Shown here: piece after piece, positions 1 through 64,000 of the stretch | How positions within the stretch are numbered: position 1 is the stretch's first letter | Layout of the letters: every line of letters starts with the position of its first letter | Assembly: GCA_900318065.1 (NCBI GenBank) | Contig: ONIY01000004.1 | Span: 41,721-105,720 of the forward strand | DNA length: 64,000 nucleotides | DNA from: an uncultured Prevotellaceae bacterium | GTDB lineage: Bacteria; Bacteroidota; Bacteroidia; Bacteroidales; Muribaculaceae | Direction: 5' to 3' | The notes under the pieces: model-generated | Told to the model about the DNA's origin: nothing | The model's database searches: none | What the model saw: only the letters and a program-made list of their open reading frames with translations | Position numbers and translations under genes: made by a program

Positions 1-139
1 AGATGTCGCCCTTGTAGCAGAAGGCGATTTCCTTGCCATTTGGCGAAATCTTGGCATAGCGAAGCCACAACGGAGTCTCGGCAAGCGAGGTTGTGGCAAT
101 CACAGCAGCTATCGCTGCAAGTAAAAATCTATTTTTCAT
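1..139 (-). CDS. Tricorn-like S41 family peptidase, N-terminus (partial, runs off window)
   Basis: Manual translation MKNRFLLAAIAAVIATTSLAETPLWLRYAKISPNGKEIAFCYKGDI: signal peptide followed by the PLWLRY..ISP.G..IAF.YKGD start typical of tricorn-type proteases. Confidence 0.75.
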   Translation of the reverse strand, partial: MKNRFLLAAIAAVIATTSLAETPLWLRYAKISPNGKEIAFCYKGDI

Positions 140-233
140 ACTTTAAAGATAAATGTATATTATGTGTTTATTATAAGTTTCCAGTTCAAAATTGAGAGTG
201 GTGCAGTGGTGTGGTGGTGTGGCATTGCGTCAA

Positions 234-326
234 TGTAGGGACAACGCGTGCGTTGTCCGAAAAGTGACGAACTCGCTGATTGCCAAATTTCTGCCTCTGG
301 CGGACAAGGCACGCCTTGTCCCTACA
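234..326. repeat. Inverted doublet of GTAG-type REP-like palindromes
   Basis: TGTAGGGACAACGCGTGCGTTGTCCG at 234-259 and the reverse complement of TGTAGGGACAAGGCGTGCCTTGTCCG at 301-326. Confidence 0.85.
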
Positions 327-497
327 AAATGAGAATTTTGGACTTTTGCAACACCTTCCTAAATAAAGAGAAAGCGCCACCTTCAATTATTTAGTATCAG
401 AAAAGTCAATTTCTCTCAATGAGTGCAAATTTACACACATTTTCTCAATTTTCCAAAAGTAATGGGAAAACTGCGCAGGTTTCTATCGCCGGGGGCG

Positions 498-1595
498 TCA
501 ATCGTCCCATTCCTTGAAGTCAAATTCCAGCTCTACCCACTGGTCGATGTCCTGGGGCTGCTCTCGCGTGGCGCCCTTGGTGACCGAGAGGCCCAGCAGC
601 CTGATGGGGTGGTCGCGGTAGTCCACCTGCTGAAGCAACTGCTTGGCGAGCGGCAGGATGGTGTCCTTGTCGCGCAGCACCTTGTCCTGGGTGATGGAGC
701 GGGTGATTTGCCTGAAGTCGTGGAACTTGACCTTGAGGGTGAGCGTGCGGCCCTCAAAGTCGTGCTTCTCGAGGCGTCGCACGAGTTCGGCAACGGTGTT
801 GTTCAGTTCGATGATCACCGCGCCAGGTTTGTGGATGTCGTGCTCAAAGGTGTGCTCGCAGCCCATCGACTTGCGCTCATAGTCGACCACCACGGGCCGC
901 TCGTCGATGCCGCGGGCAAAGTTGTAGAACACCGGCCCCATCTTGCCAAAGACATCGGTCAAGTGCTTGAGCGACACCGCTCGCAGGTCGGCACCGGTGA
1001 AGATGCCCATGCGGTGCATCGCCTGTGCAGTCTTGGGTCCCACAAGCCAGAACTTCTCGATGCGCAGCGCGTCGATGAAGTCCTGCGCGCGGCTAGGGTG
1101 GATGGTGCATAAGCCGTCGGGCTTGCGCTGGTCGCTGGCAATCTTGGCAAGGAACTTATTGTAGCTCACGCCTGCCGAAGCGGTGAGGTGGAGTCGTTGC
1201 TTGATCTTCGCCTTTATCTCTCGGGCGATGTCAACGGCGAGGGCTATGCCCGGCTTGTTGTGGGTAACGTCGAGGAACGCCTCGTCGAGCGAGATGGGCT
1301 CCACGAGCTGGGTGTACTCATGGAAGATGGCGTGCATCTGCCGCGACACCTCTTTATACGCCTGGTAACGGCCAGGCACCACTATGAGCTGGGGACACAG
1401 GCGCTTGGCGAGGCGCATCGACATTGCCGAGTGCACGCCAAAGGGGCGCGCCTCGTAGCTCGCCGTGGCCACCACGCCTCGCTCGCCGTCGTGCCCAACG
1501 GCGATGGGCTTGCCACGCAACTCGGGGTTGTCGCGTTGCTCCACCGACGCGAAAAAGGCGTCCATGTCGATGTGTATAATCTTGCGCTCGGTCAT
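498..1595 (-). CDS. dinB: DNA polymerase IV (Y family)
   Basis: IIHIDMDAFFASVEQRD, ASYEAR, SLDEAFLD and SYNKFLAKIASD motifs. Start moved to ATG 1595 because the ORF-track extension is repeat/promoter sequence. Confidence 0.97.
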   Translation of the reverse strand: MTERKIIHIDMDAFFASVEQRDNPELRGKPIAVGHDGERGVVATASYEARPFGVHSAMSMRLAKRLCPQLIVVPGRYQAYKEVSRQMHAIFHEYTQLVEPISLDEAFLDVTHNKPGIALAVDIAREIKAKIKQRLHLTASAGVSYNKFLAKIASDQRKPDGLCTIHPSRAQDFIDALRIEKFWLVGPKTAQAMHRMGIFTGADLRAVSLKHLTDVFGKMGPVFYNFARGIDERPVVVDYERKSMGCEHTFEHDIHKPGAVIIELNNTVAELVRRLEKHDFEGRTLTLKVKFHDFRQITRSITQDKVLRDKDTILPLAKQLLQQVDYRDHPIRLLGLSVTKGATREQPQDIDQWVELEFDFKEWDD

Positions 1596-1650
1596 AACTC
1601 TCGCGCAAAGATAGAAAAAAAGTGGCAAATGTGGCAAAAGAGGGAGAAGC

Positions 1651-1840
1651 AATGCACAATGTACAATCTTTTTAAATGCACAATGCATAATGCACAATTA
1701 TCCCCTCGGATGCTCGATCGCTCGAATGCTCGAATGCTCGAATGCTTGAACACTCGACCGCTCGATCCCCGCGCCGCAGGCGCTTACTTAACACTTAAAA
1801 CTTCACCCTTAACACTTCACCCACGTTCCACGATCCACCT
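1651..1840. repeat. Composite short tandem repeat element
   Basis: (AATGCAC)n, then (TGCTCGAA)n, CCCCGCGCCGCAGGCGC, (TTAACAC)n and (TTCCACG)n. Confidence 0.85.
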
Positions 1841-2007
1841 TCCAGGTTTCCCTCGCCATAGGCGCTTGATTCGCTTGCTTCGTTGAAAGAAATTGATAAA
1901 TCTTGCATAAATTGTTATTATTTTTGTAATTTTGGCAGATTTTGGATTGAAATATTCTTGTGAGAGATAATAAAATAGCCTTTAAACATTAACTTAACTT
2001 CTTATAT

Positions 2008-4992
2008 ATGAAAAAGATACTATTATTGACCATGACGGCTGTTGTGGCATGGACTGCTGCAATGGCTGTACCGGCAAAACCAGGATTAAACTCCATTAAG
2101 TTGAGCGATGGCTCCACGCTGCAGGTGCAGGCGATTGGCGACGAGTGGCATCACAGCCTCGCTACTGCCGACGGGCTGACTATCGCCCTTGCCGACGACG
2201 GATTTTTCTATTATGTGGCCGCTGGAAACGTGACGCAGGTGCGGGCTCACGATGCCGACCAGCGCAGCGCCAGCGAACTCTCGTTTGTTAACGCCAATAA
2301 GGACCAGTTGACCATTGCGGCACTCTACGACGCCAAGCGGCAGTCGGGCATGCTGCGCAGCGTGCGTCCGCGCGGCATCTCGCCAAGGGCGACTCAGGTG
2401 CCCAACAGCGGTTCGCCACGCGTGCCCATCATTCTGGTGCAGTACACCGACAAGAGCATGAGCAACACCAAGACGCAGTTTCAGGCTCAGTATAACACCA
2501 ACCCCAAGAGTGCGTTCAACTACTTCAAGGACCAGAGTAACAGCCTGTACACTCCGCAATTCGACATCTACGGCATCTATACCTTGCCCAGCAGCCGTGC
2601 CACCTATGGCGGCAACAAGTCTAATGGCGACGACCAGGGCGTGGCGCTGATGGTGGCCGATGCTGTCACTAAGGCAGGCAACGACATCAACTGGGCGCAA
2701 TATGACAACGATGGCGACGGCAAGGCCGACGTGTGCATCGTGGTCTATGCTGGCGTGGGCGAGGCACAGGCAAGCTACACCGTGCCCGAGGCCGTGTGGC
2801 CCTGCCAGTGGAGCCTCTCGTCGGGCGCCTACTATGGCGACGGCCCTGGCCCCATCACACGCAATGGCGTGACAATCGACAAGTTTGCTGTGTTTAACGA
2901 GGTCTCGGGCAGCAACGACAGCGGCACAACGCTTGATGGCGTGGGCACCTTCTGCCACGAGTTCTCGCACTGCCTGGGATTGCCCGACTTCTACGAGACC
3001 AACCGATACAGCCATGGCTACTTTGGCATGGGCTACTGGAGCATTATGGACACCGGCTGCTACAATGGTGGCTCTATCGACGGCGACACCCCCATTGGCT
3101 ACAGTGCCTATGAGAAGAACTTCATGGGATGGATCAACCTCATTACTCCCACCGAGAACACGTTCTACACTCTGCCAGTGTTCAACAGCAAGACCGCTGC
3201 CAACGACCAAGCCATTAAGATCACGGCGTTGAACTCCAACGAGTACTGGATTCTTGAGAACCGCAGGAAGCAGAATTGGGATTATTACATCGACGATGAG
3301 GGTGTTCTCATTACTCATTTCACCTACGTTGAAGACCGCTGGAGCGACAACTCAGTCAACAACCAGAGCGTGCAGCTGGCAACTGTCATGCCTGCCGACA
3401 ATAGCCTCTCAGGATCTAGCCTCGACAAGGATCTCTATGGCGAGACCAATCATGCGTTTGGACCAACGACCAGCCCTGCCATGAAGGCCAACATGACCGC
3501 TGGCGGCTCGCTATCGTCGACGACTGGAGGCGCTGGCGTTGTAGACAAACCCGTGACCGAGATAAACCTCAACAGCAATGGCACTGCCTCGCTGTGGTAT
3601 ATGAAAGGCGCAGCCCCAACAATTTCCGTCACTCCATCGAGCCTGCAATTCCAGGGATATATGGGTGAGACCTATACCAAGACCTTCACCGTTAACGGCA
3701 ACAACCTCACCGGCAACGTCACCATCACCAAGCAAGGCTCCAGCGCCTTCACCGTGTCGCCAGCATCAATCACTGCGGCAAGCGCAGCCAGCGGCGCGCA
3801 GGTGACCGTTACCTATTCTCCCACCGCCGTGGGCAATGCCAGTGCCGTCATCACTATTGCCAGCGCCGGCGCGCAGAGTGTGACCCTCAACGTGACTGGC
3901 ACAGCCCAGGACCGAGTGCCCACTATCGAGGTGGACCCGGCAGCGCTCAGCTTCAATGCCAACCTCTCGTCGACAGTCACCAGGACCCTCACCGTTACCG
4001 GACTGTTCTTGACAAGCGACGTGACAGTGACCCTTAACGACGAGAACGGCGTGTTCAGCGTTACGCCAATGGTCATTCCCGCAGCAAGTGCGGCAGGTGG
4101 CGCGCAAGTGAGCGTGTCGTTCAACTCGGCACAGGAAGGCAACTTCACTGGCTCGCTCACCATTGCCAGCCAGGGCGCGACAAGCAAGACCGTTCAGCTC
4201 AGCGCCATTGCCTTCGAGGGTGGCACTGCCAGCGACACCTATCTCAATCTCGAGAAGTATGAGACCATCGACGAGGCAGGAGCAGCAGTGAGCGGCATGA
4301 ACTCGATTTACCGTTACACCGAGTATGAAGACGACGAAGTTGCTTGGCTCACATTCTCCAACTTTGGCGTGCACATGGCAGCCTCCAAGCAGAACTGGCT
4401 CACAAGCTCGTCGCTCACGCAGTATACCAACGACTGGAATGCCACCGATGTGTTCCTGGGCGACAATTCCTATTTTGGAAGCAACAACAGCTATTCGGTC
4501 TATGGAAGCGGAAACCAGACGTTCTTTGTCACTAACTGCACCCAGGTGAAGGCTCTGGTCAAGGGCACTAGTGGCGGCACCACCTCAAGGGCCACGCTGG
4601 CAATCTATGAGTGCACACTCAACCCCGACGGCACTCTCACTGCCTCGTCCGCGGCAACCGACACTCAGTATAGCATTTCACAGAACGATGCACAAGTAGT
4701 GGCATCGGCAACGCTCGATGCTGCCAAGTTCTACAAGGTTCAGCTCACTGGCGGCGGCTCCTATCCCGACCTCCTGGAGATTGGATTCCAGACCCCGCTT
4801 CAGTCGCCTGCCGTTGGCGTCTTTGGCGACGTGAACCTCGATGGCATGGTGACCACTGTCGACATCACTTGCCTCTACAACTATCTCCTCAACGGCGACA
4901 CAACCTACATCGCCACAAGCGACTTGAACGGCGACGGGCAAGTCACCACAGTCGACATCACAATAATCTACAACATCCTGCTAGGCGATTAA
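2008..4992 (+). CDS. Secreted M6 (immune inhibitor A-like) metalloprotease with Ig-like repeats and C-terminal dockerin-like domain
   Basis: Signal peptide; HEFSHCLGLPDFY zinc motif; WSIMD Met-turn; repeated Ig-like segments; C-terminal duplicated GDVNLDGMVTTVDIT / SDLNGDGQVTTVDIT. Confidence 0.9.
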   Translation: MKKILLLTMTAVVAWTAAMAVPAKPGLNSIKLSDGSTLQVQAIGDEWHHSLATADGLTIALADDGFFYYVAAGNVTQVRAHDADQRSASELSFVNANKDQLTIAALYDAKRQSGMLRSVRPRGISPRATQVPNSGSPRVPIILVQYTDKSMSNTKTQFQAQYNTNPKSAFNYFKDQSNSLYTPQFDIYGIYTLPSSRATYGGNKSNGDDQGVALMVADAVTKAGNDINWAQYDNDGDGKADVCIVVYAGVGEAQASYTVPEAVWPCQWSLSSGAYYGDGPGPITRNGVTIDKFAVFNEVSGSNDSGTTLDGVGTFCHEFSHCLGLPDFYETNRYSHGYFGMGYWSIMDTGCYNGGSIDGDTPIGYSAYEKNFMGWINLITPTENTFYTLPVFNSKTAANDQAIKITALNSNEYWILENRRKQNWDYYIDDEGVLITHFTYVEDRWSDNSVNNQSVQLATVMPADNSLSGSSLDKDLYGETNHAFGPTTSPAMKANMTAGGSLSSTTGGAGVVDKPVTEINLNSNGTASLWYMKGAAPTISVTPSSLQFQGYMGETYTKTFTVNGNNLTGNVTITKQGSSAFTVSPASITAASAASGAQVTVTYSPTAVGNASAVITIASAGAQSVTLNVTGTAQDRVPTIEVDPAALSFNANLSSTVTRTLTVTGLFLTSDVTVTLNDENGVFSVTPMVIPAASAAGGAQVSVSFNSAQEGNFTGSLTIASQGATSKTVQLSAIAFEGGTASDTYLNLEKYETIDEAGAAVSGMNSIYRYTEYEDDEVAWLTFSNFGVHMAASKQNWLTSSSLTQYTNDWNATDVFLGDNSYFGSNNSYSVYGSGNQTFFVTNCTQVKALVKGTSGGTTSRATLAIYECTLNPDGTLTASSAATDTQYSISQNDAQVVASATLDAAKFYKVQLTGGGSYPDLLEIGFQTPLQSPAVGVFGDVNLDGMVTTVDITCLYNYLLNGDTTYIATSDLNGDGQVTTVDITIIYNILLGD

Positions 4993-5057
4993 GCCCGAGT
5001 GGGAGGTGGATCGAGGATCGGGGATCGGGGATTGGGGATTGGAAGATCCTTGGGCAA

Positions 5058-5173
5058 TGTAGGGACAAGGCGTGCCTTGTCCGTATCTCCCCTCTAAGAT
5101 AGAGGGGGCGGGGGGGAGTATGATTTCATCAACAAAAGTTCCCTCACTGTAGGGACAAGGCGTGCCTTGTCCG
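5058..5173. repeat. Two GTAG-REP copies flanking a second palindromic repeat type
   Basis: TGTAGGGACAAGGCGTGCCTTGTCCG at 5058-5083 and 5148-5173; CCCCTCTAAGATAGAGGGG...GGGGAGTATGA at 5087-5123. Confidence 0.85.
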
Positions 5174-5379
5174 TCTGCGGCGCAGAAATCGAAGATCGGG
5201 GATCGGCAAACTTAATAAACCACAGGTTTTTCAGATTAATCTGTTTAATCTGTGGTTTATCTTGACTTTTGCGCGTCTACCTAGTTATATACAAGAAACG
5301 ACAGGGCAAGATGACAGGCAAATGACTGGGCAAAATGACTGTCCAAAAACACAAAAATGACGTTTTTTTCTTCAAATCA

Positions 5380-5410
5380 TTTGTCAATTAAAAAAATTGC
5401 ACTACCTTTG
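5380..5410 (+). promoter_or_regulatory. Bacteroidetes sigmaA promoter of tRNA-Leu
   Basis: TTTG (5380-5383), 19 nt spacer, TACCTTTG (5403-5410): matches the TTTG-N19-21-TAnnTTTG consensus 14 nt before the tRNA. Confidence 0.8.
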
Positions 5411-5424
5411 CAACCGCTTTTCGA

Positions 5425-5508
5425 GCCCAGATGGCGGAATCGGTAGACGCGCTGGTCTCAAACACCAGTGGGGTAACACCCGTGCCGGTTCGACCCCGGC
5501 TCTGGGTA
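5425..5508 (+). tRNA. tRNA-Leu(CAA)
   Basis: GCCCAGA/TCTGGGT acceptor stem, D arm GGCGGAATCGGTAGACGC, anticodon arm CTGGT-CTCAAAC-ACCAG, long variable arm, GGTTCGACCCC T arm. Confidence 0.96.
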
Positions 5509-5509
5509 C
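5497..5509 (+). repeat. att core, tRNA-proximal copy
   Basis: CGGCTCTGGGTAC, identical to 13127-13139. Confidence 0.88.
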
Positions 5510-5590
5510 ATTCCCCACTTTTACCCCACTTACATAAAAAATTAGTATTTTTTGCCGAATTTTGATGTCGAGGTTGGGGTTGTAGGTTGT

Positions 5591-5630
5591 AACAAAAAAG
5601 ACGTTGCCAGACATCACGCCCGACAACGCC
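5591..5630 (-). terminator. Intrinsic terminator after terL
   Basis: Minus strand GGCGTTG...CAACGTC followed by TTTTTTGTT. Confidence 0.7.
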
Positions 5631-5694
5631 AAATCACATTTAAATTTTGCCATGTGGCAACAATTCGCCACAAAGGTAGTCAATTTAATTGATG

Positions 5695-6870
5695 TCAACA
5701 AATGTGACCAATATGTGGTCTTGGTGTCCTGATTGGTCGTTGAGTTTGTAAAAAGGTTGTCACGCCATACCTCAACGCATCGAGTGAATGATTATATCGG
5801 TCAATTGGAATGTTGATATAATTTCCATTCGCATCACGTTTCCATGAATAGTTCCGCAATTCGTCAATCACGCCCAACGAGTTTTTGGTGACATTGATTT
5901 TATACGCCTGAACCATCGTAATGCCCGAAACAACTGAACCGATCCCCTTAACGCATGCGACTGCACGAAATCCACCGATGTTGTTTATTTCGGCGATACT
6001 TTTTTTCTCTGCACTATCACAAACGATTTGGGCATTCTTTTGAACATGGTTCTGTTGCAGTACATTCACAATGTCGCCGTTGAGCATGGCGTTGCGATAC
6101 GCCAATTCTTCAACCCACAATTCACCACCCGACAACCGAACCCTCAAAATACTCGTTGGGTCGTTTGTGAACCCGAAATCGATACAATAGAATTCTCGTT
6201 TGAATGTCGATGGCATTTCGGGAACGGTTGCCCATCTGGTATAAATCAACCCCTCGACACTACCCATCTCACCTAAACCGTACACTCTCCACCAATTTTC
6301 ATCGTCTTTGTAAGCCTCAATAGCTTGGCGTTGGCGGTCTGTGAGAAATGGGTTGTCTTTATATGTCGAGTGTATCAATGCAACATCAGGTTTGCCCAAA
6401 ATGTTGTCATCAACCCAAAATCGGGAACGAGGGTTGTAGTCCAGAAAAATCAATGCTCTCGTTCTTACCTCTAATTGGCGGTAAATCTCCCAATCGACAA
6501 AATAACATTCGTTGATAAAAAGCACATCACGAGCCGAACCGTGAACCTTGCCCTCGTTATCAGCCGAAAAGAATTCAATCTGTGAACCGTTGTCAAAGGA
6601 ATAAACCAAATCTGTGGCGTTCCATTTATCGGCGTTCCATGCTCCCCCCATCATTGAATGAAAGTCACGAATTGCGCCACGTTTGAGAAATGGGATTGTT
6701 TCGCCGACAACTGAAATCAAAATGCCATCGCAATGTGTCGCCAATGTAGCACACAACTGCAACAATGACCACGTTTTGCCTGAACGTGTACCACCTTTGT
6801 TCACGATGACATGATGGTTGTTCATGGCAACGATATTTCTGTTGTATATGTCACTAACTGACCAATCCAT
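5695..6870 (-). CDS. terL: Phage terminase large subunit, PBSX/XtmB-like
   Basis: Walker A GGTRSGKT, Walker B VLFINEC, LDYNP coupling motif, nuclease acidic motifs CIDFGFTNDPT, VCDSAE and DRYNHSLDALRY. Confidence 0.9.
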   Translation of the reverse strand: MDWSVSDIYNRNIVAMNNHHVIVNKGGTRSGKTWSLLQLCATLATHCDGILISVVGETIPFLKRGAIRDFHSMMGGAWNADKWNATDLVYSFDNGSQIEFFSADNEGKVHGSARDVLFINECYFVDWEIYRQLEVRTRALIFLDYNPRSRFWVDDNILGKPDVALIHSTYKDNPFLTDRQRQAIEAYKDDENWWRVYGLGEMGSVEGLIYTRWATVPEMPSTFKREFYCIDFGFTNDPTSILRVRLSGGELWVEELAYRNAMLNGDIVNVLQQNHVQKNAQIVCDSAEKKSIAEINNIGGFRAVACVKGIGSVVSGITMVQAYKINVTKNSLGVIDELRNYSWKRDANGNYINIPIDRYNHSLDALRYGVTTFLQTQRPIRTPRPHIGHIC

Positions 6871-7180
6871 TCAAACCACCCCTCTTGATTTTTTCAAGCG
6901 TTGCACGACTTTCAGCCGATAAATTGGCGATAACAATTTGCTCTCTGTCATCGGTGATGTCGGCTTTTACGGCTTGTTGCTTTGGCAACGAGTAGTTAAG
7001 TAATTCCAAAAAGAATTTAGAACGTTTTTCTGGGTCAAGTTCTTTGATGTCGTTGATAAAATTTTCTCGATTATCAACGAGAAATCTCTCAACCCATTCT
7101 CTCAATTCGTTGGTCGCTTTGTTCTTTGCGCCCCTGGGTCGCCCATTTGGGTTTCCCGACTGACCTTTTTTAAATGCCAT
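6854..7180 (-). CDS. Putative terminase small subunit (DUF5681-like N-terminus)
   Basis: MAFKKGQSGNPNGRP motif; overlaps the terL start by 17 bp. Confidence 0.7.
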   Translation of the reverse strand: MAFKKGQSGNPNGRPRGAKNKATNELREWVERFLVDNRENFINDIKELDPEKRSKFFLELLNYSLPKQQAVKADITDDREQIVIANLSAESRATLEKIKRGGLNGLVS

Positions 7181-7183
7181 GTC

Positions 7184-7420
7184 TTAAATCTCCTTTGTAT
7201 TTTTATTGTTATTTACAATGGTCAGCACATCGCCGTTGATGGTGACCAACTTTAATCTCTCGCATCGTTTGAGTAACTTGGTTGCTCCTTTTGTGTAGGT
7301 CTGGAAATGCCCACACAAACAAGTTGTGAACACCGATGGCATGGTGGCGTTGCCGTGAAAGTCGGCAAACCACCTACAAAATGCCATCAGGTCGTTATCG
7401 GTTATTCGCTCCAACATCAT
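7184..7420 (-). CDS. Small hypothetical protein, possible winged helix
   Basis: 78 aa; 4-bp overlap with the upstream primase; C-terminal KLLKRCERLKLVTINGDVLTI resembles a wHTH wing. Confidence 0.6.
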   Translation of the reverse strand: MMLERITDNDLMAFCRWFADFHGNATMPSVFTTCLCGHFQTYTKGATKLLKRCERLKLVTINGDVLTIVNNNKNTKEI

Positions 7421-8397
7421 AGTTCTTTCAACTCGATTTGAATATGTTTCGGGTCGAGGTTACACGCCAATATCAGGTCGCCAATGTCATCACCACCGTT
7501 CAGTTTCCACCGTTGCAATGTGTCGGGTCGCTCCATGATGTCAACGATTGATAATGTCTTAAACAGATGGCGCAATTTTTGCCCTTTTTCGCTCCATTCA
7601 GCGAGTTTTCCATTGTCAGGTATTAACACCACATTTCGCCCTCTCAACGGCTCACAGAACGCAATTGTGAGGTTTTGGCAACCACCGCATGCCAACACAA
7701 TGCAGTCGGTCACAATTGCACTCAACATGATGGCGGTTTTCTCACTCTCCACGATGACAACAAACATGTCGGGGTATTTTGCCAATAAGTGTTCCCCGAA
7801 TAGGCATTGGCGCAAAATGTAGCTTGGAATCTTCAATGCCGAATGAACCCATGTAATGCGGTTATATGGCTCTTTAACACGTTTTCCATTGTCGGGGTTA
7901 TACTGCATTATCTTACCGCCGTGAACACGACCACCGCCATCAATCTGCCAGAACACCGTTGCACCACTCCAATGGTTTGACGTGCCAATGTAGTAGTCGG
8001 CAATCATGCGTTTAACAATCTTCTCCCCGAACACTCTGTTTAGAAAAGTAATCAGGTGGTTACGTTCTTTGTAGGTCGCCATTACTGATTTTTTGAACAC
8101 ATCACCATGTTGCCTGATAAATACTTTGTCGTTGATGTATATGGGTCGGGGTTGAGGCTTGGAAACATATTTTGTTCTGTTGCGCTTATGTTCTCCATCG
8201 TCACCGGGTCGCTTATGGTATCCACAACTATTAATCCGCTCACATCGTCCATAATAGTTCGCATCAATTATTTCACGGTCGGCATTAAGATAAGGAACGA
8301 ATGTTTTATGACCACAATTGGGGCATTTCAATTTGCCCCTCATCGCCGTTTGCTCCCTCGGCGTTGCTAAACTTACGTCATATTCTTTTGAAATCAT
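7417..8397 (-). CDS. Zn-finger + TOPRIM primase-like protein (DUF6371-like)
   Basis: CPNCGH...CERINSCGYH zinc ligands; IVESEKTA, LIPDNG and GDDIGD TOPRIM acidic motifs. Confidence 0.75.
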   Translation of the reverse strand: MISKEYDVSLATPREQTAMRGKLKCPNCGHKTFVPYLNADREIIDANYYGRCERINSCGYHKRPGDDGEHKRNRTKYVSKPQPRPIYINDKVFIRQHGDVFKKSVMATYKERNHLITFLNRVFGEKIVKRMIADYYIGTSNHWSGATVFWQIDGGGRVHGGKIMQYNPDNGKRVKEPYNRITWVHSALKIPSYILRQCLFGEHLLAKYPDMFVVIVESEKTAIMLSAIVTDCIVLACGGCQNLTIAFCEPLRGRNVVLIPDNGKLAEWSEKGQKLRHLFKTLSIVDIMERPDTLQRWKLNGGDDIGDLILACNLDPKHIQIELKEL

Positions 8398-8499
8398 CTT
8401 TTTTTAATCTCCTATTGGGTTGTAAGGTTGTAGGTTGTAGATGGTTTATTCTGTTGATTGTCAGGTTATAATCCCACAATTAACCTACAACCTCAACAA

Positions 8500-9873
8500 T
8501 CATTTAAATGCTTTACTAATAGCTTGTGGGGTAATTCCCAATGCTCTCGCCAACTCGGACTGATTTATTTTGAAACCATCGTTGCGGTCTTTTTCATACC
8601 GCTCTTTCAGCATTCTCAATATATCGCCGTTGGTTAAATCCTTTGGTTGGGTGTCGTCATTGGCTATCAAACAAAATGCTCTCTCGGCGCACCATTTGAA
8701 ATATTCCATGCACTCAATCGAGTATTTCATTACATCAGCCTCAATTCGTTGGTCGCCTCGCAAGACTGCAACGCATGCGCACCACCGGCAAAGATGATAA
8801 TTCAGCTTATCGACATACGCACCCATTGCGATAATGCCTTGTTCCTCGTATTCATCTGCCTGGGTATCCCATTTTTGAAGAACCGCATCATGTAGTTGTT
8901 CAGCCTCCGGGGTTTCGTACAAATCAGGGAATGAGCATGAAGAAAGTTTTTTGATGTATTCCCGCCAGGTTTCTTTGCTATCATTCCCCATGATATGTTT
9001 AATTCTTGGCGGTCGCTTTCTTCGCTCTGGAAAAGCATATAAGAAACGTTGGAACATGCCATCTTTGTCGTAACCCTTTTTCCCCATCATCTGTTTTAAT
9101 ACTGATGGTTGGGTAGTTCCCGCCATGCTCAAATTTGGGTGTTCGGCTCTCAATGTTTCACGACCTATTCTGTCTATTGATGTCGGGTCATAGTCGAATA
9201 TTTTCATTAGATTGCCGACTACCACACCATTTGCGCCGTTCTTATATAATCCCCAACTTTCGATTGTGGCTCTCATCTCGTCATTAAGCCAACAGATGTC
9301 GCCAACTTCCGCTAATGCTTTCATTACAAATTCATCGGTGGCGTTACCTATTAACCTGCGATGGTAAATTGGTTCTTCTCCCTCACATTTATTCGCTCTC
9401 CATTGCTCCATTTCTTGTTTATAGAGATTGTAAGCCTCATTCTCCATTTCTTGGATTGGTTCAAAAAAGAACTTTAACGGCTTGGATTTTCCCCTACTAC
9501 TATCGGCAATGGTCATAATCCACAATGTGGCGTGATTGGTGTAATTGTCATGGTGAGCCGTGACCCTTTTCCCTACGATGCAGGCGGTCGCACCCATTAG
9601 ACTTGCAACAACGAAATCTCTATAACTGCGGTAACCTTTCGTTACATCTTCAACGACATTCCGCAATGGTTCAGGCAACCCCCAAATGGGCAATTCTGTG
9701 ACCTCGGCGGTGATGTCATCAGGTGATGGTTCTGGATCGTCTGTTAGTGAGAAATCGGGTTGTGGGTCATCAGCTTTTTCAGCCTCGAAAACTTGCCTAT
9801 TATCAAGATTATCACTAACTTTGTCCTGGTCTTGTTGGGGTGCGTCATGCGCCCTTTTTTCTTGTTCTGTCAT
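8500..9873 (-). CDS. DUF3987-like replication protein (degenerate P-loop) with C-terminal HTH
   Basis: ADSSRGKS P-loop-like segment, DEMR, GTTQP, GMFQRFLY motifs; C-terminal INQSELARALGITPQAISK HTH. Confidence 0.7.
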   Translation of the reverse strand: MTEQEKRAHDAPQQDQDKVSDNLDNRQVFEAEKADDPQPDFSLTDDPEPSPDDITAEVTELPIWGLPEPLRNVVEDVTKGYRSYRDFVVASLMGATACIVGKRVTAHHDNYTNHATLWIMTIADSSRGKSKPLKFFFEPIQEMENEAYNLYKQEMEQWRANKCEGEEPIYHRRLIGNATDEFVMKALAEVGDICWLNDEMRATIESWGLYKNGANGVVVGNLMKIFDYDPTSIDRIGRETLRAEHPNLSMAGTTQPSVLKQMMGKKGYDKDGMFQRFLYAFPERRKRPPRIKHIMGNDSKETWREYIKKLSSCSFPDLYETPEAEQLHDAVLQKWDTQADEYEEQGIIAMGAYVDKLNYHLCRWCACVAVLRGDQRIEADVMKYSIECMEYFKWCAERAFCLIANDDTQPKDLTNGDILRMLKERYEKDRNDGFKINQSELARALGITPQAISKAFK

Positions 9874-10235
9874 GTTGTTGCTCCTTTTTTGGCGATGTCG
9901 CCCTCTATAATATGGTTAACATCACTTTTGCGATACCGGCGTTTCCCGCCCACGTTGATGGGAACGAGATAACCGGCTTTTCGCCATCTCCACAATGTGC
10001 CACGGCACACGCCGAACATCTCCATCACTTTCTCAATGCTCAAATATGTTTCGGCGTTCTGGTCGGCAATGGTCTGCTCCAACTCACTTTTGACGTTAGA
10101 GATAAGAATGTTGCCGAACTCAACCAATTCGCCCAACTTAACAGACACTATCATGTCGGGGCATTCTTTTGATAACTTTATTAAATCCTTTGTCATAATA
10201 TTATTGAATTTAATAACCCGGCTCTCCCCATGCAC
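9870..10235 (-). CDS. Excisionase-like MerR/HTH_17 DNA-binding protein
   Basis: YLSIEKVMEMFGVCRGTLWRWRKAGYLVPINVGGKRRYRKSDV; 4-bp overlap with the next gene. Confidence 0.8.
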   Translation of the reverse strand: MHGESRVIKFNNIMTKDLIKLSKECPDMIVSVKLGELVEFGNILISNVKSELEQTIADQNAETYLSIEKVMEMFGVCRGTLWRWRKAGYLVPINVGGKRRYRKSDVNHIIEGDIAKKGATT

Positions 10236-10349
10236 TCACCGATGGCGCATTTCGTTTGCCGTATGGTCTTGATGGTGTCGGTGTTCGCCAATCTCGACAC
10301 GGCAAAGGTAGCACAATGTTCTATTGGCGTGAAAATGGGGATGGTTACA

Positions 10350-10377
10350 AACAAAAAAGACGTTGAAAAACAACGCC
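10350..10377 (-). terminator. Intrinsic terminator after the 219-aa gene
   Basis: Minus strand GGCGTTG-TTTTT-CAACGTC-TTTTTTGTT. Confidence 0.7.
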
Positions 10378-10420
10378 TTAATCATAATATTGGGGATTAG
10401 TATTGGGGATTAAATGGGGA

Positions 10421-11080
10421 TTAATCCAAATAATAAAACATTCGCCTAATTGTGTCGCTTGGTTGATACTTATTCTTGTGATTTTCTTTTGGGCATTCAC
10501 GACCGATTATGTCAAAAAACTCTCTAAACCATTTGGTGAAAGTTGATGGTTTTTTAATAAAGCAACTGCATTCAAAAATCATAACGGCGACCATTCCCAA
10601 TTCCCTGCCAACTTTGATTGTTTGAATGTCATTAACTAAATCGACAAAGTGATTGGGGTTGCTCCCACAACCTTTGAATTTGGCATTAAAGAACGAACCC
10701 AATCGTTCCTCATCAATAGATAACGAGCCGTTGACCTCATCGTTGTTGTTGGCAAACCACTCTCTCAACCATCTCACTTGAATGTCGTTTAATGGTTGTG
10801 TTTGCTTGTTTACGGCGGTTATTTCTCCATTGGCGACCAACAACTCATCTTCAATATTTTTCATCGAAACATCGTGTTTTTTGCGCCATTCTGCACAATC
10901 AGGCGTTGCAAATTCGGTGGACAATATCGCATCGAAAACGACCCTATCAGGCGAGGATTTCAGCTTTATAATAACCTCGTCACACCAACATCGAAACAAC
11001 GATGTCGGCAATTTCCCGGTACGTTCTTTTATCTCTCGGTTTATTTCGGCAATGCGTTGAGGTGTCAATTTGCTTTTCAT
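10421..11080 (-). CDS. Hypothetical protein (element-encoded)
   Basis: 219-aa ORF with 4-bp overlap to the upstream gene; no motif recognised. Confidence 0.7.
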   Translation of the reverse strand: MKSKLTPQRIAEINREIKERTGKLPTSLFRCWCDEVIIKLKSSPDRVVFDAILSTEFATPDCAEWRKKHDVSMKNIEDELLVANGEITAVNKQTQPLNDIQVRWLREWFANNNDEVNGSLSIDEERLGSFFNAKFKGCGSNPNHFVDLVNDIQTIKVGRELGMVAVMIFECSCFIKKPSTFTKWFREFFDIIGRECPKENHKNKYQPSDTIRRMFYYLD

Positions 11081-11463
11081 GGCTCTATCACTTTTTTAAC
11101 GATTGATATTTCTTTGATTTCATCAATGGGCAACTCAATGGTCATGTCGGGGTTGAACATTCGCATGACAACGAACCACCCATTTTCAACGGCAACGAGT
11201 TGTTTAACCAATGCGTGATTGATGTTTAGCGAGTTGGGAACGTATGGCTCAACCATAACGATTTCGTTCTGGTAGGCGTGCCAATTACGAATGAACTCAC
11301 GCCTCTCAATGTGTTGCGCCAATAGCATGTCGCCATCTTTAATTCTAATCGGGCAATCGTCATGGTTCAGGCAATCGCCCTTGATGGTAAAAGCGAAATA
11401 ATTATGGTCGGCGTTATATCCAGGAATGTCGCTTGTTTTGATGTCGATATTATCTTTGTGCAT
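11077..11463 (-). CDS. Stand-alone S24/LexA-like peptidase domain protein
   Basis: FAFTIKGDCL...IKDGDMLL...ALVKQL resembles the S24 pattern (GDSM, GD, vKr); no N-terminal HTH. Confidence 0.6.
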   Translation of the reverse strand: MHKDNIDIKTSDIPGYNADHNYFAFTIKGDCLNHDDCPIRIKDGDMLLAQHIERREFIRNWHAYQNEIVMVEPYVPNSLNINHALVKQLVAVENGWFVVMRMFNPDMTIELPIDEIKEISIVKKVIEP

Positions 11464-11567
11464 ATTCGTTCAATTTTGGGGTTGAGGTTGTAGGCGTGTT
11501 TCTCGTTCAACCCTCATGGGCATTGACTTTTGAGCAACTACAACCTACAACCCTACAACCAACGTTA

Positions 11568-12902
11568 TTACTCTAACATGGTTACCAACTCACGGCTCGT
11601 TTCTTCATCAATCTCACGGTAACGGCTGAACGCCCTCGACCCCTCTTTGTGTCCTGATAGCTTACCAATCAAATTCGGGTCTTTCACTTTCTTATAGAGG
11701 TTGCCAACGAAACAACGGCGTGCGAGGTGACTGCTTGCAATGTCACAGATGGGTCGTTGTTCTTCTTCTCTGGTGGTGGGGTTTATCACGGTTACAATCC
11801 GGGTCAATCCCGACAACCTGAACATGGTTTTGATGTCACGATTGTACTGTTGTTGTGTTGTCAGCTTGAACAACTTTACTTTGTCAAAGTCTTTATATCT
11901 CTCCACGATTTCGGTGGCGATGGCATTCAAGGGAACACGAACCGTGATGGCTCTTCCCTCTTTGGTCTTTCGGGGAATGTACTCAATTGCACCATTAACG
12001 AGATTGCTCTTGGTCATCGCCCATAAATCACTCACACGGCAACCAATCAGGCATTGGAACACAAATATATCTCGTTGGCGTGCGAGGTCGGGATTGTCGC
12101 TGAAATCAAAATTGTAAAGCTGATTACGTTCCTCGATGGTGATATAATACGGCGTACCATAAACACATTCGGCAATCGTGAAATGCTTGAATGGGTTGGT
12201 GGTGGTATAATCGTTTTCATTCGCCCAAATGTAGAATGAACGCAATCTAATCATAAAATCATTGATGGTGTTCTTCCCCCTGGGTTGAGGCGTACGAGTT
12301 TCAGGAACGGCGGTTAAAACCTTTTGATATTTCTTTTGGTCAACCAACTTATGTTCATCAGCAAGAAATTTCTCAAAATCTCGCAATGTGTCGGCGGTGA
12401 TGTTTTCAAATGTGAACGACAACCCTTTGAATATCTCGTATCGTTTCAATGTTCGCCAGATAACACGGTTCTGCTTACGGCGGTGGTCGCTGAACTTATG
12501 GGTGTCGATATAATGTTCATAGACATCAAAGAATGAATGTTGAGATTGCTCCCCATCGGTGGCGGTTGGGAAATTGAACCCATCAATCAGGGATTTCAAC
12601 CAATCTTTCGCCACGTTGCTTTTGTCGATTGCCTGGAATGACGACTGAACCAATGACGTGATTTCATTGAGGCGGTCAATCTTTTTGTGTAACTCATTTA
12701 TAAGTTGCTTTTTCTCATCTGTGAGCAATCTCGCATTGGGAATTTTAATGCTTTTGGTGTCATTGCTCCAATGGTCGGGGTGAACGAACACGTTGGTTTT
12801 TGCGTATTGGTCAACTTTGCCGTGACGAAAACGCATCAAGATTTCATGTTGGTTGGTCTGCTTGTCGGTCTTTGCCGAAAGTCTTAATGTGATTGTTGCC
12901 AT
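11568..12902 (-). CDS. Tyrosine recombinase/integrase (Bacteroidales IntDOT/IntN1-like)
   Basis: N-terminal arm-binding-like domain; catalytic R (GCRVSD), K (RKTK), HxxR (HLARR), LSGH and Y (SRY). Confidence 0.95.
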   Translation of the reverse strand: MATITLRLSAKTDKQTNQHEILMRFRHGKVDQYAKTNVFVHPDHWSNDTKSIKIPNARLLTDEKKQLINELHKKIDRLNEITSLVQSSFQAIDKSNVAKDWLKSLIDGFNFPTATDGEQSQHSFFDVYEHYIDTHKFSDHRRKQNRVIWRTLKRYEIFKGLSFTFENITADTLRDFEKFLADEHKLVDQKKYQKVLTAVPETRTPQPRGKNTINDFMIRLRSFYIWANENDYTTTNPFKHFTIAECVYGTPYYITIEERNQLYNFDFSDNPDLARQRDIFVFQCLIGCRVSDLWAMTKSNLVNGAIEYIPRKTKEGRAITVRVPLNAIATEIVERYKDFDKVKLFKLTTQQQYNRDIKTMFRLSGLTRIVTVINPTTREEEQRPICDIASSHLARRCFVGNLYKKVKDPNLIGKLSGHKEGSRAFSRYREIDEETSRELVTMLE

Positions 12903-13126
12903 AATTCTGTATAATTTAAATGTGATGGTACAAAATTAGGCATTTATCCCCACATATCAAAATTTTTCCCCACTTTTTCCCCACTTTTTTTGAACATAAT
13001 TCAACACGGATAAACAAGTTTAGACAAACAAAATATCGCTAAATTGCTGATATATGTTAAGTTAAATTTGTAAGTTGGTGTTTCTCGGCAATCTCGCAAA
13101 TTACCCATGTTTAATATTTTTGGTCA

Positions 13127-13139
13127 CGGCTCTGGGTAC
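13127..13139 (+). repeat. att core, distal copy
   Basis: CGGCTCTGGGTAC duplicate of the tRNA 3' end. Confidence 0.88.
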
Positions 13140-13149
13140 GCTTGAAGGT

Positions 13150-13185
13150 GCCAATCGTTTGAATTTCAAATGGTTGGCTTTTTTT
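13150..13185 (+). terminator. Hairpin-polyT, probably the original tRNA terminator displaced by the insertion
   Basis: GCCAATCGTTTGA...TCAAATGGTTGGC followed by a T run, 10 nt after the distal att copy. Confidence 0.65.
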
Positions 13186-13324
13186 ATTGCTATTTTTGGC
13201 GACTTTTTGGCGAGATCAGGAAAAATCAGCCGTTTTCAAAGAAATCTCGAAAACGGCTGATTTTTCTTTCGTATTTTGGTGATTTCTCTGCTACTCTAAC
13301 GGACTTTTATCGGCCTCCCAAAAA

Positions 13325-14515
13325 TTATCCTTGCAGGCGGGCGACGGCGGTGCGCAGTTGTTCCATGGCCTTGGTGAGCAGTGCTCTTGGGGTTCCCACG
13401 TTGAGGCGCATGTGGCAGTAGCCTGGCACGCCATAGATCTCGCCGTCGTTGAGTCCCAGGTGGGCTTCCTCGACAAAGAATCTCACGAGCTGGCGATGGT
13501 CAAGTCCCAGCTTGCGGCAGTCGAGCCACATCAGGAACGATGCCTGTGGCTTGATGGCGTAGATGCCGGGGATGTTCTCCTTGCAATAGTCGGCGACGTA
13601 GAGCACGTTCTGCTCAATGTATTTCTTGCATGCTTCGAGCCATGGCTCGCACTTGCTGTATCCCACCTCGGTGGCGAGCAGCGAGGGGATGTTGGCGTTG
13701 CACAGTTCGTTCACCTCAATCCATCGGTAGAACTCGGTGCGCAGCTCGGGGTTCTTGATGACCATCCAGGTGCTCTTCAGGCCTGGGATGTTGAACGTTT
13801 TGCCTGGCGAGCCGCAGGTGATGGTGACGGCGGCGGCGTCGTCGCTCACGGTGGCCAGCGGGGTGTGCTTGTGGCCAAAGAGGGTGATGTCGCCAAACAC
13901 CTCGTCGCTGAAGAGGATCACATTGTGCTTGCGTGCAAGCGCGGCCACTTGCTGGAGTTCTTCTTTTTTCCACACTATGCCAATGGGGTTCTGTGGGTTG
14001 CACACCACCATGATGCGTGGCTTTTGCTCAACGAACACGCGCTCCAGGTCGTCGAGGTCCATGCGATAGAAGTGGTCGCCAGTGGGCACCAGGTTGTTGC
14101 GCACTGCCAGGCGATGGTTGCCTTCTATCACGTCTTTGAAGTCGTAGTACACTGGTTCCTGCAGCACCACTCTGTCGCCAGGACGGGTGAAGAAGTTCAG
14201 TACCATTCCCAGGGCGGGCATTCCGCCGGGCATGAACGTCATTTCCTCGCGGCTTATCTCGAAGCCGTTGCGCCTGCGCTGCCAGTCGATGATGGATTGC
14301 CAGTACTCGTCGTAGGTGTTGGTATAGCCATAGATGGGATGCTCGCCCAGGCGCTTTACCAGTGCCTCGCTAATCTCGGGGCAAACGGCAAAGTCCATGT
14401 CGGCAATCCATAGAGGCAACAGGTCGCTACTGCCAAATTCCGAGATGAGATTGTCGGTCCTCTTGCAGTGGGTATTGCGACGGTCTATCACTGTGTCAAA
14501 ATCATAATGGGTCAT
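13325..14515 (-). CDS. MalY/PatB family PLP-dependent C-S lyase
   Basis: PLWIADMDF, CNPQNPIG, SDEVFGD, SPGKTFNIPGL motifs. Confidence 0.92.
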   Translation of the reverse strand: MTHYDFDTVIDRRNTHCKRTDNLISEFGSSDLLPLWIADMDFAVCPEISEALVKRLGEHPIYGYTNTYDEYWQSIIDWQRRRNGFEISREEMTFMPGGMPALGMVLNFFTRPGDRVVLQEPVYYDFKDVIEGNHRLAVRNNLVPTGDHFYRMDLDDLERVFVEQKPRIMVVCNPQNPIGIVWKKEELQQVAALARKHNVILFSDEVFGDITLFGHKHTPLATVSDDAAAVTITCGSPGKTFNIPGLKSTWMVIKNPELRTEFYRWIEVNELCNANIPSLLATEVGYSKCEPWLEACKKYIEQNVLYVADYCKENIPGIYAIKPQASFLMWLDCRKLGLDHRQLVRFFVEEAHLGLNDGEIYGVPGYCHMRLNVGTPRALLTKAMEQLRTAVARLQG

Positions 14516-14613
14516 AGTAAAAATTTTTGTTTATTGTTTGTTTATAGTTTATTGTTTGTAGTTTATAGTTTATGGAAGTAGGAAGCGTAGGAAATAAAAT
14601 AACATCCTGATTT

Positions 14614-15153
14614 TTACTTGTCTTTCAGGTTCTTGAGGTGAGTTTTTAGGAGTTTGACCGCTTGACCGTAAGGGCTAGTGGTGACACTGGCGAAATAGGC
14701 AGCCATTGTGGTGGTGTAGGTGCACTTGTAGAAACCCTTGGTGAACAGTTCTTCTTGGGTGAAACTCTGGACAAGTTGAATCATTTCTTTATGAGTTTCT
14801 TCAAGTAGTTCTTGTGCTTTGCCGAATGAGGTTTTTTGATGCTTTTCTACCAGCATACGGTCCATTTCGTGGTAGTTCTTGCGGTACTCGTCGGGCAAGT
14901 AGTCACGTTGCTGCCCATTGCGGATGTTGCCTACAAACTCACGCATGAGTACTTGCCACTCGTGGAGATGGATGAGGAGGTCGCGGGCACAACGGTCATA
15001 AATCCATCGTGCGCCGCATTTCTTGGGGTCGCTGGCAAACTGGAACTGAGCATTGAGTTCCTCACTTGTCATTTTGCTTATTTGTTCATTGAGTTTAATA
15101 TAACTGTCGGCCATTGCGACAATCAGTTCTTCTTTGGTTTTCGGACTTGCCAT
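14614..15153 (-). CDS. ClbS/DfsB (DUF1706)-like four-helix bundle protein
   Basis: MASPKTKEELI start and RDLLIHLHEWQ motif. Confidence 0.7.
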   Translation of the reverse strand: MASPKTKEELIVAMADSYIKLNEQISKMTSEELNAQFQFASDPKKCGARWIYDRCARDLLIHLHEWQVLMREFVGNIRNGQQRDYLPDEYRKNYHEMDRMLVEKHQKTSFGKAQELLEETHKEMIQLVQSFTQEELFTKGFYKCTYTTTMAAYFASVTTSPYGQAVKLLKTHLKNLKDK

Positions 15154-15191
15154 GAGATATATCTTTAAGACGTTTATAAAAACTCTATTTT

Positions 15192-16874
15192 TTACATATA
15201 CGAAGTATCCAATTTGTCGGTGGGAGGCACTTCGTAGCGCTTGCCGGTTGACTTGTGAATCTGGCGGCGGGCTTTGGGCGACATTCCTGGGCGCTCAAGG
15301 CGTGGGCGGAATCCGCTGGAGTTGCGCTTGTACACGCCATTCTCGTCTTCGAGGCGAATCACCCCGTCGTTGTATTTCACAATCATGTGATAGGCCATCT
15401 GCCGCCAGCGTGTCACCATCTTGTTGCCTGCTTGGTCGCCATAGGTGGTGAGCAGGTCGATGGCCTTGTCGCGGTTGCTAGGCAACAAGGCAAGTGCTCG
15501 CTTCTCAATCTCATCCTGATGAGCAAAGTAGCTGGCTTGCAGTGAGTCGCGCACTTGCTCGAGCTCGGGATAGAGCAGGCTCCAGCGTGGATACACCATG
15601 TTGCTCACCCAGTTGCACACCCAGTAGGCGCTCTCGTCGCTAAAGTGGAACGCATCGGCCTCGGGCACGTTGTAGCAATGAGGCACGCGGGTAGAGCAGC
15701 AGTACACTGGGGTGTAGGTCACCATTGCGCTGTCGTCGTTGCCCCACCACATCACGCCGCCCACCTCGCGCGGCATGAAGCTGCGCAGCTGGCACACGAA
15801 GGTAAATGCGGTGTGGGCTGTCGACACCGCACGCTCATTGAACATGGTGGTGCCGTTGTCGTCGTAGCGCAGCGGCTGCGGGCGGAATGGCGTGTCGTAG
15901 ATTCCCGCTCCGGGGTCGTCCTCATCGTTGAAGGAGAACGGAGTGCCCTCCAGGTGGTCGCGCAGGCATTCTATCACGGTGTTCACGCTCAGCGGTTTGT
16001 CGGGGATAATCCACATGGGCAGAGGCTCTACCTCGCTCATGGGCTTGATGCCCTCAACGTAGGGGATGTATCGGTCCATTCCCGTGGTGAGACGGCGGTA
16101 GATTGACCACACGCGCATGTCGCCCAGGCGTCGGCCGCCAAAGGTGGGCGGATTGTAGGCGTCGCAAAAGCTGAACTCGCTGTCTTTGCCCTTGAAATAT
16201 CCTCGTTGGCGTGCAAAGGCGATGCAGTTGCGCGACATCTTCACGTTGGCGGTGTCGGTGATGTCAACCTGGCGAATGCGGCTCTGGTTGGAGTGAGCCA
16301 TCACGGCATTGTCGGGCACGCGCACTGCCATCCACACCACGCCCTTGCTGCCGGGACCGCACCCTATCATCTCAAGAATCCACGCCTCGCTGGGGTCGCA
16401 CACGGTGAACGACTCGCCTGAACTCTCAAAGCCATACTTCTCTACTAGGCTAGTCATCACACTGATGGCTTCTCGCGCCGAGCGGGCACGCTGCAGCCCC
16501 AGGTCCATGAGCGAACCATAGTCGATGATGCCTGTGGTGTCGATGAGTTCCTCGCGGCCGTCAAAGGTTGTCTCGCCTATGACCACCTGCCACTCGTTGA
16601 TGTTGCCGTTTACTAGATAGGTGACAGGAGCCTCAGGAATCTGCCCGTGATAAACTCGCGTGTCGCGGTCATAAATCTTGCGCATGGTGCCGGCAGGATG
16701 CTTCCCAGCCTCGTAGCGGTACATCTTGTGCATTGCTCCCCAGGAGTCGATGTTATAAGTACACATTACCGAGCCATCTACACTCGCTTTCTTGCCCACA
16801 AGAATGCTCGTGCAGGCTTCGCTGTGCGGCAGGCACAATGCTATCGCCGCCATGATTAACAATAATTTCTTCAT
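15192..16874 (-). CDS. C69 family dipeptidase (Ntn hydrolase)
   Basis: Signal peptide then CTSILVGKKASVDGS; NEWQVVIGETTF motif. Confidence 0.92.
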   Translation of the reverse strand: MKKLLLIMAAIALCLPHSEACTSILVGKKASVDGSVMCTYNIDSWGAMHKMYRYEAGKHPAGTMRKIYDRDTRVYHGQIPEAPVTYLVNGNINEWQVVIGETTFDGREELIDTTGIIDYGSLMDLGLQRARSAREAISVMTSLVEKYGFESSGESFTVCDPSEAWILEMIGCGPGSKGVVWMAVRVPDNAVMAHSNQSRIRQVDITDTANVKMSRNCIAFARQRGYFKGKDSEFSFCDAYNPPTFGGRRLGDMRVWSIYRRLTTGMDRYIPYVEGIKPMSEVEPLPMWIIPDKPLSVNTVIECLRDHLEGTPFSFNDEDDPGAGIYDTPFRPQPLRYDDNGTTMFNERAVSTAHTAFTFVCQLRSFMPREVGGVMWWGNDDSAMVTYTPVYCCSTRVPHCYNVPEADAFHFSDESAYWVCNWVSNMVYPRWSLLYPELEQVRDSLQASYFAHQDEIEKRALALLPSNRDKAIDLLTTYGDQAGNKMVTRWRQMAYHMIVKYNDGVIRLEDENGVYKRNSSGFRPRLERPGMSPKARRQIHKSTGKRYEVPPTDKLDTSYM

Positions 16875-17055
16875 CAGTATTCTTATTATAATTAATATTC
16901 AAGTTGCCAAGACTAGCCTTGGTTTTGCAAAGGTAGTGATTTTTTGCTTGCCAGTAAAAAACAAAGCCAATAATGATGGGCATAAAGTTTTTTTGACTAA
17001 CTTTGCAAAAAAATGAGAAGGCCCATTTACTTGACTTATAAATAACAACCCGATA

Positions 17056-17481
17056 CTGGAAAATTTCAAACTATATAAGAGCGAGAAGCTGTGCAGCAAG
17101 ATTGAGATTGAAAAGCTGTACGCTCAAGGGACATCGGTCATTGCCTATCCACTTAGGGCGGTGTGGCTTGCTGTGCCGTGTTCTGAGCAACCTGCTGGCG
17201 ACAAGCGTGCGATGGCCCGGTTTCTCATTTCCATCCCCAAGAAGCGCGTGCGCCATGCCGTGGACCGAGTGCTGCTGCGACGGCGTGCACGTGAGGCCTA
17301 TCGCCTGAACCGCGACTTGCTATATCCTGTAGCCCAAGAGCATGGCATGACGGTGCTCATAGGCTTCAACTGGATTGCCAACCATCACTACAGTTACTCG
17401 ACCATCGAGCGCAGCATGCAGGAACTGCTGCGCAAGATTTCAACAGCTATCGCTGGCGAGAAGTTAGCCATTGAGAAATGA
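17056..17481 (+). CDS. rnpA: Ribonuclease P protein component (start codon uncertain, probably CTG)
   Basis: [19 protein letters not shown] upstream in frame; [31 protein letters not shown]-like motif; in-frame TGA at 17032 and no ATG before the conserved N-terminus. Confidence 0.88.
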
Positions 17482-18344
17482 AACTGAGTGTGACCAATAT
17501 AGCCAAGCAGTTGCTCATACTGCCCATCAAGTTCTACCAGCGTTGCATTTCGCCGCTCACGCCCCCAGTGTGCCGTTACCATCCCACCTGCAGCCACTAT
17601 GCCGTGGAGGCTATCCAGACTCACGGCCCCATCGAGGGCTTGTGGCTAGGCTTTAAGCGCATCTTGAGCTGCAACCCCTTTGGCGGTCACGGCTACGACC
17701 CGGTGCCGCCTGTCATCACCAATTTCCATAGCCACGACACCAGCGCCCAGCAGGCGTTGATAAGCGTTGATGTCGATGAGTTCCAGCCCACAGAGGGCAA
17801 GTACTACTCGGTGGGCATTCATCCCTGGCACGTGGGCGACGACTGGCAGGAAAAGGTGGAGCGCCTCAAGCAAGTGGCGCAGCACTATCTTGTGGTGGCG
17901 ATAGGCGAGACGGGGCTCGACTCGCTCAAGGGCGCTCCGCTCGACCTTCAGCAGCAGGTGATGCAGGAGGTGATAAACATTGCGGCTGCAACGGGCAAAC
18001 CCTTAATCATCCACTGCGTGCGCACCTCGCAGCAGGTGCTCAAGTTGTGGCGCGACAATCCTCATGCCCACAATGTGGCGTGGGTGATACATGGCTTTCG
18101 TGGCAACGAGAATGTGGCGCGTGAGCTGCTTGACGCGGGTTTCTACCTGTCGTTTGGCGCAAAATACAACGAGGCAGCCCTCGCTATCACGCCACTCGAC
18201 CACTTGCTGCTCGAGACCGACGATGAGCCACCGGCTGTCATCGACCAGGTGATCAAAGCCGTGGCCCGCGTCAAGCAGTGCAGCCAGTGGCGACTGCGCC
18301 GCACCGTGCGCCGCACCGCATTGAGAATAATAAAGTATAAATAA
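17478..18344 (+). CDS. yidD: YidD (membrane insertion efficiency factor) - TatD-family nuclease fusion
   Basis: N-terminal [34 protein letters not shown] followed without a stop by TatD motifs [28 protein letters not shown]. Confidence 0.88.
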
Positions 18345-18490
18345 TGATTTCATCTTCAGGGCCAATGACGAAAAAAGTGCTTTAATCTTGTGTTTCACGT
18401 AAGGTATTACTGCTTAAGCAGTTAATATGCTTCACACTTCATGGCAAAAAACGATTATCAAGTATAAATATAGAATACTTTTACCTAAAT

Positions 18491-19297
18491 ATGAATGATA
18501 GCTTAACAACAAATATAAATCCTCTTGTTACGGTAATCGTTCCTGCATATAACATGGAGAATTATATTGAGGAATGTGTCGATTCTATTTTGCAATCCAC
18601 CTACTCTCCTTTAGAAATTGTTATCATTGATGATGGGTCGACCGACAATACTTTTCATGTGGCGCAAAAAATAGCCTCGCATCACGAAATAGTGAGAGTT
18701 ATGACTCAACCCAATAAGGGGGTCAGCTATGCTCGCAACAATGCCATTGAAGTTGCCAGGGGAGAACTAATTCTCCCTGTTGATGCCGATGATAAAATAG
18801 CTCCCGACTATATAGGTCTCGCTGTAGAGCAATTCCTATTAGACGACACCGTAAAGGTTGTTACTTCTCATGGCGAATTCTTCGGTAATAGGACTGGAGT
18901 ATGGATTCTACCGCCTTTTGACCGGCATTTGCTTGCGATTCGCAACCTAATTAGTGTGTGCGCGATGTATCGCAAGAGCGATTGGGAGCGTGTGGGAGGA
19001 TATTGCACCTACATAAAAGGCCTTGAAGACTGGGATTTTTGGATTTCTATGCTCAAAGATGACGGGAAAGTGGTCTGTATCAATAAAGTGGGATTCTATT
19101 ACCGCATTCGTACTAACTCCAAACGCATTAACGACCGCAAATACAAGTCATCGGTTGTAGCAACCCTTAATGAGCGGCATCATGAATATTTCCAACGCGA
19201 ACTCGGAGGCCCTCTTCATCTACATCGCTCTTGGTCGAGAACTCTCAATCACATGAATTATTGGAGAAAAAAGTTATTTCGTAAAAGCATTATATAA
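18491..19297 (+). CDS. GT2 glycosyltransferase
   Basis: VTVIVPAYN, IIDDGSTD, VDADD, EDWDFW motifs. Confidence 0.92.
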   Translation: MNDSLTTNINPLVTVIVPAYNMENYIEECVDSILQSTYSPLEIVIIDDGSTDNTFHVAQKIASHHEIVRVMTQPNKGVSYARNNAIEVARGELILPVDADDKIAPDYIGLAVEQFLLDDTVKVVTSHGEFFGNRTGVWILPPFDRHLLAIRNLISVCAMYRKSDWERVGGYCTYIKGLEDWDFWISMLKDDGKVVCINKVGFYYRIRTNSKRINDRKYKSSVVATLNERHHEYFQRELGGPLHLHRSWSRTLNHMNYWRKKLFRKSII

Positions 19298-19309
19298 TAA
19301 CATCATTTC

Positions 19310-20026
19310 ATGAAAGAAATACACATCATAACACCAGTAAAAGACTCTATCGACACCACAATAGAAACGGTGGAGTCGATAATGTCATCGCAGTTGAGCT
19401 GGCCGCATTCCTATACCATATATAACGACAACTCTACCCCCGAGAACACATTGCGTCTCAAAGAGCAGGCGAGAGTGAAGAAGTTTAATCTCATTAATCT
19501 GAGTGACTTGACTTCAACTCCGTCTCCAAATTACAGGATAGTGCTTCAGGATGCTCAAAAAAGGGCATTGGAGGCCAATGCTGGATTGCTTATTGTTGAA
19601 AGCGATGTGATTGTAGCCCCCGACACTCTTGAGCGACTCGCCAACGCAAGTCTTGAGTTGCCCAATTGTGGCATTGCTGCCGCTGTTACGGTCGATGATA
19701 ATGGGGAAATCAACTACCCTTACCTTCATGCTCGGGGTAAAGAAAATCAGGTCATTGAAACTCGAAAGCATTGCAGCTTCTGTTGCACCCTGCTTACGCC
19801 TGAGTTGCTTAAGGCATTTGATTTTGGCCAACTAAATCCCAAGAAGCATTGGTATGATGTTACTATTTCCCATATGTCTCTTACGTTAGGATTGAAAAAT
19901 TATCTTTTTACCAATCTTCCTGTTGTGCATCATCCACATTCCAGCCGTCCACACAAGCTGCTAAAGTATAAGAACCCTTTGAAATATTACTGGCTCAAAT
20001 ACACTCGAGGTTTGGATAAAATTTAA
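19310..20026 (+). CDS. GT-A fold glycosyltransferase
   Basis: IITPVKDS, IYNDNS, IVESDVIV motifs. Confidence 0.75.
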   Translation: MKEIHIITPVKDSIDTTIETVESIMSSQLSWPHSYTIYNDNSTPENTLRLKEQARVKKFNLINLSDLTSTPSPNYRIVLQDAQKRALEANAGLLIVESDVIVAPDTLERLANASLELPNCGIAAAVTVDDNGEINYPYLHARGKENQVIETRKHCSFCCTLLTPELLKAFDFGQLNPKKHWYDVTISHMSLTLGLKNYLFTNLPVVHHPHSSRPHKLLKYKNPLKYYWLKYTRGLDKI

Positions 20027-20035
20027 TTCAGCAAC

Positions 20036-21091
20036 ATGGAAAAATATGATAATAAAGTACTGAAAACAGTTCTCATCACCCACTTCTCGGCTCTGGGCGA
20101 TGTGGCGATGGCTATTCCCATCGTCTACCCGGTGTGTGTCGCCAATCCCAAGGTGAATTTTGTGCTTGCCACATGCCAGGCGCCCGCTACAATGTTTGTC
20201 AACCGCCCCTCTAACCTCACTGTCCTGGGGGTAGACCTCGACAAGTACAAGATGTTGTGTGGACCTGGGCGGCTGGCACGCAACCTGCAGCACCGCTATA
20301 ACTTCGACGCCATGGCCGACCTTCACAGCACGTTGCGCACATGGCTCATGAAACGGTCGCTCAAGCGCCGTGGGGTGACGGTGGCAACTATCGACAAGGG
20401 AAGCAGCGAGAAGAAACTGCTCACTAGCGTCAAGAGCCGCACCCCAGTGACGACCATTCACGAGCGCTACAGGAATGTGTTCCGACAGCTGGGGCTGAAG
20501 ACGGGCGAGGAGTTCAACTCTATCATTGACTATGGCGGTGAGATCGATAGTCCCATGGTGCCTGTCAAGGCCGCCGGCGAGCGATGGATTGCCATTGCGC
20601 CATTCTCGCAGCACAAGGGGAAAGTCTACCCGCTGGAGCAGATGCGGCTTGTGATTGCCTCGCTGTCGACAATGGAGAATTGCCACATCTTCCTCTTTGG
20701 AGGAGGCAAGGAGGAGCGTGAGGCGCTCGACCCCATCATGAGGCGCTACAGCAATGTGACGTCGGTGGTGCACATCAAGCACTCCCTTGCCGACGAACTC
20801 GCCCTCATGAGACATTGCAACGTGATGGTGACGATGGACTCGGCCAACATGCACCTGGCATCGCTCGTGGCATTGCCGGTGGTGAGCGTGTGGGGCGCTA
20901 CTCATCCGTCATGCGGGTTCATGGGCTGGCATCAGGCAATGCGCGACACGGTGCGGCTCGAGCTCGAGTGCCGCCCATGCTCGGTCTATGGCAACAAGAA
21001 GTGCCGCTACGGCGACTACCACTGCATGCGCGACATCAGTCCCGAATTGATTATCAACAAAGTAAAAAAAGTTCTTCAACGCAATGACTAA
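20036..21091 (+). CDS. GT9 (heptosyltransferase-like) glycosyltransferase
   Basis: SALGDVAM, DLH, TMDSANMHLAS, VSVWGATHP motifs. Confidence 0.9.
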   Translation: MEKYDNKVLKTVLITHFSALGDVAMAIPIVYPVCVANPKVNFVLATCQAPATMFVNRPSNLTVLGVDLDKYKMLCGPGRLARNLQHRYNFDAMADLHSTLRTWLMKRSLKRRGVTVATIDKGSSEKKLLTSVKSRTPVTTIHERYRNVFRQLGLKTGEEFNSIIDYGGEIDSPMVPVKAAGERWIAIAPFSQHKGKVYPLEQMRLVIASLSTMENCHIFLFGGGKEEREALDPIMRRYSNVTSVVHIKHSLADELALMRHCNVMVTMDSANMHLASLVALPVVSVWGATHPSCGFMGWHQAMRDTVRLELECRPCSVYGNKKCRYGDYHCMRDISPELIINKVKKVLQRND

Positions 21092-22094
21092 GAAAATACT
21101 CATTACAGGAGCAGGTGGCTTCATTGGGGGCTACCTCGTGGAAGAAGCGCTAAAGCGTGGCTACGAGACATGGGCTGCCGTGCGTGAGACCACCAGCCGC
21201 AAGTTCCTTACCGACGAGCGCATCCACTTCATCGTCCTCGACTTCACCAGAGACGAGGCACTAAACACCGCTCTCAAGAACCACATCCAGGAGCATGGCA
21301 AGTGGGACTATGTGGTGCATAACCTGGGACTTACCAAGGCAACCAACTATCTCGACTTTGAGACGGTGAACTATGGCTACCTGCGGGCGATGGTCGACAA
21401 CCTCAAGCAGCTCGACGCTGTGCCACAGGTGTTCTTGATGATGAGCAGCCTGAGCGTGATGGGACCTGGCGACGAGGTGAATTATGCCCCGTTCAAGAGC
21501 GACGACGTGCCAGTGCCCAACACCCGCTATGGCGTGTCGAAACTCAAGGGCGAGAGCTACCTGCTCATGCAGAGCGACTTCCCCTACACCATTTTCCGTT
21601 GTACAGGGGTCTACGGTCCCCACGAGCGCGACTATTTCTTGATGATGAAGAGCATAAAGCGCGGGTTTGACTTTAGCGTGGGCTTCAAGAAGCAGATGCT
21701 CACGTTCATCTATGTCAAGGACCTGGCGCGCGGCGTGATCGACGCTCTCGAGGCAGGACCCAAGCGCAAGGCCTATTTCATTAGCGAGGACCGCAGCTAC
21801 ACGCAGCAGGAGTTCCGCAAGATTGTGTGCGACGAACTGGGGAAAAAGATGGTGATACCAGTCACTTGTCCGCTATGGCTGGTGAAGATTGTGTGCCATG
21901 TGGCAGAGTTCTTTGGAAAAGTCACGGGCAAACCCAGCACTCTCAACCCCGACAAGTTCCGCATCCTCAAGCAGCGCAACTGGCTGTGCGACACCAGCGA
22001 TGCCGAGCGTGACCTGGGCTTCAAGGCGCAATACGACCTCAAGCAAGGCATCCACGAAGCAATACAGTGGTACAAATCAGCCGGCTGGCTGTAG
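21084..22094 (+). CDS. NAD-dependent epimerase/dehydratase
   Basis: ITGAGGFIG, SSLS, YGVSK (YxxxK) motifs. Confidence 0.9.
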   Translation: MTKKILITGAGGFIGGYLVEEALKRGYETWAAVRETTSRKFLTDERIHFIVLDFTRDEALNTALKNHIQEHGKWDYVVHNLGLTKATNYLDFETVNYGYLRAMVDNLKQLDAVPQVFLMMSSLSVMGPGDEVNYAPFKSDDVPVPNTRYGVSKLKGESYLLMQSDFPYTIFRCTGVYGPHERDYFLMMKSIKRGFDFSVGFKKQMLTFIYVKDLARGVIDALEAGPKRKAYFISEDRSYTQQEFRKIVCDELGKKMVIPVTCPLWLVKIVCHVAEFFGKVTGKPSTLNPDKFRILKQRNWLCDTSDAERDLGFKAQYDLKQGIHEAIQWYKSAGWL

Positions 22095-22372
22095 GTTAAA
22101 AGGTAAAAGGTGAGAGGTGAGAGGGAAGTGGTGAGAGGTGAGAGGTGAGAGGTGAGAGGGAAGTGGTGAGAGGTGAGAGGTGAGAGGTGAGAGGGAAGAG
22201 GGCTCGAATGCTCGATCGTTCGAATGCTCGAGCTCTCGATTGCTCGAAAACTCGATTTCCCATCCCCGATCCTCGATCCCCGATCCCCGCGCCGTAGGCG
22301 CCACGTTCCACATTCCACGTTCCCCGCGCCGCAAGGCGCTAACTTAACACTTAAAACTTAACCCTTAACCCT
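22095..22372. repeat. Composite short tandem repeat element between convergent genes
   Basis: (AGGTGAG)n, (TGCTCGA.)n, (CCCCGAT)n, CGCGCCGTAGGCG, (TTCCACG)n, CGCGCCGCAAGGCG, (TTAACAC)n. Confidence 0.88.
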
Positions 22373-22374
22373 TA

Positions 22375-23406
22375 CTATCTTGTTTCTTCCCTCAGCGTGT
22401 AGCTGTTGCGTTGTTGCTCAAAGGTCTCTGGCGATGCTTTGAGGCGGGCGGTGTCGGCTAGTGGGTTGTAGCTCTCGAGAATGGATTGTGCTGTCACCAC
22501 GCTGGCGCCCTTGAGGGGTGTGGAGGCCTGCTGGGGCGTGATGTGCCAGCCATAGCGACGGTTCAGCGCCTCAACAATCATCGCTGTGCCACGTTGTTTG
22601 CCCTGAAGGCTGTAGCCGGCAATGTGGGGCGTTGCCACCATTGCTTTGTTTAGAAGATTGCGGTTGATGCTGGGTTCTCCCTCCCAGCAGTCGAGCGCCA
22701 GGTCGCCGTGCCATTGCAGCAGGGCCTCGTTGTCGCACACCGCGCCACGGGCGGCGTTGATGATGAGCTTGCAGCGCTGCATGCCATCGAGGAAACTCTT
22801 GTCACACAGGTGCCATGTGGGGTATTTGCCCTCACGGGTGAGTGGCGTGTGAAAGGTGATGATGTCGCACTCGCGTTGGAGCAAGGTGAGAGGTGAGAGG
22901 TGAGAGGGGAGAGGTGAGAGGGGAGAGGTGAGAGGGGAGTGGTGTGCGTTTTCCTCGGCAAGTGGAGGGTCGTTGAGCAGCACGCGGTAGCCCAGCTGGC
23001 GTGCCCAGCGTGCCACGATGCTTCCCACGTGGCCCACGCCCACGATGCCCAGCGTGAGCGGCTGCTTAATGTTGCGCGCTTGCGCCCATTGCAGTATCGA
23101 GGCATGAACCCATTGCGCCACCGCCGGGGCATTGCAGCCGGGTGCGTTCTCCACCGCTATGCCATGATGGCGGCAGTAGTCCAGGTCGATATGGTCCATC
23201 CCAATGGTTGCGGTGCCAATGAATTCCACCTTCGAGCCCTCGAGCAACGCTCGGTCGCAGCGGGTGCGGGTGCGTGTGAGCAGCACCTGTGCATCGCGCA
23301 CGGTGGCGTTGTCTATCTCGCCACCAGGCACATAGGCAACCTCTTGAGCCACAGGCTCAAGTAGTCCTTTCAGGTAGGGGATTTTGCTGTCGGCAACAAT
23401 TTTCAT
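22375..23406 (-). CDS. pdxB: 4-phosphoerythronate dehydrogenase
   Basis: MKIVADSKIPY start, ATIGMDHID, NAPGCNA, GIVGVGHVG, HTPLT, TPHIAGYSLQGK. Start set at ATG 23406 (1-bp overlap with the upstream stop). Confidence 0.93.
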   Translation of the reverse strand: MKIVADSKIPYLKGLLEPVAQEVAYVPGGEIDNATVRDAQVLLTRTRTRCDRALLEGSKVEFIGTATIGMDHIDLDYCRHHGIAVENAPGCNAPAVAQWVHASILQWAQARNIKQPLTLGIVGVGHVGSIVARWARQLGYRVLLNDPPLAEENAHHSPLTSPLSPLPSHLSPLTLLQRECDIITFHTPLTREGKYPTWHLCDKSFLDGMQRCKLIINAARGAVCDNEALLQWHGDLALDCWEGEPSINRNLLNKAMVATPHIAGYSLQGKQRGTAMIVEALNRRYGWHITPQQASTPLKGASVVTAQSILESYNPLADTARLKASPETFEQQRNSYTLREETR

Positions 23407-24395
23407 CAGGCAATAACCATTGCAATGATATAAGCCACGAGCATTGCCACCATGAGCCACATGGTCACGGGTTGGCGTGTCTCATGGGGAGTGATGACAT
23501 ACCAGTGCCCATACTGAATCGCGGCACACAGGTTGAGCAGCGGCATGTAGATGAGGAAGTCGTTGTAGTCAATCGCCATCATCAGCACCACAAATACCGA
23601 CAGGGCTACGAAGAAGTTGTTGTAGGCGCGCACGTGCACACTGTAGTTGAGCATAGTCTTGAAATTGCTCACCGTGAGCAAGACAGTGAGCACCACTGTG
23701 GTGATTGCGATGGTAATGGCCCAGCCACGGGCGGCAAAGGCGGGGGTGCTCTCCCACACCTGCGAGAGCTCGGGAGCCTGGAAGGCACTCAGCGACTCCA
23801 GCCCGGTGCCCAGCACTATCCAGTAGGGCGTCAAGATGCCAAACAAGATGGCAAAGACACCACGCACGTCGAGCACGCGCATGTAGGCAAAGCCCAGGAT
23901 ATATAGCGGGAAGAGCAGGAAGAACACATAGTGATAGATGGTGAAGAACGACAGTAGCGCCATCACCAGGAAGATGCCTTGCGACGCACCGCCGCGCTTG
24001 CCATATTGCTCAAACATGAAGAACAGCGTCACCACTACCACCAGGCACAGCGCAGTGCCGGCAAAGAAGCGGGTGCTCAAGAACGGGTTGATGCCCTGCA
24101 GTAGCACAAACACCGCCGCAAACACGAAGCAGTTGTAGGTCTTGATGTAGCGGAACATGATGTTGAGGGTGACAAGCAGCACGCCTATCACCACATTGGC
24201 AACCACTGCCACGAAGCACGACGTGTCGCTGCTCTCTATCCATGTGGCGATGTTGTGAAACGTGCCATAGCCACGCTGCGGCACCACAAAGTTGCCACTG
24301 GCTATCACCGAGAACACCACAAGCAGCAATATCGCCAGCCCAAAGAACCCGCGATTATTGAAATAGTCTACTATGTAACTGCCTTTCTTTGCCAT
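23406..24395 (-). CDS. Hypothetical polytopic membrane protein
   Basis: 329 aa with many hydrophobic helices; translationally coupled to pdxB. Confidence 0.75.
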   Translation of the reverse strand: MAKKGSYIVDYFNNRGFFGLAILLLVVFSVIASGNFVVPQRGYGTFHNIATWIESSDTSCFVAVVANVVIGVLLVTLNIMFRYIKTYNCFVFAAVFVLLQGINPFLSTRFFAGTALCLVVVVTLFFMFEQYGKRGGASQGIFLVMALLSFFTIYHYVFFLLFPLYILGFAYMRVLDVRGVFAILFGILTPYWIVLGTGLESLSAFQAPELSQVWESTPAFAARGWAITIAITTVVLTVLLTVSNFKTMLNYSVHVRAYNNFFVALSVFVVLMMAIDYNDFLIYMPLLNLCAAIQYGHWYVITPHETRQPVTMWLMVAMLVAYIIAMVIA

Positions 24396-24409
24396 GTTTT
24401 TTTAGTTGA

Positions 24410-24638
24410 GAGGATGGGGGATGGGGGATCGAGGATCGAGGATCGGGGATGGGGGATCGAGCGGTTGAGCAATCGAGTTTTCGAGCAATCGAGTTCTCGA
24501 GCGGTCGAGCAATCGAGTTCTTGAGCAATCGATGTTGAGATTGAGATGAGCAACTTCGTCCTTTGTCCTTCGTCCTTTGTCCTTTGTCCTTTGTCCTTCG
24601 TCCTTCCACGTTCCACGTTTCACGCGCCGCAGGCGCAC
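24410..24638. repeat. Composite short tandem repeat element
   Basis: (GGATCGA/GGATGGG)n, (TCGAGCAA)n, (CTTTGTC/CTTCGTC)n, (TTCCACG)n, CGCGCCGCAGGCG. Confidence 0.85.
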
Positions 24639-26219
24639 TTAATCATCGTTTTCCTCGGTTGTGGCGTCGCGGCGTTTCCAGCCGTTGCGGCGGCCCTTGA
24701 AGAGGGGGCGCTCCTTGTCGGCTCCCAGGCGTGGGCCGTGGAACGAGAAGGTGTGGCGGCGGTCGCCATCCTTGCCCTTGCGGTCGCCATAGGGGCGCTC
24801 GGTGCGATAGGTGCGCACGTCTTTGTCGTCATCCTTGCGCAAGGGGTTGGTGCCACGGTCGCCGTCGCGCTTGCCGCGCATGGGGTTAGTGCCACGGTCA
24901 CGGTCGCCGTCGCGGCGCTTGCCACGGGCGTCGTCACGTTTTTTGGGTCCTCCCTCGCGGCGTTCCTCGCGCTTGAACTCACGTCGAGGCTCGTCCTTCT
25001 TGTCGCGGCGCTCGTAGGTGGGCTTGTCGCTGGCGCGGAAGCCAGTGTTCTTGATTGTCCCACCCTTGCGGCGCATGTCGTCGAAGCTGCCGTCAAATAT
25101 CATGTATTCACGCAGTTCGCACTCGATGTCGCCATTGAGCAGCGGGTAGTGCAGCGAAGCCTTCAGGCCCAGGTTGTCGATAAGTTCCTTGTTGCTGCCC
25201 ACTATGAGCCAGCAGTCGTAGCCGGTGAACACCTTCTTGAGTTTGTCGCCCAGCGTCTTGTAGAGCATGGGCAACTCGTCGCTTGTAAGGCGCTCGCCAT
25301 AGAGCGGATTGGTCACTAGCACGCCTTTCTCGGGCGCTGAGTCCACTTCCTCGATGGGCTTGCGCTCCACTTCTATATATTGCGAAAGGCCGGCATTCTT
25401 GATGTTGGCATTGCTGATTGCCACAGCCTTGCCCAGGATGTCGTAGCCATAGATCTTATGGTTGAATTCACGCTCGTTGCTGTCGTCGTTGTAGATGGAG
25501 TCGTAGAGGTCGGCGTCATAGTCGGGCCAGTTCTGGAAGGCGAAGCCCTTGCGATACACGCCGGGGTTGATATTGGTGGCTATCAGCGCAGCCTCTATTA
25601 GGAAGGTGCCCGAGCCACACATGGGGTCAACGAAGTTGCACTCGCCATCCCAGCCGCTCAGTTTGATGATGCCTGCCGCCAGCACCTCGTTGATGGGTGC
25701 CTCGGTCTGTGCCACGCGCCATCCGCGCTTGTAGAGCGGTTCTCCCGACGAGTCGAGCGAGATTGTCACTTCCTTGCCATTGATGTGAACGTTAAACTGG
25801 TAGTCGGCACTGTTGAGCCTTATCGACGGCCGCTTGCCGCAGCGTTCCATGAAATAGTCGGCTATGCCGTCCTTCACGCGGTAGGTCACAAAGCGCGAGT
25901 GGCGGAAGGTGTCGCTGTTGACGGTGCAGTCGATGGCAAAGGTGTTGCCCTCGCTCATGATGTCTTCCCAGTGAAACTGCTTCACTTGCTCATAGAGGTC
26001 GTCGGCGTCGGTAGAGGTGAATTTATAGAAAGGCTTCAGCACGCGCAGTGCGGTGCGGAGGCAGAAGTTTGCCCGGTACATCATCTCTTTGTCACCCTGG
26101 AACGACACCATTCGCCGTCCCTGTTTCACCTCCTGAGCACCTAGTGCCACAAGTTCGTCGCTAAGCACTCCCTCCAGCCCTTGGAAGGTCTTCGCAACCA
26201 TTTCAAAAGTCTCGCTCAT
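24639..26219 (-). CDS. THUMP-domain RNA methyltransferase (RlmL-like) with charged C-terminal tail
   Basis: THUMP region, APINEVLAAG, DPMCGSGTFLIEAA, NPLYGER. Confidence 0.9.
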   Translation of the reverse strand: MSETFEMVAKTFQGLEGVLSDELVALGAQEVKQGRRMVSFQGDKEMMYRANFCLRTALRVLKPFYKFTSTDADDLYEQVKQFHWEDIMSEGNTFAIDCTVNSDTFRHSRFVTYRVKDGIADYFMERCGKRPSIRLNSADYQFNVHINGKEVTISLDSSGEPLYKRGWRVAQTEAPINEVLAAGIIKLSGWDGECNFVDPMCGSGTFLIEAALIATNINPGVYRKGFAFQNWPDYDADLYDSIYNDDSNEREFNHKIYGYDILGKAVAISNANIKNAGLSQYIEVERKPIEEVDSAPEKGVLVTNPLYGERLTSDELPMLYKTLGDKLKKVFTGYDCWLIVGSNKELIDNLGLKASLHYPLLNGDIECELREYMIFDGSFDDMRRKGGTIKNTGFRASDKPTYERRDKKDEPRREFKREERREGGPKKRDDARGKRRDGDRDRGTNPMRGKRDGDRGTNPLRKDDDKDVRTYRTERPYGDRKGKDGDRRHTFSFHGPRLGADKERPLFKGRRNGWKRRDATTEENDD

Positions 26220-26324
26220 AATTGTCTCAATATGTTTTTAATTATTTCACTACATGTGTGAAATTCGAGTGCAAAGGTACTAAATAGTTTTCAGTTATCG
26301 GTAATAGCTCACCACATTTTTTGG

Positions 26325-26525
26325 TTTTCTTGGTTTATAGTTGATAGTTTATGGTTTATGGTTTATGGAAGGCAAGTTTGGTTTATTGTTGATAGTTTAT
26401 GGTTTATGGAAGGAAGAGGCGAGACCAGAGGCACGGCAGTCTCACAATCGGTCGGTAGGTCGCAAGGCACCGCCTTGCGAAAAAAAACTGAAAACTGAAA
26501 ACTGACCACTGATAACTGATAACTC
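26325..26525. repeat. Heptamer arrays upstream of metG
   Basis: (GTTTATG/GTTTATA)n and (ACTGAAA/ACTGATA)n; TACCTTTG -7 box follows at 26538-26545. Confidence 0.75.
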
Positions 26526-26577
26526 AAAACTTTTTCCTACCTTTGCAAAAAATTTCAGTTTAATAGAGTAATAACTT

Positions 26578-28629
26578 ATGTTTATGGAAAAACAGAAACA
26601 CTATGCACGCACTCTCGTGACCACCGCCTTGCCCTATGCCAATGGCCCTGTGCACATTGGACACCTGGCAGGAGTTTATGTACCCGCCGACATCTACGTC
26701 CGCTACCTGCGCCTCAAGGGCGAGGACGTGCTCATGATAGGCGGCAGCGATGAGCATGGAGTGCCCATTACCATCAAGGCACAAAAGGAAGGTGTTACAC
26801 CTCAAGACATTGTAGACCGCTACCACAAGATAATAAAAGAGTCGATGGCAGGGCTCGGAATCTCGTTTGACGTCTATGGGCGCACCACCAGCGAGATGCA
26901 CCGCCACACCGCCAGCGACTTCTTCAAGAAGCTATACGACAAGGGCGAGTTCATCGAGAAGATGAGCAAGCAGTTCTATGACGAGGAGGCCAACCAGTGG
27001 CTCGCCGACCGATACATCACCGGCACCTGCCCACATTGCGGCAACGACGGTGCCTATGGCGACCAGTGCGAGGCGTGCGGCACCTCGCTCAACGCCACCG
27101 ACCTCATCAACCCCCGCAGCGCCATCACCGGCAACGTGCCTGTGCTCAAGGAGACGAAGCACTGGTACATGCCGCTCGACAAGTGGGAGCCACGCCTGCG
27201 ACAGTGGATTCTCGAGGAGCACAAGGAGTGGAAGACCAACGTCTACGGCCAGTGCAAGTCGTGGCTCGACGGTGGCTTGCAGCCACGCGCCGTAACCCGC
27301 GACCTCAACTGGGGCATCCCCGTGCCCATCGAGGGCGCTGAGGGCAAGGTGCTATATGTGTGGTTTGATGCTCCCATAGGCTACATCAGCAACACCAAGG
27401 AGCTGCGTCCCGACGACTGGGAGAAGTACTGGAAGTCGCCCGACACGCGCATCATCCACTTCATTGGCAAGGACAACATCGTGTTCCACTGCCTCATCTT
27501 CCCCGCTATGCTCATGGCCGAGGGGTCTTATCAGCTCGCCGAGAATGTGCCTGCCAACGAGTTCCTCAACCTCGAGGGCGACAAGATTTCTACCAGCCGC
27601 AACTGGGCTGTGTGGCTCAACGAGTACCTCGAGGACTTCCCTGGCAAGCAGGACGTGCTGCGCTACGTGCTCACCGCCAATGCCCCCGAGACTAAGGATA
27701 ACGACTTCACCTGGAAGGATTTCCAGGACCGCAACAACAACGAGCTGGTGGCCATCCTGGGCAACTTCGTGAACCGCGCCATCGTGCTCACCAATAAATA
27801 CTTCGATGGCGTTATTCCCCAGGCTCACGAGCTCACCAGCTACGACCGCGACACCATCGAGGAGTTTAAGGGCGTGAAAGACGACCTGAGCCAGGCTCTC
27901 GACACGTTCCACTTCCGCGCCGCTCTCGCCGAGGCGATGAAGCTGGCTCGCATAGGCAACAAGTATCTTGCCGACACCGAGCCATGGAAGCTCGCCAAGA
28001 CCGACATGATACGCGTGGAGACAATCATGAACATTGCCCTGCAAATCACTGCCAACCTCGCCATCGCCTTTGAGCCGTTCCTCCCCTTCAGCGCCGAGAA
28101 ACTGCGCAAGATGATCAACCTCGACCATGCCGACTGGAACAAGTTGGGCTCAATCGACATCCTCAAGGCGGGCGACCGAGTGGAGAAACCCGAACTGCTC
28201 TTCGAGAAAATCGATGATGAGACCATAAAGATTCAAACCGACCGCCTCGAGCGCATCAAGCAGGAGAACATCCTCAAGAACTTCAAGCCCAAGGCTGTGG
28301 CGCCCACGGTGGCGTTCGACGACTTCCAGAAGCTCGACATCCGCGTGGGCAAGGTGCTCGCCTGTGAGAAGGTGAAGAAGGCCGACAAGCTCCTCAAGTT
28401 CACCATCGACGACGGACTGAAGGGACGCACCATCGTCTCGGGCATCGCCAAGTTCTACAACCCCGAGGACCTCGTGGGCAAGGATGTGTGCTTTATCGCC
28501 AACTTCGCGCCACGCACGCTCAAGGGCATTGAGTCGCAGGGAATGATTCTGAGCGCCGAGGATGCCGACGGACGGCTGGTAGTAATAGGCCCCCACGGAG
28601 AAGTGCGCCCAGGCGTTCAGGTGGGATAA
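26578..28629 (+). CDS. metG: Methionine--tRNA ligase
   Basis: [13 protein letters not shown], zinc knuckle CPHC..CEAC, KISTS, C-terminal tRNA-binding domain. Confidence 0.98.
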
Positions 28630-28759
28630 TCCACATTCTTGATTTTAGCATTACAACCCCAGGGAATAATCTCGTAGAGAGGCTCTCCCTGGGGTTTGTT
28701 GCATTCTGGCTTACTTTTCTTTGTCACCCCAGTGGGGGACTCCCTTGATTAACTGGACT

Positions 28760-28793
28760 AAAAAATGCACCCGCATGGTGCGGATGCATTTTT
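28760..28793 (-). terminator. Intrinsic terminator
   Basis: AAAAAATGCACCCGCA...TGCGGATGCATTTTT hairpin after the adhesin-like gene. Confidence 0.75.
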
Positions 28794-28818
28794 AAAGTTT
28801 AACGTGCAAGTAAGTCAA

Positions 28819-38918: not shown

Positions 38919-39137
38919 ATGACCGTTTCATTTCAATATTACAACGAGAGCGAGGATGCTAGCGAGACTTTCCGTTTCGCCAGCGAGGAGAAAGCCATGA
39001 ACAAGTTCTGCGAACTGGCGGAGCTCATCAGGGAGCAGTTTGACAACTGCCCTGACGCCGAGGTAATCGACGAACCCGACTTCTTCGGAATAATCGACCA
39101 CGACTCTGGCGACTGGGCTAAAGTGATAATACAGTAG
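38919..39137 (+). CDS. Small acidic hypothetical protein
   Basis: 72-aa ATG ORF with coding-like composition between two repeat arrays. Confidence 0.55.
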   Translation: MTVSFQYYNESEDASETFRFASEEKAMNKFCELAELIREQFDNCPDAEVIDEPDFFGIIDHDSGDWAKVIIQ

Positions 39138-39350
39138 AACGTGGAACGTGGAACGTGGAACGAGGAACGAGGGAAGAGGGAAGAGGGAAGAGGGAAATGC
39201 ACAATGCATAATTAATCCCTCGAATGTTCGACCGCTCGAATGTTCGACTGCTCGACCGTTCGACTGCTCGAATGTTCGACCGCTCGACCGTTCGACTGCT
39301 CGATTTCCCATCCCCGATCTCCTATCCGCGTCCGCAGGCGTCGCGCGGCG
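39138..39350. repeat. Composite short tandem repeat element
   Basis: (GTGGAAC)n, (GAGGGAA)n, (AATGCAC)n, 8-mer CTCGA/TTCGA array, CCCCGAT, CCGCAGGCG. Confidence 0.85.
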
Positions 39351-39421
39351 TCAAAAAAAATCTCAAATTGATTTTGCCATTAACTTCTATTGCCGTAACT
39401 TTGCACGATTTTTAGAAGTAA

Positions 39422-40867
39422 ATGGAGAAAAACTACCTTAATCGAGTCGTCTGGGTGGTGCTGGCAGTGGTGCTGGTGCTGCTTGGTTTATACTGGCTTC
39501 CCGAGATAAAAATCGGGGACTGGACGATGCGCAAGGTAGACCTCCTCGCCGACCTGCGCAATGGTGCTGCATCGGTCGAGCCCACCGCTACTGGCACTGC
39601 TCCTAACCCCGACTCTCTCACTGTGGCACAGAAGGCGGCACTAAAGCTGCCCCTGCTCGACGGGTCACGCCTCACCCACGACCAGCAGGGCAACGTGGTC
39701 ACCGTCGAAGACTCGATAATGAGCGCTTTGGCAGCGCTGTTGCCGCAACGGAAAGGCGTGACGAGCATTATCGACATGAGCGGTGGCGAACCAGGAGGCA
39801 TGACAATGTTCTACGAAGCGCTGGCGCAGAGCGATAGCCGCACGGTGCGCATCGCCGTGCTGGGCGACTCTTTCATCGAGGGAGACATCCTCACGGGCAT
39901 GCTGCGCGAACTGCTCCAGCAGCGGTTTGGCGGCTCGGGATGCGGCTTCTTGCCCATGGCATCGCCAGCCACGAGCAGCTTCAGGCGCTCGGTGCGACAG
40001 TCTTCACAGGGCTGGAGTGCCCATCGCACCAGCGACCGTGCAGGCTATATGGCCACCTACAACAACATCACGGGCAGCTATTTCAATGGCAGCGACGGCG
40101 CTTGGGTGGACATGGAAGCCAGTGGCGCCAACTATCGCCATAGCGGCTCTTGCACCAGCACGTCGTTCTACTACCTGGGCGGTGGGGCAATGGGCTCGGT
40201 CACTGCCTTTGTCAATGGCATCAACTCGGGCAGCTACAGCCTGAGCAGCAACGACCCGGTGGGCGTGGTGACGGTGCGGGGCAACATCACTCAGGCAAAG
40301 TGGCAGCTTGGCTCCTCGGCGGGAATAGTGTTCCTGGGAGCGTCGATGGACGGCGACCGTGGCGTGGCTGTCGACAACCTGGCGTTGCGCTCCACGCGTG
40401 GGTATCACCTGACCGACGTGAGCGACCGCATCCTCACGGGATTCAACCAGGTGCGCCCCTACGACCTGGTCGTTATCATGTATGGCCTGAACATTGCCTT
40501 TAAGGGCCGCCGCAACTTCGGTGACTACTGCAAGCGCATGGACGTGGCAATCGACAACATCAAGCGGTGCATGCCTGGCGCTGGCATCCTGCTCGTGAGC
40601 TGCAGCGACCATGCCGAGCGTGGCAGCGACGGCTTGCGCACTATGCCCGAGGTGCTCGCTCTCAACCAGGCGCAGAAGCGCGTTGCCATCAACAACCGCA
40701 TCGCCTTCTGGGACCTCTACAGCGCCATGAGCGGCGTGGGAGGCATCACAGGCATGGTGAGCAGGGGAGAGGCAAGCTCCGACTACACCCACCTCAACTT
40801 CAAGGGAGGCGACCACCTGGCGCGACTGCTCTACGACGCCATTATTCTAGGATATGAAAACCGCTGA
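39422..40867 (+). CDS. SGNH/GDSL hydrolase-family O-acetyltransferase partner (PatB/AlgJ-like)
   Basis: N-terminal TM; LGDSFIEG, MYGLN and DYTHLN SGNH blocks; directly upstream of an MBOAT gene. Confidence 0.82.
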   Translation: MEKNYLNRVVWVVLAVVLVLLGLYWLPEIKIGDWTMRKVDLLADLRNGAASVEPTATGTAPNPDSLTVAQKAALKLPLLDGSRLTHDQQGNVVTVEDSIMSALAALLPQRKGVTSIIDMSGGEPGGMTMFYEALAQSDSRTVRIAVLGDSFIEGDILTGMLRELLQQRFGGSGCGFLPMASPATSSFRRSVRQSSQGWSAHRTSDRAGYMATYNNITGSYFNGSDGAWVDMEASGANYRHSGSCTSTSFYYLGGGAMGSVTAFVNGINSGSYSLSSNDPVGVVTVRGNITQAKWQLGSSAGIVFLGASMDGDRGVAVDNLALRSTRGYHLTDVSDRILTGFNQVRPYDLVVIMYGLNIAFKGRRNFGDYCKRMDVAIDNIKRCMPGAGILLVSCSDHAERGSDGLRTMPEVLALNQAQKRVAINNRIAFWDLYSAMSGVGGITGMVSRGEASSDYTHLNFKGGDHLARLLYDAIILGYENR

Positions 40868-40876
40868 CAGCAACCT

Positions 40877-42469
40877 ATGGAGGACATCTTAAACAGCATA
40901 ATAAAGTTCTTTACCGTCACGCTTGGGAACCTCAACTGGGGCTTCCTGAGCGAGCAGTTCAGCAATCTCGACCTGCGGTTGCTGCTCGAGCAACTGGTCT
41001 ACGACGAGAAGTCGCCGCTCATCTTCTCGAGCGGACTGTTCATGTGCATGTTTGCGGTCTTCATTGTCATCTACACCATGCTGAAGAAGAAGTCGCTCGC
41101 GCGCACTCTCTTTGTGGTGGCGTTCAGCTATTATTTCTACTACAAGAGCAGCGGCTTCTATTTCTTCTTGATAGCCATTGTCACCTGCAGCGACTATGTG
41201 ATTGCCGACGTCATGGCACACATGCGCTCGCGTGCGGGGCGCAAGTGCATGGTGGCACTGAGCCTGATAATCGACCTGGGATTGCTGGGATATTTCAAGT
41301 ACACCAATTTCTTTGGGCAGCTGTGGAGCGACCTTAGCGGAGCGCCCTGGCACAACCTGGAGATATTCCTGCCCGTGGGAATATCGTTCTTCACGTTCCA
41401 GTCGCTGAGCTACACCATCGACGTGTACAGGCGTAAGATACAGCCCGTCGACAACTTGCTCGACTATGCCTTCTATGTGTCGTTCTTCCCCCAGCTGGTG
41501 GCAGGACCCATCGTGCGCGCCAGCGATTTCATCCCGCAGATGTACCGTCCCATCAAGGTCACGCGCGAGATGCTGGGACTGGGATTCTGGTTTGTGATCA
41601 CAGGCCTGTTCAAGAAAGCTGTCATCAGCGACTACATCAGCGTCAACTTTGTGGAGCGGGTCTTCGACACGCCCATGCAGTTCAGCGGACTGGAGAACCT
41701 GCTGGGTGCCTATGGATATGGATTGCAAATCTACTGCGACTTCTCGGGCTACAGCGACATGGCGATAGGCTTGGCGCTGCTCATGGGATTCAGGTTCAAC
41801 ATCAACTTCAACAACCCCTACAAGGCGGTGTCGATTACCGACTTCTGGCACCGGTGGCACATCTCCTTGAGCACATGGCTGCGCGACTACCTCTACATCT
41901 CGCTGGGCGGTAACCGCAAGGGCAGGCTCCGCCAGTATCTCAACCTCTTCGTCACCATGCTCCTGGGCGGACTGTGGCACGGCGCATCGCTCAACTTTGT
42001 GATGTGGGGAGCACTGCATGGCATCGCACTCGTCGTCCACAAGATGTGGATGGGCATCACAGCTGGCGCCAAGTGGGTGAACAGCCGCTGGTGGAGGGCA
42101 CTCATGGTGCTTGTCACCTTCCACTTCGTGATTTTTGCCTGGCTGCTCTTCCGCAATGCCGACGTCACCTGCAAGGGCCTTTTCCTCGCTGGCGACTGGG
42201 GCAACCTGGGAGTGATGCTCACGCAGATTTTCACCAATTTCCACCCCGAGCTCTTCGTCGACGTGCTCACCAGCTACTGGCATGTGTTCTCGCTCATTGT
42301 GCTGGGATATGTGCTGCACTTCGTCCCCGACCGCTTCTCGCAGCGCTGCAAGCGCGCCTTCGTGCGCATGCCAGTCATCGTCTACGCCCTGGTTCTCATA
42401 GTGGTGATAGTCGCAATCATTCAAGTGAAAACCAGCGAGATACAACCATTCATCTACTTCCAGTTCTAA
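40877..42469 (+). CDS. MBOAT family O-acyltransferase (AlgI/PatA-like)
   Basis: LPVGISFFTFQSLSY, FFPQLVAGPI, DFSGYSDMAIG, FWHRWHISLS, GLWHGA. Confidence 0.93.
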   Translation: MEDILNSIIKFFTVTLGNLNWGFLSEQFSNLDLRLLLEQLVYDEKSPLIFSSGLFMCMFAVFIVIYTMLKKKSLARTLFVVAFSYYFYYKSSGFYFFLIAIVTCSDYVIADVMAHMRSRAGRKCMVALSLIIDLGLLGYFKYTNFFGQLWSDLSGAPWHNLEIFLPVGISFFTFQSLSYTIDVYRRKIQPVDNLLDYAFYVSFFPQLVAGPIVRASDFIPQMYRPIKVTREMLGLGFWFVITGLFKKAVISDYISVNFVERVFDTPMQFSGLENLLGAYGYGLQIYCDFSGYSDMAIGLALLMGFRFNINFNNPYKAVSITDFWHRWHISLSTWLRDYLYISLGGNRKGRLRQYLNLFVTMLLGGLWHGASLNFVMWGALHGIALVVHKMWMGITAGAKWVNSRWWRALMVLVTFHFVIFAWLLFRNADVTCKGLFLAGDWGNLGVMLTQIFTNFHPELFVDVLTSYWHVFSLIVLGYVLHFVPDRFSQRCKRAFVRMPVIVYALVLIVVIVAIIQVKTSEIQPFIYFQF

Positions 42470-42488
42470 AGAACGTGGATGCAACAAT

Positions 42489-42532
42489 AAAAAGCAATTC
42501 CTCACAGCGGCAAGCCATGAGGAATTGTTTTT
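42489..42532. terminator. Bidirectional terminator between convergent genes
   Basis: AAAAGCAATTCCTCA...TGAGGAATTGTTTT. Confidence 0.75.
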
Positions 42533-42554
42533 ATTTTATTATTATGGTAGATGA

Positions 42555-43025
42555 TTAGTCAAAGAACACGAAGCTGTAGGTGTACAGGACAAAGCATCCC
42601 AGCAGGTAGCTCACCACATTGGCAATCATTGTTGCGCGGGCCACGTTCTTGAAGCCGCGCCGCTTCATGAGCATGCCGTTGATCAGTATCTCGACAAGCA
42701 CGGTGGCGACAAGTGCCACAACGAAATAGATGATCAGGTGATAGAGCGACTCGGGATTGGCAGTGTCGACCTCTACACCGCTCACCCAGGGAAACCACAC
42801 CACAAGCATCCACCCGTCGTTTATAGCCTTCGACACGGCGGCACCCAGGGCACCGCTCACGATGTTGCTCACCACCACCGGGGCGATGATGCGTATGTTA
42901 AGACTCTTGCGCGACAGGATCTGCGACATTATCACAGCCTCTAAAATAACTATTAATGCCATGAATATCCAACCCATGGGCATTGATGCGTATTTGCCAA
43001 ATGATGATGCGTTTAAAAGCGGCAT
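42555..43025 (-). CDS. Hypothetical membrane protein (start uncertain)
   Basis: Four hydrophobic helices; internal repeat ...SNIVSG / ...ANVVSY. Confidence 0.7.
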   Translation of the reverse strand: MPLLNASSFGKYASMPMGWIFMALIVILEAVIMSQILSRKSLNIRIIAPVVVSNIVSGALGAAVSKAINDGWMLVVWFPWVSGVEVDTANPESLYHLIIYFVVALVATVLVEILINGMLMKRRGFKNVARATMIANVVSYLLGCFVLYTYSFVFFD

Positions 43026-43132
43026 ACCAGATAAACTTTTTTGTGAAATGATAGTTTGAGGCAACAAAATTAGAAATATTTTTTCACATTTAGACCACAA
43101 AGAAAGAATTTTTGCACAAAATCTCCTCTTTT

Positions 43133-43330
43133 TAAATGCTCAATGCACAATTAATCCCTCGACTGCTCGAAAACTTGACTGCTCGAGTGCTCGATCCCCC
43201 ATCCCCGCTCCCGATCCCCGCGCCGCAGGCGCAACTTAACACTTAACACTTAACACTTAACACTTTACCCTTAACACTTAATTTTCCATCCTCGTTCCAC
43301 CTTCCACGTTCCACGTTTCACGTTTCACAA
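43133..43330. repeat. Composite short tandem repeat element
   Basis: AATGCAC, 8-mer CTCGA array, CCCGATC, CCCCGCGCCGCAGGCGC, (TTAACAC)n, (TTCCACG)n. Confidence 0.85.
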
Positions 43331-43487
43331 AAAGGTAAAAAATCAAAAAATCACACATTATATTATAGAAATTGCGAGTTTTTATCTAATTTTGCACCCG
43401 ATTTTTAATGTTTAGAGCGTTGCCACTTGGATTTCAGAGCGCGTAACGCATTGATAATAAAGCAAAAAGCAGATAATAAACTTAGAT

Positions 43488-45839
43488 ATGGCAGACAATC
43501 TGGTAATCGTGGAGTCTCCCGCCAAGGCGAAGACAATCCAGAAGTTTTTGGGCAAAGAGTATAAAGTTATGTCGAGCTACGGTCACATCCGTGACCTGGA
43601 GAAGAAAGACTTCAGCATCGACGTTGAGAATGACTTTCAGCCAGTGTATGTGATCCCCGACGACAAGGAGGCACTGGTAAACGAGTTGAAGAAAGCTTCA
43701 CAGGGCGCCAAGACGGTGTGGCTCGCCAGTGATGAGGACCGCGAGGGAGAAGCCATTGCATGGCACCTGAGCGAAGTCCTTGGGCTGAAGAAGGAGAACA
43801 CCAAGCGCATTGTCTTTCATGAGATTACCGAGCCAGCAATCCTGGCAGCCATCGAGAACCCACGCGACATCGACAAGAACCTCGTCGACGCCCAGCAGGC
43901 GCGACGTGTGCTCGACCGCATCGTGGGATTTGAACTCTCGCCAGTGTTGTGGAAGAAGATCAAGCCAGCCTTGAGCGCAGGACGCGTGCAGAGTGTGGCA
44001 GTGAGGCTCATTGCCGAGCGCGAGCAGGAGATTCGCAACTTCAAGAGCGAGCAGTACTACCGCATGAGTGGCGAGATGCTCACTCAAGAACAGAGCAGCG
44101 TATCGTGCGAACTCAACAAGCGCTTCACCTCGCGCGAGCAGGCAGTTGAGATGCTCGAGCACTGCAAGGACGCAACCTACACCGTTGCCGACATCCAGGT
44201 GAAGCCCGTGAAGAAGAGCCCAGCGCCTCCTTTCACCACCTCTACCTTGCAGCAGGAAGCATCACGCAAACTCGGTTTCTCGGTAGCGCAGACCATGCGT
44301 GTGGCGCAGTCGCTATATGAGAGCGGTCACATCACCTACATGCGTACCGACTCGGTCAACCTGAGCAGCCTTGCCATTAACACCATCAGCAAGGAGATTA
44401 AGCAGACTCTGGGCGACCAGTACCTCAAGGTGCGCAAGTACCACACCTCGTCGAAGGGTGCCCAGGAGGCTCACGAGGCCATCCGTCCCACCTTTATCAA
44501 GAACCACGACATTAGCGGCTCTGCCCAGGAGAGGAAACTCTATAACCTGATTTGGAAACGCACTATCGCTTCTCAGATGGCCGACGCCCAGCTCGAGAAG
44601 ACTCAGGTGGACATCAACATCAGCGGACGCACCGAGCGCCTCGTCGCCAACGGTGAGGTAGTGAAGTTTGACGGCTTCCTCAAAGTCTATTTCGAGACCA
44701 GCGACGACGACGATGCCATCAATGCTTCGGGAGAGTTCCACATGCTGCCAGTAATGAAGGTGGGCGACCAACTCGAGCTACGGGAAATGATTGCCACTCA
44801 GCGCTTTACTCAGCAGCCCAACCGCTACAGCGAGGCAATGCTCGTGAAACGACTCGAGGAACTGGGCATTGGACGTCCTTCTACCTATGCACCCACCATC
44901 TCTACCATTCAGGCGCGTGACTACGTGGTGAAGGGCGAGAGCAAGGGTGTGAAGCGCAGCTTTGAGCAAATATCTCTCAAGAACGGCAAAATCAGCACCA
45001 AGAGCAAGAGCGAACTCGTGGGCAACGAGAAGGGCAAACTCATCCCCACCGATGTGGGTATGGTGGTTAACGAATTCTTGACCAAGTACTTCCCACAGAT
45101 TCTCGACTACAACTTCACCGCCAAGGTGGAGAACGAGTTTGACGACATCGCCGAGGGCAAGCGCAAGTGGAACGACGAGATTAAGGACTTCTACAAGGGC
45201 TTCCACAAGAGCATCGAGGACGTGTCGTCAATGAGGCTCGAGCACAAGGTGGGAGAGCGTGTGCTGGGCAATGACCCCGCCACTGGCAAACCCGTGTCGG
45301 TGAAGATTGGCCGCTACGGACCACTGGTGCAACTGGGCAGCACCGACGACCACGACAAGCCACGCTTTGCCTCGTTGCAGAAGGACCAGAGCGTTGCCAC
45401 CATCACCCTCGAGGAGGCTCTCAAGCTCTTCGACATGCCACGCATGCTGGGCGAGTGGGAAGGTGCCCAGGTGAGTGTGGGCATAGGCCGCTTCGGGCCC
45501 TATGTGAAGCACAACGGCAAGTATGTGTCGATTCCTAAAGAGATGTCGCCCTACAGCATCACGCTCGACGAGGCCACCACGCTCATAGTGGAAAAGCGTG
45601 CCAGCGAGGCGAAGAAGGTGCTCAAGACCTTTGATGAGGAACCCGACATGCAAGTGCTCAACGGACGCTATGGCGCTTACATCAGCTACAAGAAGCAGAA
45701 TTACAAGATTCCTAAGAAGGTGAACGCCGAGGAAATCACGCTTGAAGAGTGCCGAGCCATCGTCGCCGAAGCCGACGCCGCACCCAAGACTGCCCGCAAG
45801 CGCACAGCAACACGCCGCAAAACAACAACGAAGAAATAA
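43488..45839 (+). CDS. topA: DNA topoisomerase I
   Basis: LVIVESPAKAKTI, DEDREGEAIAWH, SAGRVQS, ITYMRTDS (catalytic Y), C-terminal repeats. Confidence 0.98.
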   Translation: MADNLVIVESPAKAKTIQKFLGKEYKVMSSYGHIRDLEKKDFSIDVENDFQPVYVIPDDKEALVNELKKASQGAKTVWLASDEDREGEAIAWHLSEVLGLKKENTKRIVFHEITEPAILAAIENPRDIDKNLVDAQQARRVLDRIVGFELSPVLWKKIKPALSAGRVQSVAVRLIAEREQEIRNFKSEQYYRMSGEMLTQEQSSVSCELNKRFTSREQAVEMLEHCKDATYTVADIQVKPVKKSPAPPFTTSTLQQEASRKLGFSVAQTMRVAQSLYESGHITYMRTDSVNLSSLAINTISKEIKQTLGDQYLKVRKYHTSSKGAQEAHEAIRPTFIKNHDISGSAQERKLYNLIWKRTIASQMADAQLEKTQVDINISGRTERLVANGEVVKFDGFLKVYFETSDDDDAINASGEFHMLPVMKVGDQLELREMIATQRFTQQPNRYSEAMLVKRLEELGIGRPSTYAPTISTIQARDYVVKGESKGVKRSFEQISLKNGKISTKSKSELVGNEKGKLIPTDVGMVVNEFLTKYFPQILDYNFTAKVENEFDDIAEGKRKWNDEIKDFYKGFHKSIEDVSSMRLEHKVGERVLGNDPATGKPVSVKIGRYGPLVQLGSTDDHDKPRFASLQKDQSVATITLEEALKLFDMPRMLGEWEGAQVSVGIGRFGPYVKHNGKYVSIPKEMSPYSITLDEATTLIVEKRASEAKKVLKTFDEEPDMQVLNGRYGAYISYKKQNYKIPKKVNAEEITLEECRAIVAEADAAPKTARKRTATRRKTTTKK

Positions 45840-46075
45840 GGGCTAAGTGTTAAGTTTTAAGTGTAAAGTTTTAAGTGTGAAGTTTTAAGTGTAAAGTTTT
45901 AAGTGTGAAGGGTTAAGTTTTAAGTGTGAAGTGGCGCCTGCGGCGCGGGGATCGAGGGTCGGAGATCGGGGATCGAGGATCGGAAATCGGGCTCGGGAAT
46001 TGGGCGCCTTGTAGGGACAAGGCGTGCCTTGTCCGCCGGAACGAAGTTAAGTGTAAAGTTTTAAGACTAAAAACC
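45840..46075. repeat. Composite repeat (reverse orientation) with an embedded GTAG-REP
   Basis: (TAAGTGT)n, GCGCCTGCGGCGCGGGG, (GATCGGG)n, REP at 46010-46035. Confidence 0.85.
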
Positions 46076-46087
46076 ATAATAAAACAT

Positions 46088-47020
46088 ATGAGAAAGAGTT
46101 TTAATATTATCGTTGCTGCAACACTGCTATTCGCCTGGATGGCAGTGGGATGTGGCACTGCCACCGAGAATAAGGCCGACGACGCAGCTCTCAACGCTTG
46201 TCTCGATTCTATCAACGGCGTGCTGCCTGTTGCGCTCGATGAGTTTGGCACCCTCGACAGTGTCTATTTTGATGGTGGTGGCAACACCGCAGTGTTCAAT
46301 CTTGTTGTCGATGAAGCGGGAGCGAAGTTCCAGGCTGCCTCGGGCGAGGCTGCATCTAAGAAGGCGATTCTCGATGAGCTGAAAAATAGCCCCGAAATGT
46401 TGTCGCTCTACCAAGCCATTGCCCGTCACGAGGTGGATGTGCGCACTGTGCTCATGGCGCCCAGTGGCAGGAACTACGGCCAGGTGGAACTCACTGGCGA
46501 GGAGATTAACGGCATCACGGCTTCGGCTCCCAAGCAGCAAGCGCCTGCCACTAGCGACTCGCTCGCTATGAAGCGCGACTCGCTCGATGTGCTGGTCGAC
46601 TCCATCAATGCACTCTGCCCCGATTCTATCAACTCCAGGACTGAGTTGACCAAGGTGCAAGTCGAGAATAACTACCTGGTTTACAACTATGTGTGCGAGG
46701 AGACAAAGGGCCTCACTGTCGACAAGATGAAAAGCGAGATAGCTGGCCGCAAGGAGCAGACCGAATCGAAGTTGCGCAAGCCCACTCCCGAGATGAAACA
46801 CCTCATTGAGCTGTGTGTCGACAACGGACTCGGCATCAAGCATCGATATGTGGGGAAATCTACTAAGCAAACTCAAGATTTTGCTTTCTCGGCAGTAGAC
46901 TTGAGCAAGATGTCCAACCATCCCCTCCCCGAAGGTTATGAGGCTATCAAAGAGCGCATTAAGACACCCAAGAAGCAAGTGATAATAGGCGAAAAAGGTC
47001 CCACAGAGGGCATCTATTGA
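46088..47020 (+). CDS. Lipoprotein with an internally duplicated domain
   Basis: MRKSFNIIVAATLLFAWMAVG-C lipobox; LDSINGVLP and VDSINALCP repeats; upstream ORF extension is repeat DNA. Confidence 0.78.
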   Translation: MRKSFNIIVAATLLFAWMAVGCGTATENKADDAALNACLDSINGVLPVALDEFGTLDSVYFDGGGNTAVFNLVVDEAGAKFQAASGEAASKKAILDELKNSPEMLSLYQAIARHEVDVRTVLMAPSGRNYGQVELTGEEINGITASAPKQQAPATSDSLAMKRDSLDVLVDSINALCPDSINSRTELTKVQVENNYLVYNYVCEETKGLTVDKMKSEIAGRKEQTESKLRKPTPEMKHLIELCVDNGLGIKHRYVGKSTKQTQDFAFSAVDLSKMSNHPLPEGYEAIKERIKTPKKQVIIGEKGPTEGIY

Positions 47021-47041
47021 TAGCCGTTTCTCAAAACGCAT

Positions 47042-47084
47042 AAAATGAGGCAATGACTCCACCAGGTCATTGCCTCATTTTTTT
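47042..47084 (+). terminator. Intrinsic terminator
   Basis: AAAATGAGGCAATGAC...GTCATTGCCTCATTTTTTT. Confidence 0.8.
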
Positions 47085-47136
47085 ACTTAAGTTTCTATTG
47101 TAACGCTGGAAATAGTTAAACAGCTGTGTCTTAATT

Positions 47137-47256
47137 CCCCCTCTAAGATAGAGGGGGATAAAGGGGGAGTATGACAGTGACTCAAATGATATTTGTTTGG
47201 CTGAATTTCAAAATAATTTTCATACTCCCCCCAGCCCCCTCTACTTAGAGGGGGAG
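47137..47256. repeat. Inverted doublet of the CCCCTCTAAGATAGAGGGG palindromic repeat
   Basis: Copies at 47137-47173 and 47220-47256 (inverted); same family as 5087-5123. Confidence 0.8.
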
Positions 47257-47394
47257 CTTATCGCCTGATATTGAGAGCTCTTGATGTACATAATCACTTT
47301 AGAAACTTGAGTTATTGTGATTGATGAAAATTAGTTGTATCTTTGCAAAAGTTTATGTTTCCCCAAACTCCCATATCTGAGAATATTTATGCCG

Positions 47395-48975
47395 ATGAAA
47401 ATGAATGCTAAGAAGTTGGTGGCGTTAATCGCAGTTGCCACCATGTGGCTGGCAACTGCCACCGCACAGATTACGCAAGAGCAATTGAAAACCGGAAGCG
47501 ACGAAGAGTTGCTCAGGCAGTGGACAAAGGTGCTCTCCCATGATGAGTTTGGTGGAAGAAAGCCCATGACGTCCTTTGAGGACAAGACGGTTGACTATGT
47601 TGCCCGTCAGTTGCAAGTAATAGGTCTGGAGCCTGCATTCAACGGCAGTTGGTTCCAGCCCTTTGAAATGATTTCGGTAACTGCCAAGCCGGTGGGCAGC
47701 ATTCTCACTGTGAGGGGGAAGAAAAAATCGGTGCTTAGCTATCCCGACGATTTGATCATCTGGACCACTCGCGCCACCAAGGAGATCGACCTGAAGAAGG
47801 CTGAGTATGTGTTCTGCGGTTTTGGCATTAATGCGCCTGAATATGGCTGGAATGACTACGAGGGCATCGATGTGAAAGGCAAGATAGTGATAGTAATGGT
47901 CAACGACCCAGGCTTTTATGACAGTGGGCTCTTCAGGGGACGCAATATGACCTACTACGGTCGCTGGACTTATAAGTTTGAAGAGGCTCAGCGCCAGGGT
48001 GCAGTGGGTTGTCTGGTGCTCCATCACACTCAAGCCGCCAGTTACGGATGGCATGTGTGTGTGAATGGCCACCTGAGCAACAACCTGGGCATCTATCATC
48101 CCGACACGCGCAATGCCGACGAACTGGCAGTGAGAGGATGGTTGCATGAGGACGGTCTCAAAAAACTGTTTCTTGCGGCAGGTATGGATATGGACAAGGC
48201 ACTTGCCGATGCGAAAAAGCCAGGCTTCAAGAGTTTTGCGCTGAATGTGAGAGGCGATGTGAAGATGGATGTCACCTACGACATTAAGCCCACGCGCAAT
48301 GTGGGCGGCATTCTGCGAGGCACCGCTGGGGAAGGCGAGGCCGTAGTGTTCTGCGCCCACTGGGATCACCTGGGCATAGGCAAAGCCGACGAGCGCGGCG
48401 ATACGATATATAACGGTGCTGCCGACAATGCCTCGGGCATGGCAGGAGCGTTGCTTATTGCCAAGAAGTTCAAGGAGATGCCACAGCCGCAGCGAGACCT
48501 GCTGTTCTTCTTCCCATCGTCGGAGGAGAGCGGACTTTTTGGCTCGGCTTATTATTGCGATCACCCTGTCGTACCCATGGAGAAGACGGTGGCATGCCTT
48601 AATTTTGAGAGCATAGGCCCTGCCGAGTTGACGCGCGATGTCGTGATTTTGGGCGGTGGAGAGAGCGACTTGGACAATTATTATGTGGCTGCCGCTGCTG
48701 CTCAGGGCAGGTATATCTATTTTGACGACGACAACTCTGATGGCTGGTTTTACCGTTCCGACCATTATAATTTCGTGAAAAAGGGCGTGAGAGCAGTGGT
48801 GTTGGAGAACGGCCGTCATCCGGTGGATGTGAGCAAGCCCAATAAATACCCTATGCCAGTGTGGTATCACAAACCATGTGACGAGTATCGTGAAGACTGG
48901 GATCTGAGTGGCACATTGTCAAACTTGAACCTGATTTTCAGCGTAGGTCTGTCATTGTCAAACAATTCCCGCTAA
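47395..48975 (+). CDS. M28 family aminopeptidase with PA domain (start approximate)
   Basis: Signal peptide; CAHWDHLG, NGAADNASG, SEESGLFGS, RSDHY, YHKPCD. Confidence 0.9.
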   Translation: MKMNAKKLVALIAVATMWLATATAQITQEQLKTGSDEELLRQWTKVLSHDEFGGRKPMTSFEDKTVDYVARQLQVIGLEPAFNGSWFQPFEMISVTAKPVGSILTVRGKKKSVLSYPDDLIIWTTRATKEIDLKKAEYVFCGFGINAPEYGWNDYEGIDVKGKIVIVMVNDPGFYDSGLFRGRNMTYYGRWTYKFEEAQRQGAVGCLVLHHTQAASYGWHVCVNGHLSNNLGIYHPDTRNADELAVRGWLHEDGLKKLFLAAGMDMDKALADAKKPGFKSFALNVRGDVKMDVTYDIKPTRNVGGILRGTAGEGEAVVFCAHWDHLGIGKADERGDTIYNGAADNASGMAGALLIAKKFKEMPQPQRDLLFFFPSSEESGLFGSAYYCDHPVVPMEKTVACLNFESIGPAELTRDVVILGGGESDLDNYYVAAAAAQGRYIYFDDDNSDGWFYRSDHYNFVKKGVRAVVLENGRHPVDVSKPNKYPMPVWYHKPCDEYREDWDLSGTLSNLNLIFSVGLSLSNNSR

Positions 48976-49059
48976 GACATGCTTACCCGTTAGTGTCCCC
49001 AAAAAATGAAAACGGCACAACTATAGCGTGGCGTGGGGTATCGTGAGTTTTCCTTTATT

Positions 49060-49255
49060 CTGAGCCAGCCGCAGGTGCTTCTTAAACCTTAGCACTTAAC
49101 CCTTAACACTTTACTTCGTCCCCTGCGTCGCAGGCGGACAAGGCCGCCTTGTCCCTACAAAGCCCCATCCATCATCCCCGCCCCTCGATTCCCCATCCCC
49201 GCTCTCCGATTCCCCATCCCCGATCCCCGCGCCGCAGGCGCCACTTAACCCTTAT
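49060..49255. repeat. Composite repeat with a REP copy
   Basis: GCCGCAGG, (TTAACAC)n, REP variant at 49135-49159, (CCCCGAT)n, CCCCGCGCCGCAGGCGC. Confidence 0.8.
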
Positions 49256-49518
49256 TCTCTCTCTATCTCCATGAGAATTTAGAAAAGTGCTTTAGGAACA
49301 GAAATTCGTTTACAAGTAGAAATTTTTCGACAATTTTATTAATACCTTAAAAATCAGCAATATAAAAAGTTTTCCACAGGATTGTTAATAACTTTTCTGT
49401 TAAAAAATGAAATTTTTTCTATTTATGTTTGTAAATTTTGATTTTTATTTTGTAATTTTACACCCCAATACAGAAGTAACAAAAAAATCTGGTTGAAAAA
49501 CTATTCAAAAAAAGAGAG

Positions 49519-50433
49519 ATGGAAGCCCCTGTTTATCACATACCAGCATTGCTCGACGAGTGCATTAACGGCTTGAATATCAAGTCGGATGGCGTCTATG
49601 CCGATGTCACCTTCGGTGGTGGCGGCCACAGTCGCGCCATTATGAGCAAGCTGGGTGAAAATGGCAGACTTCTGGGCTTTGATCAGGATATCGACGCATT
49701 GTGTAATAAGTTGGACGACAGTCGATTTACATTTGTACACGGCAATTTCTCTTTTTTGAAGAATTTTGTGCGATACTACGGCATCGACGCTCTCGACGGC
49801 ATTCTTGCCGACCTGGGAGTCTCGTTCCACCACTTCGACGACGGCGAGCGCGGGTTCTCCTTCAGGCAGGACAGCCGCCTCGACATGCGCATGAACCAGA
49901 AGGCTACCGTCGACGCCGCAACAGTGCTTGCTACCTACAGCGAGGAGCAGCTGGCATCGGTGCTTTACCTCTATGGCGAACTCAAGCAGTCGCGACGCAT
50001 GGCAAGCGCCATCGTCAAGGCGCGCAGCGAGGGCGAGATCGACACCACAGCCCGTCTCACTCAAGTGGTGATGCCATTCATCCGCAAGAGCCAGGAGAAG
50101 AAAGAACTGGCGCAAGTGTTCCAGGCACTTCGCATCGAGGTGAACCACGAGATCGACGCCCTCAAGAGCATGCTCCAGCAGTCGCTGCAGGTGCTCAAAC
50201 CTGGTGGTCGACTGGTGGTAATCACCTATCACTCGCTTGAGGACCGCCTGGTGAAGAACTTCATGCGCAGCGGCAATGTGGAGGGAAAGATTGAGAAGGA
50301 CTTCTACGGACGCGTCAACACTCCCTGGCGACTGGTCAACAACAAGGTCATCACCGCCAGCGACGAGGAGGTGGAGCGCAACCCTCGCTCTCGAAGCGCT
50401 AAACTGCGCATAGCCGAGAAAATCGCACAGTAA
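49519..50433 (+). CDS. rsmH: 16S rRNA m4C1402 methyltransferase
   Basis: DVTFGGGGHS, DLGVS, LDMRM, FQALRIEVN, HSLEDR, NPRSRSAKLR. Confidence 0.97.
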   Translation: MEAPVYHIPALLDECINGLNIKSDGVYADVTFGGGGHSRAIMSKLGENGRLLGFDQDIDALCNKLDDSRFTFVHGNFSFLKNFVRYYGIDALDGILADLGVSFHHFDDGERGFSFRQDSRLDMRMNQKATVDAATVLATYSEEQLASVLYLYGELKQSRRMASAIVKARSEGEIDTTARLTQVVMPFIRKSQEKKELAQVFQALRIEVNHEIDALKSMLQQSLQVLKPGGRLVVITYHSLEDRLVKNFMRSGNVEGKIEKDFYGRVNTPWRLVNNKVITASDEEVERNPRSRSAKLRIAEKIAQ

Positions 50434-50506
50434 CGTAATTCCACCGAGCAGGCGACTAATTATTATTTAAACACTACACACCCAGTAATCAGCAATTTAC
50501 AGGACA

Positions 50507-50899
50507 ATGGCAGCAGCTAAGGCTAAAAATAAGAAGCAAAAGAACGAAAACGAAGACCAGGGGTTCACTCTCAATCCCCTGACACTGGTGCAACGCACCT
50601 TGCAAGGACGCATGTTTCTCACGCTTGAGTTTTTCAAGCGCTACTGGCTCTATGTGGTGGCAGCAACGGTGATGATGCTCATGTACATCTCCAACAAGTA
50701 TGTGTATCAGAGCGACATGGCAAAGCTGGGCGAACTCAAAGTGTGCCTTAACAATGCCCGCACCGACTATGTCGACGCCAGCTCGACCTATAACTCCAGA
50801 ATCCTCGAGAGTCAGATGAAAAGTTATATCGACTCGATGGGTATTGACTTGAATGTATCTAAACAACCACCTTATAAAATCACAACTGAAGAGAAATGA
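50507..50899 (+). CDS. ftsL: FtsL-like cell division protein
   Basis: Single TM plus coiled coil between rsmH and ftsI. Confidence 0.75.
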   Translation: MAAAKAKNKKQKNENEDQGFTLNPLTLVQRTLQGRMFLTLEFFKRYWLYVVAATVMMLMYISNKYVYQSDMAKLGELKVCLNNARTDYVDASSTYNSRILESQMKSYIDSMGIDLNVSKQPPYKITTEEK

Positions 50900-52977
50900 A
50901 AACAACTAACAAACAACACATCCTGCTTCGTTATCTTATTGTCATTGGAATGATCCTGGTGCTGGCAATAATGATCGTTTACAACATGGTGAACATCTCG
51001 GTAGTTCACTCACAAGAATGGAATGATAAGGCCGACGCGTTGCTCAAGCTAGAGACAAAACTGGAGCCTGAGAGAGGCAAAATCCTTTCAGACGACGGCC
51101 GAGTGCTGGCTGCCAACCTTAACTACTACACCGCCCGCATCGACTGGAAGGTGGAGAGGTTCAAGAGCGAGGAGTTCTTGAAGAACCTCGATGCCTTGTG
51201 CGACAGCCTCGCAGCTTTCATGCCAGGCAAGAAGACTGCCCTGCAGTGGAAAAAAGATCTAACCGAGCAGTTCAATGCTAAGAAAAGCTCGGTATACCCT
51301 CTATTTACCGGATTAACACATTCACAGTTTGTACGCCTTAAATCTTTCCCCTTCCTGAATCTTGCACGCAACTACAGCGGCTTCTATTCCGACCCCTACG
51401 TGAAACGAGTGAAACCGTTTGGGAAGATGGCCGCACGTAGCATTGGCAACATCAGCGAGGAGGTGCGCCATGAGGGACAGCATGGCCGGTCGGGGCTCGA
51501 AATGGCTCTCGACACACTGCTTTATGGTGTGCCTGGCGTTAACAAGCGCATCCAGTTGACCAACAAGATTGTCGACTGGGAGAGCACACCAGCGGTGCCT
51601 GGCTATGACATCACCACGACTATCAACGTGCAGATGCAGGATATCGTGGAAAACGAACTTTACAAGATTTGTAAGGAAACCGACGCCGTGTGGGGCACTT
51701 GCGTGCTCATGGAGGTCGCCACTGGCGAAATCAAGGCTATCTCTAACCTTGAGCGCAACGGCGGCGACTACTACGAGGGCGTCAACAACGCCGTGCTGGG
51801 CTACGAGCCTGGCTCGGTAATGAAGCCCATATCGATGATGGTGGCGCTCGAAGACGGCATCGTGGGCGACATCAACACGCCCATCGCCACTGGTTCGGTG
51901 TGGGGCAAGTACAACGTCTCCGACCCGCATGGCGCTGCGGCACTCTCGCCCAGGCAAATCATCGAGATGTCGAGCAACATTGGCATATCAAAGATTATCC
52001 TCAGGAAGTATGAGAGCAACCCCGCCGGATTCCGTGAACGACTCGAGCAGATGGGATTCTTCGAACCGTTCAAGTCGGGTATCGGTGGCGAGCAAGAGCC
52101 AGTGATTGCCAAGCTGGGGCATGCCAATGCCGACAGGGTGGCTCTCACACGCATGGCCTATGGCTACACCACTCTCATCCCACCACTGCACACGCTTGCC
52201 ATCTACAACGCTATTGCCAACGACGGCAAGTATGTGCGCCCACACCTGGTGAAGAAACTCACGCGACCAGGCAGCAATGTCGACTCTATCGTTCCGGTAA
52301 CCTACATCCGCAAGCAGGTGTGCAGCCCCGAGAATGCCGAAAAACTGCGCACCATGCTGCACGACGTGGTGTGGGGCAACCGTGGCACGGCACGCAAGTG
52401 GGTGCAAGACGAGAATGTGGAGATCGCCGGCAAGACGGGAACAGCCTACACCGTTCGCAACGATGGCACCTATAGCGACCAGAAGCGACTCGCCTTCTGC
52501 GGGTTCTTCCCTTACAACGCTCCTAAATACAGCTGCATCGTGCTCATGCTTGGCGCCAACCGTGGTGCCGCTGCCAGCAGTGGCGTGGTGCTGAAAAATG
52601 TCGCTGCCAAGATGTATGCCCGAGGCCTGCTCGACGTCAACAGCAACTACGATGACTCGTCAACGCCCAAGCGTGAGACTGCCAGCAAGACGCCCTTTGA
52701 GAAAGTGCCCACTTTCTATCACAACAACCAGGCACAGGTGAGACGCATCAACAAGTTCTTGGGTGTCACCCAGTCGAAGGTCTTCTCAAGCAAGGCGCAA
52801 GGCACCTCGGGAGTGCCCAACGTGCGCGGCTTGTCGATTCGCGAGGCGGTAGAATGCCTTGAGAAGGTGGGTCTCGACGTGCGCTTCAAGGGCGTGGGCA
52901 GGGTAGTGGGCCAGAGCCTGGCAGCAGGTGTCTCGTTCAACAAGGGTGCAATAATAACTCTCACCCTGGCAAGTTAG
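50896..52977 (+). CDS. ftsI: Class B penicillin-binding protein with PASTA domain
   Basis: EPGSVMK (SxxK), SSN, KTG motifs. Confidence 0.93.
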   Translation: MKTTNKQHILLRYLIVIGMILVLAIMIVYNMVNISVVHSQEWNDKADALLKLETKLEPERGKILSDDGRVLAANLNYYTARIDWKVERFKSEEFLKNLDALCDSLAAFMPGKKTALQWKKDLTEQFNAKKSSVYPLFTGLTHSQFVRLKSFPFLNLARNYSGFYSDPYVKRVKPFGKMAARSIGNISEEVRHEGQHGRSGLEMALDTLLYGVPGVNKRIQLTNKIVDWESTPAVPGYDITTTINVQMQDIVENELYKICKETDAVWGTCVLMEVATGEIKAISNLERNGGDYYEGVNNAVLGYEPGSVMKPISMMVALEDGIVGDINTPIATGSVWGKYNVSDPHGAAALSPRQIIEMSSNIGISKIILRKYESNPAGFRERLEQMGFFEPFKSGIGGEQEPVIAKLGHANADRVALTRMAYGYTTLIPPLHTLAIYNAIANDGKYVRPHLVKKLTRPGSNVDSIVPVTYIRKQVCSPENAEKLRTMLHDVVWGNRGTARKWVQDENVEIAGKTGTAYTVRNDGTYSDQKRLAFCGFFPYNAPKYSCIVLMLGANRGAAASSGVVLKNVAAKMYARGLLDVNSNYDDSSTPKRETASKTPFEKVPTFYHNNQAQVRRINKFLGVTQSKVFSSKAQGTSGVPNVRGLSIREAVECLEKVGLDVRFKGVGRVVGQSLAAGVSFNKGAIITLTLAS

Positions 52978-53014
52978 TAACCACTTAAACAACAATGTAA
53001 TAAATAAGTAAAAA

Positions 53015-54481
53015 ATGGATACAAAGATATTAAAGCAATTACTGGAGTCAATCGACGTGCTCAGCATCGTGGGTGATGTTGACAAGACCATCGTCGATGT
53101 CACTTGCGACTCAAGAACAGTGAAAGAGGGGAGCCTCTTTGTGGCTGTGAGGGGTGTGAGCGTCGATGCCCACCAGTTCCTGCCGCAGGTGGCGCAAGAT
53201 GGTGCCGCAGCGGTGGTGTGTGAGCAACTGCCCAGCGCTCCCAGCGAGCATGTCACCTATGTGCTGGTGAAGGACAGCAACATCGCCCTTGCCCACCTGG
53301 CAAGCGCATGGTATGACTATCCCTCGTCGCAACTCAAGCTCGTGGGCGTTACCGGCACCAATGGCAAGACAACCATCGCCACTCTGCTTTATGAGCTTGC
53401 CAATCTCATGGGATTCAAGGCGGGACTGCTCTCTACGGTGCGCAACATCGTCGACAAGCGCGTGGAGCCCGCTAAGCAAACCACCCCCGACCACCTCACC
53501 CTCAACCGTCTCTTGCACGAGATGGTACAGGCAGGATGTGAATACGCCTTCATGGAGGTGAGTTCGCACGCTTGCGTGCAGCACCGCGTCGACGGACTCA
53601 AGTTTGCTGGTGGCATCTTCACTAATCTCACCCGCGACCACCTCGACTATCACGGCACTGTCGACAACTATATCAAGGCAAAGAAGATGTTCTTCGACTC
53701 GCTCGGCAGCGACGCTTTTGCAGTCATCAATATCGACGACAAGGTGGGACCAGTGATGGTGCAGAACACCAAGGCTAAGAAATACACCTACTCGCTGCTC
53801 ACTCTCGCCGACTTCAAGTGCCGCATGATTGAGGACCGGCTCGACGGCACTTTGCTTAACATCAATGGCACTAACGTCGACGTGCTGTTCACCGGGCGTT
53901 TCAATGCCTACAATCTCACCTCGGTCTATGCCGCAGCGCTGCTGCTGGGATGGGACAAGGAGCAGGTGCTGGTGAAGATGAGCCAGCTGGTGCCTGTGGC
54001 TGGACGATTCCAGACCATGCGCTCGCCACGTGGATACATCGCTATAGTTGACTATGCCCACACCCCCGACGCTCTCATCAACGTGCTCGACGCTGCCCTT
54101 GAGGTGATGAACGGGCGGGGCACTCTCATCACCGTGTGTGGCTGTGGTGGCAACCGCGACAGCGGCAAGCGACCCATCATGGCACGTGAGGCTGCCTTGC
54201 GCAGTGGCCGACTCATCCTCACCAGCGACAATCCACGCTTCGAGGACCCCGACGCCATCTTGCGCGACATGGAGGCTGGCCTGCCAGCCGACAGGCTCTC
54301 GACCACTCTCACCATCACCGACCGCCGTCAGGCAATCAAGACCGCCTGCAGTCTCGCCCAGCCTGGCGACGTAGTGCTCGTGGCAGGCAAGGGACATGAG
54401 GACTACCAGGAGGTGAAAGGTGTGAAACACCACTTCGACGACCGCGAAGAGATAATGAAAATCTTCGAGACCGAGAAATGA
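53015..54481 (+). CDS. murE: UDP-MurNAc-dipeptide--DAP ligase
   Basis: GVTGTNGKTT, MEVSSH, DYAHTPD, DNPR, AGKGHEDYQ. Confidence 0.97.
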   Translation: MDTKILKQLLESIDVLSIVGDVDKTIVDVTCDSRTVKEGSLFVAVRGVSVDAHQFLPQVAQDGAAAVVCEQLPSAPSEHVTYVLVKDSNIALAHLASAWYDYPSSQLKLVGVTGTNGKTTIATLLYELANLMGFKAGLLSTVRNIVDKRVEPAKQTTPDHLTLNRLLHEMVQAGCEYAFMEVSSHACVQHRVDGLKFAGGIFTNLTRDHLDYHGTVDNYIKAKKMFFDSLGSDAFAVINIDDKVGPVMVQNTKAKKYTYSLLTLADFKCRMIEDRLDGTLLNINGTNVDVLFTGRFNAYNLTSVYAAALLLGWDKEQVLVKMSQLVPVAGRFQTMRSPRGYIAIVDYAHTPDALINVLDAALEVMNGRGTLITVCGCGGNRDSGKRPIMAREAALRSGRLILTSDNPRFEDPDAILRDMEAGLPADRLSTTLTITDRRQAIKTACSLAQPGDVVLVAGKGHEDYQEVKGVKHHFDDREEIMKIFETEK

Positions 54482-54646
54482 GGATCGAGGATCGGGGATC
54501 GAGGATCGAGGATCGAGACACAGCCCAGCCCCCGGAAAATCCCGGAAATCCCGGAAATCCCGGAAATCCCGGAAAATCCGGAAAAACTGACAACTGATAA
54601 CTGACAACTGATAACTGACAACTGATAACTGATAACTGACTACTGA
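54481..54646. repeat. 7-mer/9-mer/7-mer tandem arrays between murE and mraY
   Basis: (GGATCGA)n, (CCCGGAAAT)n, (CTGACAA/CTGATAA)n. Confidence 0.88.
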
Positions 54647-54649
54647 ATC

Positions 54650-55969
54650 ATGCTATACTACCTGTTTAGATTTTTAGAACAATACAACATCCCTGGGTCG
54701 CACATGTGGCAGTACATCTCGTTCCGTGCGCTGCTCACGCTCATCCTCTCGCTCGTGCTCTCGGCATGGCTGGGTGAGAAGTTCATCCACTACATGCGCA
54801 AGCGCAAGATTGGCGAGACTCAGCGCGATGCCAGCATCGACCCATTTGGAGAGAAAAAGGTGGGAACACCATCGATGGGCGGCCTTGTAATCATCACAGC
54901 CATCCTCTTGCCTGTGCTGCTGCTGGGACGCATGCGCAACATCTACATCATCCTCATGATCATCACCACCGTGTGGCTGGGATTCCTGGGATTTTGCGAC
55001 GACTACATCAAGATCTACCGCAAGCACAAGGAAGGCCTGAAAGGCAAGTATAAGATTGTGGGACAAGTGAGCATTGGCCTCATCGTGGGACTGGTGCTGT
55101 GGCTCAGCCCCGACGTGGTGATGCACGAAAACGTGGTGAAGGTGCACAACCCCAAGCAGTCGACTCTTGTGCAGCAGGCCAATAATGCCAGCGACGATGC
55201 ACAAAACACCGTTGTCGTGCACAAGACCAAGGCCGAGAAGTCGCTAAAGACCACCATCCCCTTTGTCAAGAACCACAACCTTGACTATGGCGCGCTCACC
55301 AAGTGGATGGGCGACTGGGGAGGTGCTGCAGGATGGGCGCTGTTTGTGATCATGACGATTCTTGTGGTCACTGCAGTGAGCAATGGTGCCAACCTCAACG
55401 ACGGCATGGACGGCATGTGTGCCGGCAACTCGGCTATCATGGGCGTGGCACTGGGTATACTCGCCTATGTGAGCTCCAATTTTGAGTATGCTGCCTATCT
55501 TAATATAATGTATATCCCCGATAGTCAGGAACTGGTGGTGTTTATGTGCGCTTTCGTTGGTGCACTCATCGGTTTCCTGTGGTACAACGCCTATCCGGCA
55601 CAGATGTTCATGGGCGACACCGGCTCGCTCACCATTGGAGGTATCATTGGTGTGTGTGCCGTGATTATTCACAAGGAGCTGCTCGTGCCCATCTTGTGTG
55701 GCGTGTTCCTCATGGAGAGCCTTAGCGTGATTATCCAAACTCAGGTCTACAAGGTCTACAAGCGCAAGGGCAAGAAGGTGAGAGTGTTCCGCTCTACACC
55801 CATTCATGACAACTTTCGCAAGCTCGACAAGGACTTGGCGCCCGACAGCCACTATGTGCTGCGCAACTGGCCACGCACCATGTCGCACGAGTCGAAAATC
55901 ACGCTGCGATTCTGGATTGTAACTATCATCCTGGCAGCATTCACAATCATCACTTTGAAAATAAGATAA
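54650..55969 (+). CDS. mraY: Phospho-MurNAc-pentapeptide transferase
   Basis: GTPSMGG, DDYIK, NLNDGMDG, FMGDTGS. Confidence 0.97.
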   Translation: MLYYLFRFLEQYNIPGSHMWQYISFRALLTLILSLVLSAWLGEKFIHYMRKRKIGETQRDASIDPFGEKKVGTPSMGGLVIITAILLPVLLLGRMRNIYIILMIITTVWLGFLGFCDDYIKIYRKHKEGLKGKYKIVGQVSIGLIVGLVLWLSPDVVMHENVVKVHNPKQSTLVQQANNASDDAQNTVVVHKTKAEKSLKTTIPFVKNHNLDYGALTKWMGDWGGAAGWALFVIMTILVVTAVSNGANLNDGMDGMCAGNSAIMGVALGILAYVSSNFEYAAYLNIMYIPDSQELVVFMCAFVGALIGFLWYNAYPAQMFMGDTGSLTIGGIIGVCAVIIHKELLVPILCGVFLMESLSVIIQTQVYKVYKRKGKKVRVFRSTPIHDNFRKLDKDLAPDSHYVLRNWPRTMSHESKITLRFWIVTIILAAFTIITLKIR

Positions 55970-56026
55970 TAGAGATAAAAAAGTCATCATAGTAAAACGA
56001 GAATTAAGAAAAACAGTATTAAGGAA

Positions 56027-57364
56027 ATGAAACGTTTAGTAGTAATTGGCGGAGGAGAGAGTGGAGTTGGCGCAGCAGTGCTGGGCAAAGTGAAAGGTAT
56101 GGACGTGTGGCTCACCGACATGGGAACAATAGCACCACGCTACAAGGAAATCCTCAACAAGTGGGAGATCAACTGGGAAGAAGGTCATCACACCGAGGAA
56201 AAGGTGCTTGCTGCCCATGAGATTGTCAAGAGTCCAGGCGTTCCCTTGACGGCTCCGCTCATCGTCAAAGCAATGGCCAAAGGCATTCCTGTCATCTCTG
56301 AGATAGAGCTGGCAGGACGCTACACCGACGCCAAAATGGTTTGTATTACCGGCAGTAACGGCAAGACCACCACTACATTGCTCACCTACCACATTTTCAA
56401 GGAGGCGGGCCTGAATGTTGGTCTTGCCGGGAATGTCGGCAAGAGTCTGGCTATGCAGGTGGCTACCGAGAAGCACGACGTTTATGTCATCGAGCTGAGC
56501 AGTTTCCAGCTCGACAACATGTATGACTTCAAGGCCAACATCGCCGTGATGCTTAACATCACCCCCGACCACCTCGACCGCTACGACCACAAGATGGAGA
56601 ACTATACCGCCGCCAAGTTCCGCATCATGCAGAACCAAACGAGCGACGACGCCTTCATCTACTGGGAGGATGACCCCATTATCTCGGCGCAACTCAAGAA
56701 CATGAAGAGCGAGGCGCGCATGTTCCCATTCAGTGCTCGCGACGACAAGTCGTGCACTGCATTCCTGAGCGAGGGGCAGCTGTGCTTCAACGTTGAGGGC
56801 GACGAGTGGAATATGCCACGCGAGGAACTGTCGCTCAAGGGGTTGCACAATGTCTACAACTCGATGGCAGCTGGTATCAGCGCATCGCTCATGGACATTA
56901 AGAAGGAAAACATTCGCAAGGCGCTTGCCAGCTTTGAGGCAGTGGAGCACAGGCTGGAATATGTGCGCACCTTGCATGGTGTGAAATATATCAACGACTC
57001 TAAGGCTACCAATGTCAACAGCACCTGGTATGCACTCGAGAGCATGAGCGAACCAGTGGTGCTCATCCTCGGTGGCAAGGACAAGGGTAACGACTACAGC
57101 GAGATAGAGGCGCTTGTGAGCAAGAAGGTGGCTGCCATCGTGTGCCTGGGAGTGGACAACACTAAGCTGCACGCCTTCTTCGATGGCAAGGTGGCTGTGG
57201 TGGAAGACGCGCGCAGCATGCAGGAGTGCGTGGACAAGTGCAGCAAGCTTGCTCACGACGGCCAAACGGTGCTTCTCTCGCCTTGCTGTGCAAGCTTCGA
57301 CCTCTTCAAGAGCTATGAGGACCGCGGCGAGCAGTTCAAGGAGTGTGTTAATGCTCTCGTCTAA
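56027..57364 (+). CDS. murD: UDP-MurNAc-Ala--D-Glu ligase
   Basis: ITGSNGKTTT, ELSSFQL, HRLE, NDSKATN, LILGGKDK. Confidence 0.97.
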   Translation: MKRLVVIGGGESGVGAAVLGKVKGMDVWLTDMGTIAPRYKEILNKWEINWEEGHHTEEKVLAAHEIVKSPGVPLTAPLIVKAMAKGIPVISEIELAGRYTDAKMVCITGSNGKTTTTLLTYHIFKEAGLNVGLAGNVGKSLAMQVATEKHDVYVIELSSFQLDNMYDFKANIAVMLNITPDHLDRYDHKMENYTAAKFRIMQNQTSDDAFIYWEDDPIISAQLKNMKSEARMFPFSARDDKSCTAFLSEGQLCFNVEGDEWNMPREELSLKGLHNVYNSMAAGISASLMDIKKENIRKALASFEAVEHRLEYVRTLHGVKYINDSKATNVNSTWYALESMSEPVVLILGGKDKGNDYSEIEALVSKKVAAIVCLGVDNTKLHAFFDGKVAVVEDARSMQECVDKCSKLAHDGQTVLLSPCCASFDLFKSYEDRGEQFKECVNALV

Positions 57365-57413
57365 GGAATGATTTGGAAAAAAAGAATGTATAACAATGTA
57401 ATATCAAGGTAAA

Positions 57414-58733
57414 ATGAGTGAGAAAGCATCAAGATATATAGAGATGTCGCGCCGTTATGGCGATATTTGGATTTGGGGCATCTATCTCACACTCATCGTG
57501 TTCTCGATTGTTGAGTCCTACTCGGCGTCGAGTCGTGATGTGGCTAAAATGGGTGTGTATGAACCGGTCATCAGGCAGGTGGTGTTCCTGGCGATGGGCG
57601 CTGTGGCTGTGGTGGGACTGAGCCGCATCAACTACAACAACCGCATGTTGTTGCTGGTGCTCATTCCGCTGCTGTGGATCTTTACTGTTCTGAGCCTTAT
57701 CTATGTGATGGTTAACGGTGAGATTATCAATGGCGCGCAACGTGCGTTCACCATTCCTGGCATTGGGCTCACGGTGCAGCCTGCCGAGCTTGCCAAGCTC
57801 TCGGCGGTGACGGCGCTGGCTTATATTATGGCAAAGAACCAGCAGGACCGCGATGTGTCGGTGTGGGGACTCGTGCTCTCTACTGTGGTGGTGGCGGTCT
57901 TTGGCGCTCTGATGTTCCAGAGCGGACTCACCAACACGCTCCTGCTCATGTGCATCAGTGGCTCTATGTTCCTCATTGGCGGTGCCAGGTGGAAGAAACT
58001 CATTGTCCTGGCACTGGTATATGCTGTTGTCGCAGGGGTGTTCTATGTGTGGAAAGAGGCGAGCGATAAGCGTGAGGCCAACATGAAGCAACTTGCCAAC
58101 ACCGAGAACGCTACAACCGACAAAAAGAAGGTTGACCGCACCGACGTTCGCAATGAGCGCATGTATAACTACTTCCACCGCGACTCGCTCATTTATAAAG
58201 ATGTGACCAGCGAGAACAGCCAGGAGATGTTCTCCATCATGGCGCAGGCACATGGGGGACTAACGGGAGTGGGAATTGGCAACTCGCGTGAGTGCAGCCG
58301 CCTGCCACTGGCGTTCAGCGACTACATCTACTCGATTATTATTGAGGAAACGGGGCTCATAGGCGGCGTGTTCTTGCTGATACTCTACCTGTGGCTGCTC
58401 TCAAGAGCTGCAATGATCGCGCGGCGTTGCCACCGTGTGCTGCCGGCTCTGCTGGTAATTGGCATGGCGGCGATGATCACGTTCCAGGCGCTCTTCCACA
58501 TGGCCATCAACACTGGGGTGTTCCCCGTCTCGGGACAGCCCTTGCCGCTCATCTCTAAGGGTGGCACCTCGATTATCGTGACAAGTATTGCCTTTGGTGT
58601 GATGCTCAGCGTGAGCCGCACAATTAATAATATAACTAACAAAAAGAACAAGGATGAGGGCATTGCGCTGCCAAGCGGTCTCGATGCCGAGAATCCTACC
58701 GAAATTCCTGTAAAAAATGAGTGGAAACAATAA
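57414..58733 (+). CDS. ftsW: SEDS glycosyltransferase
   Basis: QPAELAK, SDYIYSIIIEE, LPLISKGGTS. Confidence 0.93.
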   Translation: MSEKASRYIEMSRRYGDIWIWGIYLTLIVFSIVESYSASSRDVAKMGVYEPVIRQVVFLAMGAVAVVGLSRINYNNRMLLLVLIPLLWIFTVLSLIYVMVNGEIINGAQRAFTIPGIGLTVQPAELAKLSAVTALAYIMAKNQQDRDVSVWGLVLSTVVVAVFGALMFQSGLTNTLLLMCISGSMFLIGGARWKKLIVLALVYAVVAGVFYVWKEASDKREANMKQLANTENATTDKKKVDRTDVRNERMYNYFHRDSLIYKDVTSENSQEMFSIMAQAHGGLTGVGIGNSRECSRLPLAFSDYIYSIIIEETGLIGGVFLLILYLWLLSRAAMIARRCHRVLPALLVIGMAAMITFQALFHMAINTGVFPVSGQPLPLISKGGTSIIVTSIAFGVMLSVSRTINNITNKKNKDEGIALPSGLDAENPTEIPVKNEWKQ

Positions 58734-59832
58734 TCAGTTGAAAGTGCTCGTCAGTGGTGGAGGTACAGGTGGACACATCTTCCCGGCACTGTCGATAGCC
58801 AATGAGATTAAGCGTCGCGTGCCTCAGGCTCAAATTCTCTTTGTGGGAGCCGAGGGACGCATGGAGATGGAAAGGGTGCCGGCTGCCGGTTATGAGATTA
58901 AGGGCCTGCCGGTGCGGGGTTTTGACCGCAAGAACCTGTTGCGCAACGTCAAGGTGCTCATGGACCTGCGACGCAGCATGAAACTCGCACGCAACATCCT
59001 CAAGGAGTTTGAGCCTAATGTGGCTGTGGGTGTGGGTGGATATGCCAGCGGACCCATGCTCAAGGAGTGCCAGAAGGCGGGAATTCCCACTCTGCTGCAG
59101 GAGCAGAACTCCTATGCCGGGGTGACCAACAAGCTGCTTGCCAAGAAGGCACAATGCATCTGTGTCGCCTATGAGGGCATGGAGCGGTTCTTCCCTGCCG
59201 ACAAGATTGTGATGACTGGCAACCCCGTGCGACGCAATCTGCTCGAGTGCAACGCCACGGTCGAGGAGGCACGACAGGCCTTTGGGCTCGACACTGCCAA
59301 GCGCACGATACTGATAATTGGCGGCAGCCTGGGAGCACGCACCATCAACGACAGCATCATCGCCGGGCTTGACGTGATTGCGCAGCACGACGATGTGCAA
59401 GTGATATGGCAAACGGGTAAAATCTATGACGACCGTTGCCGCGAGGCGCTTGAGGCATCTAAGGCTGCCAATGTGAAGCAGATGGCGTTTATCAGCAATA
59501 TGGATCTGGCTTATCGCGCTGCCGACCTCGTGATCTCACGTGCCGGAGCCAGCTCAATCAGCGAGCTGCAACTGCTGGGCAAGGCATCGATTCTTGTGCC
59601 ATCGCCTAATGTTGCCGAGGACCATCAAACCAAGAACGCCATGGCTCTGGTCAACCACAACGCGGCTCTGATGATTCCCGATGCCGAGGCTGGCAACAAG
59701 CTTGTTGATGTTATGCTCAACACCATTGGGGAAGAGGCAGTGCTTCAAAAACTTGGCGACAACGTTGAGAAAATGGCGCTGCGCAACGCGGCCGAGGTAA
59801 TCGTCGACAAGGTGCTGCAGATTGCAAGATAG
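58717..59832 (+). CDS. murG: Lipid II GlcNAc transferase
   Basis: GGGTGGHIFP, GGYAS, EQNS, GGSLGA, SRAGA, DHQ. Confidence 0.97.
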   Translation: MSGNNNQLKVLVSGGGTGGHIFPALSIANEIKRRVPQAQILFVGAEGRMEMERVPAAGYEIKGLPVRGFDRKNLLRNVKVLMDLRRSMKLARNILKEFEPNVAVGVGGYASGPMLKECQKAGIPTLLQEQNSYAGVTNKLLAKKAQCICVAYEGMERFFPADKIVMTGNPVRRNLLECNATVEEARQAFGLDTAKRTILIIGGSLGARTINDSIIAGLDVIAQHDDVQVIWQTGKIYDDRCREALEASKAANVKQMAFISNMDLAYRAADLVISRAGASSISELQLLGKASILVPSPNVAEDHQTKNAMALVNHNAALMIPDAEAGNKLVDVMLNTIGEEAVLQKLGDNVEKMALRNAAEVIVDKVLQIAR

Positions 59833-59837
59833 AGCGT

Positions 59838-59935
59838 TTTTAAGTGTTAAGTTTTAAGTGTGAAGTAATAAGTGCTAAGTGTTAAGTGTTAAGTGTTAAG
59901 TGCTAAGTGTTAAGTGTTGAATGTTAAGATGTTAA
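59838..59935. repeat. (TAAGTGT)n heptamer array between murG and murC
   Basis: Tandem TAAGTGT/TAAGTGC units. Confidence 0.85.
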
Positions 59936-59945
59936 CTTGTTTTGT

Positions 59946-61328
59946 ATGAAAGATTATAAGTCATTATATTTCGTGGGAGCCGGTGGCATTGGGATGGCTG
60001 CGCTGGAGCGCTATTTCCTTGCTAAGGGCAAGAAGGTGGCGGGATATGACCGCACACCCAGTGAACTCACTCAGGCTCTGGAACAAGAAGGGGTGGAAAT
60101 CGTCTACGACGAGAACCCCGACCTCATTCCCAGTTACTGCCGCGACAAGGACAGCACGCTGGTGGTTTACACGCCTGCGGTGCCCAGCGACCATGCCGGG
60201 TTGTGCTACTTCCGTGACAATGGATTTGAGGTTGTAAAGCGTGCCAAGGTGCTGGGTATCATCACTCACGACAGCAAGGCTTTGTGCTTTGCCGGAACGC
60301 ATGGCAAGACCACCACGTCGAGCATGGCGGCCCATATCCTTGAGGTGTCGGGAATTGGCAGCAACGCTTTCTTGGGAGGGGTGCTGCGCAACTACGACAG
60401 CAATTTCCTGCTCTCGAGCACCAGCGAGTTCTCGGTGATTGAGGCCGACGAGTTTGACCGCTCTTTTCATCACTTGAGCCCCTACATCGCTGTGGTGACG
60501 TCGACCGATGCCGACCACCTCGACATCTATGGCACCTATGAGAACTATCTCGAGAGTTTTGCACATTTCACCTCGCTCATACGCCCGGGCGGCGCGCTCA
60601 TCGTGCACACAGGGCTGGAACTCAAGCCACGTGTGGCCGATGGAGTGAAAATCTACACCTACAGCAAGCATGAGGGCGATTTCCATGCCGCGCGCATCCG
60701 CAAGGGCAACGGCGAGATAGTCTTTGATTTTGTCACCCCATGGGAGACTATTGAGGACATCAAGCTGGGAGTACCGGTCGACATTAACATTGAGAACTCT
60801 ATCGCGGCGATGGCGGCCTGCAGGCTTGCCAGTGTGCCTGCCACCGCTATGCGGGAGGCGATAGGTTCGTTTATGGGTGCCAAGCGCCGCTTCGAGTTCT
60901 GGCTCAAGGAGCCAGGTGAGCATGGCAAGGTGGTGATCGACGACTATGCACATCATCCCAGCGAACTCGAGGCAAGCATCAAGAGCGTGCGCGACTTGTA
61001 TCCTGGACGCAAGATTAGTGTGGTGTTCCAGCCACACCTCTACACCCGCACGCGTGACTTCGCGCCTGAGTTTGCCCAAGCGCTCTCTCTCGCCGACGAG
61101 GTTTTCCTGCTGCCCATCTACCCCGCCAGGGAGCTCCCAATTGAGGGTGTGACCAGCGAAATCATATTAAAAGATGTTAAAAGTCAAAAAAAATCAATTT
61201 ATACCAAAGAAAATTTTATCAATTCAATTCCTTTGCTTAACTTTGATATTTTATTGACAGTAGGGGCTGGCGACATCGTGAATTTGCTGCCTCAAATTTG
61301 CCAACAGGTTAAGAAGCAGTCACGATGA
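59946..61328 (+). CDS. murC: UDP-MurNAc--L-Ala ligase
   Basis: GAGGIGM, AGTHGKTTT, EADEFDRSF, DDYAHHP, FQPH; start set at ATG 59946. Confidence 0.97.
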   Translation: MKDYKSLYFVGAGGIGMAALERYFLAKGKKVAGYDRTPSELTQALEQEGVEIVYDENPDLIPSYCRDKDSTLVVYTPAVPSDHAGLCYFRDNGFEVVKRAKVLGIITHDSKALCFAGTHGKTTTSSMAAHILEVSGIGSNAFLGGVLRNYDSNFLLSSTSEFSVIEADEFDRSFHHLSPYIAVVTSTDADHLDIYGTYENYLESFAHFTSLIRPGGALIVHTGLELKPRVADGVKIYTYSKHEGDFHAARIRKGNGEIVFDFVTPWETIEDIKLGVPVDINIENSIAAMAACRLASVPATAMREAIGSFMGAKRRFEFWLKEPGEHGKVVIDDYAHHPSELEASIKSVRDLYPGRKISVVFQPHLYTRTRDFAPEFAQALSLADEVFLLPIYPARELPIEGVTSEIILKDVKSQKKSIYTKENFINSIPLLNFDILLTVGAGDIVNLLPQICQQVKKQSR

Positions 61329-62227
61329 AACTGGCGAGGTACATATTGCTCATCGTCCTCACATCGCTAATGATTGTGGGAATATTGTGGGCGCGCGAGA
61401 AAGGCCGCGATGAGGTGTGCAACGACATCGTGGTGCAGGTGCTCAACGACGACAGCACTCATTTTGTCACGCCACAAAGTGTGATTGAGGAACTTGACCG
61501 CAAGCACATCATTGTCAAGGGCAAGCCAGTGTGGCAAATCAATGTCGAGGACATTGAGAAGGCGCTGGGTGAGTCGCAGTACATCGAGTCGGTTGAGTGC
61601 ATGTTTGAGAACGGAGGTTGCCTCAGGATCAAGGTCGCTCAAATTGTGCCGGTGATGCGGGTCTTCGACGGAGACCAGTCCTACTATGTTAACAAAGACG
61701 GGAAGCGAATGACAGCAGTGTCAAGGATTCACGCCAATGTGCCCATCGTGAAGGGACATTTCTCCAGCAAGTTCACGCCGTTGCGCTTGATGCCACTCAT
61801 CAACTATGTGGAACAGGACTCGGCACTGAAGGCGCTGGTGACGATGTACTTCATGCGCGACAGCAACAATATCTTCATTGTGCCGTCAATACAAGGGCAT
61901 GTGGTTAACATGGGAAACTGCGACGATGTGAAAGGCAAGTTCCGCAAGTTGCAGCTGTTCTACAACAAGGTGATGCCGGTCAAGGGGTGGACCTACTACG
62001 ACACCATCTCGGTGAAATGGAAACATCAGGTGGTGGCTACCCGCAGGGACAAGACGGTAGAGGTGCAGCAGGAATATAACCCCGAAGACGACGAGCAGGC
62101 CGACAATGTGGAGACAATGCGAGTGAGCGCCACCAGCAAGGCGCCTGTCAACAAGATGGTGAAGGAGAGCAAGGCTTCTCGTCAGGCCAAGGCGCTCGAC
62201 GAGGCTAGCAAGCCGGCGAAACCATAG
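61325..62227 (+). CDS. ftsQ: Cell division protein FtsQ
   Basis: N-terminal TM and POTRA-like region; position between murC and ftsA. Confidence 0.85.
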   Translation: MKLARYILLIVLTSLMIVGILWAREKGRDEVCNDIVVQVLNDDSTHFVTPQSVIEELDRKHIIVKGKPVWQINVEDIEKALGESQYIESVECMFENGGCLRIKVAQIVPVMRVFDGDQSYYVNKDGKRMTAVSRIHANVPIVKGHFSSKFTPLRLMPLINYVEQDSALKALVTMYFMRDSNNIFIVPSIQGHVVNMGNCDDVKGKFRKLQLFYNKVMPVKGWTYYDTISVKWKHQVVATRRDKTVEVQQEYNPEDDEQADNVETMRVSATSKAPVNKMVKESKASRQAKALDEASKPAKP

Positions 62228-62305
62228 CGAGCCTCCACAAGCGGCAAGGGCCTGGCATTATTGAAACTGAAAACAATAAATAATACATAATTCATCAACA
62301 CTTTT

Positions 62306-63688
62306 ATGACGAAGACTCAATATATAGTTGCATTAGAGATAGGAAGTTCTAAGATCGTGGGGGCGATAGCCGAGAAGTCGCCCTCGGGATATGTGCAAGT
62401 CAATCACCTTGAAGTAGAAAAACTGATAAACAGTGTGCGTCACGGATGCGTGCAAAACGTGGAAAACACTAAAGGGGCCATCAACAGCATTATCAAGAAA
62501 CTGGAGAACCGAGTGGACGGTACTATCGATGAGGTGTTTGTGGGACTGAGCGGCAGGTCGCTGCACAGCGAGCCCACCGAGGTCAACCACAACCTCGACG
62601 CCACGGTAACCATCACCCGCGACGTGCTGCAGAGCATCGTGCAGGAAGCCGGCAAAGACCCCATCAAGAACTACGACACCATCGAGGTGGTGCCGCGCAC
62701 CTATTTTGTCGACAAAAACGAGACCAAGAGCCCTATTGGGCAGTATGGCTCCAACATAAACATCAAGCTCAACCTCATTGTTGCCAAGCCCAACCTCAGG
62801 CTTAATCTCGACCGTGTCATGTCGGGCTCCACAAGGGTGAAGGACTACATGGTCACTCCGCTCGTGGTCGCCGACGAGATTCTTGAGCCTTCGGAGAAGT
62901 CGCTCGGATGCATGCTCGTGGATGTGGGCGCCGAGACCACCACGGTGTCGGTCTACAAGGACGGCTCGCTGGTATATCTCACCACATTGCCCCTGGGTGG
63001 CAGGAACATCACTCGCGACATCACTCTGGGTCTCAACGTGCTTGAAGACACTGCCGAGAGAGTGAAAAAGAACATCAGCAATCCGCTCGACAAGAAGGTC
63101 GACAGCATCTCTATCGAGGGTGTTAGCTCGGTAGATGCTGCTAACTACATCGTGGCAAGAACGGGTGAGATTATCGCCAACATCAAGCAGCAAATCCAGT
63201 ATGCCGGTGTCAAGCCGGTTGACCTGCACAACATCGTCCTCATTGGTGGTGGTGCACAGCTGCAGGGCATTGCCCGCCGCATCGAGGATGAGATCAAGCT
63301 CAAGGTGCGCATGGGTAGCTATCCTAGCGACCTCAACATCCTTGACCACAACATCAACCGCATGGAATACATCCAGCTGTTCTCGCTTCTGTCGAAGGCG
63401 GCAAGGGAAACGCCATTCAACCAGTCGTGTGTGCGACTGAACACCTACAACGACCCCATCGCCGAGGCTCAGCCCACGAGCTATCCACGCAACGATGGCA
63501 ACGACTATGATTACTCTCATTTCCGCCCCGAGGAGCCCAATCCTGCCAGGAAAGCTCCACGTCAGGAGGAAGAGTCTCAGCCGTCAAGAACTAAAAAGCC
63601 ACGCAAGTTGTCTTGGCTCGAAAGGTATAAAAGTAAGTTCGACCGACTTTTGTCGGAACCCGAAGACGAGGAGGAAAACGACTTCTAA
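62306..63688 (+). CDS. ftsA: Cell division protein FtsA
   Basis: ALEIGSSKI, VDVGAETT, IVLIGGGAQL actin-fold motifs. Confidence 0.95.
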   Translation: MTKTQYIVALEIGSSKIVGAIAEKSPSGYVQVNHLEVEKLINSVRHGCVQNVENTKGAINSIIKKLENRVDGTIDEVFVGLSGRSLHSEPTEVNHNLDATVTITRDVLQSIVQEAGKDPIKNYDTIEVVPRTYFVDKNETKSPIGQYGSNINIKLNLIVAKPNLRLNLDRVMSGSTRVKDYMVTPLVVADEILEPSEKSLGCMLVDVGAETTTVSVYKDGSLVYLTTLPLGGRNITRDITLGLNVLEDTAERVKKNISNPLDKKVDSISIEGVSSVDAANYIVARTGEIIANIKQQIQYAGVKPVDLHNIVLIGGGAQLQGIARRIEDEIKLKVRMGSYPSDLNILDHNINRMEYIQLFSLLSKAARETPFNQSCVRLNTYNDPIAEAQPTSYPRNDGNDYDYSHFRPEEPNPARKAPRQEEESQPSRTKKPRKLSWLERYKSKFDRLLSEPEDEEENDF

Positions 63689-63749
63689 GCAAGGCTATCA
63701 CCATTAGTCATAACCCAGTAATAACCACGCAAAATCATCAACAAGATAT

Positions 63750-64000
63750 ATGGAGAATATTGACGACAATAGCGGCAACATGACCGGCGCAACTCAAGTG
63801 CACAAAGCCGAGCAGCAGGACATTTTCAATGGAATAGAAGAAAATCCCGGGTTCCACCAGAAGGAGAAGCCCGAGAGCATTCCTAACATGATAAAGGTGA
63901 TAGGTATTGGTGGCGGTGGCAACAATGCCGTCAACCACATGTATGAACAAAACATCAACGGCGTGTCGTTTGTGGTAATGAACACCGACAGGCAGGCGTT
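63750..64000 (+). CDS. ftsZ: Cell division protein FtsZ (partial)
   Basis: Manual translation ...[18 protein letters not shown]...VVMNTDRQA. Confidence 0.95.

Follow-up and report, generated by a model that had tools for sequence, protein, structure and literature searches.

How do the gaps between the genes of one bacterium come to hold runs of several different short repeats, joined in the same order and direction at unrelated sites? The window analysed here, a stretch of 64,000 nt from a 2.98 Mb MAG, raises this question, as its intergenic gaps contain small DNA hairpins together with runs of 7-9-base repeats whose order and direction are fixed. The repeats resemble REP/BIME-type selfish elements that have been copied, and we consider below how far this resemblance can be carried.

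Repeat arrays in the window and across the genome

All units named in an earlier note on this DNA were found where it had placed them, by TRF and by sequence inspection, and its figure of about 15 intergenic array regions compares with our count of about 17 array-bearing spacers in the 64-kb window (Table 1), where single blocks also occur outside the composites. The observation of arrays is confirmed and is stronger than first stated: about 930 blocks were classified genome-wide, with 213 composites of at least two blocks; TRF returned 778 rows of period 7 versus 117 of period 6, and arrays of period 7, 8, 9, 14 or 16 cover about 1.6% of the genome. Blocks were labelled by unit as A, AATGCAC; B, the 8-mer GCTCGANN; C, GATCCCC; D, GTTCCAC; E, ACTTAAC; F, AGGTGAG; G, CTTTGTC; I, AACTGAT; J, TGGTTTA; K, CCCGGAAAT; M, the 8-mer TACTCTAC, absent from the earlier list; and H, the hub. 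The host is not a cyanobacterium: MetRS, TopA and the dcw genes assign the genome, that of an uncultured bacterium of rumen type, to Bacteroidales. The frame of cyanobacterial STRR, which the earlier note had cited for heptamers, therefore does not apply, and the units themselves differ from STRR.

Table 1. Repeat composites and related features by position in the window; letters are block labels
Position	Strand	Feature	Context
235..325	235-258 on -, 302-325 on +	REPIN-like inverted doublet, GTAG-tagged REP-A hairpin	
1675..1886	+	A(1675-1698)-B(1712-1765)-one C unit-hub(1771-1783)-E(1786-1817)-D(1821-1848)	upstream of M6 peptidase gene
5008..5182	-	rcC (5008-5039), REP-A x2 (5059-5082, 5149-5172, both -), hub-like variant CGCCGCAGACG (5172-5182)	
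14527..14573	+	J block (TGGTTTA/TTGTTTA)	immediately past gene boundary
22097..22374	+	F-B-C-hub variant (CGCCGTAGGCG, 22290-22300)-D-second hub variant-E	
22884..22944	+	F block (AGGTGAG/AGGGGAG, 8.7 units)	within long ORF (22375-23460, - strand)
24412..24636	rc arm on -, other arm on +	back-to-back arms: rcC (24412-24459), rcB (24456-24532); G (24554-24605)-D (24604-24624)-hub (24624-24636)	
26317..26531	+	J-linker-hairpin(GAGAC..GTCTC)-ACAATCGGTCGGTAGG-REP-B(26460-26480)-I(26484-26531)	module ends at conserved metG promoter region (TAccTTTG)
36075..37610		rcE-rcH(36086-36098)-rcD-hub variant(36125-36135), then split A block, then A-B (37527-37610)	
38783..38915	+	complete J-F-M-I module	occupies whole stop-to-start spacer (135 nt)
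39137..39352	+	rcD-F-A-B-C, then degenerate hub (GCGTCCGCAGGCGTCGC)	
43133..43353	+	A-B-C-hub(43220-43232)-E-D	upstream of conserved topA promoter
45844..46066	-	E-REP-A(46011-46034)-C(45946-46005)-hub(45934-45946)-E(45844-45933)	
49081..49260	+	E-hub-like 5' flank(CGTCGCAGGCG)-REP-A(49136-49158)-C(49174-49229)-hub(49229-49241)-E	
54480..54646	+	rcC x5 from within stop codon, K (CCCGGAAAT x6), I x9	murE-mraY spacer (168 nt)
59840..59935	-	rcE x13	murG-murC spacer

Block order and hairpin cores

The order and polarity of the blocks are nearly invariant and are non-random by a wide margin. The bigram measure of order concentration was 0.042, against 0.0102±0.0004 (maximum 0.0119) in 2000 within-composite shuffles. 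Adjacent pairs, counted genome-wide as forward versus reverse order in the same orientation, gave 47:1 for H>E, 26:1 for C>H, 34:13 for D>H, 31:1 for M>I, 20:0 for F>M, 18:0 for J>F, 15:0 for B>C, and 13:0 for both A>B and rcG>B. This census and the shuffles bear out the conserved order that had been claimed from the window; unit order across the genome is far from random. Four main chains were recognized, namely (A | rcG | F)-B-C-H-E(-D), REP-A-(C|D)-H-E, J-linker-F-M-I and J-linker-hairpin-REP-B-I. The A>B junction is itself conserved (AATT-RNN-CCCTCGA), and unit copy number inside each block differs from locus to locus. Blocks lie directly against stop and start codons.

The arrays have three kinds of hairpin core as anchors. 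The hub, GCGCCGCAGGCGC, with the core GCGCC-GCA-GGCGC, is present in 82 identical 13-nt copies genome-wide; when one mismatch at most to CGCCGCAGGCG was allowed, 11 copies were counted in the window, versus 1.68±1.14 expected, and none of 100 shuffles reached 11. REP-A is GTAG-tagged (GGACAAGGC-ACG-CCTTGTCC-CTAC), and REP-B has the core TCGCAAGGC-ACC-GCCTTGCGA. DNA fold energies of the hairpins were -5.8, -7.2 and -10.6 kcal/mol (z -2.0, -2.7 and -4.5), and the REP-A stems covary, with AAGGC/GCCTT in 51 copies, AACGC/GCGTT in 34, ACAGC/GCTGT in eight and ATGGC/GCCAT in two. At 12 of the 82 hubs a co-oriented REP-A copy is found no more than 200 nt upstream, compared with 1, 0 and 1 in three control configurations.

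Common descent, gain and loss of composites

A few ancestral mosaics have given rise to the composites, which are copies set down at many unrelated intergenic sites. The 22-nt non-repetitive linker between J and F, GGAAGRCAGTGGYGAGATTAGG, occurs 29 times, each time directly after a J block, and 13 J-F-M-I copies have aperiodic stretches of 33-48 nt in common, with no similarity among their 400-nt flanks. Composites have also been gained and lost at orthologous sites among sister species, where whole composites are present or absent, and the unit vocabularies of these species differ. The murE-mraY spacer, in which the I block stops 3 nt short of the ATG, measures 168 nt here versus 12-69 nt in most congeners, 3.5 I units being kept in G015, and 177 nt in G021, with different units. 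The murG-murC site carries rcE x13 in this genome (G000), rcE x5 in G006, an A block in G014 and no array in G015. The spacer filled by the J-F-M-I module is 33 nt long in G014, with one TAACTGA; the spacer downstream of topA is about 250 nt here versus 27-37 nt in relatives, and, compared with G014 and G015, the composite at 45844..46066 adds about 215 nt between the stop codon of topA and the gene that follows. At the 36075..37610 locus the A block is split by an IS110-type insertion at about 36164-37526, whose gene is on the - strand. These data support the view that simple slippage in place is unable to explain the composites. Of the earlier proposal that a non-autonomous unit propagates, rather than simple slippage taking place, the part concerning spread is upheld by the linkers and the stretches of up to 48 nt shared across unrelated flanks; no enzyme was tied to the hub.

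RAYT-like genes and REP-B

The genome encodes four full-length Y1 paralogues of about 330 aa, one 271-aa RAYT-like protein and two IS200-like proteins. Neither the HUH motif (MPDHxH) nor the Y-x-x-x-NP motif varies among the Y1/RAYT-like genes, and each RAYT-like gene inspected has tandem hairpin repeats of its own on either side; the flanks of the C9 copy consist of REP-B plus F and C blocks. An additional domain of about 150 aa, unmatched in Pfam, NCBIfam or PDB, is found at the C-terminal end of the RAYT-like proteins, whose scores fall under NCBIfam's RAYT cut-off. REP-B occurs in only two of 47 congeners (18 loci in G000 and three in G006), and the same two genomes alone have a gene close to the C9 copy (56% identity; best matches elsewhere 48% at most). 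REP-B adjoins this gene in both, two copies in G006 lying 1-54 nt from it. The co-distribution of an enzyme with the repeats, as the earlier note had envisaged, was thus found for REP-B and not for the hub, and we infer a link between enzyme and element that is backed in this way for REP-B only. No cognate enzyme for the hub or REP-A was found, and no Y1 gene was flanked by either; an IS200-like gene was considered for REP-A and set aside, its distribution not being that of REP-A. RAYT-like copy number did not track heptamer density across 15 congeners, and G001, a MAG 89% complete, has arrays and five hubs, yet lacks a member of the 330-aa family.

Proposed explanation and alternatives

We suggest that the composites are probably intergenic mosaic repeats of REP/BIME type, specific to their lineage in a rumen-type genus of Bacteroidales; they would be non-autonomous and later diversified by slippage. 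GC-rich hairpin cores joined in fixed order to polar blocks of 7-9-nt tandem units would be spread, via the hairpins, by RAYT-like HUH/Y1 single-strand DNA transposases. After insertion, each block might lengthen and shorten by replication slippage, and new blocks could be born of adjoining unique sequence, as may be the case for the F unit, GGTGAGA, which is contained in the linker. Copies would then survive selection only where they fit between a stop and the promoter or start that follows, and the I block (TAACTGA type) may serve as an A-rich leader beside the ATG. Counting against this reading, composites begin and finish with different blocks, and neither terminal inverted repeats nor target duplications nor fixed ends were seen.

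Spread might instead need no enzyme, if homologous recombination or gene conversion between arrays copied blocks and linkers and slippage did the rest. Exchange within shared blocks would be expected to give the combinatorial shuffles that also occur (A-B-I, F-B-I, rcG-K-I, rcC-M-I and rcC-B-C), and the presence of different blocks in the same orthologous spacer of different species is in keeping with it, as is the lack of fixed ends and target duplications. However, conversion needs two-sided homology and therefore cannot seed an array-free spacer, such as the ancestral 12-37 nt spacers of congeners, and the co-distribution of REP-B with a RAYT-like gene is not predicted; we regard this route as unlikely.

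Rather doubtful, and slightly more so, is the idea that the arrays arose in place as functional cis elements, their units being binding sites for host factors and their order the functional layout of a spacer (stop, hairpin, start), with, for instance, TAACTGA as a post-transcriptional or translational signal at starts and hairpins as stabilizers of 3' ends. In this genome, I blocks face a co-oriented start codon in 75 cases, 59 of them at 20 nt or less (median 6), and J, A, rcG and rcC adjoin co-oriented stops (median 1-12 nt). Of 301 Bacteroidales genomes, 24, belonging to 22 genera, carry I-type arrays, and TAACTGA direct repeats lie just upstream of starts in Beggiatoaceae, cyanobacteria and five Bacteroidetes (PMC4679880). 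A lone TAACTGA stands at the orthologous position in G014 and L001, so the I block may expand locally from a motif already there instead of coming with an element. Nevertheless, identical non-repetitive linkers and variant order at unrelated loci are impossible by independent origin, sister species differ in their units, and the spacers of essential operons are array-free in most congeners. Moreover, I blocks keep no fixed phase relative to the ATG, and the hub module is oriented to genes without preference (39 co-oriented and 30 anti-oriented).

Templated repeat synthesis, raised in the earlier note, would have an RT or telomerase-like enzyme add ordered blocks off an RNA template. Fixed order and polarity are all that speaks for it, besides the two RT genes of the genome; these are retron/Abi-like and DGR-like, neither has arrays or hubs in its flanks, and block lengths vary freely among copies, unlike the product of a fixed template, so that this already weakly refuted explanation is very improbable. 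Least credible of all is an assembly artefact of a short-read MAG, since, although unit counts could be mis-assembled in 97 contigs, the arrays mostly span 30-330 nt, independently assembled congeners match at orthologous sites (G015 has I at murE-mraY and G006 has rcE at murG-murC), and the C-hub-E junction recurs in independent assemblies of other studies (RUG12310, RUG378 and UBA3754).

Comparison with known systems

The STRR heptamers and SDR of heterocystous cyanobacteria are reportedly intergenic tandem heptamers of many families, the SDR being said to be tiny hairpin-bearing mobile elements within heptamer arrays, as in the present genome. The phylum and the unit sequences differ here, and we know of no report of a genome-wide fixed block order in those systems.

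In LSSRs of 5-11 nt (Mrazek 2007, as related in PMC4679880), heptamers are likewise the preferred period, and slippage probably accounts for changes in length; as far as that account describes them, they are single-unit arrays, unlike the ordered multi-unit composites with hairpin cores seen here. The I block has the same heptamer as the TAACTGA direct repeats of MacGregor 2015 (PMC4679880), AACTGAT being a rotation of TAACTGA with N-ACTGA-N variants, and is similarly tandem, intergenic and forward-oriented, stopping a few nucleotides before start codons. Other heptamer assemblages stand next to TAACTGA in Gramella, Aequorivita and Elizabethkingia (PMC4679880). In this genome, by contrast, the I block belongs to an ordered mosaic, together with conserved linkers and hairpins, and, at 116 blocks, is far commoner than the 2-14 TAACTGA sets of the Bacteroidetes in that study.

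The BIMEs (bacterial interspersed mosaic elements) and REP/REPIN-RAYT systems of Proteobacteria (Nunvar 2010, PMC2817692; Bertels & Rainey 2011, PMC3116915; Di Nocera 2013, PMC3733652) have short unique motifs as linkers and alternating hairpins. Here the linkers are long polar 7-9-nt tandem runs that draw on about 12 different units, most hairpins stand singly and in the same orientation, and the hub has a 5-bp stem only and no clear tag. The RAYT-like proteins depart from known RAYTs in their length, extra domain and sub-threshold scores. The host belongs to Bacteroidales; Di Nocera 2013 (PMC3733652) detected GTAG REPs in Proteobacteria, Cyanobacteria, Chloroflexi and PVC, and not in Bacteroidetes. 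What is shared with those systems is high-copy extragenic hairpins, one family here having a GTAG tag and inverted doublets; a mosaic arrangement of motifs in fixed order with frequent tandem clustering; location after coding regions, with insertion sequences landing in the repeats; and HUH/Y1 (RAYT-like) genes bracketed by their own hairpins.

Results

Composite arrays and their order

In the window, TRF returned 122 rows, mostly arrays of period 7, 8 or 9 lying between genes, and about 17 spacers carry arrays, ten of them composites, that is, at least two joined blocks. The unit families are lettered A (AATGCAC), B (GCTCGANN), C (GATCCCC), D (GTTCCAC), E (ACTTAAC), F (AGGTGAG), G (CTTTGTC), I (AACTGAT), J (TGGTTTA), K (CCCGGAAAT) and M (TACTCTAC), with H for the hub hairpin and the prefix rc for the reverse-complement orientation. 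With one mismatch or none, the hub 11-mer is found 11 times in the window against an expectation of 1.7 ± 1.1. Across the source metagenome-assembled genome (MAG; G000), TRF rows number 778 for period 7, 117 for period 6 and 175 for period 10, and the 13-nt hub is present in 82 copies, every one identical. The main families (A, C, D, E, F, G, I and J) comprise 49-116 blocks each; the median block length in the genome-wide classification is 4-7 units and the longest block has 28, these unit counts being taken from a short-read MAG assembly. Composites with at least two blocks number 213 and those with at least four number 55, and a classified array occupies about 340 of the 1697 intergenic spacers defined by our own simple gene caller.

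The conserved block order described in the earlier note was recovered by direct reading at two sites of the window (Table), where AATGCAC units are followed by NNNCTCGA 8-mers, CCCCGAT, CGCGCCGCAGGCGC, ACTTAAC and then TTCCACG units, and it holds well beyond them. When adjacent blocks of the same orientation were counted genome-wide in forward versus reverse order, the ratios were 47:1 for H>E, 26:1 for C>H, 34:13 for D>H, 31:1 for M>I, 20:0 for F>M, 18:0 for J>F, 15:0 for B>C and 13:0 for both A>B and rcG>B. The concentration of adjacent pairs was 0.042, as against 0.0102 ± 0.0004 in 2000 shuffles that preserved the content of each composite. Thus, order and polarity are nearly fixed, and the composites follow a fixed grammar with four recurrent chains: (A / rcG / F)-B-C-H-E(-D), J-F-M-I, J-X-I, in which X is a structured unique core, and REP-A-(C/D)-H-E, in which REP-A is a GTAG-tagged hairpin.

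Coordinates of repeat-associated features in the window, on contigs of the source MAG (C-numbers) and on one sequence from another genome
Feature	Location	Strand	Remark
Block order read directly	window 1600-1900; window 43080-43400
REP-A head-to-head pair (example)	window 235-325
Dispersed palindrome CCCCTCTAAGATAGAGGGGG	window 5090-5125; window 47090-47250		beside REP-A copies
tRNA-Leu	window 5425-5508
Stretch skipped by codon-usage gene caller	window 5510-13139		beside tRNA-Leu
AGGTGAG/AGGGGAG block	window 22884-22944		8.7 units
Long ORF around this block	window 22375-23460	-
IS110-type element	window 36164-37526		within A block
Gene of this element	window 36290-37312	-
Higher-order tandem repeats, 55-58 nt	C69:28638-28960; C8:3389-3515; C24:2882-3100		3-5 copies each
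Contig ends with a common gene 3' end	C40:1-130; C48:73100-73295		…TEYRKAYGR*, then rcE-rcH-rcD
RAYT-like paralogue	C9:19318-20352		full length, ~320-345 aa
RAYT-like paralogue	C70:4937-5911		full length, ~320-345 aa
RAYT-like paralogue	C53:30460-31464		full length, ~320-345 aa
RAYT-like paralogue	C48:6778-7734		full length, ~320-345 aa
RAYT-like gene	C36:17113-17928		271 aa
IS200-like gene	C9:50-607
Exact hub in L202 (JAILFF010000319.1)	5960-5980		'Ruminococcus sp.' MAG

Position relative to genes

The 116 I blocks of the genome (median 6.6 units; forms AACTGAT, AACTGAC and AAACTGA) lie close to starts: 75 face a co-oriented start, 59 of these within 20 nt, and the median gap to the ATG is 6 nt. 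E blocks end a median 9 nt upstream of a start or, where they face a convergent stop, 2 nt away from it, and the median distance from a co-oriented stop to the block start is 5 nt for A, 8 nt for J, 1 nt for rcG and 12 nt for rcC. At a minimum of 12 loci, J-F-M-I occupies the complete stop-to-start spacer. Blocks of I, M, A and B track the direction of transcription (for I, 64 co-oriented versus 18 anti-oriented); for hub modules such a preference was rejected (39 co-oriented versus 30 anti-oriented); only J-F-M-I and A/B blocks follow transcription. A comparison of block orientation with local GC skew gave no consistent signal of replication-strand bias in this fragmented MAG, in which GC skew and gene-strand bias are uncorrelated. 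An Rfam scan of the window returned a single match, a tRNA. Separately, one block of F-type units lies within a long ORF of the window rather than between genes, and a few further blocks genome-wide are also inside called ORFs.

Host and wider distribution

The earlier note had pointed to the heptamer STRRs of filamentous cyanobacteria. The host here is not a heterocystous cyanobacterium: MetRS identity and gene content identify a member of the Bacteroidales. The window encodes MetRS, TopA, a PBP, a Cleaved_Adhesin protein, a peptidase C69 and a complete dcw cluster, all of Bacteroidales type; its MetRS shares 94% identity with that of an 'uncultured Prevotellaceae' MAG, and its identity with those of many Bacteroidales MAGs and isolates is 72-83%. 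The genome is a MAG of 2.98 Mb in 97 contigs with 50% GC.

The hub expansion is essentially confined to this species, with 82 copies versus 0-5 in 24 congeners and none in 16 other families; the exact hub>E junction was found in five of about 185,000 species genomes, and the rumen MAGs RUG12310, RUG378 and UBA3754 share the hub junction. REP-A is limited to a subclade (G000, 85 pattern matches; G006, 23; G015, 6; G001, 4; G010, 1). The density of period-7 arrays differs across the genus: measured as TRF rows per 100 kb, with congener samples of 13-100 kb, it is 26 in G000 genome-wide (61 in the contig of the window), 33 in G015, 29 in G013, 21 in G021, 17 in G006, 16 in G020, 2.7 in G017 and 0 in G024. 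The unit vocabularies are mostly species-specific, A, E, I and F being common to the nearest relatives. Of 301 Bacteroidales genomes, 24 (from 22 of 209 genera) carry I-type arrays of at least four units, and G000 is by far the richest.

Two further observations concern provenance. In the Firmicute-labelled sequence L202, an exact hub is followed by AACTTAAC and TTAAC-type heptamers and preceded by ACAGTGN heptamers, which could reflect mis-binning, transfer or chance. In the window, the stretch beside the tRNA-Leu gene was skipped entirely by a codon-usage gene caller, which is consistent with foreign DNA.

Hairpin cores

Three hairpins anchor the arrays. The hub forms a stem of 5 bp capped by a loop of 3 nt (-5.8 kcal/mol), REP-A consists of GGACAAGGCACGCCTTGTCC followed by CTAC (-7.2 kcal/mol) and the third hairpin, REP-B, is TCGCAAGGCACCGCCTTGCGA (-10.6 kcal/mol). 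The GTAG tag is present in REP-A (GTAGGGACAAGGC...) and was not seen for REP-B; in the corresponding test of the hub, the nucleotides that follow it are AAC, TAC or CAC, and the E block begins in the same way. Compensatory stem variants are evident in REP-A, and the hairpin cores are under structural constraint. REP-A forms many head-to-head pairs about 65 nt apart, and inverted doublets of this kind were not seen for the hub. The 5' flank of REP-A often bears the hub 11-mer (CGCCGCAGGC-GGAC...), and 12 of 82 hubs have a REP-A copy of matching orientation within 200 nt on their upstream side, the three other configurations numbering 1, 0 and 1. REP-B sits in about 19 copies of a module J-linker-hairpin-ACAATCGGTYGGCAGG-REP-B-I.

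A further dispersed palindrome is paired around 'GAGTATGA…' segments, and higher-order tandem repeats on three contigs combine the hub with D or E units, or a REP-A variant with linker. Two contig ends have a gene 3' end in common that runs directly into a reversed hub composite, probably a multicopy IS inserted against hub composites and breaking the assembly. In the window, the A block resumes on both sides of an IS110-type element (…ATAATGCAC / element / AATGCACAATT…). Insertion sequences are known to target REP-like repeats, and this insertion fits that habit.

Copied units and turnover at orthologous spacers

The 13 full J-F-M-I copies have in common aperiodic stretches of 33-48 nt that run across block junctions, and their 400-nt flanks, when compared, had no mutual similarity. 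Similarly, the A>B junction is conserved as AATT-RNN-CCCTCGA, and there are 29 copies of a non-repetitive 22-nt linker, GGAAGRCAGTGGYGAGATTAGG, each immediately 3' of a J block and followed by either F or the second arm of a hairpin. Together, these comparisons show common descent of the composite copies. The linker includes the F unit GGTGAGA, suggesting an origin of F within the linker.

Whole composites differ between G000 and its congeners at four orthologous spacers. The murE-mraY spacer is 168 nt in G000, 62 nt in G015 (with only 3.5 I units) and 12-33 nt in distant congeners; the murG-murC spacer holds rcE in G000 and G006, an A block in G014 and none in G015; the J-F-M-I spacer is 135 nt in G000 and 33 nt in G014; and from the topA stop to the next gene G000 has about 250 nt (E-REP-A-C-H-E), G015 27 nt and G014 37 nt, with the remaining flanks still alignable between species. 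In addition, the filler that precedes the conserved topA and metG promoters differs in each species. These comparisons show turnover of composites at orthologous sites. G014 and L001 have a single TAACTGA at the orthologous position, which is compatible with two readings: the I block may expand locally out of a leader motif already resident there, or motifs of this kind may be favoured sites for landing or recombination. At the ftsL-ftsI junction of G015 (L113-L114), an 88-nt GAAGTAA-type heptamer run stands in place of the 4-nt gene overlap of most congeners, and is either a new spacer or an extension of ftsL.

RAYT-like genes and their association with the repeats

A PF01797 search of the genome gave six places, among them four full-length RAYT-like paralogues and a shorter gene on contig C36, which has the textbook layout of a REPtron, with a 32-nt unit (GGAAAAAGGGGACGGTTCCTTTTTTCCGTTTTC) repeated three times in tandem on each side. 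The best family of these proteins is NF047646 (the NCBIfam REP-associated tyrosine transposase) at 36-63 bits, under the cut-off of 80, and their alignment shows no variation at H117 and H119 (HUH) or in Y180-x3-NP. The extra C-terminal domain of the long paralogues had no match in Pfam, NCBIfam or PDB, and an AlphaFold model of the 344-aa protein (pLDDT 53) was unfit for a fold search.

The inspected genes have their own tandem hairpin-bearing repeats on either side; at the long paralogues these repeats are private to each gene and measure 11, 25 or 55 nt. The C9 gene has REP-B on both sides, then F and C blocks, and the flanks of the C70 gene hold an I block and a 55-nt repeat with a CGCCGC hairpin, together with heptamers of rcF type. 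Of 47 congeners, 36 have the long family (~330 aa), with 1-13 matches each, and two only have REP-B (18 loci in G000, three in G006). The C9-like gene of G006 (on its contig C81) is 56% identical to the C9 paralogue, the best match in all remaining genomes being at most 48%, and two of the three REP-B copies of G006 lie 1-54 nt from this gene. Co-distribution in these two genomes ties the REP-B hairpin family to the C9-type gene.

A co-distributed enzyme, for which the earlier note had proposed a search (an RT, a RAYT or another enzyme), is therefore indicated for REP-B; for the hub and REP-A, a search for a cognate gene by flanks and distribution yielded none, and the two RT genes of the genome are unrelated to the arrays. 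The IS200-like gene on contig C9 was rejected for REP-A on its mismatched distribution, and the genes bracketed by hub pairs were rejected for the hub as ordinary genes without a transposase. Across congeners, RAYT-like copy number and heptamer density are unrelated, and, G006 excepted, the RAYT-like orthologs of other species do not generally have array-rich flanks.

Discussion

How short tandem intergenic repeats are seeded and spread is a long-standing question. We propose that composites would spread as non-autonomous units, their hairpins being recognised by Y1 enzymes; block length would then change by slippage, adjacent unique sequence would give rise to new blocks, and selection would restrict copies to the space between a stop and the next promoter or start. 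A bolder version, to which we give little credence, is that the ~330-aa RAYT-like Y1 proteins themselves generate polar heptamer blocks by repeated cleavage and re-joining beside a hairpin, and that the host has co-opted the modules, both as leaders independent of Shine-Dalgarno sequences and as intercistronic spacers (J post-stop, I pre-start). If so, the arrays would be products of an enzyme, their direction built in, and TAACTGA arrays at start codons in three phyla would be explained.

Heptamer arrays are a known feature of cyanobacteria and of giant sulfur bacteria, and they occur also in uncultured gut and rumen Bacteroidales, in an extreme and grammatical form that reaches about one in five intergenic spacers. 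Because at least one module is tied by co-distribution to a specific HUH/Y1 transposase, the seeding and spread of such repeats becomes testable. The arrays lie within essential operons (the dcw cluster) and right against start codons, so a change in unit number could alter expression where Shine-Dalgarno-led initiation is absent. For annotation, they produce mis-called starts and stops and fragment assemblies.

Among known systems, REP/REPIN-RAYT, whose palindromes are 20-40 nt long, have in common with the composites short high-copy extragenic palindromes (REP-A, REP-B and the hub), inverted doublets of REP-A like those of REPINs, and Y1 genes (PF01797) with HUH and catalytic Tyr motifs; a gene flanked by its cognate hairpin and of the same distribution was found for REP-B, but not for the hub or REP-A. 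GTAG REPs were not found in Bacteroidetes by Di Nocera (2013, PMC3733652). BIMEs likewise mosaic palindromic units and other motifs in fixed order, but their palindromes alternate in orientation, whereas hubs are co-oriented, as in five H-D repeats of 56-57 nt on contig C69, and so are REP-A and the hub. The I block matches the TAACTGA direct repeats in unit, direct tandem arrangement, intergenic location, forward orientation and proximity to the start codon; MacGregor (2015, PMC4679880) described those repeats directly before start codons in Beggiatoaceae, in cyanobacteria and in five Bacteroidetes, alongside other heptamer assemblages. Intergenic tandem heptamers of several unit families are also a feature of the STRRs, but those belong to cyanobacteria. 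Inspection of the 13 J-F-M-I and 31 B-containing composites revealed no common termini or target duplications at the edges, which argues against a MITE, and a CRISPR array is rejected, despite a superficial resemblance, because the 'spacers' of the 56-58-nt periodic hub arrays are made of D or E units and are near-identical rather than unique. The closest known systems are therefore BIME/REP-RAYT, from which the composites differ in their heptamer-block linkers, co-oriented hairpins, host phylum and long RAYT-like proteins.
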